From: a virus
Reading direction: 5' to 3' (one strand)
DNA: 64,000 bases
IMG/VR virus record: IMGVR_UViG_3300050821_001227
Location: 1 to 64,000 of that record
Shown here: positions 1-64,000 of the stretch, piece after piece
Position numbering within the stretch: position 1 is the stretch's first letter
Layout of the letters: each line of letters begins with the position of its first letter
The notes under the pieces: model-generated
Told to the model about the DNA's origin: nothing
What the model saw: only the letters and a program-made list of their open reading frames with translations
The model's database searches: none
Position numbers and translations under genes: made by a program

Positions 1-682
1 GTTTGCTTCGATGCCGTCTTCCTCATGACCTATCCCATGCGTTAGCGGGGAGTCAGTCGATTCAAAGGACATGAGCGGGTCAACGTCCAGAAGTTGTGAC
101 GGCATCTAAGTAAACCGTGCAGCGTGTGGGACAAGTGTTAGGAGCCCGCCCAGTACGTCACCTCTGCGAAGTCTCTTCTCAGATGGTGATGACGTTACGC
201 TGCACGATATCGGAAAAATTTTGGTTGGCTTGGATTTGACCGCGCGGCCCGTGCGTCCGCTTCGTGTCTCGTTTTCTTGGCCTACGATTGTTAGCCCGTG
301 TACTCACTGGTTGTGCGCACATTACTTAGTCCATGCCCGTTCTAATTCTTTGTGCCTTGCGGACCGGAAGAATCGGCAGAGGTGCAGATGCGCGCCAGCT
401 TTCTACTATCGCCTTCAGGATGAATGCGGCCTGATGTCCGTTTATCTATCGGTCCAGATTGACCAGCGGAGCGGTACGGCGTGCTCTACGCGGTATGTCT
501 GGCTAGTTTGGCTGTGCTCTGCGGTTCGTCACCGTTGGCGGGTTTGGCCCTACATCGCTGCTTGGGGACTTGCGCTCTGATCTTGCCCCTATGGCCCGCC
601 GTGTCACTTGGCCCTTGCTACTTCCGGTGTCGGATGCCCATGTACTCGGTCAGGCTTTAGACTCTCACCGTGTAACAACATC

Positions 683-710
683 AGAATAGCACAAGGGAAA
701 AGCAATGCAA
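683..710 (-). promoter_or_regulatory. sigma70-type promoter firing leftwards
   Basis: TTGCAT-16 bp-TATTCT with extended TG on the - strand. Confidence 0.55.
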
Positions 711-764
711 GGAAAATCGTACGCATAGACGAAGTCTTTGGTTATCATTCTTTAGTAATGTTAC

Positions 765-793
765 TTGACTTGTTACCAAGGTCCTGTTATACT
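765..793 (+). promoter_or_regulatory. sigma70-type promoter
   Basis: TTGACT-17 bp-TATACT with extended TGn; ATG at 804. Confidence 0.75.
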
Positions 794-803
794 GCCAATA
801 GCT

Positions 804-1022
804 ATGAAAACAATAGAACTTAACAAAGGATATATTGTCTTGGTTGACGATGCTGATTACCAATGGGCTAGTCAGTTTGTTTGGAGAGCTATCGTGCGCC
901 GTCGCAAAGATGGCAGCATTCGCACCGTGTATGTTGCGCGAACTGAAGACGCACTGAAGTGCAGGCAGCACTCGCCTACGATAAGGCTGCACGCAAATAC
1001 TTTGGTGATTTTGCGCTATTGA
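804..1022 (+). pseudogene. truncated HNH/AP2-type endonuclease N-terminus
   Basis: MKTIELNKGYIVLVDDADYQWASQFVW resembles the usual N-terminus of phage HNH-AP2 endonucleases; stops before any HNH motif. Confidence 0.55.
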
Positions 1023-2538
1023 ATTTCCCGCAAGTCTCCTGAATACACCAGCACTCTGCATTTTCGAGTGCGCCCGTCCGCTGTGCGCTTCGAATGATGA
1101 CGCCAGACGCGCACAAAGATGGGATGCGGCCAGTCGGGCACGACCAGTGCAGCGAGTGAACGAACACGCGCCCATGCGCCCGCGCGGCTATAACCAACAT
1201 CATCTGTCCATGGCGTGCTGTCGTGCTCCTGAATCACAACGTCATATTGTGCTGTGTTCATGCGGGTTTGCGCTCCCATCGCTTTCTATTGTGGCGGGGA
1301 ACTGGGAAGCGCAGACGATACGCGGCCAGCATGTTGGATAGCTCACCAAACACACGCGCGCGCGCCACTCGTGCGCGCCTATCTCATGCGCCAGTGCTTG
1401 CTGGTATCGCGTGTGATCGTCGCGTGTGAATGCATGGCGCACGGCCACGCCGTAATAGAAGTTCGACATGGTTCGAGTCTATCACGTCAATGGCACTAAA
1501 GTCTAGGAAGAACAGAAAGCGAAAGGCAGGATCGTGCGTCCAGACAGACGCGGCCACCGTGCGGCGAATCATAAGCGAATGTCCGCAGATAGTGCGGAGA
1601 ATAGAACACGAAGGCCGCAGGGCACGTGTAATGGCAGGGCGAAGATTCGGCGTATTTAAGACGCTGTGCAAACTCGGCCAACATGGGACGAGTCTAACAG
1701 ACGAGCGAAGGGAATGCGTATGGCTGCGTGTTTTCTTCGCTGTCGTGTAATGCGCGTATCCAAGACGCAGGCGAATGAATGGCGTAATGCACAGGGCATA
1801 CCCCAGTAGCGTATCGCGTACGCTTGCGTGTTCTCTTCGCTACACCAATGGGCTAGGCTCTGCTAGGCGACGAAGAAAACACGAACATTACGCGCACCTT
1901 GGTACAAAATAGCATATTGTACCAGCCCTATGCTACATTTGGGCTGTACTTTCAACAACATGCGCCTGTCAATACCACTTTGGTGTGGGTAATGAGCACG
2001 GTCGGCGATTGTTCGCCCCACGAAGCTGCCAGTGAACTGGGTAACCTGTTGAAAAGGAGTCTCTTACTGCGGGTGGTGGCGACCCCGTCGCCCGAGGGGT
2101 TCCCCGGTGACCACCCTTCGACCTGTCGCGTGGCCTAGCCGCCGTGGAAAGGGTGTCACCTCCCGCCTTTCATTACACGTACATAGGGGTGGTCTACCTC
2201 CCTGCGTCCGCCTGCGCTTCAGCGGTCTGTTCAGGTACCATGCCAGACACCCAACCAGCTTGCTGTAACCTGTTCACGCTCCGTGAACGCGCCAGAATGC
2301 TGAACGCCGCGCACCAGCCTTCCCGTACGGGCACATTCTGACCTCAGTGCCCTCCAGTGGCTTCGATTGTTCCCGTGCGGTAATAGAGCCCCGTAGGGCC
2401 GATTTGGCATAGAGGCCGATCCGTGGTAGCTTGGGTAATGAGGATTTACGAGCTCTCAAAAGCCGGGTTAGAACGGATGATTCGTCCAGCTAGACGCAGG
2501 AGGTATCAGTACAAGTTGGAGGCATTGTCAGAAAGATG

Positions 2539-2567
2539 TTGCATTCTTCTTACAAAGGTGGTACGAT
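2539..2567 (+). promoter_or_regulatory. sigma70-type promoter, leaderless transcript
   Basis: TTGCAT-17 bp-TACGAT, ATG 6 nt later, no SD. Confidence 0.65.
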
Positions 2568-2573
2568 CACATC

Positions 2574-3083
2574 ATGAAATGCGATAAGGTCGATTTCCAG
2601 TTCCGTGGTGGTGATGGCACGCCGGGTAGTGGAGTTGCCCGCCTGCTGTCCAACATGACACTCTCTTATGAATATGGCGATGGTCTGAACAAGACCACGG
2701 TCGTGGCCGATCTGGGTTCCCTGATCCGCGAACTCGCCCTGAAGGTAGATGATCTGTCGAGACGGACGAAACCTGTTACCCGGCCTACACTCGACGACCT
2801 GAACCGTGAGAACGGCGTGTCCATAATGACGGCGGTTCCTCCGGTGCACGTCCGCGATCTGAAGGTCCGGCAGTGGCTCCAGTCGATGAACGTCCCGTTC
2901 GGTGTCCCGGTCACCGTCCAGTTCGTGGACGACCTGCATTCGCGGTTCGACAGAAACCCTGACGCCACGGAGTCGTTCCGTCGCGGAGAACAAGTCGTGC
3001 GGCCACTGACCGCCGAACAATACGACAACTGCGACTGCTTCAGCATGGGCGTTCACAACTGCCCGGTGCACAAAGGACGATAG
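2574..3083 (+). CDS. hypothetical protein
   Basis: 169 aa ORF directly after promoter, first of a tightly coupled run. Confidence 0.7.
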   Translation: MKCDKVDFQFRGGDGTPGSGVARLLSNMTLSYEYGDGLNKTTVVADLGSLIRELALKVDDLSRRTKPVTRPTLDDLNRENGVSIMTAVPPVHVRDLKVRQWLQSMNVPFGVPVTVQFVDDLHSRFDRNPDATESFRRGEQVVRPLTAEQYDNCDCFSMGVHNCPVHKGR

Positions 3084-3283
3084 TGGAAGCCAGCATACCA
3101 ATCAGCGTCGAGTTCACGGATTCAAAGCAACATACGCATGTGTACTCGTTCACGGTCTACGTGGTGCCCGAAGTCGGCAGCCATGTCACCATCAACCACA
3201 CCCGGTACAAGGTACTCGATGTGGTACACAATCTCGACCGTGAGACCATCACCCTCTGCACCGAAAGGATCAAAGAGCAATGA
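3083..3283 (+). CDS. hypothetical protein
   Basis: 66 aa, stop/start overlaps on both sides. Confidence 0.65.
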   Translation: MEASIPISVEFTDSKQHTHVYSFTVYVVPEVGSHVTINHTRYKVLDVVHNLDRETITLCTERIKEQ

Positions 3284-3537
3284 GATTGACCTTGTCATAC
3301 GATCAGCGGCCCAACATCGTCCCGATCCGCGCAATGAAGCTGAACACGCTCGGCATCGTTGACTCCGGAGAGTTCGTAGGAGAACTGATCTACTGCGACG
3401 TGTCCGGCTGGCACAGCCTGACTGAAGGTCGATGGTGGCCCGCAGCGCCGTATAGCGGCAGCGGTACCGCCTACGTTCCCGATCTGCCCATCCGTCTGTT
3501 GAAGGATGGCGACTGCCTGACCGTGGAGGTGAAATGA
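3280..3537 (+). CDS. hypothetical protein
   Basis: ATGA overlap, 85 aa. Confidence 0.6.
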   Translation: MRLTLSYDQRPNIVPIRAMKLNTLGIVDSGEFVGELIYCDVSGWHSLTEGRWWPAAPYSGSGTAYVPDLPIRLLKDGDCLTVEVK

Positions 3538-3867
3538 AAAAACTACTTGGCTGGTCAATAATCTCAACCATGGCTGGTGCCGGATTATATATGATGCTGG
3601 TGTCTATCGGCATCAAAGGGACGCTAGTCGTGATCGGTGGCACGGTCGGCATTATCGGCTTGCTCGTCGTTTCCATTCTGCTCGTCACGGGTGACTTGTG
3701 ATCTTCTACCTGTTTGAACTACTCGTAGGTCTAGCCATGGTCCTTGCGCTCAGTGCGATCATGTGGTACGCGGGCGCTTACATACTCATGGCTGCATTCG
3801 TCGCTGCCGTGCTCTACGCGATTCGGGAGTTAGGAAGCGTTGTTGTCGCCACATGGAGAAATAAACC

Positions 3868-4212
3868 ATGATCGTCCGATACATCGTCGAGAGACTTATG
3901 AACAACACGTGGGCGCAAGTCAAGGAACTCCCGTACAACGTCGGCAGTTCTGTGCGGGCGCACGAATTGATGGCTGGCGCTGCGTTGCGCTATCCTACAA
4001 ATCTGCATCGCGTGTCGCCGTTCTGGATGACGGTTGAAGAGTTTGCTACTCAGGAGCACACCCAGAAGCTAGAACGCATCTGTGACGACATCCTGCGCCA
4101 AGTAGTCTGCGGCTGCGGCTGTTATCGTCACCATGGAGTAGGCTGGATGCCGGAAGGCTCTGGCGAAGGCTTGAGCGTGGCCGTGGAGATTCTGAGGAAG
4201 GCCGGATTGTGA
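3868..4212 (+). CDS. hypothetical protein
   Basis: GGAG SD, 114 aa. Confidence 0.6.
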   Translation: MIVRYIVERLMNNTWAQVKELPYNVGSSVRAHELMAGAALRYPTNLHRVSPFWMTVEEFATQEHTQKLERICDDILRQVVCGCGCYRHHGVGWMPEGSGEGLSVAVEILRKAGL

Positions 4213-4451
4213 CGTGCCCTACCTGCGGCAGTTCCGACCCCGACGTATTCCTGCCTCTCGTGTTGCCCGTACACGAGGTGCAGCCCCGTTCAAGGGTGAT
4301 GCCGCCGACCCAAGCGACTTTGCTGTGTGATAATCCGTGGCATGAGAACCGTATCGAGGTTCGTAAATCTACCTCGAAGTCCGGAGAAGCCGCTGCGCGG
4401 CAGACCACGACCTTTTGGCCATCGGGTTTCACGGTACACTACAATGCCTAA
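4209..4451 (+). CDS. small CxxC protein
   Basis: GTGA overlap, MTCPTCGS...CDNPWH. Confidence 0.55.
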   Translation: MTCPTCGSSDPDVFLPLVLPVHEVQPRSRVMPPTQATLLCDNPWHENRIEVRKSTSKSGEAAARQTTTFWPSGFTVHYNA

Positions 4452-4878
4452 ACCTAAATTCAATCCGACGTACTTCCCTGAACTGCTGAAGCGGGTGTAC
4501 CGCCGCACAACGATGAAGCAGGCTGCAAAGATTCTGCGCGAGAAGAACTTCCATCGCAGCTTTGACGCCATCGCAATCACGGGCGTATCGGGCGCTCTGT
4601 TCGGCATCCCACTGGCATACATGCTCGGCAAGGAACTAATCATCATCCGCAAAGCTGAGAAACGCCATGGCGGACGTATCGGTCCGGGCGGGTACCTGCT
4701 CGGCATGAGGAACGCTCGGCGCTATATCATTGTGGACGACCTATCCGAATCCGGACGCACCCTGAAGTTCATTCGTCGATCTGTACGCAAGGTGACGCCG
4801 CGTGCTCAATGTATCGGCGTACTGTTGTCGCGACGGATGGACGAAGGTATTCTGACATTCAAAGAGGCAATCAGTTAA
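4444..4878 (+). CDS. type I phosphoribosyltransferase
   Basis: PRPP-binding motif IIVDDLSESGRT plus IIIRK loop. Confidence 0.8.
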   Translation: MPKPKFNPTYFPELLKRVYRRTTMKQAAKILREKNFHRSFDAIAITGVSGALFGIPLAYMLGKELIIIRKAEKRHGGRIGPGGYLLGMRNARRYIIVDDLSESGRTLKFIRRSVRKVTPRAQCIGVLLSRRMDEGILTFKEAIS

Positions 4879-4888
4879 AGGAGGCATC

Positions 4889-5098
4889 ATGGCGGCAAAC
4901 GATTTGAAGATCGAAATAACCGAAGAAGTGGCGACATCAACGACCCTCAACCGTGGCACCGAAGCGATCCTGACAGAGGATATGCTGACCGCTGCCGCGA
5001 CTCTCGTAGCCAGCGGCAATTACAGCGCTAAGGCTGCAATTAACATGGTCATGCAACTGAATGATCTGCTGGCTGAACGAACAAAGAGAACATACTAG
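4889..5098 (+). CDS. hypothetical protein
   Basis: AGGAGG SD, 69 aa. Confidence 0.65.
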   Translation: MAANDLKIEITEEVATSTTLNRGTEAILTEDMLTAAATLVASGNYSAKAAINMVMQLNDLLAERTKRTY

Positions 5099-5689
5099 AT
5101 GATCGACTCATTCGACCTGTCAAAGCCATGGACGCAGAAGACGATTGAGGAGTGGTTCCTGTTCGGTATCTGCGTAGCTGGGAAGGGCGCACGGCAGACA
5201 CAAACCAAGCTGGGCAACTTTCTCGACGATCTGCAATTCCACTACTGCAAACGCTCACCATTTGAACTTGTCAAGGTCGCGGTCAACAACGGCACACTGT
5301 TAGCGATGCTTCAGAAGCACAAGATGGGTCAATACGCCCGCATCAAGAAAGCATTCGAGGGCATGATCCAAATCAATCCGCGCAAGGTCACTCTCGAACA
5401 ACTCGAAGCCATTCATGGAGTAGGCCCAAAGACCGCCCGAATGCTTCTGCTCTACACGCGTCCCAGTCTCGAAGTAATCCCGCTCGATACACACATCTTG
5501 AAATGGCTCAGGGCGCACGGATACAATGCTCCTAAGTCCACGCCGTCAGCAGGACCGAAGTACCGTGAATTGGAACTGGCATTCATCAAAGAAGGTCGGA
5601 AACGGAAACTGAGCCCGAAGGAATGGGACACGATTGTTTGGAAACATTACGCAGAAAGAAAGGAATCAAATGAAGCACGAACCGCTTGA
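5099..5689 (+). CDS. HhH-GPD superfamily DNA glycosylase (Ogg-like)
   Basis: HhH LEAIHGVGPKTARM followed by catalytic-Asp motif IPLDTHILKWL. Confidence 0.8.
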   Translation: MIDSFDLSKPWTQKTIEEWFLFGICVAGKGARQTQTKLGNFLDDLQFHYCKRSPFELVKVAVNNGTLLAMLQKHKMGQYARIKKAFEGMIQINPRKVTLEQLEAIHGVGPKTARMLLLYTRPSLEVIPLDTHILKWLRAHGYNAPKSTPSAGPKYRELELAFIKEGRKRKLSPKEWDTIVWKHYAERKESNEARTA

Positions 5690-5843
5690 TCCGCAATTCG
5701 CAGAACCGCCGTTTCAACCGATAACGGCAGAAGCTGCCCGTACCAGTGACGGGCTTGTGTGGTGGCGTCCCGATGGCGTCCTCACGTTGGACAACCCAGA
5801 CAAAGATTTAGTTCTGGTTCGACGCGGCTAGTCGGCACTTCGA

Positions 5844-5877
5844 GCACGGGCACTCAGAACGGGTGTCCGTGTTTTTG
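5844..5877 (+). terminator. intrinsic terminator between convergent blocks
   Basis: GCACGGGCACTC-agaac-GGGTGTCCGTGT then T-tract. Confidence 0.7.
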
Positions 5878-5984
5878 TCTATACACTTCTTCAGTGTCGC
5901 AGCCTGTTCGGCTGTTAGTGGAACACCAATCATCTCGGCGATGATCCTCTTGAACTCCGCTTCTGTAACTGCCATAAGTCCTCC

Positions 5985-6371
5985 TTACCAACTGAACGGC
6001 GACCTGCTGGGATGGAAATGGTAAAGCCTCTCCGATTCCTGCTTGATGCGAACCTCATTACGCTTTAGGTCGTCCTCTGCTCGTAGATAACGTTCTCGCA
6101 ATTCCGCAGCGGCTTTGGTATCCGCTACCTCCATAGCGGAACGGTACGCTTCACGTATGATGTTCCACTGGATACGCGCCTGATTCTCGTAGTCCGAGAC
6201 AGTGGTTTGCGGCAAAGGTCGCAGGTCTGACATCTTCATGTGCCGAGTTACTGTTATGCGGAATCCGTCGATGCGCTCAATGTACAGTATGACGCTGTCC
6301 GCTGCCTCACCGATGCGCTTCCATTGCGCCCGCTGATTGGTTATCGTTGGCGGATTATACGGCTTCGTCAT
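5985..6371 (-). CDS. hypothetical protein
   Basis: ORF from MTKPY, follows fcl. Confidence 0.55.
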   Translation of the reverse strand: MTKPYNPPTITNQRAQWKRIGEAADSVILYIERIDGFRITVTRHMKMSDLRPLPQTTVSDYENQARIQWNIIREAYRSAMEVADTKAAAELRERYLRAEDDLKRNEVRIKQESERLYHFHPSRSPFSW

Positions 6372-7293
6372 CACAGTCTCGATACCAAGCAATTGTATTG
6401 TCAAGCCCAGTGGACAGATCAGTCTCGGCGAAGAAACCGAACTCTGTGGCGCGGGTAACATCGAGGCAGCGCAAGGGCTGCCCGTCTGGCTGTGTGGTGT
6501 CGAACACCAAGCGGCCTGTGAACTTCATCTTACTGGCGATTAGTTCAGCCAGCGCCCGAATAGATATGGTCTGCCCAATGCCTAAGTTGATGGGCTCAGG
6601 AGAATCGTATTTCTCTGCCGCCAGCACAATACCTCTGGCTGCGTCATCGACGTACAGGAACTCTCGAAATGCATTACCGCTGCCCCAGAGCACGACCTCA
6701 TCTTTGCCTGCGATTTTTGCCATTAAGAGTTTCTTGATGAGCGCCGGGATGACATGTGAACTATCGTCATTGAAGTTATCACCCGGTCCGTAAAGGTTGA
6801 CGGGCAATATGTGGATACTGTTCAAGCCCCATTGCTGACGGTACGCATTGCCCATGACGAGCAACGCGCGCTTTGCGATTCCATAGGGCGCGTTGGTTTC
6901 TTCTGGGTAACCGTTCCACAAGTTGGTCTCCACAAACGGCGTGGGCGTGTGTTTCGGGTATTCGCACACCGTGCCCAATTGTACGAACTTCTTGACACCA
7001 AAACGCACAGCGCCATGAATCAAATTCAAACCCATGGCCATGTTATCGTAGAATAAGTCGGCAGGCTTGGCTTTATTCAAACCGATGCCACCGCAGTGCG
7101 CTGCGCAGTGGATGATTACATCAACGGGATTCCAGCGCATGAGGTTGTTAACCTGCTCCGGGTCGCGCAGATCGAACATTGAGTGCGTGGGCACGATGAC
7201 ATGCTTGTACCCTTTGCGGGTCAGTTCCTTGTAGATGTTTTGACCCAGAAAGCCATGACCGCCTGTTAGCAGGATTCGTGATTCTGTGTTCAT
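6355..7293 (-). CDS. fcl: GDP-L-fucose synthase
   Basis: [45 protein letters not shown]; ATGA overlap with gmd. Confidence 0.93.
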
Positions 7294-8243
7294 TGCCAGT
7301 CCCATCTCCGTTCGCTGTCCACCATGATGCGAACTAAATCTTTGAACGTTGTCTGCGGAGTCCATCCCAAAATCTTCTTGGCTTTTGAGGCATCCCCGAG
7401 AAGGTAGTCCACCTCAGTTGGACGGAAGTATCGCGGGTCAATTGTTACATGCGGCTCCCATTCCATGTCGAGATACGCAGCGGCCTCATTCAGGAAGTCC
7501 CGCACCGTGTGGGACTCGCCTGTGGCAATCACGAAGTCTTCGGGTTTGTCGATCTGCAACATGCGCCACATCGCATTTACGTATTCTTTTGCGTAGCCCC
7601 AGTCGCGCTTCGCATCCAAATTGCCTAGCGCAAACGTGCCATGCCCGGCAGTCTTGATCTTGACAAGTTCCCGAACGATCTTCTTGGTGACGAAGTCATC
7701 GCCGCGTCGAGGACTCTCGTGGTTGAACAGTATGCCGTTACATGCGAACATGCCGCTCTCGCGATAGTTGACAACGGTCCAATAGGCGAACAGTTTGGCG
7801 ATGCCGTAAGGGCTGCGCGGGTAGAACGGTGTCTGCTCATTCTGTGGAACCTCCGCGATGCCGTATAGTTCACTCGTGCTGGCCTGATAGAAGCGCGGGT
7901 TGCTGCCGCACATGCGGGAAGCTTCCAGCAGACGCAGAGTTCCCAGAGCATCCGTGTTTGCGGTATACTCGGGGTTCTCAAAACTTGTACGTACGTGGCT
8001 TTGAGCCGCAAGGTTGTACACTTCGTCAGGCTGCACAGATTTAAGAACGTTGACCAGAGAACCAGAATCCGTCATGTCGCCGTCGTGGAAGGTGAGCCTG
8101 TCCTTGATGTGGTCGATGCGGCTGGTGCTCGATGTGCTGGTGCGCCGAACAAGCCCGTGCACGTTGTACCCTTTTTCAAGCAGGAGTTCGGACAAGTATG
8201 ATCCGTCCTGTCCCGTTATCCCTGTTATGAGTGCTGTCTTCAC
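7290..8243 (-). CDS. gmd: GDP-mannose 4,6-dehydratase
   Basis: [49 protein letters not shown]. Confidence 0.96.
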
Positions 8244-8974
8244 GCTGTCCTTTCCGCCGAGTACAACTCGGGATGATTCCGCCGTATCGCGGCCTGCAAA
8301 AGTGCATCGTAGTTCTTGCACTCCGTGACCATGGACACGGTCTTGATGCGATAGTGAAACAACGGCTCATTGACAACACTGACCGACCACCCACGCTTCA
8401 TGATGGAGAGCCATAGATTCCAGTCTTCATACCCCGGCGCAAAGCGTCTGCCATCTACGTCGATCACTAGCGGCTGATATCCGTCCGTCTGTTCGAACGC
8501 CGTACGGCGAATCAGGGAACACACGGGAATGCCATTCACCAGCATCTCAACTTCCAGAGTGATCCCGGTCGGAGGCACCTTCTCGTGTCTTGTTCCGAAG
8601 TATACCATATCCGTCGATACAATGCCAACCTTTTGATTGATCATCCGGGGCACCGTCGTTTCGAGGTAGTCGGCGTCGATGTAGTCATCGGCGTCAAGTG
8701 GAAGAATGAACTCCCCATCGCACGCAGTGATCCCGACATTACGGGCTGCCGATAGTCCGCCATTGACTTGTGAGATTAGTTTGATTCGGCCTTCTTTGTT
8801 GTTCGCAGCAATGAAGTCCAGCGCGACACTTGCCGACTGATCCGTCGATCCGTCGTTCACCACGGTCACTGTGAAGTTCCGATAGGATTGAACGACGACC
8901 GACCGTAAGCAGTCGATGATGTACGGCGCTTGATTGTACAACGGAATTACGATGTTTACTTGGCCTTTATTCAT
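8240..8974 (-). CDS. GT2 family glycosyltransferase
   Basis: IVIPLYN, VNDGSTD, SAARNVG, LDADD, YEDW. Confidence 0.9.
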
Positions 8975-8976
8975 AG

Positions 8977-9774
8977 CTACCTCAGATTCAACTTGCGCCA
9001 TAGCCACAGGGACTTCGCGGCGTGGTAGTCGTCCGACCGCGCATTCCAATTTGATCCCGTTCGATAGTGTACGAATTTCTCAATACCTTCGAAGCGCTCG
9101 GTTTCGTAGTCGGCAGGTCGGAACCCAGAAGCATCGTCGAACTCGGTGTAGTTCGGCTGAATGCGCAGCTTGGGAATCTCCGGATGTGCAGCGAGATAGT
9201 TGTGCGTCTGACCACCCACGTCCACAGCCGTGCCGTTGATCTTTCCACACCACCAGTCGATCTTATCCACTTCCGGCAACTTGGACAGATCGAGAACGGC
9301 CAGCGCGTCCCACATGTACTCAATGCCTCCCGGCCTTCCCTGAGCAATGAAGCATATCGGCGCGCGCTCAAGATAGTTGGATGGCCAAAATGGATCGGAC
9401 AGGAACATGTCCGAGTGGAGGATGCAGACGGGGTTCTGATTTTTGCTGATAAAATTTTCCCATGCCCAGCACCACGGGTAAGCTGCCGCTACGTTGGCGT
9501 TGTAATACGTCCCGTTCGCGTTGAATATCTTTTCTCCCCGGCGCTGCTCTTGCGTGATGTCGTGCTGTACGTCGATCACGTTGATCCCAAGTTCTCCACA
9601 TTTCTCGGCGATCCTTCTGTGACCCTCGGTATCGCGGATGCCGCCCAGTCCCGACATATCGGCATTATTGAACACAGTGAATTCGTACGACTCTCGCATA
9701 TGCTTTTGGAAAGCCATGCACTGTAGCTGAATGAAGTCGGGACGATTGCACGACACGGTGTAGAAGGAAATCAT
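8977..9774 (-). CDS. putative GT-A glycosyltransferase
   Basis: ILHSDMF (xxD motif), DVGG, HYR; inside GT cluster. Confidence 0.55.
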   Translation of the reverse strand: MISFYTVSCNRPDFIQLQCMAFQKHMRESYEFTVFNNADMSGLGGIRDTEGHRRIAEKCGELGINVIDVQHDITQEQRRGEKIFNANGTYYNANVAAAYPWCWAWENFISKNQNPVCILHSDMFLSDPFWPSNYLERAPICFIAQGRPGGIEYMWDALAVLDLSKLPEVDKIDWWCGKINGTAVDVGGQTHNYLAAHPEIPKLRIQPNYTEFDDASGFRPADYETERFEGIEKFVHYRTGSNWNARSDDYHAAKSLWLWRKLNLR

Positions 9775-10715
9775 TTGTTCTCCAAGATACGAACCGCGTG
9801 CTCAATCGCCGCGATCTTGTTCAGGTACGTGTGCTTGGTTGCGACTTCGTCCATCAGTGCGTGCAGTTCAGAAACGGGAGTGACCTGCAACCGTTCGAGC
9901 GCGTCGTAGAACAGGCGATACGGGTCCGGATTGTAGATCAGTTTGCCGCCGAACAACTCGTTCGCGAAACGGGAATGCGTGATCCCGAACTGTCCATAAC
10001 TAATATTCTTGAACAGGCGACAGGGGACGTACCCGGACTGAACCTGATCCATGCGCTGAAGCGTAGGAGCCATGTACGACTCTTTGATGAGGCGAACATT
10101 GTCATCAACGCTCACGACCTGATTGTGGCCTTCGTGTCCCGCGTAGCAACCTCCGTAGCCGACGAACTGGATGCCCTGCGCCTCGGCTGCCTGCCGGAAG
10201 CGACCGATGATGGCCTTGTTTGAAGGATCAATCGTGCCGATGTAGTTGATGACCTTGCTGTCCGAATTAAACGTACGTGCAGGCTTGTTAGCTTCAATCT
10301 CGTTTGGCAGCAAGTCTGTTCCCCAACGGAATGACATAGATTTGCTGTTCGCGTCGAACCAAATCTCTGGACCGATCTGCGGCACGTCGCCGTAGGTGTT
10401 GGTCGAAATGTGCACACCGAAGTTGACCACTCGCGTCATTCCCGGCCCGGTAAACAACTCTCGCACGTCGCTGCCGTTGTGGATGAAGTAGTAGCACTCC
10501 TTGGATAAAGGGATGCCGCCAACAACACAGTTCATGGTTAGGAACAGCGTGTTCCCCATGTCGAGTTGTGACAGGTCATCTCCGTCGTCAAGCCACACGG
10601 CCCGCTTGCCCTGATACTCCAGCGCACGTAAGAAAGCGTCATGGATATGGCCGTACGTGTTGTAGGGTCGCTTGGCTCCCCACATCACCCATTGACAGGT
10701 GTTGATGTCAAACAT
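9771..10715 (-). CDS. putative glycosyltransferase (GT-B-like C-terminus)
   Basis: YVPCRLFKNISYG...HTYLNKI; inside GT cluster. Confidence 0.55.
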   Translation of the reverse strand: MFDINTCQWVMWGAKRPYNTYGHIHDAFLRALEYQGKRAVWLDDGDDLSQLDMGNTLFLTMNCVVGGIPLSKECYYFIHNGSDVRELFTGPGMTRVVNFGVHISTNTYGDVPQIGPEIWFDANSKSMSFRWGTDLLPNEIEANKPARTFNSDSKVINYIGTIDPSNKAIIGRFRQAAEAQGIQFVGYGGCYAGHEGHNQVVSVDDNVRLIKESYMAPTLQRMDQVQSGYVPCRLFKNISYGQFGITHSRFANELFGGKLIYNPDPYRLFYDALERLQVTPVSELHALMDEVATKHTYLNKIAAIEHAVRILENK

Positions 10716-11422
10716 TATCTGCTCTCCTTGTCCAGTGCTACAAGCCTTGGCCGCAACCCGACCATTCCAGCCTTTTCCCAAATCTTTGAATACCTACCCT
10801 GCGGAAACGCCGTAAGTTCACTCTCTGGGTAACAGAATTCGGGCAGCAGAATGCGGGCAGGCGGGTTGTCATAGAGATAACGATTGAGGTGGGATTCATC
10901 GTGCCAGACAGCAGTGATTCCGTTTTTGGAGTCGCGATCTACCGCCTCGCGTATCGTGCCCGCCATGGCTAAGAATGCGCTGCTAGTCCCGCCGTTGAAA
11001 CCGCCGCAAAAGTAATTACGCGCCTTCGGCAGATAAGCCGCCGAGAATGGGTTCTGTTCCGTTGATCCCGGCAGACCCACGAATCCGGGGTGCAGAGTTG
11101 CCGTGATGCCATTCGAGAAGATGTCGCTCGGTTCGACGCGATCCATAAAGAGCATATCCACATCCGAGTAGAAGATGTAGTCGTAGTTCTTCAGGCGTTC
11201 ACTGGCCGCGTGAAACATGTGGTACCGCAGCAATGTCGCTTGCGGGTAGCCTAGAGTTGGAATCTTCAGGGGCTTATAGAGAAATGGAAAATTATCCGGC
11301 TCGTCTGTGAACATCACCACGTCATATGGCGGTACGAAGAACTTGTGAACGGATTCAAGGAAGCGTATCGCGTGCTTGCGATACGTCTCGCCAGACGCCA
11401 CCAACACCAACGCCGTAGTCAT
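10715..11422 (-). CDS. GT6 family (ABO-type) alpha-1,3-GalNAc/Gal transferase
   Basis: FTDEP, YSDVDM, ATLHPGF, YFCGGFNGG, WHDESHLNRY. Confidence 0.9.
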   Translation of the reverse strand: MTTALVLVASGETYRKHAIRFLESVHKFFVPPYDVVMFTDEPDNFPFLYKPLKIPTLGYPQATLLRYHMFHAASERLKNYDYIFYSDVDMLFMDRVEPSDIFSNGITATLHPGFVGLPGSTEQNPFSAAYLPKARNYFCGGFNGGTSSAFLAMAGTIREAVDRDSKNGITAVWHDESHLNRYLYDNPPARILLPEFCYPESELTAFPQGRYSKIWEKAGMVGLRPRLVALDKESR

Positions 11423-12156
11423 AACCTTAACCATCTTTCCGGAACAATGTCCTGATCGTCCTGCATTTCGGGCGCGGCGTACCATCGCTTCGGTGCAACA
11501 ACGATGCGCTGCGGGTCACCGTCTCCAAGCCACGCGCCCCACCACGAAAACGATGAATTCGAAATTACGGCGTGTTCGCATACAGAAATAATCTGCATGT
11601 CATGATACTTATCAATCCCGCCCACAACGTGCCAGTGCATTGGGAGATTATCAAGGCACCACTGACTGTCATCAGACACGACGTATATCGTCTTGTCGTT
11701 GCCGCGTTTATTAAGCACGGTGTCTACTGCCCGAATGTACCAATCGCGCTCAGGTATACCATGAAAGTGCTGAAGGTTGACATAATCTCCGCGACGGACG
11801 TGGACAGCGATTGTGCCCTTGGAACGAAGTGCGTAGCGTCGAAAAATAAATGCTCGTCTGACTTCGTTGGCAATATGGGAAAAGTATTTTTCCGACTGCC
11901 AGTAGCCAACCATCACGCTGCCGTCAGGCGGGGCCAGTAAGTCGGCCTGAAATCGAATGCCTTGTTCTTCTATTGCAGGCTGTTTTTTAGTTGAGAGAGG
12001 CAGCCAGCCAAATTCGCTGAGTGCGTACCCGCGATCCGGTTGGGTCAAAGCGGCTGAATTAAATGCTACTTGATACCCGGCCTTTGCCAGAGTGAGGCCG
12101 TATGCCCGTTGAAACATCTGATTTCCGAGACCGCCCATCAGTTTAATAGTAATCAA
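11419..12156 (-). CDS. GT11 alpha-1,2-fucosyltransferase
   Basis: GGLGNQMFQ, GYWQSEKYF, VHVRRGDY, NSSFSWWGAWL; TTG start. Confidence 0.93.
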   Translation of the reverse strand: MITIKLMGGLGNQMFQRAYGLTLAKAGYQVAFNSAALTQPDRGYALSEFGWLPLSTKKQPAIEEQGIRFQADLLAPPDGSVMVGYWQSEKYFSHIANEVRRAFIFRRYALRSKGTIAVHVRRGDYVNLQHFHGIPERDWYIRAVDTVLNKRGNDKTIYVVSDDSQWCLDNLPMHWHVVGGIDKYHDMQIISVCEHAVISNSSFSWWGAWLGDGDPQRIVVAPKRWYAAPEMQDDQDIVPERWLRL

Positions 12157-13769
12157 TGACCACCTCCATAAATTTGTGTCAGTGCCACTACGTTGTCGAG
12201 CGATGCTGCGGTTGCCAGAGAAATTTCTCCCGGCTGGTTGTCCTGCCCCACGATGTAGTAGTTCAGTGCAGACATCAACTGAACGCCCGCCATGCCCAAA
12301 ACCTTTCCGACCCATCGATCTTCTGCCCAATCAGAAACAGAAGCATCGGCCACCAACTGCATGGACTTCTCGCCCAACCAATAACACCCTCCACTAGCGT
12401 AGTTGAACTTCGGGCCATTGTTGGGGAGAGGCGGTATCCCAGCCTCGGGCAATCCGAAATTGTTCCAGCGCATCGGTATGCCCGCGTAGTCGTCTTCGAT
12501 TGTTTGCAAATTTGATGCGTAAATGTGCGTGTCGTCATCTACCTTACACAAATGCTTGTATCCATAGCGCAGCGCGAGTGCGCTCAGGGCTTTGGTTTTG
12601 TTGGGCAGACTAACGTACGTGTCTGGCACGCCCAAGCGGAAGCCGTCAAAAACCTCGACGTTGAATCCGGCGTTTCGTACTGCTTTGATCCAATTAGTTT
12701 TTTGTGCCCGTACTCGCGAGGCGTACTTGGGACAAGTTATTACTGCTATCAACGACTCTTCCTTCACAAGCTGAAGGCGTGCGCTGTTTGCACGGAGTGT
12801 GTCGATGAATTTTTCAGCCTCGGCATTTGTCTTGCGTGCCCAGTCCAAAACCTGTTTTCGTCCCTCTAACGGTTGCATCCATGTTTCGAAGGACGGGCAC
12901 AGTGCTACCTTGTCCGTCTCGGCGCAAGCGTTGACCAGTGTAGTCCAGTCTACGTATGGTTGACGTTCATAGGTACTAAGCGCATTCCACTTACTGAAGG
13001 GGATTGGGCAGGCGCATCCGTAGATTGCACAAGCACCCAACAACCTGCCGTGCGAGGTACGTTCTTTTGGCGCGGTCCACAAATCCTCGGCTGACCAGTT
13101 GAACGGCATGATGGATCGAATATTGCCCGTGCTATGTAGCTTGCGCATACTCTCCGGGTTCATAGGGTTCACAACAATGAACGCCGTGTTGTACACGCCG
13201 ACTTCAGGATCGATCAGATTGGGCAGGAATACATACCGCCCATCGCCGTAGAGTTTTATTTTGTTGTTCAGGCTCTTATTACCCCACACAAGCAATTTAC
13301 GAAGAACGTGCGAGTCCTCAGCCCAACTCAGTTTTCGGGCGTTGCCGTCTACAACCACATTCATAGCCAGTTTGGACAAAACGTAGCCAAGACCCCAACC
13401 GCGCCCGGTGTAATCCCAGTCTCTGAAGTCCGAGTCCAGAAGATTCTTGACGTTGACGTACGAATCGACATCCACCTTCATTACGAAATCATAATCCTGA
13501 GCCAATGCCCAGCGAAACATTGCTGTTACCTTTTCGATCAAACCATCGTACGAATCGTCCGCATCGAGAAAGACTTCATCCGCAAGTGGTTCTCTTGTTG
13601 CTCCTCGTCCATAGAAGAATCGAACATCTATGCCAGCGGCCTTCGCATCCCTGATCCAAGTGGCACGGGAGGCGTCGGGGCATAAAGCGTTGTTGGGAGG
13701 AGCATGGCGCTCCATGGCGTCCGGGTACACGGCACTGTGACAACTCGTTATCCCAATGAGAATTTTCAT
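12153..13769 (-). CDS. two-domain GT31/Fringe-like glycosyltransferase
   Basis: two GT-A repeats: KVDVDSY...WAED and KVDDDTH...YASGGCYWL...WAEDRWVG. Confidence 0.7.
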   Translation of the reverse strand: MKILIGITSCHSAVYPDAMERHAPPNNALCPDASRATWIRDAKAAGIDVRFFYGRGATREPLADEVFLDADDSYDGLIEKVTAMFRWALAQDYDFVMKVDVDSYVNVKNLLDSDFRDWDYTGRGWGLGYVLSKLAMNVVVDGNARKLSWAEDSHVLRKLLVWGNKSLNNKIKLYGDGRYVFLPNLIDPEVGVYNTAFIVVNPMNPESMRKLHSTGNIRSIMPFNWSAEDLWTAPKERTSHGRLLGACAIYGCACPIPFSKWNALSTYERQPYVDWTTLVNACAETDKVALCPSFETWMQPLEGRKQVLDWARKTNAEAEKFIDTLRANSARLQLVKEESLIAVITCPKYASRVRAQKTNWIKAVRNAGFNVEVFDGFRLGVPDTYVSLPNKTKALSALALRYGYKHLCKVDDDTHIYASNLQTIEDDYAGIPMRWNNFGLPEAGIPPLPNNGPKFNYASGGCYWLGEKSMQLVADASVSDWAEDRWVGKVLGMAGVQLMSALNYYIVGQDNQPGEISLATAASLDNVVALTQIYGGGH

Positions 13770-13950
13770 TCTTCGCATTCTCTCAAAAGCCGATTCGCAT
13801 CAGCCAGCGCGTTGCGTAGTTCAAATATTTTGCCGCATGAACAGCCACGTGAGTTGAACATGCACCGCTTCGGTCCCGCCGACTCGTGCCCGGTCGCGGC
13901 GACCAGCTTGCGTAGCGCGTCGATCAACTCTGTGCGTCCGATGCCGCCTG

Positions 13951-14238
13951 TCACAATCCCGGCCCTCCCGAGAAGTAGTGCAGCACATCTCCGCAGTCGT
14001 CGGTTACGGTGCCCAGATGCCGCGTGACTCCGTACACAGTGTCGCCCGTCAGGAACCGCATGATTTTGTATAGCCTCTTAGGGCTGTCAGGGTGCACCAG
14101 CGCCCATAGAACGGGTATACCGTCCTGCATCTGAAGATCAATGAACTGCACAATGTGCGGCCACATGTAGCGCTGTTCGACCAGTGATGTTTGAACAAGT
14201 GAGAACTTCCAGAGTTTTGTTTCGAGTCCGCCGTTCAT
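13951..14238 (-). CDS. hypothetical phage protein
   Basis: LWKFSL...QDGIPVLWALV...HLGTV...HYF. Confidence 0.6.
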   Translation of the reverse strand: MNGGLETKLWKFSLVQTSLVEQRYMWPHIVQFIDLQMQDGIPVLWALVHPDSPKRLYKIMRFLTGDTVYGVTRHLGTVTDDCGDVLHYFSGGPGL

Positions 14239-14616
14239 TCACCCTCCGTAATACTTCACGTCGCACTGAGGCAGATTGCCCGTGCCGTTGATGGCCTTGG
14301 GCCGGTTCAGCCATTCGAAGTATGCCTTCAAAACAACCTCAGCATCGGCTTTGGTTGAATAAGGCCCGTTCCAATCGTAGCTCTCGTCCGTAAACCAAAA
14401 ACCGTTCGCGTTCTCCCAGATATTTGGCTTATCGGTTGGCATTGCGCCGTCATAAGGTTCACTCATTTGCCCTCCAGCCATTTAATCACGAACGCCAATA
14501 AAAGAATGGGCCACATGAGTGCAGCCCTTGGATCGTTCACCGTGTCGAAGCCGTTCTTCAGGGTCGTCATCGTTATCGAGACGCCCATTGTGTAGATCAA
14601 AAGTACCCAGATCATG

Positions 14617-15099
14617 CTACATAGTGTAGCAGAATCCGTCCAAGAAGTCCAGAGAATAGTCAGGCTTCAGGTACTCGTCCAGCCGGGTTGAGGCAGGTAC
14701 GCCCAAAGACGCAACTACTATACGCAACCAAGGTTGCCATCGTTGCGCATAGATTCGGGATGTTGCGCTTAGGGTCATAGACGCAACATAGCGCCTCGAC
14801 CGACCCTCGACAATTTTCGTCAGATATTCTCGCAGTGCCGTCCAGCCAGCTTCGTCGTCACGGAAGACCACATGGCCTGCTTTTCCTATCCGCACTTGTC
14901 CCGGCAACGGAGCCAATCCGGGCCGCGACTTCAAATCTCCGGGGTTGTGGTAGCGTGTCGGAATAGCGCCTTTCTTTCCGAAGCCCTCAGCGTGAGCGAT
15001 TGCGTGACACAATGTGTCCAGTTTCTGAGCGTCTACTTGCGCCCATCCTGCCGAACCAAACAACAGCACGAACACGATAGTCAGAAGTTGTTTTCTCAT
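14617..15099 (-). CDS. secreted lysozyme-like protein (NPG motif)
   Basis: signal peptide MRKQLLTIVFVLLFGSAGWA; AIAHAEG...RYHNPGDLK. Confidence 0.6.
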   Translation of the reverse strand: MRKQLLTIVFVLLFGSAGWAQVDAQKLDTLCHAIAHAEGFGKKGAIPTRYHNPGDLKSRPGLAPLPGQVRIGKAGHVVFRDDEAGWTALREYLTKIVEGRSRRYVASMTLSATSRIYAQRWQPWLRIVVASLGVPASTRLDEYLKPDYSLDFLDGFCYTM

Positions 15100-15674
15100 T
15101 CAACTATGAGAACACAATCCACTGACTCGTGTCAAGTAGGGCGAAGGATTAGCGAACCTGCTCCCCTTTGTTCTTTCTCTGCTCTCTTCTTGCCTGCTCA
15201 TCGGTTAGACCGATTGTCTTGCCCATGGCGCGGGCTTTCTTAAGACTCGCTGGCTCCCATACAGTAGCATCTGGTTTGAATGGTGACTGCGGTCGCCCGC
15301 CGTCCCGTGGATTGCGTTGCTCAGTCATTGGATCACCTTCAGCTTTCTGTCGCCCGATCCCACGGTCGGGGTTTCGTCTTGCTGGACGATGTGAACTATG
15401 CCGTCCGAATGCTTGTGCGCTTTAGCCCATTCCAGTTCTTCGATCAGCCGAGTCTCGTTGAACATGCTGTCGAACTCAAACATTTTTGAGGCTTGGCATT
15501 TCTCGCAGTACAGGCGTACCGTGTCAGTGACGCCATCCGGGTCCATGGGGTGTGGATAGTTCTTGGTCTGGATAGTGACATTGCCATCGGCGTACATAAT
15601 CAGCGCCCGCATCACGGTTTGCGATGCGAGGATGGTGCTGGCTTTGTAGCCAGCGCGAGTGCTCATGAGCGCCA

Positions 15675-16412
15675 TTACACGCACCGTCCGTTGATGTTGA
15701 GCGGTGACCACTTCGCACCAGTCTCAGCCTCAAAGGCTACGCGGGCTTCTTCGATAGCGTCCCACGCAGCATCTGGAATCTTGGGCACCTCCAGCAATGG
15801 GTACGGTGCTTGTGCGCCCTCGGCCTTGTTCCACGGATTAGCCGCAATCTCGGCCTCCATCTCGTCCTTTGCGCCAGCGGCCTTCTTGGCCTTCATCTTA
15901 GCATCGACTTCTTCTTCGGACCACGGCGCGTAATCAGGGCGCGAGTCAACGCCGCAATCGAACGATAATGTGTTTGCCTCGGGCAACGCCGCGTGCGAGT
16001 GGCCGTAGAGATGGTACGATCCTTTGTGGGAGTCGCGCCACACGCGGCATGCGTAGTGATGCAGGTACATGCCCTTGTGCAGCTTGGTATGGGGCACCCA
16101 TAGCGCGTCCGCGACTTCAGCAAAGCATGCACGCAGTTCGGGGCTCCCGTCCATCAATTGATCATGGTTCCCGTACACGAACTTGTGGTAACCATTGAGC
16201 CGACTCATGACGTACCGCGCCTCGACGATAGACATAGTGCGCCAGAACATGTCGCCAATGTGATACGTGGTGTCGCCGCGCTTCACCCGGTCGTTGTGCG
16301 CCTTAATAAGGAACTCCCTCATCTCAAAAATGTCTTTGAAAGGGCGCTTGCAGAACTTGATAATGTTGGCGTGACCCAGATGCCAGTCAGCAGTGTAGAA
16401 TTTCACTTGCAC
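15675..16412 (-). CDS. calcineurin-like metallophosphoesterase
   Basis: ADWHLGH, IGD, GNHD, HLYGHSH. Confidence 0.88.
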   Translation of the reverse strand: MQVKFYTADWHLGHANIIKFCKRPFKDIFEMREFLIKAHNDRVKRGDTTYHIGDMFWRTMSIVEARYVMSRLNGYHKFVYGNHDQLMDGSPELRACFAEVADALWVPHTKLHKGMYLHHYACRVWRDSHKGSYHLYGHSHAALPEANTLSFDCGVDSRPDYAPWSEEEVDAKMKAKKAAGAKDEMEAEIAANPWNKAEGAQAPYPLLEVPKIPDAAWDAIEEARVAFEAETGAKWSPLNINGRCV

Positions 16413-16678
16413 CTTTCAGTACATTGACTAAGGCGATGGTTCGTGCCGTTACCTTCATCATGCCACGGATCGTATTTACCGTTGACGTAATCCTCTCCGA
16501 CACCCAGTACCGCGAAGTGAATGTGTGGATCGGCCACGCGCATATCGCGACCCGCTAAACTTATGAGCAGGGTACGAATTGAAATGTTAACTAGCGCCAG
16601 CAGTTCGGCAAGGTATTCCGGGTTGCTTTGATAGGCCGCGCGAACGCGGTCATCGATTGTGACGAAATCGGTGTGCAT
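16403..16678 (-). CDS. hypothetical protein
   Basis: GGAG SD, 91 aa. Confidence 0.55.
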   Translation of the reverse strand: MHTDFVTIDDRVRAAYQSNPEYLAELLALVNISIRTLLISLAGRDMRVADPHIHFAVLGVGEDYVNGKYDPWHDEGNGTNHRLSQCTERCK

Positions 16679-16823
16679 TACAACTCCATCATCGCTTCGC
16701 GGATAATCATCCGCGCGTCGGATTTGCTGGGTACGTCGTGAACCTTGCGTAGCTGCTCTATCAGATTCTGGAGTACGACGATTGTGTCTACCTTGGCTTG
16801 CTCTCGGTTGTACTCGGACATGA

Positions 16824-17192
16824 TTACGCTCCTATGCTTAACTGCCATCGTGGAGTATTTGCCCGCTGTGCTGTTCGCCTAGTGTGGCAATTAGCACAAG
16901 TGACTTCACACTTCTCGATTTCCTTCAACACGCGTTCTCGTGAGTTCTGCGCCATACCCGATACATCACGATTATGCCCGTCGTCAACTATGTGATCGAA
17001 CTCAAGCACTAGAGGATCGGCTTCTCCGCAGACCACACAAGAGTGGTCTTTGAGATACAACCAAATCCATAAGCAGTGTGCAGCTTGATTGCTGCGTTTA
17101 CGTTGCGCGTCTAATTTTCTATGGTCTGGGTGCGTCTTCCAGTAATCTCGTTGATAGGCTGCCCATTGAATCGCGTTATCGTACACTGCCAT
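16824..17192 (-). CDS. HNH endonuclease
   Basis: CVVCGEADPLVLEFDH...CEVTCANCH; ATG directly after tmRNA. Confidence 0.85.
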   Translation of the reverse strand: MAVYDNAIQWAAYQRDYWKTHPDHRKLDAQRKRSNQAAHCLWIWLYLKDHSCVVCGEADPLVLEFDHIVDDGHNRDVSGMAQNSRERVLKEIEKCEVTCANCHTRRTAQRANTPRWQLSIGA

Positions 17193-17199
17193 AAAATGT

Positions 17200-17610
17200 G
17201 TTGCCGAGGATTCTGTTGCCAAGTTCCTCGGCGGACTCCGTCAACGGATGCGATTAAGCAGCCGCTGCCATTGCAAGAGGTTTAGTCGTTGCAATTAGGG
17301 TTCGCTCTCTTTAAGGATTGAAGCCATCCTGCACAGTCCAGAACTTGCTCATCGTCGCAATCGAAACCATGACGAGCCCACTAAGACACTCATTCATCGA
17401 GACACCTGTTTATGCAGACAGGCCCGCTGCTGAAGGTAGGATGAACTACATCAGCGTCATCATGAATGTCTTGGTGGACTCGGCGGGAATCGAACCCGCG
17501 TCTTACAACGGAGCCTGCACCTTCATACTATGCGTATCTACTCGGGCGGGTTGCTCCGGTGCTGCAACCGCACAGATTAAATTGGTCTCAGACTTCGAGA
17601 CCCGTCCGAT
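17200..17610 (-). ncRNA. ssrA: circularly permuted two-piece tmRNA
   Basis: T-arm and acceptor GCGGGUUCGAUUCCCGC-CGAGUCC-ACCA end at 17472; matching 5' GGGCUCG (G3.U70) starts downstream at 17379; tag ATTKPLAMAAAA* at 17292-17254; outer ends approximate. Confidence 0.88.
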
Positions 17611-17615
17611 ATCGT

Positions 17616-17825
17616 TTACAGCTTGGAAATCTTCTCAACCAGTTCCGCTTCCAGCGCCTTGGTCTTCGTTTCAGCTTCAACAAAGATGGCTTTGACATCT
17701 GCCTCTGCCTTCACAGTGATGCGCAGGGCCGCTGCTTTAGCTTCCGCCACCAGTCCGCGAATTTCTGACACCAACGCGCTGACCTTTTTCGCGATTGCCG
17801 CGAAAATAACTCCGTATACACTCAT
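17616..17825 (-). CDS. small Ala/Lys/Glu-rich helical protein
   Basis: AGGAGG SD, 69 aa. Confidence 0.65.
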   Translation of the reverse strand: MSVYGVIFAAIAKKVSALVSEIRGLVAEAKAAALRITVKAEADVKAIFVEAETKTKALEAELVEKISKL

Positions 17826-17833
17826 GTTTCCTC

Positions 17834-18298
17834 CTAAGAAACGGGGGACGCTTTGGCCCCTCCACCATCCGGTTGTACTTGGTCCGGAAACCTTCCTTGC
17901 GGCCCCCAGTGGGCCTTCCTCTCATCGGTTCTAAGTTTAACAAATTCAGCGATGGTTGTCAAGCACGAACTGTCGTACCATGTGTCCCATCCAGTTACAG
18001 GCTTGTACGTATATCGCCGCCAGCCCGATTTCCAAACGACCCAACCCAGAACGGTGCCGTCCTGAACACTGGATACTTCGTATCGATGCGTCACCCCGCC
18101 GTCTATCTTGCCCAAGTCGCGGAACTCAAGAAAACCAAACTGCCAAGTTGTCACTTGTACCATGACGCAACGACCTTTCCGATTTCCGCTATGTCCGCGA
18201 AGGAATCGAAGCGGGTTACCTTTTATCCAGCCCCGTTTTGGACTTGTTCTGGATGCTACATTTGTTGTCTTGCCACAACCACATTCACACAATGCCAT
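17834..18298 (-). CDS. hypothetical protein with N-terminal CECGCG endonuclease-type remnant
   Basis: MALCECGCG...RFLRGH; possible second start at 18163. Confidence 0.55.
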   Translation of the reverse strand: MALCECGCGKTTNVASRTSPKRGWIKGNPLRFLRGHSGNRKGRCVMVQVTTWQFGFLEFRDLGKIDGGVTHRYEVSSVQDGTVLGWVVWKSGWRRYTYKPVTGWDTWYDSSCLTTIAEFVKLRTDERKAHWGPQGRFPDQVQPDGGGAKASPVS

Positions 18299-18299
18299 A

Positions 18300-20873
18300 T
18301 CATTTGCACCAAAAAACTTCTATATGGTACTCTGATTCCATTGTAACACGTTTGAGGTGCGTAGCTGCCGCGCGTCTTATAGCATCCGCAGTTAACAGCG
18401 CAACTTCATCCGCATTGCTTTTTAGGCACCTGACAACTAGCTCGTCATGCACCATTTTGATGAGTTTCGCGCCGTACTTTGGAAAGACGTGCCAGAGAAA
18501 CTCTTTTCCCTTTTCGTCGCTGCCGCTGCCCATAGCTAATTTAATCACGGAAGCGTTACAGCTTTGTATTGGCATATTCTTGCCCGCTCGTTCGATTATA
18601 CCATAGAGCGCCCGCATCGCCTGTTTTACGTCTGGCGGCTTCTCATCGTCCTTGTGCTCGAAGACGAACTTCAAAGCGTCATCATAGGATGGCTCCTTGA
18701 ACAATTCGCGGCGTCCGAAAAGATCACGCGCCTTCAGGTTGTCGATAGCCCTCTGGCCGGAAAGGTCGATGAATGACCAGAGCACGGGCAATGCGCCACG
18801 GTGAGCCTTAAGAACCTCTTTGCAGAAGTCCTCGGGCTTCTTGATCTGTACCGACAGCGCCTTCGGACCCAGACCGTACGCGATGCCGAAGTTTACAGGC
18901 TTGAAGTCGTTGCGGTACTCGTTGTGTTTCGGGCATTCGCATTTGAACTTCTTGTACTCGCCTTGTTCATCCAGCGCGTAGAAGGCGCAAGGCGGTACCG
19001 GGACCATCTCGCCTTTCTTGTTCTTCATCGTGTCGCCGGGGCGGGCAGTCATCGACTCCCACTTCTCGGCATCCACGAGTTCGCAACAGATGCTGTGAAC
19101 GTCCTGACCCTTGTTGAAGGCATCAATCCAAATCTTCTCGTTCGCCATCTCCGCGATTATGCGGAGTTCAGCGCCCGACATATCGATGGTCAGTAAGACG
19201 TAAGACTCATCCTCGACTTCCGTGTGCGTGCAAGTCTTGCCGCACTTCGTGCACTTGTACGTTTCGATGGCGAGGTGCGCTTCGTTGCGCGTGGCGCGTT
19301 TGCCGCAGCACTTCGAGTTCTTGAGCCCGATGATGTCTTCGTCGGGTGGACCTGCGACGAAGCAGGCGCGAGTCTCCTTATCATGAGGAAGATTCTGGCC
19401 ATTAGGCCCGCTACTAGAACTGCGGCCTGTGTCAGCGTCGTATTGGTTGTACTGCGGGTGCAGCCTGTGATCGTGCGGGTTGATCCAACCCTCTTCGTCG
19501 TTGTCTTTTGCCGGGGCATCGTCTTTCCATTCTGTCACCCACGTCATGCCGTAGGTGCCGATTTCCTTCGCGATCTTGCGGTACTCTGATAACGCTTTGC
19601 AGATCGGAATGTGCTCGTACTTCTCCAGCACCTCAGAAGCCGTAGACTTCATCTTCTCCAGCCCATCGACTTGATGCAGGACATCCTTGATCTGCGTCGG
19701 AGAGTTGTAGTTGATGAACGCCTCACCTTGACAGGTCTCGGACTTCGTCCTGCGCGACGTGTTGGCTTTCTTCATGTCGCTGTGCGCAGTCTTCAGCGCC
19801 GTGCGGTTGTCTACGATTAGCTTGTCGGCGTCTGTGTATACAGAATGCTTCTTGCCGTCCTCGCCCACGACTTCGCCGATAGCCTTCGGCAGCTTGATCG
19901 ATTTCCATCGCTCCTCAGCGTCTGTGATCTGCTTCTCTGAATAGGCTAGACCACCCTTCTTGCCAACGTAGTGGATGAACTCCTGATCCAATTCGGCCAG
20001 CGAGACGACTAAGTCCAACTTACGTTTCTCGACCTTCGCGGTCCAGCGCGGGATGTCGATACAGTCGCCATGAACGGTCATGTCTTGGAATGATCCGATA
20101 GCATCATTCTCAATCTGGCAAATTTCTTTCAGGTTGTCGCCACAGCACTGCGCAGGGATGTTAATCCAGCGCGGGAGCCGGTTATGGATCATGCCACGTG
20201 TGACCATGTCCTGCGCCGACTTGATAACGAATGGATACCGTACGTCACCGCAAGCGTAGAAGATTTGCTCGTCGCTCAACGGGTCTGTCATGTTGAATGA
20301 TGCCTGATATTCTTTGTCGATGTCTTTGCGGAGCCAGCGACGGATGACCGACCGCATACTGAACATGTCGTACCGCTTGAGCGGCAGCCTGCCCGCGTAA
20401 ATGGCTTTCTCGACCATCATACAATCGTAGAAATTCTGCGACCGCAGACCGAACAACCAGTAGTGCGAGAGATATTCGAAGCCCAGATTGAAGCCGACCT
20501 TCTTGTGCTTGCGCTCACACAAATACGGACGCAGTGTGTCAACCAGCTTCTTGAGCCGCCAGTCCATGTGCTTGCCGTAGTGGCCTTGGCTGTCCCGCAG
20601 GATGGCCGAGTCATTGCCGACGATACCAAGCAGGTCGATCAGGAACTGCTTCTCCACGTTACCGAACTGCATGGTGCGTGCCCTGCGCCAATAGAAGTCG
20701 CGCAACGGCGTTGTTTCAATGTCCCAACCGAACTCAGGATGAGCGTCCAGCCATGTGGTCAACTCGTCAAGCTGATCGATGTCGGTGATTACCGTGATGT
20801 CTGGAGGAGTCTTGAGTTCGAGCATCGGAAGATACTCTTCCTCAACCTCCGATTTCGCTTTGGCTGTAGCCAT
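18300..20873 (-). CDS. family A DNA polymerase with 3'-5' exonuclease
   Basis: ExoI WDIETT; TGRSSS..PNGQN; motif A DMSGAELR; motif B KPVNFGIAYG; motif C VHDEL. Confidence 0.93.
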   Translation of the reverse strand: MATAKAKSEVEEEYLPMLELKTPPDITVITDIDQLDELTTWLDAHPEFGWDIETTPLRDFYWRRARTMQFGNVEKQFLIDLLGIVGNDSAILRDSQGHYGKHMDWRLKKLVDTLRPYLCERKHKKVGFNLGFEYLSHYWLFGLRSQNFYDCMMVEKAIYAGRLPLKRYDMFSMRSVIRRWLRKDIDKEYQASFNMTDPLSDEQIFYACGDVRYPFVIKSAQDMVTRGMIHNRLPRWINIPAQCCGDNLKEICQIENDAIGSFQDMTVHGDCIDIPRWTAKVEKRKLDLVVSLAELDQEFIHYVGKKGGLAYSEKQITDAEERWKSIKLPKAIGEVVGEDGKKHSVYTDADKLIVDNRTALKTAHSDMKKANTSRRTKSETCQGEAFINYNSPTQIKDVLHQVDGLEKMKSTASEVLEKYEHIPICKALSEYRKIAKEIGTYGMTWVTEWKDDAPAKDNDEEGWINPHDHRLHPQYNQYDADTGRSSSSGPNGQNLPHDKETRACFVAGPPDEDIIGLKNSKCCGKRATRNEAHLAIETYKCTKCGKTCTHTEVEDESYVLLTIDMSGAELRIIAEMANEKIWIDAFNKGQDVHSICCELVDAEKWESMTARPGDTMKNKKGEMVPVPPCAFYALDEQGEYKKFKCECPKHNEYRNDFKPVNFGIAYGLGPKALSVQIKKPEDFCKEVLKAHRGALPVLWSFIDLSGQRAIDNLKARDLFGRRELFKEPSYDDALKFVFEHKDDEKPPDVKQAMRALYGIIERAGKNMPIQSCNASVIKLAMGSGSDEKGKEFLWHVFPKYGAKLIKMVHDELVVRCLKSNADEVALLTADAIRRAAATHLKRVTMESEYHIEVFWCK

Positions 20874-20981
20874 CTAATCCTCGTCGTCTTCGTCCAGTTC
20901 TTCCAGTATTTCTCGGTCGTATTCGTGCACGAACATCGCTTGAATCTTCTGCCAGTGGTGCTCGTACTCTTCTTCGCTCAT
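20874..20981 (-). CDS. small acidic peptide (35 aa)
   Basis: MSEEEYEHHWQKIQ...EELDEDDED, stop abuts polymerase ATG. Confidence 0.45.
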   Translation of the reverse strand: MSEEEYEHHWQKIQAMFVHEYDREILEELDEDDED

Positions 20982-21012
20982 TCTTTTCAGAACTTCCGTA
21001 GTCGGATAGGTG

Positions 21013-23166
21013 TCACCCCTCTGATACGGTTGTATTCGTTTGGCTGCCACTGAATTCTCCTTCCGACTCTCTTACCCACTTCCACGTATTGCCCGCTTTG
21101 AACGCACGGATATTCAGTGTCGTTCGTCCGCGACTAATCTGATTGATGGATATGCCTCTCGCCCCAGCCTGCTCGATGAGCGGAGCAGCATCCAGCGTTT
21201 GGCCCACAGCAATCACCGACTTCAGGAAGTTGATGGCGGGCTGTGTGACCTTGTCTTTGAAATCCTCTCCCTGACTGATTATGTTCTCGGCTGTGGCCTG
21301 ACTTGCGCCCAAGTATTCAATGCCCGCAACGCCGACATCTTTCCCACGAAGTGGGATGGTCACCGTCTTGGTGGTATACTTGATACCGGGGAACTTACCC
21401 AAGTTCTCTTTCATCTGGAGCATCAACTTGTGATCCGGATTCTCAGGGTCACGCATGAACGTCCAGCCCATACGAGCGACACCAGCGTTGCCCACGGCTC
21501 CAATCGTCTTGTGCATCGCGCTTCGTCCTTGCGCCTTACTGTTGTGCATGACAGTGACGATTGACACGTTGAACTCTTGCGCCAGCTTGCTAAGAGGCAT
21601 CAGGATGCTACGCACTTCCTGTTCGCTATTGCCGTTCTTTGCGCCGTAATAGTTGCTCAATGGATCGATGATGATGAGCCTTACGTTCGGACACTGCTCC
21701 AAGCGCTCCCGCAAGATGAGCAAATCCTTGTCCAACCGGAACGACCGTTCTTGATCGTTCTTCTCCGCGACCATTTCCAGCACATGAATCTTACTGCGGT
21801 CGGCGTGCATTCCAATTAAACGCGGACCGATGATGGTGCGAGGGTCATCTTCATCCGAGAATACGATGGTCTCGAATACACCGTTGTCGTTGACGCATCC
21901 ATCCACGAAGTTGTCGCCAATGCTACCGCGTGCAGCAAGGTCGAACAGGATGAGGGTCTTTCCAAGCGACGGGTCGCCAGCGAAAATCGTGTTCGCTCCA
22001 AGCGGCAAGCGCTCAGGCCACAACCATTGTAACTCCTCGGGCTCAATCTCTTCGAACGTCTTCCACTTCTGGATGACAGGCGTTAATACTTCGGCCTGCG
22101 GTACTCCGATGATAAGAGAGCGCGGGCTGAAATAGAACTTCTCCTTGCCCGATTCTTTCTCGACCTTGGCACGGAACTCTTTCCAGCCGTTGTTCGAACA
22201 ACTCTCATGGAAGCAATGGAACCCGGCGATGCCGTTATCAGGCAAGAACACTGCCGCGATCCGGTCGCCTGTAGCGATGTGATCGGGATTGAATGGACAG
22301 CCATCCGTCAGAATCCACTTGCTGCCGATGCAAGGGCCGTGCGCTACGCCGTGGTGTTCCAAGAACGCTTCGATTTTCTCAGGTGTGAATACGGTGCTCG
22401 TGCTTGTGCCCGTGAACGCGGGAGCCGTGGAAGGCGTTGCTGCCGCGATCTGCGTGCCAGCCAACGCCTGCAACTGCGCGAGGGTCACCAGTCCTTCGGG
22501 GTAGCTCATGACTTCGGCAACGCGATGAGGACGATCTTCTGTGTCGTCGCCCTTCGCAGATAGCGTGCCGTACGCCTTGACGATTCTAGCAGCGTTGAAC
22601 ACACTCGTATCGACCTTGGCAAACTCGGTGTTGAACTGCGTGGCCAGTGCTTTGAGCACAGTCTTGATTAGTTCCATCGACTCGACATCGTTTGGCAGGT
22701 CGATGTTGTAAATCAGATGGAACCCGTTGCCGCTCTTGGCAGTCAAGGGCATGGCCCATCCTAAAGCCTTCAGGTGTTTGAACACGGCAGCGGTAACTTC
22801 CCGCGCTTGCTTAATCTCGTCATCGGTAGCTGACACGCCAGCGGGCCGAACAGGATCGATGTCAATCAGCAAGTGGATACGGCGTAAGATGTCGTGATCG
22901 GACGTTGTAACCTGCGCCCGGTATTCGAGACGGTCTGCCGCACGGGCGTAGAGTGCTTCCTTGCATGGATTGAGGGTGACGTAGATGCCGTCGTACTGCC
23001 CGGACAGCTTCTGAAGCGCCTCGGCCAGCAACTTACCGTCGCCTACACGAAAGTAACCACTGATTGTCTTGTACTTCCCAGCCTTCGGCACTCGCACTTC
23101 CACGATGTCTGTCTCGACGAACATCGCTGCGATGCCTTGCATGATTAAATCCAGAGTGTCGGTCAT
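21013..23166 (-). CDS. primase-helicase fusion (AEP-like primase + RepA/AAA_25-type helicase)
   Basis: IDIDP and SGNGFHL primase motifs; Cys/His zinc motif; Walker A GDPSLGKT, Walker B IIIDPL, HNSK. Confidence 0.85.
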   Translation of the reverse strand: MTDTLDLIMQGIAAMFVETDIVEVRVPKAGKYKTISGYFRVGDGKLLAEALQKLSGQYDGIYVTLNPCKEALYARAADRLEYRAQVTTSDHDILRRIHLLIDIDPVRPAGVSATDDEIKQAREVTAAVFKHLKALGWAMPLTAKSGNGFHLIYNIDLPNDVESMELIKTVLKALATQFNTEFAKVDTSVFNAARIVKAYGTLSAKGDDTEDRPHRVAEVMSYPEGLVTLAQLQALAGTQIAAATPSTAPAFTGTSTSTVFTPEKIEAFLEHHGVAHGPCIGSKWILTDGCPFNPDHIATGDRIAAVFLPDNGIAGFHCFHESCSNNGWKEFRAKVEKESGKEKFYFSPRSLIIGVPQAEVLTPVIQKWKTFEEIEPEELQWLWPERLPLGANTIFAGDPSLGKTLILFDLAARGSIGDNFVDGCVNDNGVFETIVFSDEDDPRTIIGPRLIGMHADRSKIHVLEMVAEKNDQERSFRLDKDLLILRERLEQCPNVRLIIIDPLSNYYGAKNGNSEQEVRSILMPLSKLAQEFNVSIVTVMHNSKAQGRSAMHKTIGAVGNAGVARMGWTFMRDPENPDHKLMLQMKENLGKFPGIKYTTKTVTIPLRGKDVGVAGIEYLGASQATAENIISQGEDFKDKVTQPAINFLKSVIAVGQTLDAAPLIEQAGARGISINQISRGRTTLNIRAFKAGNTWKWVRESEGEFSGSQTNTTVSEG

Positions 23167-23174
23167 TGGTTACC

Positions 23175-23204
23175 AGCGTAACATACTTGAAACCGACCTG
23201 TCAA
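23175..23204 (-). promoter_or_regulatory. sigma70-type promoter, near-leaderless
   Basis: TTGACA-18 bp-TACGCT, ATG 8 nt later. Confidence 0.65.
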
Positions 23205-23240
23205 GTTCACGCTTGGCAGGCCGGGAGTTGTAACGTCATC

Positions 23241-24047
23241 CTAGAAAGGAATGTCTTCGTCACTGATTGGTGCGGTGGCTGGGGCTTCCTCAGCTTCGGC
23301 TGCGGCAAGCTGCGCACGGAGCGCGGCGAGTTTCGCGGCCTTGAGGTCCACGGTCGGGGCAGCGGCGGGAGCAGCGGCGGGAGCAGGAGTCACGGTCCGT
23401 GCCTGACGGATGGTGCCTGCGCGATTCGCCGGGGCTGCGGCCTTGGGCGCTGCGACTGGAGCGGCAACCTGCGCCTGTTCTTCAACGGGCTGGATTTCTT
23501 CCACTTCAGGTTCCGCAACGGGAGCAGGAGCGGTAACCTTGGGCGCGGTCTTCTTCAACTGCGCTGCGGCTTTCTTCTGCGTTCCGCCCTGAGTCTTGCC
23601 CTGCTTCTGCTTCTGCTTTTCAGAGTAGCGGACGAAGTCATCAGGGATGGCCAGACGCTGTGTGCCCTTCGGCACTTTCAGGATGGCCACGATGTTGGTG
23701 TACGTCTTCTCGCCAGACTCGGTGGTCTCGACGACAAGCTGATTGTTGATGCCCAGCAGTTCTTCCAAATCGAACTGTCCGGACACGTCTGCGCCGAGAA
23801 TGCTCTTGAGAGCCTTGCGCAGATTTGCCTTCTCGTGAAGGCTGGCAGTGTAGAACGCAGAGACGAAGTAGGGTTCGCCTTCGGAGTTCAACGTGTCGAG
23901 CATCCACTTGATTTGTACTTTGGGCTTCACGCCGAATCCGGTCTGGACTTCGCCCAGATCGATTACGTCAACGATGACGCCAATGTACTGCCCGTCCTCC
24001 GGGCGTTCCCAGTCTTTCTGGGTTGGTTCTGAAACAACTATTGCCAT
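23241..24047 (-). CDS. SSB-like replication protein (NGO0469-like)
   Basis: VIDLG...FYTASLHEKANLRK; Ala/Pro linker; acidic tail DEDIPF. Confidence 0.75.
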   Translation of the reverse strand: MAIVVSEPTQKDWERPEDGQYIGVIVDVIDLGEVQTGFGVKPKVQIKWMLDTLNSEGEPYFVSAFYTASLHEKANLRKALKSILGADVSGQFDLEELLGINNQLVVETTESGEKTYTNIVAILKVPKGTQRLAIPDDFVRYSEKQKQKQGKTQGGTQKKAAAQLKKTAPKVTAPAPVAEPEVEEIQPVEEQAQVAAPVAAPKAAAPANRAGTIRQARTVTPAPAAAPAAAPTVDLKAAKLAALRAQLAAAEAEEAPATAPISDEDIPF

Positions 24048-24094
24048 GGTGCAACTCCATTTCCGGAACCTGTCATCGGTTCCTATCGAGACTG

Positions 24095-24123
24095 AGATTA
24101 CCAAAGTAATCGCAATCTGTCAA
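24095..24123 (-). promoter_or_regulatory. sigma70-type promoter
   Basis: TTGACA-17 bp-TAATCT. Confidence 0.75.
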
Positions 24124-24144
24124 GCACAAAGTTAACGAAGTTTA

Positions 24145-24431
24145 TACAAGAAATCATACCCTGCCTACAAGAAATCATATCTTAGGGTATGATTTGTTGA
24201 AGGTTGTTTGTTTTCAAGGGGCTGGCGGGAAGAAATCAAGAAATCAAGAAATCAGCGTTTTTATTCAAAAGGTCAGGCGTAGGCATAATGTAGAGGCTAA
24301 GTGTATTCTTATGTATATAGTACATTACATAGTAGTCCTTAATTCTTACAGGTGAGTTAAGCTGACCCTTACAAGTGAACGAAGCAATTCAGGTGATTTC
24401 TTGATTTCTTGATTTCTTGATTTCTTGATTT
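24145..24431. repeat. AAGAAATC iteron-like repeats flanking an AT-rich spacer (candidate origin)
   Basis: 2x TACAAGAAATCATA, 3x tandem AAGAAATC (24230-24253), 4.5x inverted GATTTCTT (24395-24431). Confidence 0.85.
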
Positions 24432-24452
24432 GAGACAAAAATAAAATAGAGC

Positions 24453-24481
24453 TTGACAGGTCACTATTACTTTAGTACCAT
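24453..24481 (+). promoter_or_regulatory. sigma70-type promoter, near-leaderless
   Basis: TTGACA-17 bp-TACCAT, ATG at 24489. Confidence 0.75.
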
Positions 24482-24488
24482 GGTAACC

Positions 24489-24761
24489 ATGTCGAAGAAG
24501 AAACCTCGCCCACTGGCGATTTTGGAGGGCAATAAATCACCGAAGTATTGGGACAAAGTTCTTTCCAGTGAAGGGCTTAGCATGGATGCAGGGATACATA
24601 GGTTCCGCGATCTGTCGGGTGTTCGCAGGTACAGGCTGTCGTTCGTAGGAGGGTCCGGGGAAGTGGACTCGATCTACGAGATGCTGGTAGGAGACAACGG
24701 CAAAGTCAAGCCGAAGGGCGCAGGCCCGGACATGGAGGGTAACGGTGAGGGCCGCTCCTAA
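24489..24761 (+). CDS. hypothetical protein
   Basis: ORF MSKKKPRP directly after promoter. Confidence 0.65.
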   Translation: MSKKKPRPLAILEGNKSPKYWDKVLSSEGLSMDAGIHRFRDLSGVRRYRLSFVGGSGEVDSIYEMLVGDNGKVKPKGAGPDMEGNGEGRS

Positions 24762-25098
24762 AATATATTTTACAAACGTCAGCATTTGTTTTCAATAAGC
24801 TGCGGGTATAGGCACAACAATTATCGCCAAGTTGTCCCATTCTACTAGAGAGGGGTGCAGCAATACTGCGGTCTACCCTTATTGACGCGGACACAAGCTC
24901 CCTCACACATCGAACAAACGCCGTATAAGAATCACCCCGGCTTGCAGGAAGCCGTGAACAGGTTATAAAGAAACGGACGGGCTCCTCCACCAGCAGCAAT
25001 GCTGGTCCCGTTCCGACATCAGCCGCGATTACGCTTGCCGGACACGCTAGAAGTTACCCGGAGGTAGTCGCGGCAATATTTTTGCTCTGGAGGAGACC

Positions 25099-25617
25099 AT
25101 GGCATATACACCCGACTCTGCGCTCGAAGAGTCCCGACTTTACAACGCCAAGTTGGTGATTCAGACGTTGGCCAATTTGCCGGGCACGGATGTATTACCT
25201 GCCAACTTCGACACATTCGCGAACAAGGTTTCCAAAAAGATTGGGCTCGAATTTCTGTATCTCGGGCGCGGGCGCTATCGAGTGATACTCGACATCGTGC
25301 ATCCTGAAATAGACTTGGGTCTTGTACTCAAGATTGGCAATCAGCAAAGCATCTCGCGGGACATCGCATTGTCCATGAAGTTTCCGGAAGACCGCCCCAA
25401 GTTGTACGCGGCTTTTGGATACGGCTTAGTGGCAGAGCGCGTCAGTACGGTGACCGGAGTTGACGACGGACGGCTGAAGACACCTGAGTTTGCGGCACGC
25501 ATCGCGAAGTTGAACGAGCGTTATATAGGCCTTTTGAACGAAGACATCGGGTTCGCAGATGACAGGATTGTAGTCATCGGCAGTAGCACGCGGCTTGTGA
25601 ACAACGGCAGACGGTAA
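25099..25617 (+). CDS. degenerate kinase-like protein
   Basis: LGRGRYRV and LVLKIG; catalytic Asp and DFG not recognisable. Confidence 0.4.
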   Translation: MAYTPDSALEESRLYNAKLVIQTLANLPGTDVLPANFDTFANKVSKKIGLEFLYLGRGRYRVILDIVHPEIDLGLVLKIGNQQSISRDIALSMKFPEDRPKLYAAFGYGLVAERVSTVTGVDDGRLKTPEFAARIAKLNERYIGLLNEDIGFADDRIVVIGSSTRLVNNGRR

Positions 25618-25636
25618 CATTCTCTGGGAGGAGAAA

Positions 25637-26038
25637 ATGGAAAATAACAACGACTTTGAAAAGGCGCTCGAATTGAATGAGCGTATACACGAATCGGTGG
25701 TAGCACAGGATCATTCGCCTGAACGGGCGGTTGAGCTACCGACCGATGAGGTCAATATCGAGGCAGCGGTCAAGACGTTCACGCACGGCCCAATCACGGA
25801 TTCCGTGACGGTTTCAACAAACGTTGAAATCAACGAGAAGTTGAACGATTTGATGACCGAGATTGATCCATTTGCCAGCGAAGACGAGAATGAAGTCGTC
25901 GCTTGTGCTTGTTCGGACTGCGTCGAATCGAGCACGGATACAGACTTGGAATTAATCGTCGCCGATATGTCGGAGCGGTTGGCCAGTTTGGAAGCGAGAG
26001 TTGCCGCGTATAACGCGAAAGCATCGCATAAGATTTAG
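25637..26038 (+). CDS. acidic hypothetical protein
   Basis: GGAGGAG SD, 133 aa. Confidence 0.7.
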   Translation: MENNNDFEKALELNERIHESVVAQDHSPERAVELPTDEVNIEAAVKTFTHGPITDSVTVSTNVEINEKLNDLMTEIDPFASEDENEVVACACSDCVESSTDTDLELIVADMSERLASLEARVAAYNAKASHKI

Positions 26039-26181
26039 TCATGTTTGAAAGTTTGCAAACGCGGTCACAGTTTGAAAGGCGATAACGTCTTGGAACAGAT
26101 ACGCGATGGAAGTATTCGCCGATCTTGTAAGAAATGTCAACTAGCACGGAACAAGGTCTGGCAACGAAAGAGGGTATCATA

Positions 26182-26658
26182 GTGGCTCAACTCACAGCAC
26201 AGACAGTCGCGAAAAGACTGACCTACATGGCGGACGCGAAGAACAACATTCAAGAAGCACCCGGAACCGCCCACGTCACACCCGCCGATGGTAGCAACCC
26301 CGGTAACGGGTTGACCCCCGGCAAGAACGTTAGCATTTTCCGCATTCCAAAACCGGGAGACGGATTCCCGACCGGAAAAAGCGCGACACATTCCGCAGGC
26401 ACGTACAAGCCGTTGGTGACTGCTATCCTTCAGCAAAGCAACAACACCGTTGCTGGTCAAGGAACCGCAACACCTGTGGGTTTGGCTGTTGTGGCCGATC
26501 CGCACACAGGCGGAAGATTGCAGAACAGTCTCCAGAACGATGTTTCCGTGATGTCCGCAGCCGCGCAAGCCGCTGGCACGGGCAAGAGCACTCCTACCGT
26601 TATCGCGGGCGGGGCAGCGGGAGACGGTCTGTCGCAAGGCGCAGAAACAATCAACTAA
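26182..26658 (+). CDS. Gly/Ala/Thr-rich putative virion protein
   Basis: GAGGG SD with GTG start. Confidence 0.6.
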   Translation: MAQLTAQTVAKRLTYMADAKNNIQEAPGTAHVTPADGSNPGNGLTPGKNVSIFRIPKPGDGFPTGKSATHSAGTYKPLVTAILQQSNNTVAGQGTATPVGLAVVADPHTGGRLQNSLQNDVSVMSAAAQAAGTGKSTPTVIAGGAAGDGLSQGAETIN

Positions 26659-26721
26659 CGATCTTCCATCAACATTCGGTGACAGCAAAGCGATTCGCTA
26701 CTGCTAGTCCGAATGCCTCAA

Positions 26722-26764
26722 AGGCGGATGCCCTAACATCCGCCTACTTTCTTTAGGGAGAAAG
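26722..26764 (+). promoter_or_regulatory. kissing-loop RBS element A
   Basis: loops CCCUAA / UUAGGG. Confidence 0.8.
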
Positions 26765-26767
26765 CAA

Positions 26768-27214
26768 ATGAGTTTAGAAACACAACGAGCCGCAAAGCGT
26801 CGTTGGAAAGCCAAACACCCAGAATGGCAAAAGCGTTGGAATGCGGAACATTCGGAGTTAGTTGCTCAAATGTCTCGCCGACAAGCTGCACACTGGAACG
26901 CTGCTCATCCCGAACAAAGAAAAGCGCAGCAGCGTAAAGATAGTAGAAAACGCAAGGCACATAAGCGCAATGCATCGGGAACTTTCACGGAGCAAGAGTT
27001 CAACATTCTCAAAACGTTTTACGGTAACAAGTGCCTTTGCTGTTTGCGTCCCGAAAGGTTGCTTAACGCTCTCGGTATACAGATTGTGCCTGACCACGTT
27101 GTGGCTTTGGCAAAAGGCGGGACTAACGATATCGGAAACATTCAACCGCTTTGTCACGGTAAAGGCGGCTGTAATAACCGCAAAGGCGTAAAGCACGAAG
27201 ACTACCGAGGATAG
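26768..27214 (+). CDS. HNH endonuclease
   Basis: CLCC...DHVVALAKGGTNDIGNIQPLC...CNNRK. Confidence 0.9.
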   Translation: MSLETQRAAKRRWKAKHPEWQKRWNAEHSELVAQMSRRQAAHWNAAHPEQRKAQQRKDSRKRKAHKRNASGTFTEQEFNILKTFYGNKCLCCLRPERLLNALGIQIVPDHVVALAKGGTNDIGNIQPLCHGKGGCNNRKGVKHEDYRG

Positions 27215-27216
27215 CC

Positions 27217-27645
27217 ATGCAATCGACTGTACGCGTGAAAAGAACACAGGCAGCGTACTTTAGAAAGCTGGCCCTCGCGGAAGCAAGGAAGTCGGGCAAA
27301 GAAATTCAAGCGTACTTGGTGGGACATGTTGTCTCACCGCAACTCGTTGTTGTGGACTCGTTCCATTACACGAAGAAGTATGCCGACCAGACCACGTGTT
27401 TCGTGCGCTGGTTCGAAGACGATTATCAAGTCATCAAAGCTGCCGCAGAGGCAGCAGGCAAGCATATCATCGGTGACGCCCACAGCCATCCCGAGTGGGA
27501 CGCGGTATTAAGTCCGACCGATTATATTTCGCACATTCAGGAAGGTTACCGCATCGCGGGAATCTGCTCGACGAACAAGGGCCGCACGCGGCTCCGATTC
27601 TGGGTAGCAGAGAGCGCCCTCCCCCTGAAAATAGAGTATAATTAG
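27217..27645 (+). CDS. JAB/MPN+ metalloprotease domain protein
   Basis: E...HSHP...SPTD JAMM motif. Confidence 0.8.
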   Translation: MQSTVRVKRTQAAYFRKLALAEARKSGKEIQAYLVGHVVSPQLVVVDSFHYTKKYADQTTCFVRWFEDDYQVIKAAAEAAGKHIIGDAHSHPEWDAVLSPTDYISHIQEGYRIAGICSTNKGRTRLRFWVAESALPLKIEYN

Positions 27646-27664
27646 CCATGCTCTGGGAGGAGAC

Positions 27665-27889
27665 ATGAAGCGCCACACACGCGATACCATCATCGCGCAG
27701 ATTAACAAAAAGATAGCCAGCGGCAAAGCGAACAACGCTGAAGTCGTGTTGGTGTGGATGCGCCTCATGTTGACCGAGCCCGAAGTTTGGGGACCACGGT
27801 TCGATAAGTGGTGCACCAAATCGAACAACATCACGCCTGCCGATCAGATACCGGACAACGATCCGTATGCTGGAAACGGAGGCAGATGA
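27665..27889 (+). CDS. hypothetical protein
   Basis: GGAGGAG SD. Confidence 0.6.
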   Translation: MKRHTRDTIIAQINKKIASGKANNAEVVLVWMRLMLTEPEVWGPRFDKWCTKSNNITPADQIPDNDPYAGNGGR

Positions 27890-28155
27890 TGGGCGTCACG
27901 ACCAAGTATGAAATCACTCGCACCGAAGTCGATAGACTCGCGCTGGAGTGGTGCAAGGCGAAGCACGTTGTCGTCATGCTAGACGATGTTGCGAGAAACT
28001 TCGCAAGAGACATCGCGAATAAAGTTCTCCGCGACTTTGTACAGAGTATTGCAGAGATACAAGCAGCGAAAAAAGCAGCAGCTACGGGCGAACCTGCCCC
28101 GGCTGCCGCTCCCGCAGCGACCCCGACGAAACCTTCCATCATCCTGACAGATTGA
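27886..28155 (+). CDS. hypothetical protein
   Basis: GGAGG SD, ATGA overlap. Confidence 0.6.
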   Translation: MMGVTTKYEITRTEVDRLALEWCKAKHVVVMLDDVARNFARDIANKVLRDFVQSIAEIQAAKKAAATGEPAPAAAPAATPTKPSIILTD

Positions 28156-28288
28156 CGCGGAGCCTTAATCTAAACCTGCTCCGCATTCAAAGCGCGGGCA
28201 GTGAGTGAGATTAAGCCTGCCCGCGCTGTAGGGATTCTTATGAAGGGTTAAGTTAGAACATAAATCTGTGGATTCGCTATCTACAGAC

Positions 28289-28335
28289 GGAGGATGTCTT
28301 TCCGGCATCCTCCAAATTCTCACCGGAAGGAGAAT
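28289..28335 (+). promoter_or_regulatory. kissing-loop RBS element B
   Basis: loops UUCCGG / CCGGAA. Confidence 0.8.
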
Positions 28336-28338
28336 AAT

Positions 28339-28884
28339 ATGAACGCACGCTGCATTGATTTGGCAGGTTCAAGGATTGCCAATGGAGAGGTCGAGGTACT
28401 TAGAAAAGTACCCAATCCAAACAGCAATACTAGCACGCAGGCATTTTGGGAATGTCTTTGCTCGTGCGGCAATGTGTTTACGACCGCAGGACAAGCAGCG
28501 CGAAGATTGAAGACTGGATGCAGACGATGCTTCGCCGCCAGAAGCAGGATTATGGGAGCAGCCCTAAGTTTCCTATTTTCGCAGTATCGCAATGAGGCGC
28601 GGCAGGCTGATAGGGCGTTTGAGTTGACGCTTGAAGAGTTCCGAAAGCTGGTCAGCAGCAATTGTGCTTATTGTGGCTTGCAGCCGCAGCAGGTTATTAA
28701 GACTGCACACGATGTGCTCTTGTATAACGGCATCGACCGAATTGACAGCCGAAAGGGTTATGTTATAGGCAACTGCAATCCCTGTTGCAAAATTTGCAAT
28801 TACGCCAAGCACAACAAGTCCAAAGAAGAGTTCTTGATTTGGCTAAAGCGCGCCTACGAGTTCAATTTCGGGAGTACCCTATGA
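28339..28884 (+). CDS. HNH-type endonuclease
   Basis: WECLCSCGN; CAYCG...NGIDRIDS.KGY..GN..PCCKICNYAK. Confidence 0.85.
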   Translation: MNARCIDLAGSRIANGEVEVLRKVPNPNSNTSTQAFWECLCSCGNVFTTAGQAARRLKTGCRRCFAARSRIMGAALSFLFSQYRNEARQADRAFELTLEEFRKLVSSNCAYCGLQPQQVIKTAHDVLLYNGIDRIDSRKGYVIGNCNPCCKICNYAKHNKSKEEFLIWLKRAYEFNFGSTL

Positions 28885-29411
28885 AAGGCGTTCTCGACGG
28901 AGCGGATGGAAAGCCCGTGCTTTACGTAGGAGATGACTCTGATGACGAAGAAGCCCAGAAGCGTGGCTACGCTATACTTTCGGCCTGTAAGGATGGTGCC
29001 TACGGGCATCGTCATTTTCTAGGTTACAAAGAACGCGGAGCGCCGAAAGGCGATCACTACTTCCACGCAACGCGAGGAAAGAGGATGGTCTTAAACCTCC
29101 TCGACTTAGAAGACCCAGAGTTCATCAAGGAAGACGTTATCTTCCCGGCATTGAAGTTCATCAACAAACATCTGAAGGCTGGCGACAAAGTCCTTGTGCA
29201 CTGTAATGCCGGACACAGTCGCGGCCCGACAATCGGGATGATGTTCCTCTGTACAATCGGGGAACTCCCCGGAGGCTTTCTGACATCGGAGAAGGTGTTC
29301 AGGGCGCTGTACCCGAAGTACAATCCCAAAGCAGGTATGAGGACGTTCGCACGGGATCACTGGCAGCAACTAAAGGACAACTTCTATTATGGAACTGACG
29401 AACCTCGCTGA
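28881..29411 (+). CDS. dual-specificity (CX5R) phosphatase
   Basis: VLVHCNAGHSRG. Confidence 0.85.
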   Translation: MKGVLDGADGKPVLYVGDDSDDEEAQKRGYAILSACKDGAYGHRHFLGYKERGAPKGDHYFHATRGKRMVLNLLDLEDPEFIKEDVIFPALKFINKHLKAGDKVLVHCNAGHSRGPTIGMMFLCTIGELPGGFLTSEKVFRALYPKYNPKAGMRTFARDHWQQLKDNFYYGTDEPR

Positions 29412-30054
29412 TCTTGCTGCGAAGTCCAGTATCGCAGCGCCTGACAAAGGCACCGCAGGCGAACTCGGAGCAAAGCAACAGAACGTGGACGAGTACAACA
29501 ACGCAACCAAGCCGACGCCTACGGCAGAACCAGCGAAAGATACAACTCCCTCCCCCAAAGATCGAGTTGCCCCAAAGGCGCGATATGGAGCGCGGCCCGG
29601 AGAGAAGCGAATCGACACAACGTCGATGACGAAACCTCTCGGCAGTTTTGAGAAGGGGACATCACATGTTCCCAAGACCGGAATCTACAAACTGCACGAA
29701 GGCGAAGCAGTGATTCCAAAGGACAAGAACATGGATAGCATGAAAGACAAGATGATGGATTCTCTCGGCGGCGAGAAAAAGCCGAAGAAAGAAATCAAAG
29801 AGATGCACATCCGCAAGACTGCGAATGGCAAACACATCGTCACCCACAAGCATCATCATCCCGAGCATCACCCCGACGAGGAGCACTCCATGGAAGACAT
29901 GGGCGCTCTGCATCAGCACATGGAAGACCACGCTGGTACGCCGAATGACGGTGAAGGCGCAGAGAGCGCACCGCCCGCAGGCGCAGCGCAGATGACAGCA
30001 GCCCCGTCACCCGCAGCCGCACCCGCCGCTGGTGCATCGCCGACAGGCATGTAA
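29389..30054 (+). CDS. His-rich low-complexity protein
   Basis: 221 aa; FEKG..VPKTG...LHEGEAVIP; HKHHHPEHH. Confidence 0.65.
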   Translation: MELTNLADLAAKSSIAAPDKGTAGELGAKQQNVDEYNNATKPTPTAEPAKDTTPSPKDRVAPKARYGARPGEKRIDTTSMTKPLGSFEKGTSHVPKTGIYKLHEGEAVIPKDKNMDSMKDKMMDSLGGEKKPKKEIKEMHIRKTANGKHIVTHKHHHPEHHPDEEHSMEDMGALHQHMEDHAGTPNDGEGAESAPPAGAAQMTAAPSPAAAPAAGASPTGM

Positions 30055-30065
30055 GGAGATTTAAT

Positions 30066-30278
30066 ATGGCTGAGCACAGTCCAGAGGAAAAGGCCCATTT
30101 TGCCCGTTCGATGCATAAATTGCACGGGGGCGCACTTCACAGACATTTCGGAATACCAGAGGGAGAAACCATCCCTGAAGAAAAGAAAGAAGAAGCCGCC
30201 AATAGTTCCAATCCTCACGTAGCGGCCATGGGACGCATGGCGAAAGCTATGGCAGGATGGCATCACGGCAGTAAATAA
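30066..30278 (+). CDS. small hypothetical protein
   Basis: AAGGAG SD; HGGALHRHFGIPEGETIP. Confidence 0.65.
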   Translation: MAEHSPEEKAHFARSMHKLHGGALHRHFGIPEGETIPEEKKEEAANSSNPHVAAMGRMAKAMAGWHHGSK

Positions 30279-30298
30279 GCCATCGCATCGGAGGATGT

Positions 30299-32392
30299 AT
30301 GGCTGGTGAACTGGAGATTCTACAGGCTGAGTTTGTAGCAGCCTTCCAGAACAAGAACTATCAACACAAAGGAATGCCAGAAGATGAGTACGACACTCTG
30401 GCATTGACGGCATTTGGTCACTACACGAATAAGCAGCAGTTCGATGCGATGCAGTCGTGGGTGATTTTCAATGGCGGAAAGCGCAAGGCTGGACTCCCGG
30501 CTCCCGGCAGTTGTGAATACGATCATCTGCGGCTAACGGTTGCGCGTTATCGCTTCATGTGCCAGACGAACCTGTTCTTCCTTTGCAAGATGTTGGGTTA
30601 CTCCAAAGTCACCGACAGAGAGTACAACTGGTTCAATCCCCAGACAAAGGGTTGGGAGACGCACAACACGCACGAGGAAATCTGTAACGAGTTCTTTGTG
30701 CCGAAAGACCCGGCGCACTTCGCCACCTTCGAAGCGTTCGCGACCGACGCGACCGCGAAGAGAATGTACAAGCAGCGATTGCTGCTCGTTCCTCGTGGCG
30801 GATTCAAATCGTCCATCAACATGGCCGACTGCGTTCAGTGGATTCTGTGTTTCCCTGAAGTCACCATCGGCATCTTGACTGGAAAGTTAGGATTGGCTGA
30901 AGACTTCGTCGGAGAAGTCAAGGCGCACTTCACCCTTGATGAGAACTTCGAGAAGGACAGCGAGTACAAGGGCTTCCGCCCGCGACTCCTGACAAACAAG
31001 TTCACAGGCGCTCAAACCGTATCTATGCTTCAGGTGTTGTTTCCCGAGCATTGCGTAAAGCCTCAAGAAGGCAAAGCCACTGAGTTCCAGACACCCGCCG
31101 TCACGGCTGGTGACAAAGAGCCAACGATTCGCGCTACAGGTATTGAGCAGTCATTGGCTGGATCACACTTCTGCTTACTGAAGCTGGACGACGTGGTCAC
31201 CGAAGAGAACGTTGAGACCGTAACCCGCATTGAGGGCATCAATCACCGCATCGGTGTTGACAAAGCCTTGATGCACGCATTCGGTTTCTTCGACGTAATC
31301 GGTACGTGGTACGATGAGAGAGACTACTACGGTAAGCAAATCGCTTACGACGACAAGTTGTTCTTGGCTTCACAGCGCAACCCGGCGATGAAGATTTACC
31401 GCCGCGCTGTATGGTGGCCAACCGCCGAATGCTTGGCGGCTGGTAAGATTGAGTCCGAGTGGACTGAACAAGACGTACATCTCTGGTTCCCCGCAGTTCT
31501 AACGTTCGACTTGATGAAAGCGTCGGCGATGACGGAGCCCGATGTATTTGCCATCAAGTATCTGAACGATCCTCGTCAGATCAACAAGATTAAGTTCCCG
31601 CGCGAACTCTTGATTCGCCGCACGATTAACCATAATCTGTGCCCGCATCAAGGCATGATCGTTACGACCGTGGATACGGCCTACTCGACGCAGAGTTGGG
31701 CAGACTATACCGTCATCATGACGGCAATCATCCATGGCGGGAGATTCTACATCATCAACATGGTGCGCGGAAGGTTCAACGAGTACGAACTTCCAGCGGT
31801 CATCGCGACTGTCGGGTATAAGTGGAAGCCGAAGCAGATCATCATCGAGGAGGTGATGGGCACTGCATTCGTCAAACGCGAAATCCGGCGCGAGATGGAA
31901 AAGCTGAAGATTAGTATTCCGCTCCGTAGCGCAGGTCTGGGTCAAGGCAACAAAGCCAGATCGAAATCCATGAAAGCCAAGCCAGTCCTGAGACTGCTTG
32001 GCGACCAACGCATGTTCTTCGTCAACTCTTGTGAAAGTCTCGAAGAAATTTATACCGAGATGTCTCAGTTCACTGGGACAGCGGACGACAAGCATGACGA
32101 CATCATCTCAGCAATTTCTCTGCTGGCTGAGGTCTTCGCGCCGTACGCGGACATGCACTCACAAATTAACGCGGTTGAAACTTCGTACGCGGCGGACGCG
32201 CAGTCTTACGAGCATCACCAGATGATTTACGGTCTGGGTAAGTACGCTCAACAGAATCCGGCCTTCGCAACGGATGACAACCCGAACACGCAGTTTCAGT
32301 TAGAGCAGGCCGCGCAGGCCGTTGAGCAGTCCGACGATAATCCGTTGGATGACTTGTTCGGCGGTGACCGTGCGCTGAAGACGGTGATCTGA
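30299..32392 (+). CDS. terL: terminase large subunit
   Basis: PRGGFKS, LKLDDV, IGTWY, nuclease VDTAY...DYT, HDDIISA. Confidence 0.92.
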   Translation: MAGELEILQAEFVAAFQNKNYQHKGMPEDEYDTLALTAFGHYTNKQQFDAMQSWVIFNGGKRKAGLPAPGSCEYDHLRLTVARYRFMCQTNLFFLCKMLGYSKVTDREYNWFNPQTKGWETHNTHEEICNEFFVPKDPAHFATFEAFATDATAKRMYKQRLLLVPRGGFKSSINMADCVQWILCFPEVTIGILTGKLGLAEDFVGEVKAHFTLDENFEKDSEYKGFRPRLLTNKFTGAQTVSMLQVLFPEHCVKPQEGKATEFQTPAVTAGDKEPTIRATGIEQSLAGSHFCLLKLDDVVTEENVETVTRIEGINHRIGVDKALMHAFGFFDVIGTWYDERDYYGKQIAYDDKLFLASQRNPAMKIYRRAVWWPTAECLAAGKIESEWTEQDVHLWFPAVLTFDLMKASAMTEPDVFAIKYLNDPRQINKIKFPRELLIRRTINHNLCPHQGMIVTTVDTAYSTQSWADYTVIMTAIIHGGRFYIINMVRGRFNEYELPAVIATVGYKWKPKQIIIEEVMGTAFVKREIRREMEKLKISIPLRSAGLGQGNKARSKSMKAKPVLRLLGDQRMFFVNSCESLEEIYTEMSQFTGTADDKHDDIISAISLLAEVFAPYADMHSQINAVETSYAADAQSYEHHQMIYGLGKYAQQNPAFATDDNPNTQFQLEQAAQAVEQSDDNPLDDLFGGDRALKTVI

Positions 32393-32622
32393 TGAGCGAT
32401 ATAGAAATCATACCCGCGAATCCGCCGATCAACTCGGCGCGTATCAACCAATCGCGAGTCATCAACACTACGCTGTCTCTACGGGACCGCAGACAAGAAC
32501 CAGTAGTCATCCCGCCTCCTCCGGTTGACGAGAAAGTAGAAGTGCTGAAGGTACAACGACGGCACTTCGTAGCACCAGAGATAAGCGCACCGGAGCAAGT
32601 ATTCCGGCGCACCCGGCGCTAA
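32392..32622 (+). CDS. hypothetical protein
   Basis: TGATG coupling between terminase and portal. Confidence 0.55.
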   Translation: MSDIEIIPANPPINSARINQSRVINTTLSLRDRRQEPVVIPPPPVDEKVEVLKVQRRHFVAPEISAPEQVFRRTRR

Positions 32623-32640
32623 CTTAGGGAAAGGGGGCGT

Positions 32641-34770
32641 ATGGCTCAGTTACCAATCGATGGAAATCCAAATCGCGCCCTCACTGAACAGGACTATAAG
32701 GTCTCTGGAGAGTTGAAGTCCGACGCGGCAGCGGTAGCCCTAGTCAACGGTTGCGCAACCGCAGCCGAGCAGTTTATTTCGAACAAGCAGTGGAACCTGC
32801 TGTGGCGCGATAGCGATCTTTTGTATCAATCGCCGCGTCCTATGTCGGTGTACGAGAACACGTACATCTTGGAACCGAACGTTCAGCGGTTCACGGTGGC
32901 GAAGGTTGTGAACGCAATCGTCCCTCAGCTTTACAAGGGACTGTTCTACGACGATCCACCGATGTTAATGCGGCCTATGCCGGGAACTGAGCAAGCTGAA
33001 GTTGACGCCAAGACGGCGGTCTTCTCCTACTTGCTGAACGCTTGTAACTTCAAGCGCAATACCAAGTGGGGACTTGAACAGATGGCCCACCTTGGAACGG
33101 GCGTCTGGAAGTGGGGAATCCGCTATGAGAAAATAGTCGTCAAGACTCGTAAGCCAACCGTCTATAAGGACGGCGACAATCCGGCAGTGCCAACGTTCGA
33201 TAAACCGGACATTGAGAGAAAGATTCGAGTTGTGCCGCGACCGTTCTTCGAGTGGCGTCCGCTCGACAAAGTATTCTTTGATCCAAACACGCGAGTGGGC
33301 GATGCCCGCGAAGCGCGATGGGCAATCGACATCCGCAACCTCGACTTCTATGAAGTCCTTGCGATTAAGAGAGCCATCGAAGGTCTACCCGACGATGCGG
33401 AAGAACGCAAGGGTTGGATGTGGCCGGGAGATGGTTCCGACAGGGCTCTACAGCAATTGTGGATGCCGCCAGTCGAACAAGGTGCGATTGAGTTGATGTC
33501 TGACTCATCCACCCATGTCACAGAGATTGTCCACCATTCATTGGACGATTCACAAAATTCCACGCCGGATATTCTCCGACGCAAGATGGAGTTGCTGGAG
33601 TATTGGGACAAGGGTCGCAAGATCATCGTCCTCGACCGCAAGAAAGCGATTTACACTGGCAAGAATCCGTTCGCCGAAATCGGTATCGAGAACTGCATTC
33701 CGTTCCTTTCCGCCAACTGGTGGAACCGCCCGAAGGCGTTTTACGGAATGGGCCTCGGTCTAATCGTTGGTCAGAACCAGCGCGTAGATCAGGGTACGAT
33801 CAACTCGATCCTGAAGATATTGTCATTTGGTGTCAACCCAATCTATCTGCGCCGACGCGATTCCAATACGCCAACACAGATGATTCGAACAGGTATCGGG
33901 CGAATCCTCACCGTTGATGTTAAAGAAGGTCGGCCAGTCGGCGATGCTTACGGCATCCTCGAACAGCCGAAGGTGCCATCCGAAGTCTGGGCAGCACTCA
34001 GTGAATCTGAAAAGAACACTGAGTCTACATCAGGCGCAGATGCGCAGTTGGTGCAAGGTAGCAGCGCTGGTCCCCGCAGTTCGATGGGCCGCACTGCAAC
34101 AGGAGCCTCGCAACTCGGCGCAGCAAGCGCAACTCGGTTGGACGGTCCTCTCGATAACTTCATCGAGCAGGTGTTCACGCCATTCTTGTACATCTTGGAC
34201 GACTTGGTTGAAGAGTACCTTTCCGATGGTGAGATTCACTTCATCTGCGGAGAAGAGTTGGGCAAGGCATACATGCTCAACTTGGCACGGTACCACGAAG
34301 CCAAGATGGAGTTTGAAGTGCTGGCGGGCGCAAGCCTTTCCGCCAAGCGCATCATGGCTCAGTCCCTGACGCTCATCACGCAAATATTTGAGAACCCGCA
34401 GATTCAACAGAACCTCGCGGAAATCAACGGAGAGTACATCGACTTCAAGCCGATACTCTCGATGTGGATGGAAGCGTCGGAGTGGAAGAACCGCAACGAC
34501 ATCATCAAGAAACTTACGCCGGAAATGAAGCAGGCTCAACAGGCAAAGTCAGCGCAGGCACAGGCAAACAGCAAGCTGCAAGCGCAACAGTCTTTGAACA
34601 CGCAGAAGTTCCAGCAGAAACAGCAGTTAGAGGACCAAGCGAACCAGAACCGCGTACAGCGGGACATTGTTCGTGAGTCTTTCCGCAACTCGGCCATGAG
34701 CGAAGCAGTTACAGGACAGCCAAGCGCAGGCGGCTTGGAAGGTTCCGCTGAGACAGGCTCAGTTGTGTAA
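32641..34770 (+). CDS. portal protein
   Basis: 709 aa after TerL; GTGVWKWG, FYGMGLG, RTATG, Gln-rich C-terminal helix. Confidence 0.88.
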   Translation: MAQLPIDGNPNRALTEQDYKVSGELKSDAAAVALVNGCATAAEQFISNKQWNLLWRDSDLLYQSPRPMSVYENTYILEPNVQRFTVAKVVNAIVPQLYKGLFYDDPPMLMRPMPGTEQAEVDAKTAVFSYLLNACNFKRNTKWGLEQMAHLGTGVWKWGIRYEKIVVKTRKPTVYKDGDNPAVPTFDKPDIERKIRVVPRPFFEWRPLDKVFFDPNTRVGDAREARWAIDIRNLDFYEVLAIKRAIEGLPDDAEERKGWMWPGDGSDRALQQLWMPPVEQGAIELMSDSSTHVTEIVHHSLDDSQNSTPDILRRKMELLEYWDKGRKIIVLDRKKAIYTGKNPFAEIGIENCIPFLSANWWNRPKAFYGMGLGLIVGQNQRVDQGTINSILKILSFGVNPIYLRRRDSNTPTQMIRTGIGRILTVDVKEGRPVGDAYGILEQPKVPSEVWAALSESEKNTESTSGADAQLVQGSSAGPRSSMGRTATGASQLGAASATRLDGPLDNFIEQVFTPFLYILDDLVEEYLSDGEIHFICGEELGKAYMLNLARYHEAKMEFEVLAGASLSAKRIMAQSLTLITQIFENPQIQQNLAEINGEYIDFKPILSMWMEASEWKNRNDIIKKLTPEMKQAQQAKSAQAQANSKLQAQQSLNTQKFQQKQQLEDQANQNRVQRDIVRESFRNSAMSEAVTGQPSAGGLEGSAETGSVV

Positions 34771-34870
34771 GACAGGAGGGGCAGGGATTCGCCGACGTGG
34801 CGAGTCCTCCTAGCCATCTTTCAAATAGGTGACTAGGTCCGCCCCGTTATATCTCTGGGAGGAGACGATT

Positions 34871-35269
34871 ATGGTTGACCCCGATCTGGAGTTGACACCA
34901 ACCGAGCGATCCGATCTTGCGATGATGTTCCAAAGTAAAGGATGGCAGGTTGTACTGAAGTTGTTCCGCATCATTGTCGAGCAGTTCCGAGTGGACTTAG
35001 ACAATGCCGATCACGCGAATCCCAAAGATGTGCTTGCAAAGCACGCGCTCTCCCGAGCGGCTGGTACCGTGGTCACAATCATCATTCACCGTATCGCTCA
35101 GGAAGTCGCATCTCTCCAAGAGGCGCGAAGCCGCCAAGGCAGCCCTGAGAACCCACAAGAATCTGCTCCCGGCCTAGAAATGGACGCGATTGAGCACGCA
35201 GTAGAAGGACTACCCAACCTGCTGGGCGATGTAACCTACATCTCCGAAGAGGACGATGACGAGCGTTGA
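34871..35269 (+). CDS. conserved head-region protein
   Basis: SKGWQVV motif, between portal and scaffold. Confidence 0.65.
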   Translation: MVDPDLELTPTERSDLAMMFQSKGWQVVLKLFRIIVEQFRVDLDNADHANPKDVLAKHALSRAAGTVVTIIIHRIAQEVASLQEARSRQGSPENPQESAPGLEMDAIEHAVEGLPNLLGDVTYISEEDDDER

Positions 35270-35283
35270 GGAGCGCTAAGACA

Positions 35284-36615
35284 ATGAGTAAGTATTCCAA
35301 AGCTGTCGTCGATGCAATGACGAGCGAACAGTACCGTGAGAACTTTAACAACGATCCGGAGTTCCGGACGTACATCGATGGTGAATACAGCAACAACGCT
35401 CCCACGGAAGCCGTTGCCGCACCCCCGCAAGTCGGGAGACGTGGCCCCCGCGACCGCAAGGAAGTAGCCGCAGTATCCCCCGTCGCAGCGCCGACACGCG
35501 TATTTGATCCGTCATTCGACGACGATCCGAACGGTGCACCGCCAGCCGCAGCAGCGGCAGTTGAAGTGCCCGTAGAACCGCCTGTTGCGCCCGTGCCCGC
35601 CGCAGTTGTTCCCCCGGTCGTTGAGACCCCGGCTGAACTGCCCGAGAAACGCCATGAGTATGATATCGTGGACAAGAAGGGCCGCAAGATCGGCGGACGA
35701 CAAGTATTCAAGCACAAGACCGATGCTGAGTTGATCGAACAGTTGACCAAGTCGAACATCAACCTGCGCGTCATGGTGCAAGAGATTCGCGAAAAGCAGT
35801 TGCTCGAAGGCACAGAACTGCCGGAAGAAACCACAGCGGTTCAACCGTTGTCGCTTCGCCCGGTTCTGACTGCCGAAGAACGCGCTGCGACCGAAGCCAA
35901 GCTGCAAGACCCGGCAGAATCGGCCCGCGCCCAGTACGTACTGGATCAAGACGACAACCGTCGCGTCCAGAACGATCTGTTGACCAGTAATTTTGAGAGC
36001 CGCGTGTTACTGGCTCTTGAGAGTTTCAAGAATCGCAACCGTGATTATGTCCCGACCCAAGATAATGCCGCCAAGTTGGTGGGCTTTATTGAACGTCGCG
36101 GCCTTGATCCAACGAATGCAAAGAACTACCAAAGAGCGTTCGACGTGCTCCGTGATAACGGCAGCCTCGACGGCGCTTCTGAGAATCAGGTGACTGAGCC
36201 CGTATTGGCCTCAGCACCTCCTATAGTGCGTGAGGAAAAGACGGCACCCGTTGCGACGGTGCCCGTGGTTGAACCCACTCGGATTAGTGAGGTAACGCCA
36301 CCGCCAGCTAGGGTTGCAGCCCAAGTTCCAACAGGGCTATCGAGTGCCGATCAGACATCCGATATCGACAACCCCTTGCCACAAGCACCTTGGTTAACAA
36401 TCAGGGTTCACTTGAAAGACGCAAAGGGTCAGCCGACCAGCCAGTACCAAGAGTTCAATAACCTCGACGCAATCGACCACTGCGACGACAAAACGTTGAA
36501 GCACATCATCGCCGATCAGTCACCCAGAGGCAAGGCATTACGAGCCGCGTGGGATAACGCTGAAGCGGAGAAGCAGCAACGTTTGGCCGACCAGCGGCGT
36601 AAGCGTGGGTATTAA
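35284..36615 (+). CDS. putative scaffolding protein
   Basis: Pro/Ala/Glu-rich, directly before capsid gene. Confidence 0.65.
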   Translation: MSKYSKAVVDAMTSEQYRENFNNDPEFRTYIDGEYSNNAPTEAVAAPPQVGRRGPRDRKEVAAVSPVAAPTRVFDPSFDDDPNGAPPAAAAAVEVPVEPPVAPVPAAVVPPVVETPAELPEKRHEYDIVDKKGRKIGGRQVFKHKTDAELIEQLTKSNINLRVMVQEIREKQLLEGTELPEETTAVQPLSLRPVLTAEERAATEAKLQDPAESARAQYVLDQDDNRRVQNDLLTSNFESRVLLALESFKNRNRDYVPTQDNAAKLVGFIERRGLDPTNAKNYQRAFDVLRDNGSLDGASENQVTEPVLASAPPIVREEKTAPVATVPVVEPTRISEVTPPPARVAAQVPTGLSSADQTSDIDNPLPQAPWLTIRVHLKDAKGQPTSQYQEFNNLDAIDHCDDKTLKHIIADQSPRGKALRAAWDNAEAEKQQRLADQRRKRGY

Positions 36616-36673
36616 AGAACTCCCGTTGTATCTCTCTGGGAGGAGAGTGAACAACAGAAAGATTGGATAATTT

Positions 36674-38641
36674 ATGACGGGTTATAGTCCCGCAATTAAC
36701 AATCAGTCGAACCTCCCGCAATCGACTGTGAAGTATTCATAGTACTTCTCCCTAGCATTCGATTGCGTAGTAAATGTATGACAAGAAGTTCAGGGAAAAC
36801 TTGAAGGCCCAGACTCCCTTCGTGGCTTGTTCAGAACGTTTGGATTTGCCGATGAAGTCTGGTAACCAGTATGAGATTTCAGAAACATGATAGTCCCATA
36901 CAGTTTAAAATCTTGCTAAATCGGTGAAGGTCTGTTAAAATCAGATAATACCGAGGAAACTTGTGAAACGAAAGACAGCACAGTACATGGCGGGACTTAT
37001 GGACGCGGAAGGAATGTTCGACATCGAACGTGCCTTCAGAAGCGATGATAGGAACTGCTACAACTATACCGTAAAGATTGTGCTTACCAATACAAATATT
37101 GCCCTGATGAAGTGGGCCGTTAAGTACTTTGGGGGCGTTTACAAAAAGCGCAAACCTGAGGTTGGTAAGAAACAAGCTTATGATTGGATAATCTCTAATC
37201 AGAAGCACGGGCTGTCGTTCATCTCCCAAATATTTCCGTTCCTTGTGGTCAAAAGAGCAGAAGCACAAACGTTAGTTGACTACTATGCCATGTATGGCAA
37301 AGAGTTTCCAGAACGACGTGAACAACTGTTCTTCAAAAACAAAGAATTGAAATGGGACAAAAGTTCCGTAACGACTGACATGCAAGATATCTCTAATGCT
37401 TATGCGGCAGGGTTTGTAGATGGCGACGGGAGTATAGACACTCCGCACCGTTTAGCAGTATCCAACGCATGCAAAGTCTTGATTGATTTGTTCAAAGCAA
37501 CGTATGGCGGGTCGTATTATTTGGATGTCCGTGAGGAACCAAATCAAAACGATTCTCACGTGTGGTATCTTTCTAATCCTACAAAGGTTGAAAAGATAGT
37601 GCTTTCGTGGCTGCCATACTTGATTGATAAACATCATCGAGGCGAACAGGTGCTAAAACGCCTGCGAGATAAAGATACAGTCTGAACTAACGGGCGACCG
37701 TTAGAGTGAACCTGACGGAAGTCAGGGTTACGAAGCCGTTCTGGTTTCGTATTCATCCAAAACACAGTTGGTTCATGTACGTTCCGTTGGCAGCCAACAC
37801 TTCGACCACCGTTGAAGGAACCGTTGGGACTTCCATTCCGGTCAGCGTGCTGAACACCACCGCTGTCATCGGCGAATACGCCGACTACGCTAACTTCTCC
37901 TCGCTGTCTTTGGCCACTGCCATCGACAACACCGTCGAGAACGTCGCGAAGGAACTGTCGTACCGCTTGGGCGAGTCTTTGAGCGCTCTGGTTCGTGCGA
38001 CCGCAGACGGCGCGTCCGCCATCGACTCCAGCGTGCTTGTTGAACTGGGTGCTACCAGCACTTCCAGCTTCACCGCTCTGTCTTTGAGCCAAATCCGTAA
38101 CTCTGTCCAGTCTCTGGCAGGTCGTTCGGTTCGGCCCTTCGATGAAGCAAGCAAAGCATTCTGCGGTGTCATCCATCCGTTCGCCCTTGGCGACGTTCTG
38201 GCTGACAACAGCAACGATTCGCCGCTCGACATGTTGAAGCACACCCCCGTGGGTATGGCCAAGATGGAAGAGTTGGTGAGCGTTGATCTGACCGAGGTCA
38301 TTGAATTGCCCGCTTCTGGCGTGCATTTCTTCCAGACCAACCAGATCACCACGACTTCGAACTATCAGACTGTCACTGGTCTGACGGCTCTCCGCACCTA
38401 CATCTTCGGGCGCGATGGTATCTACTCCATCAACCTTGGAGCACAGGGCGACACCGGGTTCGGCGACGGTGAATGGCAGAACATTAAGTGCAACATCAAG
38501 CAGAACGTTGAACCCAGCGTTGCTGACCCCGAAGGACTCATCCCCGGATGGACTTCGTATCGTGTGCACTTCACCACGTCTCTCGGACCTGACACGACCA
38601 TTCGCCAGCGCCAGATCGACGCGGCTAGCGCCATTTCCTAA
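36674..38641 (+). CDS. major capsid protein, spliced join(36674-36736,36777-36877,37771-38641), 344 aa
   Basis: joined exons read ...STVKYYDKKFRENLK...SGNQYEMFMYVPLAANT...VIHPF...; position after scaffold; resembles N4-gp56-like capsids. Confidence 0.85.
36737..36776 (+). other. 40-nt coreless group-I-like mini-intron
   Basis: P1 GAAGUAU/GUACUUC with U.G at the 5' site; P10 UCAUA/UAUGA; terminal G; carries in-frame stop; removal restores the frame. Confidence 0.75.
36878..37770 (+). mobile_element. group I intron carrying a LAGLIDADG homing endonuclease
   Basis: P1 UAUGAGAU/GUCCCAUA (U.G); P3 36910-16/37382-88; P4 UCGGUGAA...AAUACCGAG; P7 GUAACGACUG/AAGAUACAGUC; P9.0 AACU/AGUU; terminal G at 37770. 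Confidence 0.92.
36963..37685 (+). CDS. double-motif LAGLIDADG homing endonuclease
   Basis: YMAGLMDAEG and YAAGFVDGDG. Confidence 0.92.
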   Translation: MKRKTAQYMAGLMDAEGMFDIERAFRSDDRNCYNYTVKIVLTNTNIALMKWAVKYFGGVYKKRKPEVGKKQAYDWIISNQKHGLSFISQIFPFLVVKRAEAQTLVDYYAMYGKEFPERREQLFFKNKELKWDKSSVTTDMQDISNAYAAGFVDGDGSIDTPHRLAVSNACKVLIDLFKATYGGSYYLDVREEPNQNDSHVWYLSNPTKVEKIVLSWLPYLIDKHHRGEQVLKRLRDKDTV

Positions 38642-38649
38642 AGGAATCT

Positions 38650-39120
38650 ATGGCACTAAAAAACGTACCCAAGTCTCCTGAGCACCGCGCCAAGCTTATT
38701 CAAGTTTTGGAGCGTACTTGGGAGAATAGACCTAACAAGCACAAGATTCAAGCGATTGATAAAGTCGCAATGACTGGCTGCTGTGTCACCTGTGGTCAAG
38801 TTCCTTTGAAAGTAGTACGTCATCGGAACAACAAGCAGGGATATGTTAGAGACCAGTATCTATGCTGGGTCGGTTCGCTACGAAGCGGCGAAGCACAAGT
38901 TTCCTATGCGGGTCAGGCACTAGAAATGCTTGACTCGCAGAAGGGTAACTGCGCTTTGTGCGAACAGCCTCTTGACCGTTTTGACATGGTTTTAGATCAC
39001 GACCATGAAACGAAACTCATTCGCGGGTTTCTTCATCAAAACTGTAACAAAGGGCTAGGCATGCTTGGAGATAATCCGAGCATTCTCAAACGAGCCATCG
39101 ACTACCTAACAAAGAAATAG
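38650..39120 (+). CDS. endonuclease VII-family HNH protein
   Basis: QKGNCALC...LDHDHET..IRGFLHQNCNKGLG. Confidence 0.88.
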   Translation: MALKNVPKSPEHRAKLIQVLERTWENRPNKHKIQAIDKVAMTGCCVTCGQVPLKVVRHRNNKQGYVRDQYLCWVGSLRSGEAQVSYAGQALEMLDSQKGNCALCEQPLDRFDMVLDHDHETKLIRGFLHQNCNKGLGMLGDNPSILKRAIDYLTKK

Positions 39121-39139
39121 ACAACGAAAGGACATCAAC

Positions 39140-39697
39140 ATGGCAGATACACAAGAATCGTATCCTACCCCGACTACGGGGAAAAACCTGCCTCTCTTCA
39201 TGGAACTGTCGGGTCAGGGCGTAACGAACGCCAACCCTCAGACGGGTTCGGGCGCTTTGGTCGGTGGAAACAACACCTACAAAGTCACCCTGTCCGTTGC
39301 CAATTCCCAGAAGGCGAATGTGTCGGCGACCGTTGTTGTGACGGTGAACTTGTTTGACCTTGCGGGAACTGCGCAAGGCATCAAGAGTTCCGTTACCGCA
39401 GTGTCGTACAATGCCGCTCCGACCAGTTCGAGCGGGACGCAGGAATCGTACCCGGCCCCTCTCACCACCATTGGCGAGATTGCGACCGTGGGAACGGTGT
39501 CGTACTCAGCTTCGGCTGGCACGGCCACCATTACCCCCATCACTCCGGGGCAAGCAGTTGTGGAGTTCGAGTATCCGTTCGGTCTGAATGCGAACAACAC
39601 CGCAGCCGTCGAACCGGGGCCGCAACCCGGTGGCGCTCTCGGGTTCCAGCAGAACGACATGGTGTACTCCCAAATCCTAGTCCAAGTTATCCCTTGA
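39140..39697 (+). CDS. putative capsid decoration/Ig-like protein
   Basis: Thr/Ala/Val-rich beta protein after capsid gene. Confidence 0.55.
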   Translation: MADTQESYPTPTTGKNLPLFMELSGQGVTNANPQTGSGALVGGNNTYKVTLSVANSQKANVSATVVVTVNLFDLAGTAQGIKSSVTAVSYNAAPTSSSGTQESYPAPLTTIGEIATVGTVSYSASAGTATITPITPGQAVVEFEYPFGLNANNTAAVEPGPQPGGALGFQQNDMVYSQILVQVIP

Positions 39698-39741
39698 GGA
39701 TTTGGGATTCACAAGATTCACAGACGTTATAAACCTGTGGA

Positions 39742-39785
39742 GAGGGGCTGTTCGAGCAGTCCCTCACTTCTTCTCGAAAGGAAGT
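39742..39785 (+). promoter_or_regulatory. kissing-loop RBS element C
   Basis: loops UUCGAG / CUCGAA. Confidence 0.85.
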
Positions 39786-39787
39786 AC

Positions 39788-40252
39788 ATGAAACACGAAA
39801 CAGAAGCAGAACGTTTGGCGTATAACGCCTATTACCGAAACTATCGCAAGCAGTGGTCTCCTGAGATGAAGGAGAAAGAACGGCAGCGTAAGCGAGATTG
39901 GATTGCAGCACATCCAGAGCAGCATCGTACAAACACTCGTCGTGCTGCGCGAAAGCGCCGGATTATAATTCAAGCGCATCCCGAGTTTCAAAAAGCAGCA
40001 CAGGTTCAGTTCAACCATTCAATAAGTCTGGAAGAATATGAATGTAGGCTGCGCGACCAAGGCGGCATTTGCCGTCTTTGTAATAAGCCGTTCACGGACG
40101 ATAATCCTCCCGTGCTCGACCACAATCACGACACTGCGCAGTTGCGAGATTTTATCCATCGGCAATGTAATGCGGCTCTTGGATTATTTAAAGACAGTGT
40201 TGAGGTTTGCAAGTTGGCCGCTGAATATTTAGAGCGGCACAGTAGAGGATGA
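39788..40252 (+). CDS. endonuclease VII-family HNH protein
   Basis: QGGICRLC...LDHNHDT..LRDFIHRQCNAALG. Confidence 0.88.
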   Translation: MKHETEAERLAYNAYYRNYRKQWSPEMKEKERQRKRDWIAAHPEQHRTNTRRAARKRRIIIQAHPEFQKAAQVQFNHSISLEEYECRLRDQGGICRLCNKPFTDDNPPVLDHNHDTAQLRDFIHRQCNAALGLFKDSVEVCKLAAEYLERHSRG

Positions 40253-40272
40253 ATCTCTGGGAGGAGAAGATC

Positions 40273-40575
40273 ATGGACGGTGAGGAGTACGTCATGGCGC
40301 AGCAGATTATTGCTGGCCAAAAAAGTTTGGTTGTACAGGCGTTAGAAGAAACGGTCGAAGAGTTGCGCGGCGAGATTGAGTTTCTTAAAGAGGAAAACAA
40401 GCGGCTGCGAAATGTTTCCAAAGCAACGCGCATGACCAACCGCAAGGTTAGAGCCGACGTGAAGGCTTTGGTCGATCAAGTCGAAGAGATGGGACAACAT
40501 ATCATGGACATCGCCGTCGAAGAGGCGGCACAAGAGGATTTGGGCAGCACGTCCGCTTCGGAACCGACGACTTAG
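40273..40575 (+). CDS. coiled-coil hypothetical protein
   Basis: GGAGGAG SD, heptad pattern. Confidence 0.6.
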   Translation: MDGEEYVMAQQIIAGQKSLVVQALEETVEELRGEIEFLKEENKRLRNVSKATRMTNRKVRADVKALVDQVEEMGQHIMDIAVEEAAQEDLGSTSASEPTT

Positions 40576-40746
40576 CCATCATACGAATCGTCAGTTCATG
40601 GTTGGACACAAGGACACGTACACGAAGGCCAAGGGTACGGCGTCGGTCGGCACCTGTTGTGGGAAGTCATGAGCCCCGGAGGACCGATTCTCAAATAATG
40701 GCGTAAGGCTCTAATTCTTAAGAGCCTGCTTAGGAAGAGGAGCCTA

Positions 40747-41463
40747 ATGCCATCAAACAAAGATTTATTGGCGCAACGCGCCGAAGAACAAGCAGAGTTC
40801 AACAAGCAGGTTGACCTACTGCCGATGCCCGAATTGACAGATGAACAAATTGCTCGTACCCAAGGGACGAGAAAGTCAGAAAAAGCCCCGTGGGAGACTT
40901 ATAACGAGCAGATGACAGAGACGCTTGACCCGGAGCTAGAAGCGGCCATCGCAGAGTTCGCTTCGCATGACCCGCACGGGCACACCGATTCCCAGACGCA
41001 AGAAGAACTCTGTCGAATCAAAGAAGAGAACGACAACCTCGCACGGGACTACCAATGGTTGAGTCCGGACGAGTACGAAGATGAGAAGGCCCGCATAGGC
41101 CGCATCATGCACTCCTCGGAGCTAATCAAAAAGCTGACCGAAGAATGCCGTTTGAACGCACGGTACAAGTCCCACCCACAGCCAAAGCGTATCACGCTTC
41201 TGGTTGATATTACCCAAGGCATAAAAGGCATGGAAGTTGCCTGTTGGGTACAGTTCGGGTACATGCCAGAGTTCAGCATCTGCAATTTCGATGACCACGG
41301 AGTTGTATTGCAGGAGGCATATCGCGGCTGGCGCACAGTGTTGCTCCAGTTGCTGGTCAAACGCATGATTGACGAGGAAACAATCAATCGCGTGTTCGGA
41401 GAAGCGGTTGGTCCGGCATCAAGGAAATATAACCAACTCGTGCAAGGATTTAGAAAGGGCTGA
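40747..41463 (+). CDS. hypothetical protein
   Basis: 238 aa, GAGGAG SD, RGWRTVLLQL. Confidence 0.7.
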   Translation: MPSNKDLLAQRAEEQAEFNKQVDLLPMPELTDEQIARTQGTRKSEKAPWETYNEQMTETLDPELEAAIAEFASHDPHGHTDSQTQEELCRIKEENDNLARDYQWLSPDEYEDEKARIGRIMHSSELIKKLTEECRLNARYKSHPQPKRITLLVDITQGIKGMEVACWVQFGYMPEFSICNFDDHGVVLQEAYRGWRTVLLQLLVKRMIDEETINRVFGEAVGPASRKYNQLVQGFRKG

Positions 41464-41474
41464 GGAGACCCCAT

Positions 41475-42155
41475 ATGAGCAACGTCAACAATCAAGAAGA
41501 TATCAACGAAGTACACAAAGTAGTCGCAAAAGTCATCAAAGAACAGACCCCGGCACAAGCCGAGCGCGTCGAAATCGTCCGAGCCATATCCGAGATGTCC
41601 ACGGAGGAAATCAACCGGGAACTGGCGGCGAAAGAACTGCAACTGAAGCGCCTCGAATTGATGGAGCGCGAAGCCAACTTGGAAGACATCCGAGAACGTC
41701 TCGCGGACCGCAAGCTGAAGCGTAAGAGCCAAGGCGATGTGTTCCGTGGCCACGGTCAGAACCTGAAGCAGGGTGCGATTAACCGCGTAGCGAAGCAGAC
41801 GATCTGTAACCACCGCAAAGGTGGAGACGGCGCGAATGGCGTCATCGGCGGACAAGGCGATGACATGCAGTACGCGATTCTGCGGCACATCATGGGCAAT
41901 GGCGACATTTGGATTCGCTGCCTGCGCTGCGGCAAGACTTGGAAGCGACCGCTTCTGAACGGAAGAACCGAAGCCGAAATGAAGGCTTCAGCGGAATGGG
42001 CCGAGTACGATTTGATGCTACGCGCTCAGACCCGAAACCACACGTCAGGCACGCATACGTTCCAATGGGGCGTAGTGCAAAATGCCGAGACAGGCAAGTT
42101 GGAAGGCGGGCCAGAGTTCTACAGAGAGAAAATGAAATCTGTGACTTTGGAGTAA
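41475..42155 (+). CDS. coiled-coil plus zinc-finger protein
   Basis: CNHRKGG...CLRCGK. Confidence 0.7.
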   Translation: MSNVNNQEDINEVHKVVAKVIKEQTPAQAERVEIVRAISEMSTEEINRELAAKELQLKRLELMEREANLEDIRERLADRKLKRKSQGDVFRGHGQNLKQGAINRVAKQTICNHRKGGDGANGVIGGQGDDMQYAILRHIMGNGDIWIRCLRCGKTWKRPLLNGRTEAEMKASAEWAEYDLMLRAQTRNHTSGTHTFQWGVVQNAETGKLEGGPEFYREKMKSVTLE

Positions 42156-42170
42156 TCGCCCACGAAGTAA

Positions 42171-42210
42171 AGAGGGATGGGCACAAACGCTCGTCCCTCT
42201 ATTTTTTATT
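42171..42210 (+). terminator. intrinsic terminator
   Basis: AGAGGGATGGGC-acaaac-GCTCGTCCCTCT then T-tract. Confidence 0.7.
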
Positions 42211-42219
42211 GGAGACAAC

Positions 42220-43551
42220 ATGACAGGTCAAAATTCCACCATCACGCTACAAGATATTTCGGACCAAGCGAGTTCCTTTGGAGACATAGCTCCCGCACTG
42301 GCAACAGGCGGTTACTCGACGCAGCCCGCCCAAAGCATCGCGAACGACGTGATGACGGCATTCCTGCAAGGTACAGGGGACGGCAACCCGTTCAACTGGA
42401 AGTTCAACAGCTTCAACGTCACACCGTTCTACACGATTAGTCTTCAGCAGGACTATTTCGTACCCGGCGTCGTGAACTTGGGCTGGCTCGAATCCTCGTA
42501 TGCGATCAACATCAACCAGACGAGCAATCCGAAGCAGAAGTTGTATCAGGAAGTTCACCGTGCGGAGGAAGTCACCTTCGACCAGACAGGATACCCCGGC
42601 AAGATTTGTTGGATGCAGAATGATACGATGCAGTCAGGTACATGGGGACAAACGCAGTTGGCGTCACCCAGCGGCCTGCTGAACCCCGGCGTAGGAGTTG
42701 AGTATATCAACCCGGCTGGCGCTCCGCAGAACCCGACCAACCCGACAACCTGCATCACGGACCCTTACGGCAACCTCTGGGCTGTGACGTTCGGTGTCAA
42801 TCAGGCAACCGCGACATGCGGAACCTTCAATCCGTTCAAACCTATTGTGACGGCGACTTCGGTCACCAGCAATGTAATTACGGTCACGGCGCAGCACAGT
42901 TTGTCTGTCGGTACGCAGGTCAAGCTGCAAGGCACCGCCGAGTCTGGCGTCAACGGCCAACTGTTGACCATCGCTACTGTCATCGGAAGCGCTCCTAACT
43001 ACACAGGCTTTACGGCAGCGCTGACCATCGGCAACTACAGCAACGCTTCAGATACGGGCAATGTTCAGATCGTGCCCGCATACCCGGTGTATCAGGCCGG
43101 GAATCCTTCAGTCTCTAGCACCGTGGCGACCACGGTTGCTGATGGCACTGTTGTTTGGACAGCGGTCAACCCAAAGGGTCAAGGATTCAGATTGAGTCCC
43201 ATCCCTCCCAACAGCGGAGTCGTTTGGCAGGTCAACCCGGTCGCGCAGATGCGCGTACCGCGCTTCAGTTCGATGCAGCAGACTCTCGAACCGATTCCTG
43301 ATGACTGGGAGATGTTCTTCAAGAACGGCTTCTACGCACAATGCTATCGGCACAGTCCGGACCCGAAGGTTCGTCTGAAGTTCAAAGACGAATGGGCGCT
43401 GTTTATGCAGTCGCTCGACAACGCAGTCAAGCAAGGACAGCGTGAGACAGACGATTTTGGATTTTACCCCGGATCACCGGGCGTTATGGACACTGGGTTT
43501 TGCATCAATCCTGTTAATCCCGCGTGGCCGTACGGCCCTTATTGGGGCTAG
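42220..43551 (+). CDS. putative head-tail adaptor/virion protein
   Basis: PFNWKFN and PIPDDW motifs shared with 47698-48651. Confidence 0.6.
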   Translation: MTGQNSTITLQDISDQASSFGDIAPALATGGYSTQPAQSIANDVMTAFLQGTGDGNPFNWKFNSFNVTPFYTISLQQDYFVPGVVNLGWLESSYAININQTSNPKQKLYQEVHRAEEVTFDQTGYPGKICWMQNDTMQSGTWGQTQLASPSGLLNPGVGVEYINPAGAPQNPTNPTTCITDPYGNLWAVTFGVNQATATCGTFNPFKPIVTATSVTSNVITVTAQHSLSVGTQVKLQGTAESGVNGQLLTIATVIGSAPNYTGFTAALTIGNYSNASDTGNVQIVPAYPVYQAGNPSVSSTVATTVADGTVVWTAVNPKGQGFRLSPIPPNSGVVWQVNPVAQMRVPRFSSMQQTLEPIPDDWEMFFKNGFYAQCYRHSPDPKVRLKFKDEWALFMQSLDNAVKQGQRETDDFGFYPGSPGVMDTGFCINPVNPAWPYGPYWG

Positions 43552-43553
43552 TG

Positions 43554-43633
43554 TGGTATAATATTATCGCAGTGTCGCACATTGCGGTAGGGAGCACGAC
43601 TTTCAACGTGCTCCCGTTCTTTTGAAAGGGAAC
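43554..43633 (+). promoter_or_regulatory. extended -10 promoter plus kissing-loop RBS element D
   Basis: TGgTATAAT at 43554-62; loops UUUCAA / UUGAAA. Confidence 0.8.
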
Positions 43634-43635
43634 AA

Positions 43636-44133
43636 ATGACTGAAAGATTCATAGGTCCGCACCGTAAATCGGGGCGTAGACCGAGACTACAGTGCAAGCA
43701 CGGGCACGCGATGACGGCAGACAATCTATACGTCTACAATTCTCCGCAAGGATATGTTGTACGAGAGTGCAAAATCTGTGTCACCGATAAGAACCATACA
43801 CGCCATCAGCAGCTTCGCGAAAATCATTTGAATCGCAACTTCAATATCACGCAAACACGATACGATGCTTTGCTCTCGGAGCAGGGCGGCAAGTGTAAGA
43901 TTTGTGGAACGACGGAGCCCGGTGGTATGGGAGCGTTTCATATCGACCATGCCCACTCATGTTGTCCCGGCAAGAAGTGTTGCGGCAAGTGCATACGCGG
44001 ACTGCTTTGTCGTAGATGCAACGACATGCTTGGTAAAGTTGCGGATAGTATAGAAGTGCTGAAGGCAATGATTGCCTACTTGGAGAGTTTCAAATGCAAC
44101 ACAACATCTTCGCTTTCACCGACATTGGTCTAG
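43636..44133 (+). CDS. endonuclease VII-family HNH protein
   Basis: CKHGH; QGGKCKICG...IDHAHSCC...IRGLLCRRCN. Confidence 0.9.
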   Translation: MTERFIGPHRKSGRRPRLQCKHGHAMTADNLYVYNSPQGYVVRECKICVTDKNHTRHQQLRENHLNRNFNITQTRYDALLSEQGGKCKICGTTEPGGMGAFHIDHAHSCCPGKKCCGKCIRGLLCRRCNDMLGKVADSIEVLKAMIAYLESFKCNTTSSLSPTLV

Positions 44134-44309
44134 CCCCGCAGTTTCTCTCAATAAATCACAACGGAGAAGGCCGCTTTGAGGTAATAGCACGGTCCGCTCC
44201 CATGGGCGATGAGGCGTATGGCGCGACGGCAGCCGTTGTGTTGAATGCCAAACAACTTCGTGAACTGGCTGAGACGCTGTTCTCCTTCGCATGCACGAGC
44301 GGAGCCTGA
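44094..44309 (+). CDS. hypothetical protein
   Basis: GGAG SD, 71 aa. Confidence 0.5.
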   Translation: MQHNIFAFTDIGLAPQFLSINHNGEGRFEVIARSAPMGDEAYGATAAVVLNAKQLRELAETLFSFACTSGA

Positions 44310-44310
44310 C

Positions 44311-44565
44311 ATGACGCAATTCAACAAACCGTTATATGAGCAATCGTGTCCGATTTGCGGGGACAATTGCTCGGGTAAGAAGCAAACAGCCGCAGACCAC
44401 TGCCACGCCACATTGAGGTTTCGAGCAATCATTTGTCAAGCCTGCAATGTTGCACTTGGTGCGGCACGGGAGCGTGCCGAGTTGCTTGGAGACGGCGCAT
44501 TGGGGAAGTATGTTCGGCAGCATAGTCTGCCAAGGGAGAACGCATATGCCGTTGGGCAAGGTTAA
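44311..44565 (+). CDS. minimal or truncated EndoVII-type protein
   Basis: CPICG...DHCHAT..FRAIICQACNVALG. Confidence 0.7.
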   Translation: MTQFNKPLYEQSCPICGDNCSGKKQTAADHCHATLRFRAIICQACNVALGAARERAELLGDGALGKYVRQHSLPRENAYAVGQG

Positions 44566-45130
44566 TTCTGGAGACTATCGTAACGGAAATCCTGTGACGT
44601 GGACTCCATCACCAACGCACTTTGGCACCCCGGTTTCAAATCCCGAGCCGCAAGGCAACGTGATTCCGCAATCGAATGCTACGCTAGACGGCAATCCAGT
44701 GACGTGGACGCCAAGTCCTAAGCACTTCGGCAATACGGTTGAATTTTCACTGCAACCGGTGCCACCCATCGTTATCGTTGAGGCTGGCGGGTCTGGGTCA
44801 GTCAACATAAACTTGACCCAACTTTTGGACTCTCCCACGGCCACACTAACGTACACGGGAGCACCTGTCGGTGTTACAATTTCTTTCGCGCCCAATCCTG
44901 ACACTGGAACAAGTGTTGCGGAGATTACGGTCGCGGCTTCCGTCCCTGTCGGAAAATACACCATCGAGGTAGACGGAGCAGGAGCGCAAGAAACAAACCA
45001 CACAAACATTCACCTTGTTGTTGTGGGCACAAGTGTTCCGGGCGAAGCCTTTGGCTTCTTGCTTGAAAATGGATCGGGTGTGCTTCTGTTGGAAGACGGC
45101 ACCATACTCTTGCTGGAAAATCAGAGTTAA
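44546..45130 (+). CDS. virion protein with Ig-like domain
   Basis: duplicated GNPVTWTPSPxHFG; PVGVTISFAPNP; LLENG..LLLEDG tail. Confidence 0.65.
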   Translation: MPLGKVNSGDYRNGNPVTWTPSPTHFGTPVSNPEPQGNVIPQSNATLDGNPVTWTPSPKHFGNTVEFSLQPVPPIVIVEAGGSGSVNINLTQLLDSPTATLTYTGAPVGVTISFAPNPDTGTSVAEITVAASVPVGKYTIEVDGAGAQETNHTNIHLVVVGTSVPGEAFGFLLENGSGVLLLEDGTILLLENQS

Positions 45131-45139
45131 GGAGAATTT

Positions 45140-46735
45140 ATGGCAAATACAAAAATTAGTGCGCTGCCCTCGGGTAATCCAGCGCAGGCGGGAGACATCA
45201 TTCCGATTGACCGAGCAGGAGCAAATTTTGGCATCACTGCGGGCAGCGTCGGAACGTTGTTTAGCGGTATCGGGTCGGCAGTGATTTTGGCTGACGATAT
45301 GGTGGGAGCCGACTGGGGCGCGAAAGTTCAAGCAGCCGATACGCAACTCGGCGTCACTGCCGGGGAGATTTGGATCACGCAAGCAGCAGGAACATCTGCG
45401 CCTGCGGCAAACATCACTTTGAACAACGGCCACGTTCTGCGGTTCTTGCAAGGCGGGACATGGGCATTGGGTGCGCATAGCATCATCATTCCTGCTGGAG
45501 TTCTCGGTGCCGCTATTATCGGCTCAGGCGGAATCGAGACCACCGGACTGACTTATACCGGAACCGGGTTCGCCATTGTGGTTGGAGCAGCAGGGGCAAC
45601 GCTAACTGAAGGCGTAACCCTACAAGATTTGTTCATTCAATGTCAGAGCGCATCAGATAACGCCGGATGCGTGCAACTTTTGGTCACGCTGTTTGTTAAC
45701 CTCGTGCGATGCTCATTAGCCTGTAACACGGCGCATGCTCAATACGGCGTTCTGTCAGATGGAACAGGTAACTTTTCATCCTACACGACGCTCCAATTCT
45801 GCACAATCAACCTCGCTAAGTTCGCTGTTAAGTTCACAGGATCAAGCAACGCCAACATTCTTATTGGGGGCAGCGCTACGGGAAACTTATCGGTTGTTGC
45901 TGGGTCGATTGGCGTGGATATCGACAACGGCGACAGTTGCAACTTGATGAATTTTGACATTGAGAGTTATGCAATTGGGCTGCGCTTAAATTCATCCCAC
46001 ACATTGGTGAATGCTCTACGTTCCGAAGCCAATACAACGGATGTGAACTTCACAGCCTCGGCCACTTCCAACAAAGTTTTTACGATTGATGCATCGGGAA
46101 CTCTGACCGTCGTTAATTCTGGAGGAGCGACTAACCAGATTTTGTATTCGGACCAAGCGCTTGCTTTAGCGATAGCCGACATCAACACATCGGGGCAAGT
46201 AACCGCCACGCACCTTGCAGCGGCATTGCCAGTGAATCAGGGAGGGACTTCTCAGACGCAAGCAGGCCAGTACGGCCTGATGATTGCCCGTAGCGCCGTT
46301 AACGTATTGCAATCCACTCAAGCCGAGGCTGTGGTCTTTACCGCTACTATTCCAGCGGGATTTCTTACCGCTAATGGAGTGGTTGATATTGCACTTGCTG
46401 TGCGCAATTTGACGGTTACGGGTTCGAATACGTATCGCATTCGTGTAGGCGCTCACGGAAGCGGTCTGACCGGAGCAATCATTGCGAGTACCGCATCGGC
46501 TAGTTCAAATATTCAGATGACTTTTCGAGGGACACTGGCCAATCGAGGAGCAACCAATTCTCAACTTGGGGCCTTCCTCATTCAGTCAGCCAACACCGTG
46601 GATGGTTCCTCGCAGCACAGTACCGCATCGGTTGACACCACCGCTGCATGGGACATAGTCGTCACAATGCAGCAAACAAATGCAGACGCCAGTGGCGCAG
46701 ATTTTCAAAGCGCGTGCGTCATCGTTTATCCATAA
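45140..46735 (+). CDS. tailspike/tail fibre (probable beta-helix)
   Basis: MANTKISALP N-terminus, beta-repeat character, LPVNQGGT. Confidence 0.7.
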   Translation: MANTKISALPSGNPAQAGDIIPIDRAGANFGITAGSVGTLFSGIGSAVILADDMVGADWGAKVQAADTQLGVTAGEIWITQAAGTSAPAANITLNNGHVLRFLQGGTWALGAHSIIIPAGVLGAAIIGSGGIETTGLTYTGTGFAIVVGAAGATLTEGVTLQDLFIQCQSASDNAGCVQLLVTLFVNLVRCSLACNTAHAQYGVLSDGTGNFSSYTTLQFCTINLAKFAVKFTGSSNANILIGGSATGNLSVVAGSIGVDIDNGDSCNLMNFDIESYAIGLRLNSSHTLVNALRSEANTTDVNFTASATSNKVFTIDASGTLTVVNSGGATNQILYSDQALALAIADINTSGQVTATHLAAALPVNQGGTSQTQAGQYGLMIARSAVNVLQSTQAEAVVFTATIPAGFLTANGVVDIALAVRNLTVTGSNTYRIRVGAHGSGLTGAIIASTASASSNIQMTFRGTLANRGATNSQLGAFLIQSANTVDGSSQHSTASVDTTAAWDIVVTMQQTNADASGADFQSACVIVYP

Positions 46736-46888
46736 GATTCACCGTGGCGCGCCGACCAACGCAATTGGGACGGCTGTTTTCGCGGTTGATTTTATCGTAG
46801 AATGTTTAGGTAATTAAGCAAGACGTGGAACAGAGGACTTCTAAAGAAGGCCACGTAAATATGTGCTCTGGAGGAAAAGGAAACGACA

Positions 46889-47689
46889 ATGAAGAATCTG
46901 TTACTAGCCGCAGTTCTGGCCCTGAGCACATTGTGCGTCGGCCAAGAAGCCACCACGATTTCAACCACGCCCGCTCCCACACAGGCGACCCAGTCACTCG
47001 CGAGTAGCGTCTACAAAGCTGTGACGCTGCTCTACAGTCAGGACGAAAACGGCGGGATGCACATGCACTGTACGGCCACCGCGTACAAGAAGACGGAAAA
47101 GGGATATCGGTTCGTGACCGCGTCCCATTGCGTACCGGGCGAGTCTCCCGAGGAGCAAGCAGACACCAAGTATTTCATCACGGCGGACGCCGAAGGTGAG
47201 AAGACGTACATCAAGGCGACACTCGTTGCGGCCAGCGACAAGACTAGCGGCGAAGACTTCGCGATCTTCCAAGTGGACACGAAGGCGAACTTCGAAGTCA
47301 TCCCACTGGGAGACAATGCTAAGCTGCATCTGGGATCGCAAGTCATCGACGTAGCCGGGCCTCTTGGTCTAGGCAAGCAGTTCTTCCAAGGATACGTCAG
47401 CAACCTGAAGTTGGATCGTCCCAAGCTGGACGCTGGCGAGATTCAATGGAAAGACGTGATGCTCGTTGTGATCGGTGGCGGACCCGGTTCTAGCGGATCG
47501 TCCATCGTCTCCGAAGAACAGAAAGCAATCGTCGGTTTCCTCGTCGGTAGCTTCAGCGCGAACATCGGCGTCATTTGCGTTCCTGTCGATGATTTCAAAG
47601 TGTTCGAAAGCAAAGTTGATGCCGGATCGTACGGCGACAAATCGGCCCTCGAACGGATGATTAAGAAAGTCATCAACGAGAAGAAATAG
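46889..47689 (+). CDS. secreted trypsin-like serine protease
   Basis: signal peptide; VTASHC, DFAI, GPGSSGS. Confidence 0.85.
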   Translation: MKNLLLAAVLALSTLCVGQEATTISTTPAPTQATQSLASSVYKAVTLLYSQDENGGMHMHCTATAYKKTEKGYRFVTASHCVPGESPEEQADTKYFITADAEGEKTYIKATLVAASDKTSGEDFAIFQVDTKANFEVIPLGDNAKLHLGSQVIDVAGPLGLGKQFFQGYVSNLKLDRPKLDAGEIQWKDVMLVVIGGGPGSSGSSIVSEEQKAIVGFLVGSFSANIGVICVPVDDFKVFESKVDAGSYGDKSALERMIKKVINEKK

Positions 47690-47697
47690 GAGTTACC

Positions 47698-48651
47698 GTG
47701 GCACTCGCAACGAATACAATACTGGGCTCGATGGAGTGGGCGAAGCGATTTAACTTCAACCGACCATCGGGCATCGGCAGCCGTCTGGAGCCTGCAAAGA
47801 CCAGCGCAAACATCGTGATGCAGACGATCCTCAGTCCGCCATTCAAATGGTGGTGGAATAATGAGGAGTGGACGTTCACATGTTCGCCCACGCCTCTCAC
47901 TGCTACACCCACAGGTAACGTTAGCATCACTGCTGGCATCCTCACCATGACGGTGACGACCACAATTGGCGTGCAGCAGATCATTCTGTTGAGCGGCTTC
48001 ACGGCAGCAACTGTGCTGAACGGCCAGTCGGCAGTCATGCTGACGAACAACGGAACCACGATTACGGCGCAGATCAACCTGCCCAATCTGACTCCTACTG
48101 CGGCAACAGGCGGGCTAATCACTGCCGGGAGCACGCAGGATTATTCGCTATTGATTCCCGAGTTCAGCCACATTGAGCACGCCAGCGTTCTCGACATATC
48201 TAAGACCCCGAACAAGTGGATCGAACTGACCGTGAAGGACAGTCTGGCACTCGATAGCAACACCGGGCGTCCTGAGTTCATCGAACCGCACATACAGGAC
48301 GCGGCAGGCAATGTCACGTTCCGTCTCATGAAGGCTCCGAACTTGGCGTACCCTGTGTCGATACACATCCAAAAGACGGCAGTGCAGGTCACTAGCCTCA
48401 ACCAAACGTGGGCTCCGATTCCGGACTTCATGGAGTACATCTACAATCAAGGATTCTTGGCTGCCATGTACGCCTTCTCCGACGATCCTCGTCGCGCCGA
48501 AGCAAGTCAGAAGTTCGTCACCCATCTGTTGGGACGACAATCTGGCATCTCGGCCACCGACCGCAATATCTTCTTGAACAACTGGAATGACCTGACCGAA
48601 CTGGAAAAAATGACCATGAGCCAAGGAGTTCAGGCGCGAGGAAATGGATAA
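47698..48651 (+). CDS. putative adaptor/tail tubular protein
   Basis: PPFKWWWN and PIPDF motifs shared with 42220-43551. Confidence 0.6.
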   Translation: MALATNTILGSMEWAKRFNFNRPSGIGSRLEPAKTSANIVMQTILSPPFKWWWNNEEWTFTCSPTPLTATPTGNVSITAGILTMTVTTTIGVQQIILLSGFTAATVLNGQSAVMLTNNGTTITAQINLPNLTPTAATGGLITAGSTQDYSLLIPEFSHIEHASVLDISKTPNKWIELTVKDSLALDSNTGRPEFIEPHIQDAAGNVTFRLMKAPNLAYPVSIHIQKTAVQVTSLNQTWAPIPDFMEYIYNQGFLAAMYAFSDDPRRAEASQKFVTHLLGRQSGISATDRNIFLNNWNDLTELEKMTMSQGVQARGNG

Positions 48652-48653
48652 CC

Positions 48654-49067
48654 ATGCAGTGTATCATCTGCCACGGTGAGTTTGAGCAAACACGGTCCAA
48701 TCGAGTCTGTTGCTCACACAAGTGTGCGCAGGCGAAGTGGTTTCGCGACCAAGGGGCTAACTACTTCGCAGATAGATATGCAGCAAACCCAGAAGCTGCA
48801 AAGGCTGCGGTAAAGAGGCACACCGCAAAATTAAAAGATATTGTCTATCTGGCTACTGTAATAGACCCAAAGTTTCTAACGCTCGACCACGTCAATAACG
48901 ACGGGCACGAGCATCGCAAAGTTTTGAAGCATCGCAATCCTGCAACGCTATATCGCTGGATTATAGAGAACAACTTCCCACCGATGTTTCAGGTACTCTG
49001 CTTTAACTGCAACTGTGGCAAGAATGTAAATGGCGGCATCTGTCCGCATTTCGGAGATAAATTATGA
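48654..49067 (+). CDS. HNH endonuclease-like, possibly degenerate
   Basis: FLTLDHVNNDG...FQVLCFNCN; no CxxC directly before the DH motif. Confidence 0.7.
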   Translation: MQCIICHGEFEQTRSNRVCCSHKCAQAKWFRDQGANYFADRYAANPEAAKAAVKRHTAKLKDIVYLATVIDPKFLTLDHVNNDGHEHRKVLKHRNPATLYRWIIENNFPPMFQVLCFNCNCGKNVNGGICPHFGDKL

Positions 49068-50263
49068 GTGCTCCTACAAAGGTGCAATTGGTTGGTGGGC
49101 ATTTCCAAGACACGATGGGCAACATTCTCGCAGAAGGCTCCTTGGTGATGGAGTTGGTGCAGGATGAGCAACTCTCCAACAGCACTGGGCAGGTTTGCGG
49201 CGGCATAAAAATTACCGTACCACTGGACGAGGAAGGTAACGTGTTCGGTACCTCTGGTGATGAGTCGGAGCCTAACCAGTACGTATGGCCCACTGACGTG
49301 ATGACGCCTTCGGGCGCTTCTTATACTGTGTGGGGATATGCGGCAGATGGGCAGCTTGCTTGGGGTCCGAATTACAATCTTCTGGTTCCCAGTGGCGCAA
49401 CGTTTGATGTTGATAACTGGATTCCTAATTCGACGGGGAACAATGGTGCCGGAAATACAGGCGGCATCACTCTTCAAACAAACGGAACCAATAACGGCAG
49501 TCAGCAGTTACTTGATTTACAACAAGGTGCGAACATTACTTTGACCGACAACGGTTCTGGGCAGATTACAATTTCGTCTGCCGGGTCGAGTGGTCCGAGA
49601 AACCGAAGCTGGCATGGTTGGACTACGGATGGTTCGGATGCAGTCATTTCTCCAGTAGACGGTTTTGGTTGTACACCTTCGGGTTCAAGTTCCTCCGGTC
49701 TTGGTGTCGCACCAACTGCTGCACTACCAGCGATGGTAAACATCAACACAGGTGCCGCGTCAAGCGTTCAGTACGTAGCTGCGAATGGGTCTCCTCACAC
49801 AGTTGGCAAAACTGTTACATTAGGCATTTTGGGGTTGGTTGAGTTAAAAGCGCAGCAACCCGCGACAACTACGAAGCGCGTATGGATTGGTTTGTTGGGC
49901 GGTATGCCAAACAATGCGACATTTTATGCATCGGATACTCCAGTCGAACCGACGTGCGCATTCAGGTACTCGACCCATGCAAGCGATACCGCGTGGGAAT
50001 GTGTTGTCACGGACGGTACGACCCAGTTGACCGTTAGTTCGAGCGTTGCTATTGACACCGCACTGCACACATTCGCGATTCAATTCACGACTCCAAATGT
50101 TTTGTTTTTCATTGACGGAGTATTGGTCGCAACTGTAGCAATTACGACTACAACCCTGACCACGGCTACGGGGTTCTGTCCGTGCATGACGGTGGATAAC
50201 GTTGGGTCAAGTAACAATGTGTCGTCGAATCTCAGTTACATTTATTGGGACACAAACGTCTAA
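49064..50263 (+). CDS. virion/tail protein with lectin-like C-terminus
   Basis: QGANITLT linker; HTFAI...FFIDGVLV. Confidence 0.6.
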   Translation: MSAPTKVQLVGGHFQDTMGNILAEGSLVMELVQDEQLSNSTGQVCGGIKITVPLDEEGNVFGTSGDESEPNQYVWPTDVMTPSGASYTVWGYAADGQLAWGPNYNLLVPSGATFDVDNWIPNSTGNNGAGNTGGITLQTNGTNNGSQQLLDLQQGANITLTDNGSGQITISSAGSSGPRNRSWHGWTTDGSDAVISPVDGFGCTPSGSSSSGLGVAPTAALPAMVNINTGAASSVQYVAANGSPHTVGKTVTLGILGLVELKAQQPATTTKRVWIGLLGGMPNNATFYASDTPVEPTCAFRYSTHASDTAWECVVTDGTTQLTVSSSVAIDTALHTFAIQFTTPNVLFFIDGVLVATVAITTTTLTTATGFCPCMTVDNVGSSNNVSSNLSYIYWDTNV

Positions 50264-50273
50264 GGAGCACTAA

Positions 50274-53200
50274 ATGCCAGCACAGATTCCAGCAAATGGC
50301 GGACAGCCACAGAAACCTACGAAGTCGGCGTCCCTGTACACTGGACGATTTTTCCAAGGTCTTAATACAAACAGAAGCCCGCTGCGTATGGGCGGGATGA
50401 CTTGGATTTACGAGAAGTTCTACGGCGGGCAGAACGATGCTTTGATCGGCGGACTTAACACAGAAATCAGCAATCGTCTGACCCTGTGCCGTCGTCCCGG
50501 CAACCCTGTCTACACCAATCCCACGAGTGGTGTAGTCAGCGCCACGTTTGACGACGTGGATCGTTTTGAGTCGTTCCACTTGCTTGGTCCCACGACCGAG
50601 GACATTGATGTTATGATCGACACCGTTGGAACCTCTGGTGGCGATCAGCCTAGCATCTGGACAGGTCTGGATGCTACTGGCGTACGCGGAACCTTTCCGG
50701 GCGGAAGCAAAAAACAACTTGTGTTCCAGAAGTCTGTGGCGCAGCAAGCGTACATGGAATCGGTCGGCAACACTCTGTTCTTTGGTGATGGCGCTGAACA
50801 GCGTAAATGGCTGGAGACGGTCATTACGTGGGCAAGCATTCCTTCGGGCGTGCTCTCAGCCGGACAGTACCCGTACTACACGACGTACCTTGTCGATTCG
50901 AATTTTAACATCCAACAATTGATCGGCACGATTCTAAACAACTCGGGCAGTTCCAACCACGTCACTATCGCCTCCGATGGCGTCACGGTGACGTTGAACT
51001 TTGCGTCTGCTGGCGTTGTCACGAACTCAGGGCTGGTATCTGGTACCACGGCACTGCCGCAATCTGGCAGCCCGGTTACCTTCATCGACTTTACAACCGT
51101 CACACAGTTGAACGGCCAGCTTGGGTACGTCACCAATATCGCGGGAGCCGTTGTGACCGTGGTTCTGACTACCGCAGTTGCGCCTCACTCTGTTGTGTCC
51201 GATCCCGGCAACATGATTATCGTGAATGGCGGAACACCGACCAAAGGTAACAGCGAACCGACATGGGCAACTGTCGCGCTGGCACCCGCAGCCGTGTGGC
51301 CTTTCCCTGATAACGTTCTCACCATCGACGGCACCGCGCTGTGGATCAATCGCAGCCTAGTCACGTCTACACAAGCCGCAGGTATTTTCAACTGGGGTAT
51401 CAAGGGACCGACAGGGCAATTGGCCAAGGTCTCGCCGAATATTGGCAGCGGAACATGGCAGCCGAACACGTACTACTCGCTCGATGGCGTACTGATCGAT
51501 AGCAACGGAAACCTTCAACAGGTCTCCACGGTTGGCACTGGCGGAGCAGTAACCCCGACTTGGCAGACGAGTGTTGGTCTGGTCACCAGCGCAACAGGCG
51601 GAACCGCAAAATGGACGATGATCCAGACTGCGGCTTCTCTGACGTACGCAAGCGGCACCGTGTACTGTCCAGAGCACGTCGATCCTATTTCCGGGCAACC
51701 TGTGAATGGGACCGGACAGTACATCAAGCAGAACGCTGCTGGCGTACCTTGCTTGTTTCAGCTTCAACCGAACATCCAGCCGCAAATCATTCAGCAAGCG
51801 GCAACACCGTCGAACACTAACATGAGTGCGGGCGACTATGTTGATCTGTGGTACTACGCTGGAGACGGCAATTCCGGATTATTCAAACCCGTGCCAGCCA
51901 CAACTGGTGGCGCAACGGCGACCGCAAAAGTCAACAGTTTGATTTTCAATCCCGGTCCGGACCCGAACGAACAACCCATGGTTAATGCTACGCTGAACCA
52001 AGCGGGCGAAATCACGGGTGTCACGACTCCGTGGGCAAGCGCGACCGCGAATTACAGCATGGTGGCTTTGTTCTCTGTCCTCATCACGCCAGAGTTCATG
52101 TTGGCTACTGGCGGACAATGCCAGTTGCTCATAAGCCACGATGACGGAATGGTCATCGGCTGCGCTCAGTCGAACGTGACATGGGCAGGCCCGCAGAACC
52201 TCAACGGTCAGTCAGTGTCAGCCCTGAACAGCTTCGCTCTGATTGGCGGAAACAACGTCAATGGCGATGTTGAAGATACCGGAATCATCACCTTCCCGAA
52301 CGCGGGCGTGTATGATTTCGAAATCAACTACTTTCAAAACATTAACGAACAAACACTTGTCGTGCAGATGAACGGCTTCACGCCTCCTCCTGCTGTCGGT
52401 CCTTACACCGTCACATCCTGCGCTAATGCATCGGCAGGAAGCACTGTGTACGCCGGGACGTTCCCGGTTGGTGTTGCAAGTCCAGTCGGACAGACGTTCG
52501 ACGTTACGGGCTTCGTCACGAATCCGGGCAACAATGGGTACTGGCCTTGCACAGCAGCGACGACCACGCACTTGACGTTGACCAACCCGAACGGTGTTGC
52601 AGAGACGGCAACCGCTGTGGCGACGTGTAAGAGCATTCGTACGATGGCAGCAGCATCGGCACCTTCTTGGCCCTCATGGGGCGTAGGAAGTGCGCCGGGC
52701 TATCCTTCTGTCACAGAGCAAGGCAGCTATCCCGGTAATGGGCACGGTGTGTACGCCCCCACGGGCGGAACCGCGACATGGAACAACCATGGGCCTGCGG
52801 CAGACTTTGTGTTCAAAGCGAACCAGAGTTTTACGCTGGCTGACACCATCACTACGGATGTCAACCAGAATCAAGAAGCGCCCTATCGAACGGGCTACAC
52901 TTCTACGGTTCAACCGACTTGGCAGAAGGCGCTCAACGCGCTGACCACCGATAACCCGAATCTGGTATGGATCAATCAAGGTCCACAGGCTTCGACCGCA
53001 AATCCGACGACACTGACCGCAGCTTCTGGTTGGAAGTACGGAGTCGCGCTTGTCAACTCTCTTGACGACACCGTATCCAATATGTCTCAGTTCTCACCGA
53101 CTACAGGGCCAGTGACGAATGCGTCATACATCAACATCCCAGCAGGGTACGGCTTGCCGCCGATTGCGCAGATCGACCCGCAAGCAGACTATGTCAACAT

Positions 53201-54476
53201 CTACCGTACGACAGATGGTGGAGCAATCCCTCTTCTGATCCCCGGCGTTGACAACAGCGGTTACACGATCCCCCTGAACGAGTACCTGAAGAACGGATTT
53301 CAAGACACAACTCAGGACACCGGGTTGAACACTGAAATAACAGGAGCACAGGCTGGAGAGAACACCCCTCCCGCTCTCGGCGCGATAAACTTGGTCTATC
53401 ACCTGAATCGTCTCTGGTACAGCATCGGAAACGTAGTTTATTATACGACCGGCCCGGCAACCCCGGATGGTAACGGGTTGAACGGAACGGCCCCACTGAA
53501 CTTTGACCAGATGCCTTCACTCGTCAAGAGAATGTTCCCGACTTCAATCGGTCTTCTCGTGTTCACCATTTCCGATGTGTACATCATTGCGGGACAAGGA
53601 ACCACGACCAACCCGATTCAGCCCGGCGAACCTTATCTGCCGGGAGTCGGACTACTGAGCTACAACGCGCTAGACAACTGTGGCACCATCATCGGCCTTC
53701 TGACAACAGACGGAACTCAGATGATGATCGACCCCGGTGGAGGTTTCATTGACTCCGGTCAGCCCATTGGTAACAACTTTGCGCTCCGGAAGAACGACGT
53801 TCTCGGTCAGAACTGGAACCCGTCCGATGCATACGTCGCATGGTACGTGAACGGCGAAGATCAAGCATGGTATATCGCGGATGGACAGACGGGATGGTAC
53901 AGACTGTGTGCCACGCCTGCTCCTGAAACGGGATATAGTTGGTCACCCTTTGCTCAGATCGCTGGCGGAACTAATGATTCGCCTTCGATACAAGCTGTGC
54001 AGAGTATTGAAGTTCAGCCCGGCATCAAGAGACTTTTGAGCGGACCCTTTGGGACTGGTCAGATTCTGCGGCGTGCATCTCTGGCAACCCCATCCTTCAC
54101 AGATGGAGCGGCAGCGTATCGTGCGTATGCAGACATAGGCTCCTTGGTACTGGTTGACCCCGGCCAAGCAGCAGGCGTGAACTTCGTGACCACAGAGTGT
54201 GTGAAGGTAGGAACTCCACTCACCCTCGGCATGTTGTTCGACGAAGCCGAACCGTACACCAACGTGCCGTTCTCCATTCTACGGAACTGGGAGAATGATC
54301 CACCTAACCGTCCCAAGTCCCGCAGTCTTCTGTCACAGCGTTTCTATGTGTCAGACGACGAAGACATCGACGCAATTTGTCGGAACATTCAGTTGCGGGT
54401 AGACTGGGGCACCGATACAGTACAGAACGAATTGCTCACTTATAGTGTGTTCGGTTCGTACTATGCTGAAAACTAG
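50274..54476 (+). CDS. large tail nozzle/tubular-B-like protein with inserted domains
   Basis: 1400 aa; N-terminal RRPG, NIYRT, repeated PTW...W units, HDDG (PA14-like). Confidence 0.65.
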   Translation: MPAQIPANGGQPQKPTKSASLYTGRFFQGLNTNRSPLRMGGMTWIYEKFYGGQNDALIGGLNTEISNRLTLCRRPGNPVYTNPTSGVVSATFDDVDRFESFHLLGPTTEDIDVMIDTVGTSGGDQPSIWTGLDATGVRGTFPGGSKKQLVFQKSVAQQAYMESVGNTLFFGDGAEQRKWLETVITWASIPSGVLSAGQYPYYTTYLVDSNFNIQQLIGTILNNSGSSNHVTIASDGVTVTLNFASAGVVTNSGLVSGTTALPQSGSPVTFIDFTTVTQLNGQLGYVTNIAGAVVTVVLTTAVAPHSVVSDPGNMIIVNGGTPTKGNSEPTWATVALAPAAVWPFPDNVLTIDGTALWINRSLVTSTQAAGIFNWGIKGPTGQLAKVSPNIGSGTWQPNTYYSLDGVLIDSNGNLQQVSTVGTGGAVTPTWQTSVGLVTSATGGTAKWTMIQTAASLTYASGTVYCPEHVDPISGQPVNGTGQYIKQNAAGVPCLFQLQPNIQPQIIQQAATPSNTNMSAGDYVDLWYYAGDGNSGLFKPVPATTGGATATAKVNSLIFNPGPDPNEQPMVNATLNQAGEITGVTTPWASATANYSMVALFSVLITPEFMLATGGQCQLLISHDDGMVIGCAQSNVTWAGPQNLNGQSVSALNSFALIGGNNVNGDVEDTGIITFPNAGVYDFEINYFQNINEQTLVVQMNGFTPPPAVGPYTVTSCANASAGSTVYAGTFPVGVASPVGQTFDVTGFVTNPGNNGYWPCTAATTTHLTLTNPNGVAETATAVATCKSIRTMAAASAPSWPSWGVGSAPGYPSVTEQGSYPGNGHGVYAPTGGTATWNNHGPAADFVFKANQSFTLADTITTDVNQNQEAPYRTGYTSTVQPTWQKALNALTTDNPNLVWINQGPQASTANPTTLTAASGWKYGVALVNSLDDTVSNMSQFSPTTGPVTNASYINIPAGYGLPPIAQIDPQADYVNIYRTTDGGAIPLLIPGVDNSGYTIPLNEYLKNGFQDTTQDTGLNTEITGAQAGENTPPALGAINLVYHLNRLWYSIGNVVYYTTGPATPDGNGLNGTAPLNFDQMPSLVKRMFPTSIGLLVFTISDVYIIAGQGTTTNPIQPGEPYLPGVGLLSYNALDNCGTIIGLLTTDGTQMMIDPGGGFIDSGQPIGNNFALRKNDVLGQNWNPSDAYVAWYVNGEDQAWYIADGQTGWYRLCATPAPETGYSWSPFAQIAGGTNDSPSIQAVQSIEVQPGIKRLLSGPFGTGQILRRASLATPSFTDGAAAYRAYADIGSLVLVDPGQAAGVNFVTTECVKVGTPLTLGMLFDEAEPYTNVPFSILRNWENDPPNRPKSRSLLSQRFYVSDDEDIDAICRNIQLRVDWGTDTVQNELLTYSVFGSYYAEN

Positions 54477-54484
54477 GAGCAACT

Positions 54485-55186
54485 ATGCCCTCAGTCCAAG
54501 ACGCAATCAACGCAGATCGTTCGAAGCTGACACCTATCAGTGACGCGCAGCAGATGGATCAAAAACCACCTGCTGCGCAAAGCGATTCGCGCCTCAATAG
54601 TTTGTTGAAGTCGCCCTACGCACGCTGTCCACTGCCTGCGTCGAACAACTCAGCCGACTCGTTGCGTCAATGGGGACAAGGCACGGATGTTCCAGTGTTT
54701 CGAACATCGGCACCTCCACTCAATTCCAACAATGGGGGCGGCAGCACCATAATCAATAGTAGTGCCACATCTTCAAGTAGCTCCGGTGGCACTACACCAG
54801 CTACTCTGCCGAGTTCGCAGAACGCCAGCGTAACAACGCCGACGTTAGCACCCGGCCAAACATGGACAGGCACGTTGCAGATGGCGAAGTCCTTCATCGT
54901 AGTTCAGGTGACTGGTAGTGCATTCTGCCGCGTCGAACTGTATGGCACCAAGATCGCGCAGACGCTCGATATAGGCCGTCCGGTTACGCAGGGTCCATCG
55001 AACACCACGACGGGTCTCATCTTAGATGTAGCGTTGCTAACCGCCAAGACATGGCAGGTTCTGGACTGTGTAGGATCGAACGATGATTCGACGCGGTCGG
55101 CAACGATCTACATCACGGTCACAAATCTTTCAACGGGCGCAGGAGCAATCACGGCCTCGTTGTTGTTTGTACCAGAGGAAAGTTAG
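54485..55186 (+). CDS. virion protein
   Basis: AGGAG SD, Ser/Thr-rich. Confidence 0.65.
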   Translation: MPSVQDAINADRSKLTPISDAQQMDQKPPAAQSDSRLNSLLKSPYARCPLPASNNSADSLRQWGQGTDVPVFRTSAPPLNSNNGGGSTIINSSATSSSSSGGTTPATLPSSQNASVTTPTLAPGQTWTGTLQMAKSFIVVQVTGSAFCRVELYGTKIAQTLDIGRPVTQGPSNTTTGLILDVALLTAKTWQVLDCVGSNDDSTRSATIYITVTNLSTGAGAITASLLFVPEES

Positions 55187-55197
55187 AGGGTATTTAT

Positions 55198-56022
55198 ACG
55201 TCGGGAACCGCACAAATATTTCCGGTTGTAGGTTCGAATCTAAACATCCCCAACCCTCTGCCCACTAACGTTACTGAATGGGACAGTACCACATTGACCG
55301 GGGCACCTACCAATTGGGGAACCGCGCCATCTGGACTCGTCATCGGCGGGAACGTAGAACTATTTGCAGGCAATTCGGCTCTTGTGTGCGATGGGTCGAG
55401 CCGCCTGCTTGTTAACATTGGAGCAGGCTCTGTCGGCATTGCAGGCTCAGTCGTCGCTACAGTCTCGGGCAATGTTACGGTGAATCAAGGAACGTCCCCG
55501 TGGGCTAGTAAAGATGCGGCGGATATGTCAGGGACGGTGCCCGGAACGGCACCATCTTCAACAGTAATTGTCGGAGAAATTTACAACAGCGCGGCCCCGG
55601 TCCCTATGGCAGGGCAGACGTTGCCAATACAGGCCGATGCTTACGGCAATGCATTTACACGAACCTCGCGACGGAGCCTTACAGTTGCACAGGCTACAAC
55701 CATCGCAAGTTCGACAGCAGTAACTACGGTTTTGGCAGCGCAAGCTGCTAATGTGTTTGCCGATATCACTGATTTGGTTATAACCGTGACGCCGCAGTCC
55801 GTTACAGGCGTGACAGGCACGGCAACGCTTTCGGATGGTACCAATAGTTATGTGTTTGATATCGTGGACGCCACTCTTACGGGTACGGTGAGCGCGCTCG
55901 TGATGAATTTCACTACACCCTTGGCCGCAGCGACGGCAGCGACAGCATGGACAATTGCCCTTAGTAATGGTACAATGACAGTGCACGTCGTAATTAATGC
56001 TGTTTTGCAGAAAGTTTCATAG
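55198..56022 (+). CDS. virion protein, start uncertain (ACG 55198 or TTG 55294)
   Basis: VTVNQGTSPW motif; frame open well upstream of the TTG. Confidence 0.6.
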   Translation, partial: TSGTAQIFPVVGSNLNIPNPLPTNVTEWDSTTLTGAPTNWGTAPSGLVIGGNVELFAGNSALVCDGSSRLLVNIGAGSVGIAGSVVATVSGNVTVNQGTSPWASKDAADMSGTVPGTAPSSTVIVGEIYNSAAPVPMAGQTLPIQADAYGNAFTRTSRRSLTVAQATTIASSTAVTTVLAAQAANVFADITDLVITVTPQSVTGVTGTATLSDGTNSYVFDIVDATLTGTVSALVMNFTTPLAAATAATAWTIALSNGTMTVHVVINAVLQKVS

Positions 56023-56029
56023 AGGACAC

Positions 56030-56236
56030 ATGCCGCAACTAACTACCAATAGTACGCCCGTCGTTGTGGAGGGTTTTGAATCACCTCTGTTAGAAATTCT
56101 CGGAGCGATTCTTTTAGAACTTCGCGCCCTTAGACTCGCCACGGTCGCACTTGCAACCGAGGGCGGATTGGCAAAAGAGGCAGATTTTGACCCAGCTTTG
56201 TTAAAGACGGAGTTGGATGTATTGACGCAGCCATAG
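56030..56236 (+). CDS. hypothetical protein
   Basis: GAGG SD; AILLELRAL. Confidence 0.6.
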   Translation: MPQLTTNSTPVVVEGFESPLLEILGAILLELRALRLATVALATEGGLAKEADFDPALLKTELDVLTQP

Positions 56237-56255
56237 GCTGAGAAACGAGAAATTT

Positions 56256-56900
56256 ATGGCTTTAATGCAAGGTAATCAAGGTCAGGCTGGAAAACAGACT
56301 GGCCAGAATTTGACAGCAGGACTCGGAGAATATTCCGAGATATTGGCATCAGAGTTGATGCCTCGGTACTACGAGCAGAACTATCGTGGCAACGTCTTCA
56401 ACGCCTCGAATCAGGCCGCTGTCACTGCGCCTGCCGCTTTAACCGCTTCGAGTGTCAACTTCACTCTGTATAACCCGCTTGGTTCTGGAGTCAACGCGGT
56501 TTTGAATTTTGTTGACATCACGGTTGCTCAGTTGACCGAAACGACTGCGGGCTCGTATCAAGTGTTGTTGGTAGCGAACACCGTCCCCGGCCAAGCTGCG
56601 CCTTCAACGACCACCTCGCTGACGGCACAATCTTCGTTACTTGGTAGTTCCGCCACACCAAAATGTAAAGCCTACAGTACCGCCACGCTGGCGGCTGTAC
56701 CCACTGTTGTCAAGCCGCTTTTTTCTATAACTTCAGCAGCGACAATTAGCGGAGCAATTGCAAACGGTTCGTCTGACAATATCGGAGGGTCACTCATCCT
56801 CACTCCCGGTTCTTACATAAGTGTGCAAGGAATCGGAACTTCAGAAACAACGTCGCCCGGACTAATTGTAGGAATGTCGTGGATGGAAGTCCCGGTCTAA
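56256..56900 (+). CDS. virion protein
   Basis: LYNPLGSG...WMEVPV. Confidence 0.65.
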   Translation: MALMQGNQGQAGKQTGQNLTAGLGEYSEILASELMPRYYEQNYRGNVFNASNQAAVTAPAALTASSVNFTLYNPLGSGVNAVLNFVDITVAQLTETTAGSYQVLLVANTVPGQAAPSTTTSLTAQSSLLGSSATPKCKAYSTATLAAVPTVVKPLFSITSAATISGAIANGSSDNIGGSLILTPGSYISVQGIGTSETTSPGLIVGMSWMEVPV

Positions 56901-56914
56901 CTTCTAGGAGCCCC

Positions 56915-57325
56915 ATGATAACCAGCCGAAGAATAAGTGAAGAAGATCGGGCAGGCATCGAACAGGCACTCGCCCGAGACTTCTTTCATCCCGGCACGCA
57001 GTCATCTGTGTTCTTCGAGCCGGGCACGGTCACAAATATCTATGAGGAAGATCACCAACCAGTTCTTCTTGTAAAGGTGTACAAGTGCTTGCACCTAGAT
57101 TTGATGTGCTACGACAATGCCGACACCGTAAGAAACAGAGCGGTGCTTCAAGCAGGCTGGATCAGGCTAATCGCTGACGCAAAAGCGAATGGCTTCAAAG
57201 AGATTGTAACTTCCGTGAATGGACCCGCTCTACTTAAGTTCCTGACCAAGAAGGTCGAGGATGGCGGCTTCGGGTTCGAGGAAGTGAACGTCGATGGTCA
57301 AATCGCCCTGAGACGGGCGCTGTAG
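56915..57325 (+). CDS. GNAT-like protein preceding internal virion genes
   Basis: AKANGFKEI...FGFEE; position. Confidence 0.5.
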   Translation: MITSRRISEEDRAGIEQALARDFFHPGTQSSVFFEPGTVTNIYEEDHQPVLLVKVYKCLHLDLMCYDNADTVRNRAVLQAGWIRLIADAKANGFKEIVTSVNGPALLKFLTKKVEDGGFGFEEVNVDGQIALRRAL

Positions 57326-57334
57326 GAAGGACAC

Positions 57335-57805
57335 ATGGCTGGAAAGATAAACACAAGTTTGATCGGGCCGCGTTTGAAGCATCGAGGCTTCTTCAGTCAG
57401 CGCGTGTACACGGCACGCTATTTTGAGAAGCTGGGGCGGGCAAGAGTATTTACGCCCGAACAACGGGAAGCAATGCGAATCACCACCAAAGAATGGTGCC
57501 GTGTCCAGTATCGTACGAGTGAAGAGTACCGCTTCTCGAAGCGGGTAGCCAAGTTAAAACTGGTTCATGAGTTCACCTTGGCACAGTACAAACAAATGCT
57601 TGTTGAACAAGGCAACGCTTGTTGGATTTGCCATCGTAAGTTTTCAGCGGAAATGCCTCCGTGTATCGACCACGATCACGAAGCGCGCATTGTGCGGCAT
57701 TTACTATGCGACCCGTGTAACATCGGTATCGGCACCTTTCAGGAATCTATTGAGTGGTTGCGGAGAGCGGCGTTATATCTTGAGACGCATCGGAAAGGAA
57801 TATAA
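57335..57805 (+). CDS. endonuclease VII-family HNH protein
   Basis: QGNACWIC...IDHDHE...VRHLLCDPCNIGIG. Confidence 0.88.
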   Translation: MAGKINTSLIGPRLKHRGFFSQRVYTARYFEKLGRARVFTPEQREAMRITTKEWCRVQYRTSEEYRFSKRVAKLKLVHEFTLAQYKQMLVEQGNACWICHRKFSAEMPPCIDHDHEARIVRHLLCDPCNIGIGTFQESIEWLRRAALYLETHRKGI

Positions 57806-57806
57806 T

Positions 57807-58505
57807 ATGTGTCTCGGAGTGGGAGCAAGTTCAGGCTCTAAAGCAATCAACAACGAAGCGGGGGCCGTCTATGGAACGGCCATTACACAGGCCAAAGCTG
57901 AGTTCGGAGACGCCAACACGGTGTTTAACGATCTAGTCAAAAGCACGGCCCCGATTGTTGCTGCGGGTCCGGAACAAACAGGATTCTCGGCACAGCAAGA
58001 ATCCGCTATCAACGCGGCTACCATCGACCAAACTGCGGCTCAGTACAAGAACGCAGCCACAGCCGTCAAGAGTGACATCGCTGGTCAAGGTGGAGGCAAT
58101 ATTGCCCTGCCGTCCGGCGTAAACATCGCCACGGAAGAAGCGCTGGCGGAAGCTGGCGCACAACAGACCGCGTCAGGTTTGCGCTCGAACCTACAGGCTG
58201 ATTACGCTGCGGGCAACCAGAATTGGGAATTTGCTACAGGCGCGCTCACCAAAGCGCCCGGCGTATTCTCGGACGCTAACACAGCGACCGCCGATACAGC
58301 CAAGCTGGGCGATACTGCACTTCAGTCCCAAAGCGTTATCAACGCGGCTCCATCATGGCAGAAGATTGCGATGGGTGCACTGGGTTCAGGTATTGAAGCT
58401 GCCTCGAATTTTATCCCCGGCGCAGGCCCGGTGCTGGGAGCCGTTTCAAATGTTGCCGGGAATGCCGTTTCGGGTGCTGTAGACAGTTCCGGACAGAGCA
58501 GCTAA
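57807..58505 (+). CDS. putative internal virion (ejection) protein
   Basis: MCLG start, Ala/Gly-rich, glycine-zipper C-terminus. Confidence 0.65.
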   Translation: MCLGVGASSGSKAINNEAGAVYGTAITQAKAEFGDANTVFNDLVKSTAPIVAAGPEQTGFSAQQESAINAATIDQTAAQYKNAATAVKSDIAGQGGGNIALPSGVNIATEEALAEAGAQQTASGLRSNLQADYAAGNQNWEFATGALTKAPGVFSDANTATADTAKLGDTALQSQSVINAAPSWQKIAMGALGSGIEAASNFIPGAGPVLGAVSNVAGNAVSGAVDSSGQSS

Positions 58506-58518
58506 TCAGGAGATTATT

Positions 58519-60756
58519 ATGGCAGACCCACAAACTAACACCGCAGACATCGGCATGGCCACCGGGCCCGCTCCCACTCCCGCAGCCCCGAGCGCAATTC
58601 AGCCCAATCCTGCTGCACAGCCGGACACCGCTCAGCCGGGCGATAATTCCAACAAGCCTGATGCGCAGACGCCCGCAGCGAAAAGTATGCCGTCCAATTT
58701 GGTGAACAATCCTCAAGTTGAGTCGCAGAAGCTGGCCACGCAGACCGATGCCAACAAGAACAGTCCCGCGCCATTCCACACCATGTTGCGCCACGCAGCC
58801 ATGGAGATGTTAGGTGGGCAGCAATACAAGACCGACTACAAGCCCGATGGCACCGCAGTACGCACCCCCATTGAGCCGTCGTTGGCTCATCTCGGACTTG
58901 CGCTTGCGGCAGAAGTTTTGAAGGGCGGCATCGCTGGCGGCAACGCCAAGGATTCCGTAGCAGCCGCGCAGGCCGGACAAGCGTCCGCCGCGAAAGCTGC
59001 GGCAGCGCGCAAGCAGGCATCAATCGACCAAGACGCTCAAGTGAAGGCCGATCAAAATCACAAGCTGGCTGTGACCAAGAACAACTTGGAACTTCACCAG
59101 TTGGCGCTCAATGTCGGCAAGCAAGACTTGGACATGAACAATGCCATGGTCAAGAGCTACGAGCCCGTAGCCAGCATGCTTGAGAACCATCCGGACATAA
59201 TTAAGGAAGACATTACTGAAGATCAGATTCCTGCCGCGATGAAGAAATACAACATCACGAAGGATATGTTCATTCCCCACGGCGATCCAGTTCCTGTAAT
59301 GGACCCGACGACTGGACAACAGAAAGAAGTCAACGGCGTCCCGGTTTGGAGTCACAACTACTATGTCATCGACGGCGCAGCCAAGGGTCAACTGACCAAA
59401 GAGATTCAGGACATGGGCTACAAGGTTGGTAAATTCCGTGGCCCGGACGGCGAACGTGTGAACGTTCCGACCAACTCTGAATATCCAATGGCGACGATTG
59501 GCAAGTACGCAACCGATTTCGCTCAGATTCAGACCGCCGAAGAACAGCTTGAAAATCACAAGAACGATCTTCTTGGCGACAAGGCAGGTCCACGTCAAAG
59601 CATGGCGGACCAAGTTGCCCACGACCCGAACATGATGCAGGCCGTGAAGGACTACTCGCGGTTTCTAGGCGCTGGAGACATCGACGACGTTTTCGCCGCA
59701 ATGATGGCGAACGGAAAAGGCGACTCTGCCGCACGGCTCATGAATTTCATGGGCGTAACGCCGGACGACGTTCGCGATTTCGAGAACCAGAAAGCCAAGG
59801 AAGCCAAGGAAGCGACCACGGTTGCAAAGCCTCTGACTCAAGAACAGAAGGACGAAATTGGAGCACGCACCGATCTTCTCAAGGCCGAAAAAGAAACGCA
59901 GGGAACGGTTCAGAGCAAGAATCGTGAGGACGTTGCGAAGCTGTCAGCAGAAAAGCGGCATCTCGATGCCGAGACCGATAAACTGTTGACTGACAAGAAT
60001 GGCACCGATGCTCTCATCGACGCCATGGGTAAGGGAAGCGTTTCTGCCGAACGTATCGGCTACATTCTGGCTAAGAAGCCAGAGTTGATCGACGCGGTCG
60101 CCAAGAAGTATCCTGACTTCTCAACGTCTCGTGCAGAAGCGTATCCGAAAGTTTACGCTGAGTTCACGAGTACGAAGCCCAAGACTGCTGGAGCGCAAAT
60201 CAATAACGGCGCAACGGCATTCCGTCACTTGAACGATTTGTTGGCATTAAACACCAACACCAGCCACATCCCCGGCACGCCCGCTTATAAGGCTTATAAG
60301 AGTCAGATGAACACGGTCGTGGACGAGTTGGGTCAGTTCTACGGAACCTCAACCATCCCCGGATTGGAAGGCTTCAAAGAGACTCTGGATTCGACGCTCC
60401 CCGGTAACAGGGAATCGGCCATCCGAACTCAGGCTCACTCCATGGGTGTCAAGATGGATTCGTTCGTCCAGCAATGGAAGAACGCGGCCCCGAGTAAAGC
60501 GTACGAAGGTCCGATGCCCTTCTACAGTGACGAGGCTCAGGCAGCACGTCAGCATTTGACAGGCGAGACAGGAACCAACATTCCTACGTTGACGACTGAG
60601 CAGAATGCTAACGCTCCTAAGACCTTCAAGTCGGCGGACGGAACGTCTTACAACCTTGACGCAAACGGAACCTTTTCGGCCCACGGCGCGCAGTATAAAG
60701 TCGGACCAGACGGCAAGGCTCACAAGGTAGTGACACCAGCACCAGCGACAAAGTAA
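58519..60756 (+). CDS. putative internal virion protein
   Basis: 745 aa helical, AGGAG SD. Confidence 0.65.
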   Translation: MADPQTNTADIGMATGPAPTPAAPSAIQPNPAAQPDTAQPGDNSNKPDAQTPAAKSMPSNLVNNPQVESQKLATQTDANKNSPAPFHTMLRHAAMEMLGGQQYKTDYKPDGTAVRTPIEPSLAHLGLALAAEVLKGGIAGGNAKDSVAAAQAGQASAAKAAAARKQASIDQDAQVKADQNHKLAVTKNNLELHQLALNVGKQDLDMNNAMVKSYEPVASMLENHPDIIKEDITEDQIPAAMKKYNITKDMFIPHGDPVPVMDPTTGQQKEVNGVPVWSHNYYVIDGAAKGQLTKEIQDMGYKVGKFRGPDGERVNVPTNSEYPMATIGKYATDFAQIQTAEEQLENHKNDLLGDKAGPRQSMADQVAHDPNMMQAVKDYSRFLGAGDIDDVFAAMMANGKGDSAARLMNFMGVTPDDVRDFENQKAKEAKEATTVAKPLTQEQKDEIGARTDLLKAEKETQGTVQSKNREDVAKLSAEKRHLDAETDKLLTDKNGTDALIDAMGKGSVSAERIGYILAKKPELIDAVAKKYPDFSTSRAEAYPKVYAEFTSTKPKTAGAQINNGATAFRHLNDLLALNTNTSHIPGTPAYKAYKSQMNTVVDELGQFYGTSTIPGLEGFKETLDSTLPGNRESAIRTQAHSMGVKMDSFVQQWKNAAPSKAYEGPMPFYSDEAQAARQHLTGETGTNIPTLTTEQNANAPKTFKSADGTSYNLDANGTFSAHGAQYKVGPDGKAHKVVTPAPATK

Positions 60757-60766
60757 AGGACATCCA

Positions 60767-62794
60767 ATGGCACAGATCGACTCGCAGACCGCAAACCCGG
60801 CGCAACCACAAGGCGCGCCGGACACAATTGATGCGGCCCCTGACACAATCGACGCCGCTGCCGCACCCGACACACTGGATGCAGCCGCTCCTCCTGATCC
60901 CAACAAGGTGTTGGCTAGCACCAAGTACGCTGGCGCGCCGTCCACAGAGCAGCCGGGGTTCGTTCAAAGAACCATGGAAAACTCTGGGGCAGCAGGAATC
61001 GGCAATCTCATCGGTCAGACTGGTGGATACGTCGGCACTATGCCCGGACGCACGTTCAATCGTGTAAAGGGTATTCAGGCTGCGTATGAGGCTTTGAAAC
61101 AGGGCGACCTGAAGAAGGCTTCGATGATCGCGCACACTCTGGCGACCGGGCCTGACGATCCTGTTACCGAGATGGCGAAGAACATCATCAAGATGCCTTT
61201 CGAGGAAGCCGCAGAAGCCTACAAATCTTTGCGCGACAATCCTGACAAGGTATCCGCAGTTCTTGAAGCGGCCCAGCACGGCATTCGTTCAATCCCAGTG
61301 ATTGGAGCGGGCGCTGAACAAGTCGGCAATAACATCGCTGAAGACTTTCACAACAATAACTGGACTGGATTGTCCGGCGACATCGTCGGCATCCTGCCTG
61401 CGTTACTGTTCGGTGGAGAAAATCGTGCAGCCGCAGCCGCAGAAACCTCTGGCGCAGAAGGCGCAGCAGAAGCTGCCATGGAAGCCAAGAAGAACGCGAT
61501 TCGGCCAAGTCAGCGCATGATTGGGAAAACGCCAGTCCCTGTGACGGCTTTACAAGAAGCTGATCCCACACTACGCGCCCGCATGTTAAAGACGGTCGCC
61601 AATGATCCTGCTGCTGCTCAGTCGCGATTCATCGCAGAGCACACGCAGCCCGCAGCGGCCACCGCAGCCGTAACCACTCTCGAAGATGTCGCCCGCAAGC
61701 ACATTCAGATGGTGCGTGAAGAACTTGGAAACCATGCGCCGTTTGAAGGCGACATGGGAACCATCGGCAAACAAGCCAATGCCATGCGTGAGTCGGCATC
61801 GGACATCTATCAGAAATTTGACAAGGCTTCTGACGCCGAGCAGGAAGCGTACAAGACCCAGACGGCTCTCGACAAAGAACAGTTCGAGAACGCTCAGGTC
61901 GAAAAGGAAAAAGCATTCGACGAGGCGCAAGCAGCCAAGAAAGAAGATTTCGAGAAGACTGAACAAGCCAAGGTCAAGGCTGGCGCAGGGAAAGCAACTC
62001 CCTACAAGGCCAAGCCCTTCAAGGCCGAAAAGTTTGAAGGCGAAAACTTCGAGCCTGAAGAACGTCCTCTTACATTCGATGAGTTGCAACATCAACGTGC
62101 ACAGATCACAAAGGCGATGCAGCGTAACGCTGTGCCGTTCTCTGACGGTCAGGACGCTCTCCAAGCAGTCGAACAGAAGATGGATGACTTCGCTGAACGT
62201 CACGCAGACGTTGTATCTCCCGAAGAGTATAAGCTGGCGAATGAGACCTACAAGGCCGCAACGAAGCATGACTTCATAGCAGACCGCTTGAAGATCGCAC
62301 TCGGTACCGACGAGATACCGACCAAGATCAGCAAGGGTAGTCTGAGTTCGATTCAGCAAGCATTCGATTCCAACAAGAAGTTTGGACCCGGCGCGTTCGA
62401 GCAGTATCTCGGACCCGAGGGAATGAAGAACTTCCAATCCATCCGAGACGTTCTTGAGAACCCTGTGCAGAGCAGCCCGTTCTTAAGACTGGCGAAGATG
62501 TTGATGGGCGAAGCCGCTGGCGCTGGCGTTGGAGTTTTGTCAGGCACAGGCACTGAAGGTGCGATAGCAGGCATGGCTGCAAAGTACGGCATCGGTCATA
62601 TAGCAGAGAACCTGCTGTTCAACCCCGAGTACGGTCAGACAATGTTGGCCGCTTGGAAGAGACTTCACACACTGCCGAACTCGCAAGTTGGTAGACTAGG
62701 TGTTGGGGCTGGTCAAATAGCTCCCGTAGCACCGCGACCGAGCGAAGCAACACACGTCTGGTCACCAGAGCAAGGCGTAACACCGATACAATAA
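60767..62794 (+). CDS. putative internal virion protein
   Basis: 675 aa, three APDT(I/L)DA repeats at the N-terminus. Confidence 0.65.
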   Translation: MAQIDSQTANPAQPQGAPDTIDAAPDTIDAAAAPDTLDAAAPPDPNKVLASTKYAGAPSTEQPGFVQRTMENSGAAGIGNLIGQTGGYVGTMPGRTFNRVKGIQAAYEALKQGDLKKASMIAHTLATGPDDPVTEMAKNIIKMPFEEAAEAYKSLRDNPDKVSAVLEAAQHGIRSIPVIGAGAEQVGNNIAEDFHNNNWTGLSGDIVGILPALLFGGENRAAAAAETSGAEGAAEAAMEAKKNAIRPSQRMIGKTPVPVTALQEADPTLRARMLKTVANDPAAAQSRFIAEHTQPAAATAAVTTLEDVARKHIQMVREELGNHAPFEGDMGTIGKQANAMRESASDIYQKFDKASDAEQEAYKTQTALDKEQFENAQVEKEKAFDEAQAAKKEDFEKTEQAKVKAGAGKATPYKAKPFKAEKFEGENFEPEERPLTFDELQHQRAQITKAMQRNAVPFSDGQDALQAVEQKMDDFAERHADVVSPEEYKLANETYKAATKHDFIADRLKIALGTDEIPTKISKGSLSSIQQAFDSNKKFGPGAFEQYLGPEGMKNFQSIRDVLENPVQSSPFLRLAKMLMGEAAGAGVGVLSGTGTEGAIAGMAAKYGIGHIAENLLFNPEYGQTMLAAWKRLHTLPNSQVGRLGVGAGQIAPVAPRPSEATHVWSPEQGVTPIQ

Positions 62795-62806
62795 CTGAAG
62801 GGAATC

Positions 62807-64000
62807 ATGGACGCTCCCGAGACGATTCAACCGGAACAAACACAGGCACCAGCGATCATCGACCCGCAAATGGACACGAATAAAGTCTATGAGCAGGAGC
62901 ATGAACGCCAGCATGCAATCTCTGACGATCAGCCGACACAGTTGGCACAGAACGATGTGCCGACGTACACGCTAGGGAGTCCAGCAGGACTTCTTGAGCC
63001 CGGCAACATTGACTTGAATAACCGCCCGCTTGTTCACAATGCTGACGGTTCGCACAGTACCGAGTATTCAACATCGTTTGGAGATGAGAAGGGTCGAGAG
63101 GTTCTTGTTCCCACCGTGGTCAACGGTAAGTTCTTGACGCCGGATGGCAGGAAGCCTGCCGAACGAAGTCCAGCCGAGAAAGCTATGTTCAGGCGTGCAC
63201 AAGCGCACTATGAACAGACGCATGAGCATATGGGCATTTTTGATTCCCCAGAGAACTCTGACGCGTACGCCAACATCGTACACAATCGGCAAGATGCTCG
63301 TGTGCCTACGAGCGATACGCATAACATTGTTCAGGCTCCAGATGGGGCAAAGGTGGCGTTCCCCAAGGGCACGTCCCCTGAGACGATGCACGCAGAGATG
63401 ACGAAGTGGTGGCAGCCTCGTGTTCAGCAAGCAATGCAAGCATGGGACGCAGTACGCAACGCGGCATCGAACGCAGCGCAGGCAATCGGCCTCCCCAGCG
63501 ACATGCCTGAGTTGCAACTACAGACCGACGAGTTCATGCGTGATCCAGTCGGAAAGACTGGAGACGTTGTAGGCGCAGTCGTAGGCGGGCTTGCACACGG
63601 ATTCAATGCTATCATTCCGAATACTACCGAGAACCGAGCTATGGTTCAGCGCGCCCAAGCAGAGCACGCGCAGGGAAACAACATTGCCGCAGCTACCACG
63701 CTTGTGCCGTTAGTCGGAGACGGTCTGGCCAAGGCCGTGAAGCAGGCGCAGGACAAAGATTTCTCAGGATCAATCGGAACCACTCTTGGTGTCGCTGCAC
63801 CATTCCTTACCGAAACATTCAAGGCCGAACCGGAACTTCCGGTCAGTCGTGAGCAGGCATACGCTGGCGCAGAACGACGCGCAGCCGCAGCCTCCGAAGC
63901 CCCTGCTTATGCAGGTGCAGAACGCCGTGGCGCTTTGATGAGCCCGACTGAGATTGAGAACAACCTCAAGACTGGACGACCAGTCTATACGCCGTTCGAC
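62807..64000 (+). CDS. putative large internal virion protein (runs off the window)
   Basis: ATG at 62807 after AAGGGA; frame appears open to the window end. Confidence 0.6.
   Translation, partial: MDAPETIQPEQTQAPAIIDPQMDTNKVYEQEHERQHAISDDQPTQLAQNDVPTYTLGSPAGLLEPGNIDLNNRPLVHNADGSHSTEYSTSFGDEKGREVLVPTVVNGKFLTPDGRKPAERSPAEKAMFRRAQAHYEQTHEHMGIFDSPENSDAYANIVHNRQDARVPTSDTHNIVQAPDGAKVAFPKGTSPETMHAEMTKWWQPRVQQAMQAWDAVRNAASNAAQAIGLPSDMPELQLQTDEFMRDPVGKTGDVVGAVVGGLAHGFNAIIPNTTENRAMVQRAQAEHAQGNNIAAATTLVPLVGDGLAKAVKQAQDKDFSGSIGTTLGVAAPFLTETFKAEPELPVSREQAYAGAERRAAAASEAPAYAGAERRGALMSPTEIENNLKTGRPVYTPFD

Follow-up and report, generated by a model that had tools for sequence, protein, structure and literature searches.

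A covarying RNA leader at the ribosome-binding region of mobile homing-endonuclease genes in a soil phage, probably a translational attenuator

Described RNA elements close to the leader

Hairpins that sequester the ribosome-binding site (RBS) limit the translation of I-TevI, I-TevII, I-TevIII, segB and Aeh1 mobE (PMC2988022). As described there, these T-even-type hairpins hide the SD, and often the start codon too, just upstream of a phage homing-endonuclease gene and so curb translation from long read-through transcripts; each is a single hairpin, relieved by a late promoter lying within it (PMC2988022). The leader described here, which would likewise hide an SD in that position, differs from this type in that the loop of a separate hairpin is predicted to pair with the SD region (pseudoknot topology), in an extra hairpin (H0), in forming one family across HNH, EndoVII and GIY-YIG-type genes, and in having no evident internal promoter, only an A/T box before H0. 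Pseudoknots that mask the SD are also known from riboswitches (preQ1-II, SAM-II), where a hairpin loop or a 3′ tail pairs with the SD and blocks initiation. These riboswitches fold around a conserved ligand pocket, whereas no such pocket is seen in the leader, whose paired letters are free to vary. In the repZ/repA pseudoknot of IncI-alpha/IncB plasmids, a hairpin loop pairs with a sequence next to the RBS, in competition with a local stem that hides it; the outcome there is activation of translation, under the control of an antisense RNA and of leader-peptide translation, and neither form of control is seen here. Fully complementary hairpin loops of 6–7 nt occur in TAR-TAR*, ColE1 RNAI/RNAII, HIV-1 DIS and phi29 pRNA. 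However, those loops belong to separate molecules or to hairpins lying far apart, whereas the two hairpins of the leader touch, with a linker of 0–3 nt.

The guanidine-II (mini-ykkC) riboswitch has two adjacent small hairpins by the RBS whose loops interact (PMC9300104). The leader has variable loops of 6–9 nt with 6–7 potential Watson–Crick pairs between them and, again, a linker of 0–3 nt. Guanidine-II loops, in contrast, are conserved ACGR tetraloops that pair through the ligand, and the linkers are longer. Membership in this class was rejected, as the loops CCCTAA, TCTTTCCGG, TTCGAG and ACTTTCAA are not ACGR and no Rfam match was obtained.

Four leaders in one phage genome

The window analysed comprises 64,000 nt of an uncultured soil phage (positions 1–64,000 of IMGVR_UViG_3300050821_001227). 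Leaders with hairpins in the order H0, H1, H2 directly precede four dissimilar HNH/EndoVII genes, which start at 26768, 28339, 39788 and 43636 on the + strand. Three consecutive hairpins were obtained in all four copies (RNAfold, 122 nt around each start), the folding tools used, RNAfold among them, predicting no pseudoknots. In every copy H1 has 8–9 bp, the H1–H2 linker 0–2 nt and H2 6 bp; the ATG follows 2–3 nt after H2, whose 3′ arm contains the purine-rich SD. In each of the four, the H1 loop (L1) and the H2 loop (L2) are exactly complementary over 6 nt.

In copy A, H0 (CATTCGG...CCGAATG) encloses an inner hairpin with the conserved GATTCGCTA loop (26673–26715; sequence and RNAfold, as for each H0). 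It is followed by the 9-bp GC-rich H1 (26722–26745; L1 CCCTAA, 26731–26736) and by a segment made up of the anti-SD arm CTTTCT, L2 (TTAGGG, 26753–26758), the SD-bearing arm AGAAAG and the spacer to the ATG at 26768 (26747–26767). Gene A (26768–27214) encodes an HNH endonuclease of 148 aa (PF01844, E = 1.4e-5; phrog_1035, 4.4e-14). H0 of copy B (TCTGTGGAT-TCGCT-ATCTACAGA, 28265–28287) also contains GATTCGCTA and is preceded by ATAAAT (28260–28265). Its H1 (28289–28313) has an 8-bp stem and the loop TCTTTCCGG, with TTCCGG at 28300–28305; as read from the sequence, this loop has a potential 9-nt pairing with CCGGAAGGA, one G-U included. H2 (ATTCTC/GAGAAT) carries the loop ACCGGAAG, with CCGGAA at 28323–28328; H2, the SD GGAG and the spacer to the ATG at 28339 occupy 28316–28338. 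Gene B (28339–28884; 181 aa) encodes an HNH/EndoVII-type nuclease (phrog_1035 endonuclease VII, 8.6e-20) with no match to Pfam at E ≤ 0.01, and its stop overlaps the ATG of the next gene (28881).

Copy C starts with an H0 (TTCACAG...CTGTGGA, 39717–39741) whose loop lies outside the conserved types. H1 (GAGGGGCTG-TTCGAG-CAGTCCCTC), H2 (ACTTCT-TCTCGAAA-GGAAGT) and the spacer to the ATG at 39788 occupy 39742–39787, with TTCGAG (39751–39756) matched by CTCGAA (39773–39778). Gene C (39788–40252) encodes an endonuclease VII family protein of 154 aa (PF02945, 1.8e-13), and its stop overlaps ATG 40249 of the following ORF. H0 of copy D (43565–43589) has an 11-bp stem and a CGC triloop. In this copy H1 (GGGAGCACG-ACTTTCAA-CGTGCTCCC), H2 (GTTCTT-TTGAAA-GGGAAC) and the spacer to the ATG at 43636 span 43590–43635, and the loop match extends to 7 nt (CTTTCAA/TTGAAAG) around the 6-nt cores TTTCAA (43601–43606) and TTGAAA (43622–43627). 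Gene D (43636–44133; 165 aa) also belongs to the endonuclease VII family (PF02945, 1.1e-22). A sequence-only reading of this DNA had given the loop letters and positions of the four copies, all of which agree with the sequence, and had pointed out the loop common to A and B, which is indeed present at 26692 and 28271. It had also assigned copy D a TGnTATAAT promoter: the extended −10-like box TGGTATAAT does lie 2 nt before H0 (43554–43562), as a sequence match only, but a two-hexamer promoter scan did not list it.

The architecture common to the four copies, proposed in the same reading, is borne out by a strict descriptor (H1 ≥7 bp, gap ≤4 nt, H2 ≥5 bp, loop complement ≥6 nt), which finds four sites on the gene strand of the window, exactly copies A–D, and none on the − strand, against a mean of 0.075 sites per window in 40 dinucleotide shuffles. 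The occurrence of the leader is thus non-random. No site beyond the four was found by the same descriptor in the whole 83,210-b record. In agreement with the reading's failure to recognise a described family, an Rfam search at the four leader sites gave no match even at E ≤ 10.

In copies A, C and D, H1 also fits a terminator pattern (GC-rich stem, then a T run). This would suit a transcriptional role: together with a T-rich tract, H1 would act as a leaky intrinsic terminator, or as a site of processing, and insulate the gene from upstream transcription. We regard this insulator as quite unlikely. The total of terminator-like elements in the window equals that of shuffled sequence (22 versus 21.7), H1 of copy B is not listed, the 'GCAT' subfamily of related leaders has no T tract, and the match of the loop to downstream sequence is left unexplained. 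An RNA-library contig, of a kind that may contain DNA, matches 27873–28396 without difference and so runs from the upstream gene across leader B into 58 nt of gene B.

Mobile cassettes and covariation among relatives

The same design recurs in related phage and metagenome DNA with loops that are different yet complementary (36 distinct leaders tabulated, 7 more seen). The ORFs downstream of leaders are of homing-endonuclease types in 36 of 39 cases tested (30 HNH/EndoVII and 6 GIY-YIG type), whereas 8 of 281 non-leader candidates resemble these types. The leader sits inside mobile, free-standing homing-endonuclease cassettes. Contigs of relatives' DNA skip from 26673 to 27213, from 28237 to 29040 and from 39558 to 40253, and loose contig ends at 28237 and 40253 agree with these intervals; the left joint of cassette A in a relative's contig is 26673, the start of H0, and the junction letters place cassette B within the start of the next gene. 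Since relatives skip the cassettes, the leader travels with its nuclease gene, as had been supposed from the sequence. At least five more nuclease genes of this phage have no leader (36963–37685, 38650–39120, 44245–44565, 57335–57805 and ~71932), which shows that not every such gene needs one. The strict linkage to nuclease genes could also suit an RNA that is bound by the nuclease itself, as raised in the sequence-only reading, or is used by it, guide-like or as an autoregulatory operator. Because the design heads HNH, EndoVII and GIY-YIG-type genes alike, three unrelated types, and its loops differ per copy, this role is exceedingly improbable.

The leader is a structured, covarying RNA module. 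The leader at the homologue of gene B in L013/L029 (61% aa identity) closely matches copy B in H0 and H1 yet has the loops CTTAGAA/TTCTAAG in place of TTCCGG/CCGGAA, and two leaders (L156:7390 and L171:6743) have the H1 stem and linker in common but carry CTTTCAT/ATGAAAG and CCTCAAT/ATTGAG, respectively. Further pairs are CTATCT/AGATAG (L030) and CCATAGA/CTATGG (L038). In these relatives the loop pairs change jointly and complementarity is kept. Candidates collected with no loop criterion give the same picture: loop complements of 6 nt or more are present in 19 of 106 candidates defined by a double hairpin, start and ORF (0.24% of permuted loop pairs) and in 29 of 305 defined by a hairpin, SD and start (1.15% permuted), of which 24 were judged leaders and 5 chance. 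Among contexts pulled by H0 sequence alone, 16 of 24 (hairpin and start codon following) have a 5–7-nt complement adjoining the start, and all four distinct type-1 H0 contexts with an intact H1 show 6–7 nt.

In the 36 tabulated leaders, a set partly selected by complementarity and hence no independent test of it, 24 have a Watson–Crick run of 7 nt, 10 one of 6 nt and 2 one of 5 nt, and 29 distinct L2 cores occur among them. In 33 of the 36 the L1 complement ends 5–10 nt upstream of the start codon, consistent with the earlier placement of the module over the ribosome-binding region. A gapless alignment of four leaders, whose rows had been picked for complementarity and which is likewise not an independent test, pairs in 64 of 64 cells, with 5 of 7 L1:L2 pairs changing on both sides; slid controls pair at 41–55%.

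H0 is a conserved accessory module, its loop being either a candidate binding site or a self-pairing loop. The loop is conserved while the stem covaries; copies C and D have no conserved loop. The type-2 loop ACUAAUUAC contains the 6-nt palindrome UAAUUA in a 2+6+1 layout, which is that of a palindromic dimerisation loop. An A/T box (ATAAAT, TATAAT, TTAAAT) lies 0–3 nt upstream of H0 in many leaders, and no conserved promoter box was found inside H1 or H2. Other phage leaders with the same H0 hairpin (CGGACTAATTACCCG) give a full-length but sub-threshold match to int-alpA (RF02996; 20.5 bits versus a gathering cut-off of 35.8). Membership in int-alpA was rejected, the four window leaders having no match at E ≤ 10 and the related H0-bearing class staying below cut-off; int-alpA also differs from the leader in a P1 that encloses two hairpins and in its downstream genes. 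The H0 loop is letter-for-letter identical across phage contigs from many samples, and it also tops a multicopy element in Elusimicrobia-type genomes.

Predicted pairing of the H1 loop with the SD region

The family-wide invariant is the predicted pairing of the H1 loop with the SD region, and H2 is weak and optional. The best H2 fold leaves L2 fully unpaired in only 8 of 36 leaders, and in the other 28 L2 overlaps the H2 stem. In 35 of the 36 leaders H2 has an energy of 0 to −6.8 kcal/mol; that of the L1:L2 duplex is −5.2 to −13.0 kcal/mol. In the 'GCAT' subfamily and in G002:20251, H2 is absent or overlaps the L1:L2 pairing, and complementarity is kept. L2 takes in the first 3–4 SD bases (AAGG) in most leaders, and in the 'GCAT' subfamily, as in L221, L205 and L304, the L1 complement is the SD itself.

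These features bear directly on the kissing loop proposed in the sequence-only reading, in which H1, H2 and a 6–7-bp loop–loop helix would all form together and lock the SD. The exact complementarity of L1 and L2 suits it, and so do the four window copies, which in a 6-bp H2 register allow L2 to lie wholly in the H2 loop, and the eight leaders with an unpaired L2. In solved kissing complexes with fully paired 6–7-nt loops, however, the helices are quasi-coaxial and the two stem bases lie far apart. With a linker of 0–3 nt and fully paired loops that leave no spare bases, both stems and the loop–loop helix would hardly coexist in one molecule. Taking this geometry together with the overlap of L2 and H2 in most leaders and the retention of complementarity where H2 is missing, we consider an intramolecular kiss improbable.

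Instead, the leader is probably a portable cis-acting translational attenuator, a pseudoknot-type lock of the homing-endonuclease cassette. The stable GC-rich H1 would display a 6–7-nt loop sequence complementary to the SD region of the nuclease gene, and loop and SD region are predicted to form an H-type pseudoknot. In the subfamily of this window, the 3′ half of the SD may in addition be paired to the pyrimidine-rich linker, giving the weak local hairpin H2. Since either pairing would hide the ribosome-binding site, little nuclease would be translated when transcripts of the packaging and structural genes around the cassette read through into it; the position of the leader suggests that it most likely keeps nuclease production low. 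Pseudoknot and H2 would then represent alternatives, or competitors, within a single lock. Some features count against this attenuator, besides the nuclease genes without a leader and the terminator-like pattern of H1 in A, C and D. The 6-nt complement of copies B and C is placed immediately 5′ of the SD core, so that GGAG would stay accessible in a pseudoknot lacking H2; in copy B the SD is reached only by way of the 9-nt extension with its G-U pair. H1 has 13–15 bp in the 'GCAT' subfamily, where a linker of 6–7 nt would have to span it, by our estimate at the limit of what a pseudoknot allows.

The position of the complement in B and C would fit a regulated switch or activator, in which the L1:L2 pseudoknot keeps the anti-SD linker off the SD and opens the site, much as the repZ pseudoknot of IncI-alpha plasmids does, a factor bound to H0 selecting the state. 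In these two copies the linker (b) is the real anti-SD, the L1:L2 and H2 pairings compete in the 28 leaders with overlap, and a conserved H0 loop on a covarying stem is what a binding site is expected to show. Yet L2 includes the AAGG of the SD in most leaders and is the SD itself in the 'GCAT' subfamily, which argues that the pseudoknot masks rather than frees the site; moreover, the factor remains hypothetical and two of the window copies have no conserved H0 loop. Such a switch is accordingly judged unlikely.

Pairing between molecules, either as a reciprocal L1/L2 kissing dimer of two transcripts or through H0-loop dimers, would silence in a concentration-dependent manner. The short linker should let an antiparallel dimer close neatly, with H1, kiss and H2 of equal length in both stacks, and the type-2 palindrome offers a second contact. 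Without H2, however, a subfamily has no means of building the reciprocal dimer, type-1 H0 loops lack self-complementarity, and the palindrome, invariant among type-2 loops, offers no covariation; we find such dimers very unlikely. A broader proposal, also of low probability, is, in place of a passive lock, a regulated or self-associating switch common to a whole selfish-nuclease 'regulon', with the H0 loop serving as a receptor for a universal partner (ribosome, RNase or phage protein) or as a palindromic dimerisation loop, reciprocal L1/L2 kissing then silencing in a dose-dependent way.

Homing endonucleases rank with the most common selfish genes in phages; how their expression is restrained is, to our knowledge, understood only in a few cases of the T4 type. 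The leader is small and portable, moves with the nuclease gene and is common to unrelated nuclease folds; its hosts differ widely, it occurs in both phage and prophage DNA, and it is absent from Rfam. It can be used to locate free-standing homing-endonuclease cassettes, and the 5′ edge of each, in phage genomes and, as predicted here, would constitute a natural sequence-programmable SD-masking module in which the loop and its SD-side partner vary as a matched pair.

Four leaders upstream of nuclease genes and their relatives

The window is positions 1-64,000 of an IMG/VR virus record 83,210 b long (completeness estimate 86%), and the DNA runs containing it are labelled as soil or peat metagenome. 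The leader region is surrounded by packaging and head genes, among them a terminase large subunit (30299-32392; phrog_38) and a portal-like gene (32641-34770) that matches the annotated portal of Tunturiibacter phage Tunturi_3 with 74% nucleotide identity over 369 bases. The hairpin architecture claimed for four sites in the sequence-only reading is confirmed in both letters and coordinates. These leaders, copies A, B, C and D, precede plus-strand genes starting at 26768, 28339, 39788 and 43636, which encode an HNH nuclease (A), an HNH/EndoVII-type nuclease matched by PHROGs only (B) and two Endonuclease_7 proteins (C and D).

At all four sites the minimum-energy fold contains three successive hairpins, H0, H1 and H2, with H0 foremost. 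The GC-rich H1 has 8-9 bp in its stem and 6-9 nt in its loop (L1); a linker of 0-2 nt separates it from H2, a 6-bp hairpin whose 3' arm is a purine-rich Shine-Dalgarno (SD) stretch and which is followed 2-3 nt downstream by the ATG. L1 is the exact complement of the H2 loop, L2; the match extends over 7 nt in copy D (CTTTCAA/TTGAAAG) and 6 nt in the other three. A descriptor written for this design (H1 of at least 7 bp, gap of at most 4 nt, H2 of at least 5 bp, loops complementary over 6 nt or more) finds these four sites on the plus strand, none on the minus strand and no others in the 83-kb record, against a chance level of 0.075 sites per window (mean of 40 dinucleotide shuffles).

In homologues, loop complementarity is kept while the loop letters change. 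The closest gene B homologue (L013/L029; 61% amino-acid identity) has a nearly identical H0, its H1 shows one compensated pair in the stem, and its loops, CTTAGAA/TTCTAAG, are wholly unlike those of copy B. In the homologues at 47% and 44% identity the loops read CTATCT/AGATAG and CCATAGA/CTATGG, respectively. Strict and relaxed descriptors applied to 80 metagenome loci with gene B relatives detect the leader only at these three homologues (L029, L030 and L038), and a looser later scan adds one more, at a homologue 38% identical (L047). Searches of viral_contigs found no relatives of genes C and D, and in the cultured relative Tunturi_3 neither the endonuclease VII nor the HNH genes are preceded by the leader.

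Many more leaders, on the gene strand in every case, are present in 80 loci (923,912 b in all) that surround portal homologues (54-91% identity) and in the 85-kb related record G002. The comparison used our own descriptor scripts and a covariance model of four leaders aligned without gaps; MAFFT alignments of the four copies and of 22 leaders were structurally wrong and were dropped. A covariance model of H1 alone recovers further leaders missed by the descriptor, including L156:7390 and L171:6743, which have stem and linker in common and differ in their loops (CTTTCAT/ATGAAAG versus CCTCAAT/ATTGAG). In total, 36 distinct leaders were tabulated and 7 others seen. AT-rich descriptor matches in L095 and L106 were judged to be chance, and five further matches (G000 68869 and -70018 in the whole record, G002 17289 and -35698, and L171 7537) chance or an ordinary terminator.

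Predicted pairing of the H1 loop with the Shine-Dalgarno strand

The loop complement also appears in tests that do not presuppose it. It reaches at least 6 nt in 19 of 106 double-hairpin, start codon and ORF candidates, compared with 0.24% of permuted loop pairs, and in 29 of 305 hairpin, SD and start candidates, compared with 1.15% after permutation; 24 of those 29 were judged to be leaders and 5 chance. Loci fetched by H0 sequence alone comprise at least 86 distinct contexts, 24 of which have a hairpin and start codon after H0, and among the matches listed 16 of these 24 show a 5-7-nt complement beside the start. In the gapless four-leader alignment all 64 cells pair and both sides change at five of the seven L1:L2 pairs, against 41-55% of cells when the partners are shifted by 1-3 columns; since its rows were chosen for complementarity, this alignment documents diversity and is no independent test.

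The sequence-only reading had described the pairing as a kiss between two hairpin loops. The covarying loop complement stands, while H2 as its constant partner does not, being optional across the leaders. Across the 36 leaders, L1 is complementary to the downstream strand by unbroken Watson-Crick pairs over 7 nt (24 leaders), 6 nt (10) or 5 nt (2); the 83-column covariance-model alignment A7 was excluded from these counts because loop lengths vary between its rows. In 33 of the 36 the complement stops 5-10 nt short of the start codon and thus reaches the usual SD position, and L2 typically has AAGG as its last letters, with AGA next. Only 8 of 36 leaders leave L2 wholly unpaired when H2 is folded at its best; in the others the H2 stem takes up 1-5 of its bases. 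The H2 hairpin itself is weak (35 of 36 lie between 0 and -6.8 kcal/mol), and the L1:L2 duplex is worth -5.2 to -13.0 kcal/mol. In addition, the 'GCAT' subfamily, found via H0 and named after its linker, combines a 13-15-bp H1 with downstream HNH genes and has no separate H2, the complement being the SD itself (for example CTCCCTT/AAGGGAG); the leader at G002:20251 likewise lacks an H2, and its complement extends over 8 nt. The overlap of L2 with H2, the weakness of H2 and these H2-less leaders point to loop-to-SD pairing as the conserved feature, and on the sequences a predicted pseudoknot is favoured over a kiss. Kissing complexes with fully paired 6-7-nt loops stack quasi-coaxially. By analogy with such structures, a 0-3-nt linker would be unable to connect both stem bases of a fully paired kiss.

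The H0 hairpin and neighbouring RNA elements

H0 has a conserved loop in two related forms on a covarying stem. Type 1 (GATTCGCTA) is found in copies A and B and in several relatives; type 2 (GACTAATTA and variants) contains the palindrome UAAUUA; copies C and D have H0 loops of other kinds. A type-1 pattern scan gave 25 stretches in 21 distinct contexts, most of them without an H0 stem and taken as chance. The 15-mer CGGACTAATTACCCG has at least 120 matches in viral_contigs and at least 120 in genome_contigs. Among the viral matches listed it lies in a hairpin every time, and most of these contexts belong to a different leader class, preceding genes that start MHYYQF or MHYYKF (loci L190-L305, for example L210 537-612). 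There, a P1 helix encloses the H0 hairpin, the SD GGGAGA has a potential pairing partner in an internal TCTCCC, and the match to Rfam int-alpA is full-length but sub-threshold (20.5 bits; cut-off 35.8). Among the genome matches listed, 44 of 80 titles are Elusimicrobia-type MAGs (L334-L453), in which we observe a multicopy element of about 150 nt on many contigs per genome, with CGGACTAATTACCCG capping a 13-bp stem within a longer CAGCCG...CGGCTG helix. Other genome matches are leader-plus-HNH units, the one in Agromyces cerinus DSM 8595 (locus L411) having a 'GCAT'-type leader and being identical to L221, and many without a flanking stem are probably chance. By eye, no pairing of the H0 3' arm with H1 was seen, and pairing of the H0 loop with 16S rRNA segments, at most 6 nt, was dropped.

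The sequence-only reading did not recognise a described RNA family here, and Rfam agrees: the four sites are without a match, both above the gathering cut-off and at E ≤ 10, and 12 H0-bearing loci likewise give nothing at gathering scores. A literature search, mainly of abstracts, found no description of the three-hairpin leader. The nearest described system is that of the T-even homing endonuclease genes, with their RBS-sequestering hairpins (PMC2988022).

A terminator pattern fits H1 of A, C and D, B not being listed, and terminator-like sites are no commoner in the window than in shuffles. One RNA-library contig spans leader B without a difference, reaching from the upstream gene to gene B, which fits read-through transcription, although such libraries can contain DNA. 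RNA-library contigs cover the upstream genes and leave most nuclease gene bodies with little or no cover, zero cover counting as no evidence; one contig stops at 39737, within H0 of copy C.

Other elements lie nearby. Between the upstream gene's stop and leader B, a second two-hairpin element (28157-28227) has loops containing the 8-nt complements CTTAATCT and AGATTAAG; at the homologous locus L013 the first-loop complement (CTTCAGC/GCTGAAG) instead directly follows the second hairpin, by eye. A permuted, two-piece tmRNA gene is present at 17163-17564 on the minus strand (Rfam tmRNA_permuted, 74.4 bits, E 2e-12; tag peptide ATTKPLAMAAAA by ARAGORN). A probable group I intron (36733-37770) contains an HNH gene (36963-37685; phrog_5046, 2.9e-24). 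In one RNA-library contig, position 36877 is followed directly by 37771, with 893 letters left out, and 36736 by 36777; in a DNA contig of a relative, 105 other letters stand in place of 36733-37770; and the Rfam Intron_gpI match at 37565-37704 is weak (19.8 bits, E 0.3). Since DNA alleles without the intron exist, splicing is not proven.

Association with mobile nuclease genes

Tabulation of the downstream genes, as proposed in the initial reading, bears out the link to nucleases: homing-endonuclease PHROGs match 36 of 39 ORFs behind a leader (30 HNH/EndoVII, 6 GIY-YIG type), and three have no PHROGs match (L173, 99 aa; L158, 82 aa; L156:8807). Among 281 hairpin-preceded ORFs lacking the complement, 8 are nuclease-like, some of these being alternative parses of leader genes. 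At L171 6743-6850 an intact leader precedes an ORF of only 17 codons, which looks, from its sequence, like a decayed nuclease cassette with a retained leader. EndoVII-family genes without the leader are found at 38650-39120, 44245-44565 and 57335-57805 and, outside the window, at about 71932 of the whole record. Directly 5' of a short EndoVII-like ORF, letters at about 71700-71900 of that record resemble two tRNA-like genes.

Related DNA contigs, aligned at 85% likeness, skip 26673 to 27213, 28237 to 29040, 39558 to 40253 and 38634 to 39124, with sides of 30, 73, 30 and 176 letters at the respective joints; short sides at this likeness can mislead, and the junction letters are consistent with the skips despite them. 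Contigs of one of the related runs have loose ends at 28237 and 40253. The 38634 to 39124 skip removes the leaderless 38650 gene, which has a simple SD hairpin only (ATTCC...GGAAT), as a cassette. Past 28237, the relative continues directly with an SD and ATGAAGGGC; the window has a remnant, ATGAAGGG, then the leader and then gene B, whose stop overlaps the true start (28881) of the next gene downstream. The left joint of cassette A falls on the first base of H0, and the leader thus forms part of the mobile cassette.

What the first reader, a model, noticed from the sequence alone, without database searches (positions are those of the whole stretch)
36730..36781. 40-nt coreless 'satellite' intron in the capsid gene, possibly spliced by the neighbouring ribozyme
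Seen: the capsid frame hits TAG at codon 23 and resumes out of frame. Removing exactly 36737-36776 gives VKY|YDKKFREN and, with the downstream intron also removed, a 344-aa protein. The insert has the group I substrate signals: 7-bp P1 with U.G at the 5' site, a perfect in-register 5-bp P10 with the 3' exon, a small hairpin and a terminal G. It has no room for P3-P8. A complete group I intron begins 101 nt downstream, and joining exon 1 directly to exon 3 is out of frame. Inference: the full intron core docks this second P1 and excises it, like engineered trans-excision-splicing ribozymes, which would make an essential gene dependent on the mobile intron. Alternative: T4 gene 60-type ribosomal bypass between the matching TAT codons (36734, 36777), giving one Tyr instead of two.
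Basis: partly seen in the sequence, partly recalled or inferred. Interest (0 to 1): 0.93.

Follow-up and report, generated by a model that had tools for sequence, protein, structure and literature searches.

The report
Coreless mini-intron spliced from capsid mRNA
A 40-base insert that breaks a soil phage's capsid gene is missing from the matching RNA, so it is a tiny intron that keeps a self-splicing intron's splice-site guide but has no catalytic part and probably borrows the ribozyme of the complete intron next to it.

Summary
36737-36776 breaks the major capsid frame. Removing these 40 nt and the 893-nt intron 36878-37770 gives a 344-aa protein. Uninterrupted close relatives read VKYYDKK at the join.

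New here: a 1523-nt metatranscriptome contig matches the window with 0 mismatches and skips exactly both stretches. Contigs of two DNA runs keep the insert. The insert is therefore removed from RNA, and gene 60-type bypass is not needed.

The insert has a contiguous 12-nt guide (7-bp P1 with U.G, 5-bp P10) and a terminal G. It has no core. A full 237-nt intron sits at the same site in L169. The mini looks like that intron's two ends.

Six mini sequence types at two sites show compensatory P1 and P10 changes. Among 79 distinct capsid sequences, all 12 with a mini have a full intron 20-101 nt downstream; two of these contigs end inside that intron. None of the 6 with a full intron at the mini's sites has one.

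That the neighbour's core does the splicing is inferred, not shown. This scan reported coreless mini-introns in other phage genomes before, none with RNA data.

The parts
36674..36736 (+). Capsid exon 1 (codons 1-21). Its last 7 nt, 36730-36736 (GAAGUAU), are the 5' strand of the mini-intron's P1.
   Evidence: The peptide is conserved with Tunturi_3 and with IMG/VR relatives.
36737..36776 (+). 40-nt coreless mini-intron. 36737-36741 is the P10 guide strand. 36742-36748 is the P1 guide strand, with G36742 opposite the splice-site U. 36749-36759 is a variable linker. 36760-36776 is a conserved 3' tail ending in G36776.
   Evidence: Skipped exactly in RNA contig X3 record 5. Guide and shuffle test. 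The 41-nt homologue keeps both ends. No Rfam match.
36777..36877 (+). Capsid exon 2 (101 nt). Its first 5 nt, UAUGA, pair with the P10 guide.
36878..37770 (+). Complete 893-nt group I intron at the E|M site, the proposed helper ribozyme.
   Evidence: Boundaries from comparison with uninterrupted relatives. Skipped exactly in RNA contigs of runs X3 and X7. Weak Rfam RF00028 match at 37565-37704. Its ORF-less 254-nt homologue at the same site in L066 scores 55 bits against a cut-off of 50.
36963..37685 (+). LAGLIDADG homing endonuclease ORF (240 aa) inside the helper intron.
   Evidence: Pfam PF00961, E = 4.4e-11.
37771..38641 (+). Capsid exon 3, to the stop codon.

Best explanation
36737-36776 is a non-autonomous remnant of a group I intron.

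Shown or read directly: what survives is the 5' hairpin with the internal guide, which pairs with the last 7 nt of exon 1 (U.G at the splice site) and the first 5 nt of exon 2, plus a 17-nt 3' tail ending in G. It is removed from the capsid mRNA at exactly these boundaries.

Inferred mechanism: the complete group I intron 101 nt downstream (36878-37770) supplies the catalytic core. The mini-intron's P1 hairpin docks into that core. Exogenous G cleaves after U36736. The mini-intron's terminal G36776 then occupies the G-binding site. P10 aligns exon 2 and the exons are ligated. The helper also splices itself out.

The mini-intron, exon 2 and the endonuclease-bearing intron appear to travel between phage genomes as one cassette.
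For: (1) RNA evidence. X3 record 5 is a 1523-nt metatranscriptome contig at depth 15.4. It matches 36500-36736, 36777-36877 and 37771-38496 with 0 mismatches. The joints 36736|36777 and 36877|37771 appear in no contig of DNA runs X1 or X4. X3 holds the intron interior as a separate contig but no contig with the 40-mer.

(2) The joined RNA carries the cassette's own exon 2. Among the fetched loci, the nearest mini-less allele differs at 16 or more of 101 nt. The closest uninterrupted protein found, P0123, differs at residues 251 and 273, inside the stretch where X3 is identical to the window.

(3) Group I signals. There is a contiguous 12-nt guide and a terminal G; 62 of 200000 shuffles do as well.

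(4) Origin. L169 has a full 237-nt ORF-less intron at the same Y|Y site, with guide GUACUUU.

(5) Covariation.
- Exon GTG AAG with guide ...CUUC in the window, against exon GTC AAG with guide ...CUUG in L172/L173.
- At the D|K site, CUACGAU/GUCGUAG against UUACGAU/GUCGUAA.
- P10 pairs exon AAGAAA with guide ...UUUCUU in L080, and exon AAGAAG with guide ...CUUCUU in L101.

(6) Association. 132 loci collapse to 79 distinct sequences.
- Mini with a full intron 20-101 nt downstream: 10, plus 2 contigs that end inside that intron.
- Mini alone: 0.
- Full intron at the Y|Y or D|K site with a downstream intron: 0 of 6.
- No insert: 4 with a downstream intron, 57 without.
- Fisher test, mini against full: p = 1.2e-4.

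(7) The helpers sit at three different sites (E|M, Y|E, L|K).

(8) No other group I core is detectable in the 83-kb record.
Against: - No call tests catalysis or dependence on the helper.
- Co-conversion during homing could by itself keep the mini next to the intron. The cassette 36712-37770 is 90-100% identical to L096 in 50-nt windows, mostly 94% or more, against 74-98% in the exon flanks.
- The loci are related and partly picked by patterns aimed at minis, so the Fisher values overstate independence.
- X7 holds low-depth RNA-library contigs with the unspliced 5' junction (36616-36766). One contig begins with the mini's last 3 nt and has the big intron spliced out. This could be precursor, DNA carry-over or an assembly chimera.
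- The two nucleotides before the terminal G match the helper's presumed J7/9 receptor fully in only 3 of 6 mini types. The window's own has 1 of 2 pairs (sequences, read by eye).
- No conserved pairing between mini and helper was found.
- Contigs drop rare variants, so an insert-less allele with identical exons is not strictly excluded.
- The record is 86% complete, so a second core could lie in the missing part.
Confidence: 0.6

Rival explanations
1. The mini-intron is an autonomous minimal group I ribozyme. It splices itself, perhaps helped by exon structure, as was claimed for the 67-nt PaSSU intron of Phialophora rDNA.
For: PMC3160393 (abstract, results and discussion read) reports 63-75-nt introns with P1, P7, P10 and an intron/3'-exon pairing, and cites in vitro splicing of the 67-nt one. 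The D|K-site minis can pair CGGAAU or CGGAAC with exon AUUCCG or GUUCCG, with one compensatory change.
Against: Only 28 nt remain after the guide, and their middle 11 nt are wholly different in the 41-nt homologue. No conserved internal hairpin that could be a P7 was found. The intron/exon pairings are reached by 5-25% of shuffles and are not kept in L172. An autonomous intron should also occur without a neighbour, and 0 of 12 do.
Confidence: 0.12
2. Proteins remove the 40 nt: a site-specific endoribonuclease plus an RNA ligase, supplied by the phage or the host.
For: The related phage Tunturi_3 is annotated with two RNA ligases, an RNA 2'-phosphotransferase and a kinase. I did not check whether the window encodes them.
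Against: All six mini types obey group I rules: U before the 5' site paired to G, a terminal G, and a guide complementary to both exon ends with compensatory changes. A protein nuclease gives no reason for this. Junction sequences differ between the Y|Y and D|K sites.
Confidence: 0.07
3. The joined X3 contig comes from an insert-less, intron-less sibling allele. In this phage the 40 nt stay in the mRNA and are handled in translation, either by a gene 60-like hop from TAT 36734 to TAT 36777 or by re-initiation at ATG 36774.
For: - Matched TAT codons, with the take-off codon in the 5' side of a hairpin and TAG two codons later.
- The insert ends in an in-frame ATG.
- X7 holds unspliced pieces.
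- Uninterrupted close relatives exist: P0123, 342 of 344 residues identical, on an 85-kb contig.
Against: - X3 is identical to the window over 1064 nt, including the cassette-type exon 2 and TAT 36777. Nine of the 10 uninterrupted loci printed have TAC there.
- X3 holds the intron interior but no 40-mer, which fits splicing better than a mixture of two alleles.
- A hop gives one Tyr where relatives have two.
- The stop is not adjacent to the take-off codon.
- D|K minis have no matched codons.
- All six helper introns also end in AUG or UUG, so that ending is a trait of this intron family and not a start signal.
- No Shine-Dalgarno-like run precedes ATG 36774.
Confidence: 0.07
4. The insert is a dead scar in a defective or mis-assembled genome.
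For: The genome is a metagenome assembly, 86% complete.
Against: The insert is found in 15 contigs. Both of its ends are conserved while the flanking exons differ at synonymous sites. Exon 1 keeps its peptide. The RNA joint is exact.
Confidence: 0.02

Closest known systems
Small 'degenerate' group I introns of fungal nuclear SSU rDNA (Phialophora PaSSU 67 nt; Arthonia, Porpidia; 56-81 nt). PMC3160393, read.
   Same: Both are tiny derivatives of group I introns that keep P1 with a G.U pair and P10 and are absent from the mature RNA. Both are thought to arise from a full intron by internal loss.
   Different: The fungal ones are in rRNA, are said to keep a P7 with a G site, end in U, and are reported to self-splice with long exon context. 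Here the host is a phage protein-coding gene and the size is 40-72 nt. No P7 candidate is conserved and the terminal nucleotide is G. A full intron always lies 20-101 nt downstream. No sequence comparison with the fungal introns was made.
Canonical phage group I introns with homing endonucleases (Rfam RF00028). The T4 td, nrdB and sunY examples are recalled, not taken from a call.
   Same: P1, P10 and terminal-G rules apply. The mini sits at a site that holds a full intron in a relative (L169). It sits in an essential, highly expressed gene.
   Different: There is no P3-P9 core and no ORF, so it cannot be a ribozyme on its own.
T4 gene 60 50-nt coding gap with the MobA cassette. PMC5009743 passage; bioRxiv 10.1101/2022.08.31.505936 passages.
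   Same: Both are short out-of-frame inserts with a stop, in an essential phage gene, that move together with a homing endonuclease. The T4 gap has been suggested to be a degenerate group I intron.
   Different: The T4 insert stays in the mRNA and is hopped over by the ribosome. Here an RNA contig lacks the insert.
Engineered trans-excision-splicing ribozymes and 'spliceozymes'. PMC2532722 and PMC4094466, search listings and abstract starts only.
   Same: A group I core removes an internal segment that has no core of its own and joins the flanks.
   Different: Those are laboratory constructs with the guide on the ribozyme. Here the guide is on the substrate, and the arrangement is natural and in cis.
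Euglena plastid group III introns (recalled; no call).
   Same: They are streamlined remnants of a self-splicing intron class and are thought to rely on factors from elsewhere.
   Different: They derive from group II, not group I, and occur in organelles.

Membership tests
Group I intron (RF00028) | P1 helix between the 5' exon end and an internal guide, with U.G at the 5' splice site | tested here: met
   7 bp, GAAGUAU/GUACUUC, with U36736 opposite G36742. Compensatory G-C to C-G change in L172/L173.
Group I intron (RF00028) | Terminal G and a P10 pairing with the 3' exon contiguous with P1 on the guide | tested here: met
   Terminal G is 36776. UCAUA/UAUGA gives 5 bp. All six mini types end in G with P10 of 5-8 bp.
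Group I intron (RF00028) | Conserved catalytic core P3-P9 with the G-binding site in P7 | tested here: not met
   Only 28 nt lie beyond the guide. No Rfam match over the insert at E <= 1. No conserved hairpin.
Group I intron (RF00028) | Exact excision from RNA with exon ligation | tested here: met
   X3 record 5 skips 36737-36776 with 0 mismatches on either side. The joint is absent from DNA contigs. This is contig-level evidence.
Group I intron (RF00028) | Splicing started by exogenous guanosine, without protein | not testable with these tools
   Needs in vitro splicing.
Fungal small degenerate group I introns (PaSSU type) | P7 with a bulged G site, and a pairing between mid-intron and the 3' exon | tested here: inconclusive
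   No P7 candidate is shared by the 40- and 41-nt types. Intron/exon duplexes are reached by 5-25% of shuffles.
T4 gene 60-type translational bypass | Insert retained in the mRNA | tested here: not met
   The joined form is the RNA contig at depth 15.4 in X3, and no X3 contig holds the insert. Low-depth unspliced pieces exist in X7.
T4 gene 60-type translational bypass | Matched take-off and landing codons with a stop directly after take-off | tested here: not met
   TAT and TAT match, but TCA precedes TAG. D|K-site minis have no matched codons. Relatives have two Tyr, not one.

The most novel reading that the evidence does not exclude
One ribozyme serves two introns. The core of the downstream group I intron excises a coreless satellite intron from the same pre-mRNA, so an essential capsid gene depends on keeping a mobile intron.

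Such satellites arise repeatedly when two full introns lie close together and one can lose its core. They may persist because they interrupt the target of EndoVII-type homing endonucleases, like the one encoded in the full D|K-site introns. That would make them an RNA-spliced counterpart of the T4 gene 60 insert.
Probability: 0.55. Interest if true: 0.92.

Novelty: new variant of a known kind. Interest (0 to 1): 0.88.

Why it matters
Group I introns are taken to be self-sufficient: each carries its own ribozyme. A natural intron that keeps only the substrate half, and is still removed from an essential mRNA, would show that a group I core can act on a second, separate splice-site pair in nature. 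Until now that was known only from engineered ribozymes.

Three further points follow.
- It would give a group I parallel to the path proposed from group II introns to spliceosomal introns, in which cis elements shrink and catalysis is supplied from elsewhere.
- It would tie a host gene's survival to a selfish element.
- Gene callers will mis-annotate such capsid and portal genes as broken.

The RNA contig found here turns the question into a short bench experiment.

My full-text searches found no natural case in phages or bacteria. The terms searched were 'mini-intron' with 'group I intron' and 'phage', 'degenerate group I intron', 'trans excision-splicing', and 'lacking the catalytic core'.

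Tried and rejected
- Frameshifting across the insert. Both coding frames are closed inside it (TAG 36740, TAG 36753, TAA 36771). The third frame is open but would add 13 residues that no relative has. Rejected.
- A repeated element. The 40-mer occurs once in the window at up to 3 mismatches. Its first 18 nt with flank hit 9 IMG/VR contigs, of which only 2 are capsid genes. The other 7 are unrelated contexts, probably because the stretch is an inverted repeat.
- Pairing between the mini's 3' part and the helper intron. The best duplexes fall at different, non-homologous places in the window and in L066. Nothing to report.
- An intron/3'-exon helix. It is not above shuffles.
- Other broken genes. 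tblastn of 633 Tunturi_3 ORFs, of which 53 had hits, showed the split pattern only in the capsid gene. One same-frame 235-nt gap was seen in a structural gene. Most genes had no hit, so this says little.
- L081, a 2177-nt contig. It equals the L080 gene with its 49-nt mini and both full introns absent. It differs at 3 of 70 nt in one exon, and I could not learn whether its data set is RNA. It could be a transcript or an intron-less allele. Not used as evidence.
- P0134, a 56-aa product with exons 1 and 2 joined and then reading into an intron. It could be a mini-less allele or a partly spliced RNA. Its contigs could not be fetched.
The pattern gave 27 stretches, 5 of them in capsid genes.
Full report
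WHAT IS THERE

The window is 64 kb of an 83,210-nt IMG/VR phage record, estimated 86% complete. Its major capsid gene starts at ATG 36674. After Tyr21 (TAT 36734-36736) the frame reads TCA TAG. The conserved sequence resumes at TAT 36777 in the +1 frame, which is closed just upstream by TAA 36771-36773.

The nearest annotated relative is the major head protein of Tunturiibacter phage Tunturi_3. That gene is uninterrupted and reads ...LPQSTVKFYDKKFRENL.... Ten uninterrupted relatives are printed. The closest (L002-L006) have AAG TAT TAC GAY at the site, which is VKYYDKK. Exact removal of 36737-36776 therefore restores what relatives have.

With the second interruption also removed (36878-37770, boundaries), the coding sequence is 1035 nt, or 344 aa, with no stop. 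290 of 344 alignment columns are identical to the Tunturi_3 protein. Exon 1 joined directly to exon 3 is out of frame.

THE DOWNSTREAM INTRON IS A REAL GROUP I INTRON

Rfam gives only a weak partial match in the window: 19.8-20 bits at 37565-37704. The reason is that a 240-aa LAGLIDADG ORF (Pfam E = 4.4e-11) fills most of the intron.

The ORF-less 254-nt homologue at the same E|M site in L066 scores 55 bits against a gathering score of 50, with P1 formed by the exon end. The exon and guide covary between the two: GUAUGAGAU with GUCCCAUAC in the window, AUACGAGAU with GUCCCGUAU in L066 (sequences, read by eye).

The strand GCAAGA there complements UCUUGC at about 36911-36916, which I checked by eye only.

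THE 40 NT ARE ABSENT FROM RNA

One search for public runs found an RNA-seq metatranscriptome, coded X3, holding 83% of the sampled words. Its contigs were laid on 36500-38700.

- Record 5 is 1523 nt at depth 15.4. It matches 36500-36736, then 36777-36877, then 37771-38496, with 0 mismatches. The tool lists 'skips 40' (ends TC..TG, one-letter ambiguity) and 'skips 893'.
- The one-letter ambiguity is resolved by the group I rule. Only the cut after U36736, with the intron ending at G36776, puts U.G at the 5' site and G at the 3' end.
- X3 also holds the intron interior (36893-37693, depth 6.7) as a separate contig, but no contig with the 40-mer. That is what splicing predicts: a long excised intron is sequenced, and a 40-mer is lost in library preparation. 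It is not what DNA carry-over or a mix of two alleles predicts.
- A second RNA run, X7, shows the 893-nt joint.
- DNA run X1, which may be the window's source, has the whole stretch with both inserts in a 22.5-kb contig.
- An unrelated wetland DNA run, X4, has a 65-nt contig across the whole insert with 0 mismatches.
- Neither DNA run shows either of the two joints, 36736|36777 and 36877|37771.

Caveats:
- These are contigs, which drop rare variants and can join k-mers from different molecules.
- X7 holds low-depth pieces with the unspliced 5' junction (36616-36766). One contig starts with the mini's last three letters and has the large intron removed. From contigs I cannot tell whether that is a precursor, an intermediate or a chimera, so the order of the two splicing events is open.

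COULD THE JOINED CONTIG COME FROM AN INSERT-LESS SIBLING?

Close uninterrupted genes exist. P0123 is 344 aa on an 85-kb JGI contig and is identical at 342 of 344 residues. Its two differences (residues 251 and 273) lie where X3 is identical to the window.

The window's 101-nt exon 2 is cassette-specific. The only near match among the fetched loci is the mini-bearing L096, with 4 mismatches. Every mini-less locus differs at 16 or more positions. The nearest uninterrupted genes are at most about 92% identical in nucleotides. An allele that lost both inserts precisely would look the same, so the rival is weakened, not excluded.

WHAT THE INSERT IS

Its first 12 nt are a contiguous guide. UCAUA pairs with the first 5 nt of exon 2 (P10). 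GUACUUC pairs with the last 7 nt of exon 1 (P1, U.G at the site). 62 of 200000 shuffles do as well.

After the guide come 11 variable nucleotides and a 17-nt tail ending in G.

A 41-nt homologue occurs at the same site in L066, L067, L094, L095 and L097. It keeps the 12-nt guide (12 of 12) and the tail (one substitution, one extra U). Its middle 11 nt are entirely different, and the flanking exons differ at many synonymous sites. L172 and L173 carry a 40-nt form in which exon GTG has become GTC and the guide's last C has become G. That is a compensatory change in P1.

L169 has a full 237-nt ORF-less intron at exactly this Y|Y site, with guide GUACUUU. It is related to the 566-616-nt introns found six bases further on, at the D|K site, in L032, L048, L061, L064 and L128-L131. 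The D|K introns carry an EndoVII-family endonuclease gene. The mini therefore looks like the two ends of such an intron with the core deleted.

The D|K site has its own minis: 49 nt (L080, L099, L112, L114), 45 nt (L101) and 72 nt (L031). Their guides covary with their exons:
- GUCGUAG with CUACGAU against GUCGUAA with UUACGAU.
- P10 pairing exon AAGAAA with guide ...UUUCUU in L080, against exon AAGAAG with guide ...CUUCUU in L101.

P10 is 5-8 bp in the minis against 3-4 bp in the full introns at the same sites.

WHY THE NEIGHBOUR IS THE LIKELY CATALYST

(a) There is no room for a core and no conserved hairpin.

(b) Every mini has a full intron 20-101 nt downstream. The pairings seen are:
- Y|Y mini with an E|M intron: the window, L096 and the 41-nt group.
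- Y|Y mini with a Y|E intron: L172 and L173.
- D|K mini with an E|M intron: L031.
- D|K mini with an L|K intron only 20 nt away: L080-type and L101.

(c) The counts are as follows. 132 loci held both anchors and collapse to 79 distinct sequences.
- Mini with a downstream intron: 10.
- Mini where the contig ends inside that intron: 2.
- Mini alone: 0.
- Full Y|Y or D|K intron with a downstream intron: 0 of 6.
- No insert: 4 with a downstream intron, 57 without.
- Fisher test: p = 1.2e-4 (mini against full) and 9e-10 (mini against all others).

The contrast with the full introns at the same sites is the most telling point. A core seems dispensable only where another core is near. The sequences are related, and some were fetched with patterns aimed at minis, though not at the downstream intron. 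The p-values are therefore indicative only.

(d) The 83-kb record has one detectable core.

(e) A tentative point, read by eye from the sequences. All six helpers can pair the two nucleotides before their terminal G with the two after P7 (UU with AA; AU with AU in L080). Naming this pairing P9.0 is from memory. The minis match their own helper in 3 of 6 types, and L080 and L101 differ in step with their helpers. The window's own mini matches in 1 of 2 positions.

THE COMPETING EXPLANATION OF THE ASSOCIATION IS HITCH-HIKING

Between the window and L096, the stretch 36712-37770 (end of exon 1, mini, exon 2 and intron) is 90-100% identical in 50-nt windows, mostly 94% or more. The exon flanks range from 74 to 98%.

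In the L080 group, the exons between the introns are shared among backgrounds that are only 85-88% identical. The mini therefore moves with the endonuclease-bearing intron by co-conversion.

Hitch-hiking explains the linkage. It does not explain how the 40 nt leave the RNA, nor why helpers at three different sites are found.

RIVALS

- Autonomous minimal ribozyme, following the fungal precedent (PMC3160393): possible but unsupported here.
- Protein-dependent cutting and ligation: gives no reason for the guide rules.
- Bypass or re-initiation: argued against by the RNA joint, by the YY of relatives and by the D|K minis. The ending in AUG or UUG is shared by all six helper introns, including those not at a codon boundary, so it is not a start signal.

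COMPARISON WITH THE KNOWN, AND NOVELTY

The closest described things are the 56-81-nt degenerate group I introns of fungal rDNA. Functionally, the closest are engineered trans-excision-splicing ribozymes. The T4 gene 60 insert is a cousin in its genetics (a short insert that moves with a homing endonuclease) but not in how it is resolved.

My searches found no natural coreless group I intron in a phage or bacterium, and none tied to a helper intron.

Within this scan, earlier follow-up reports describe like inserts in capsid, portal and tRNA genes of other phages. All of them state that no RNA data were available. Those are unchecked AI notes and I did not test them. What this report adds is the RNA-level joint.

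VERDICT

Removal at RNA level is well supported at contig level. A group I-derived origin is well supported. Catalysis by the neighbouring core is the best explanation, at about 0.6, and is untested.

Noticed in passing
window 17254-17533 (-): Phage-encoded permuted tmRNA. Rfam RF04321 scores 74.4 bits against a cut-off of 47. ARAGORN gives the tag peptide ATTKPLAMAAAA.
   Followed up: no
window 38650-39120 and 39737-40252 (+): Two free-standing EndoVII-family (PF02945) genes lie just after the capsid gene. They are related (37% and 25% identity over 65-84 aa) to the endonuclease encoded inside the full D|K-site capsid introns of relatives (L128 2435-2842). The mini-intron may interrupt such an enzyme's target, as the T4 gene 60 insert is thought to. 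This is speculative.
   Followed up: partly
first ~60 codons of the capsid gene, loci L031-L173: This region is a dense intron hot spot. Full or mini introns occur at five sites (Y|Y, D|K, L|K, Y|E, E|M). L080 has a 20-nt exon between a 49-nt mini and a 663-nt intron, followed by a 70-nt exon and a 224-nt intron.
   Followed up: partly
L081 (whole contig) against L080: This 2177-nt contig equals the L080 capsid gene with the mini and both full introns precisely absent. Exons are 100%, 100%, 95.7% and 99.94% identical. The deviant exon is identical to that of L112. It is either a spliced transcript or an intron-less allele.
   Followed up: partly
proteins P0134 and P0123: P0134 (56 aa) has exons 1 and 2 joined and then reads into an intron. 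It is either a mini-less allele with the intron or a partly spliced RNA. P0123 is an uninterrupted 344-aa capsid on an 85-kb contig that differs from the window's product at 2 residues.
   Followed up: partly
window 42232-42891 and 43126-43542 (+): The homologue of Tunturi_3 structural protein gp12 matches in two same-frame pieces with a 235-nt gap and overlapping query ranges. This could be an in-frame insertion or another interruption.
   Followed up: no
window 36963-37685: The LAGLIDADG ORF runs on into the 3' core of its intron and stops inside the stretch that matches J8/7-P7. Other first readers' notes place P6', P7 and P3' at 37361-37388, inside the ORF.
   Followed up: partly
Tunturi_3 record (L092, L093): The cultured relative is annotated with two RNA ligases, an RNA 2'-phosphotransferase and a kinase, which together form an RNA-repair set. 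I did not check whether the window has them.
   Followed up: no
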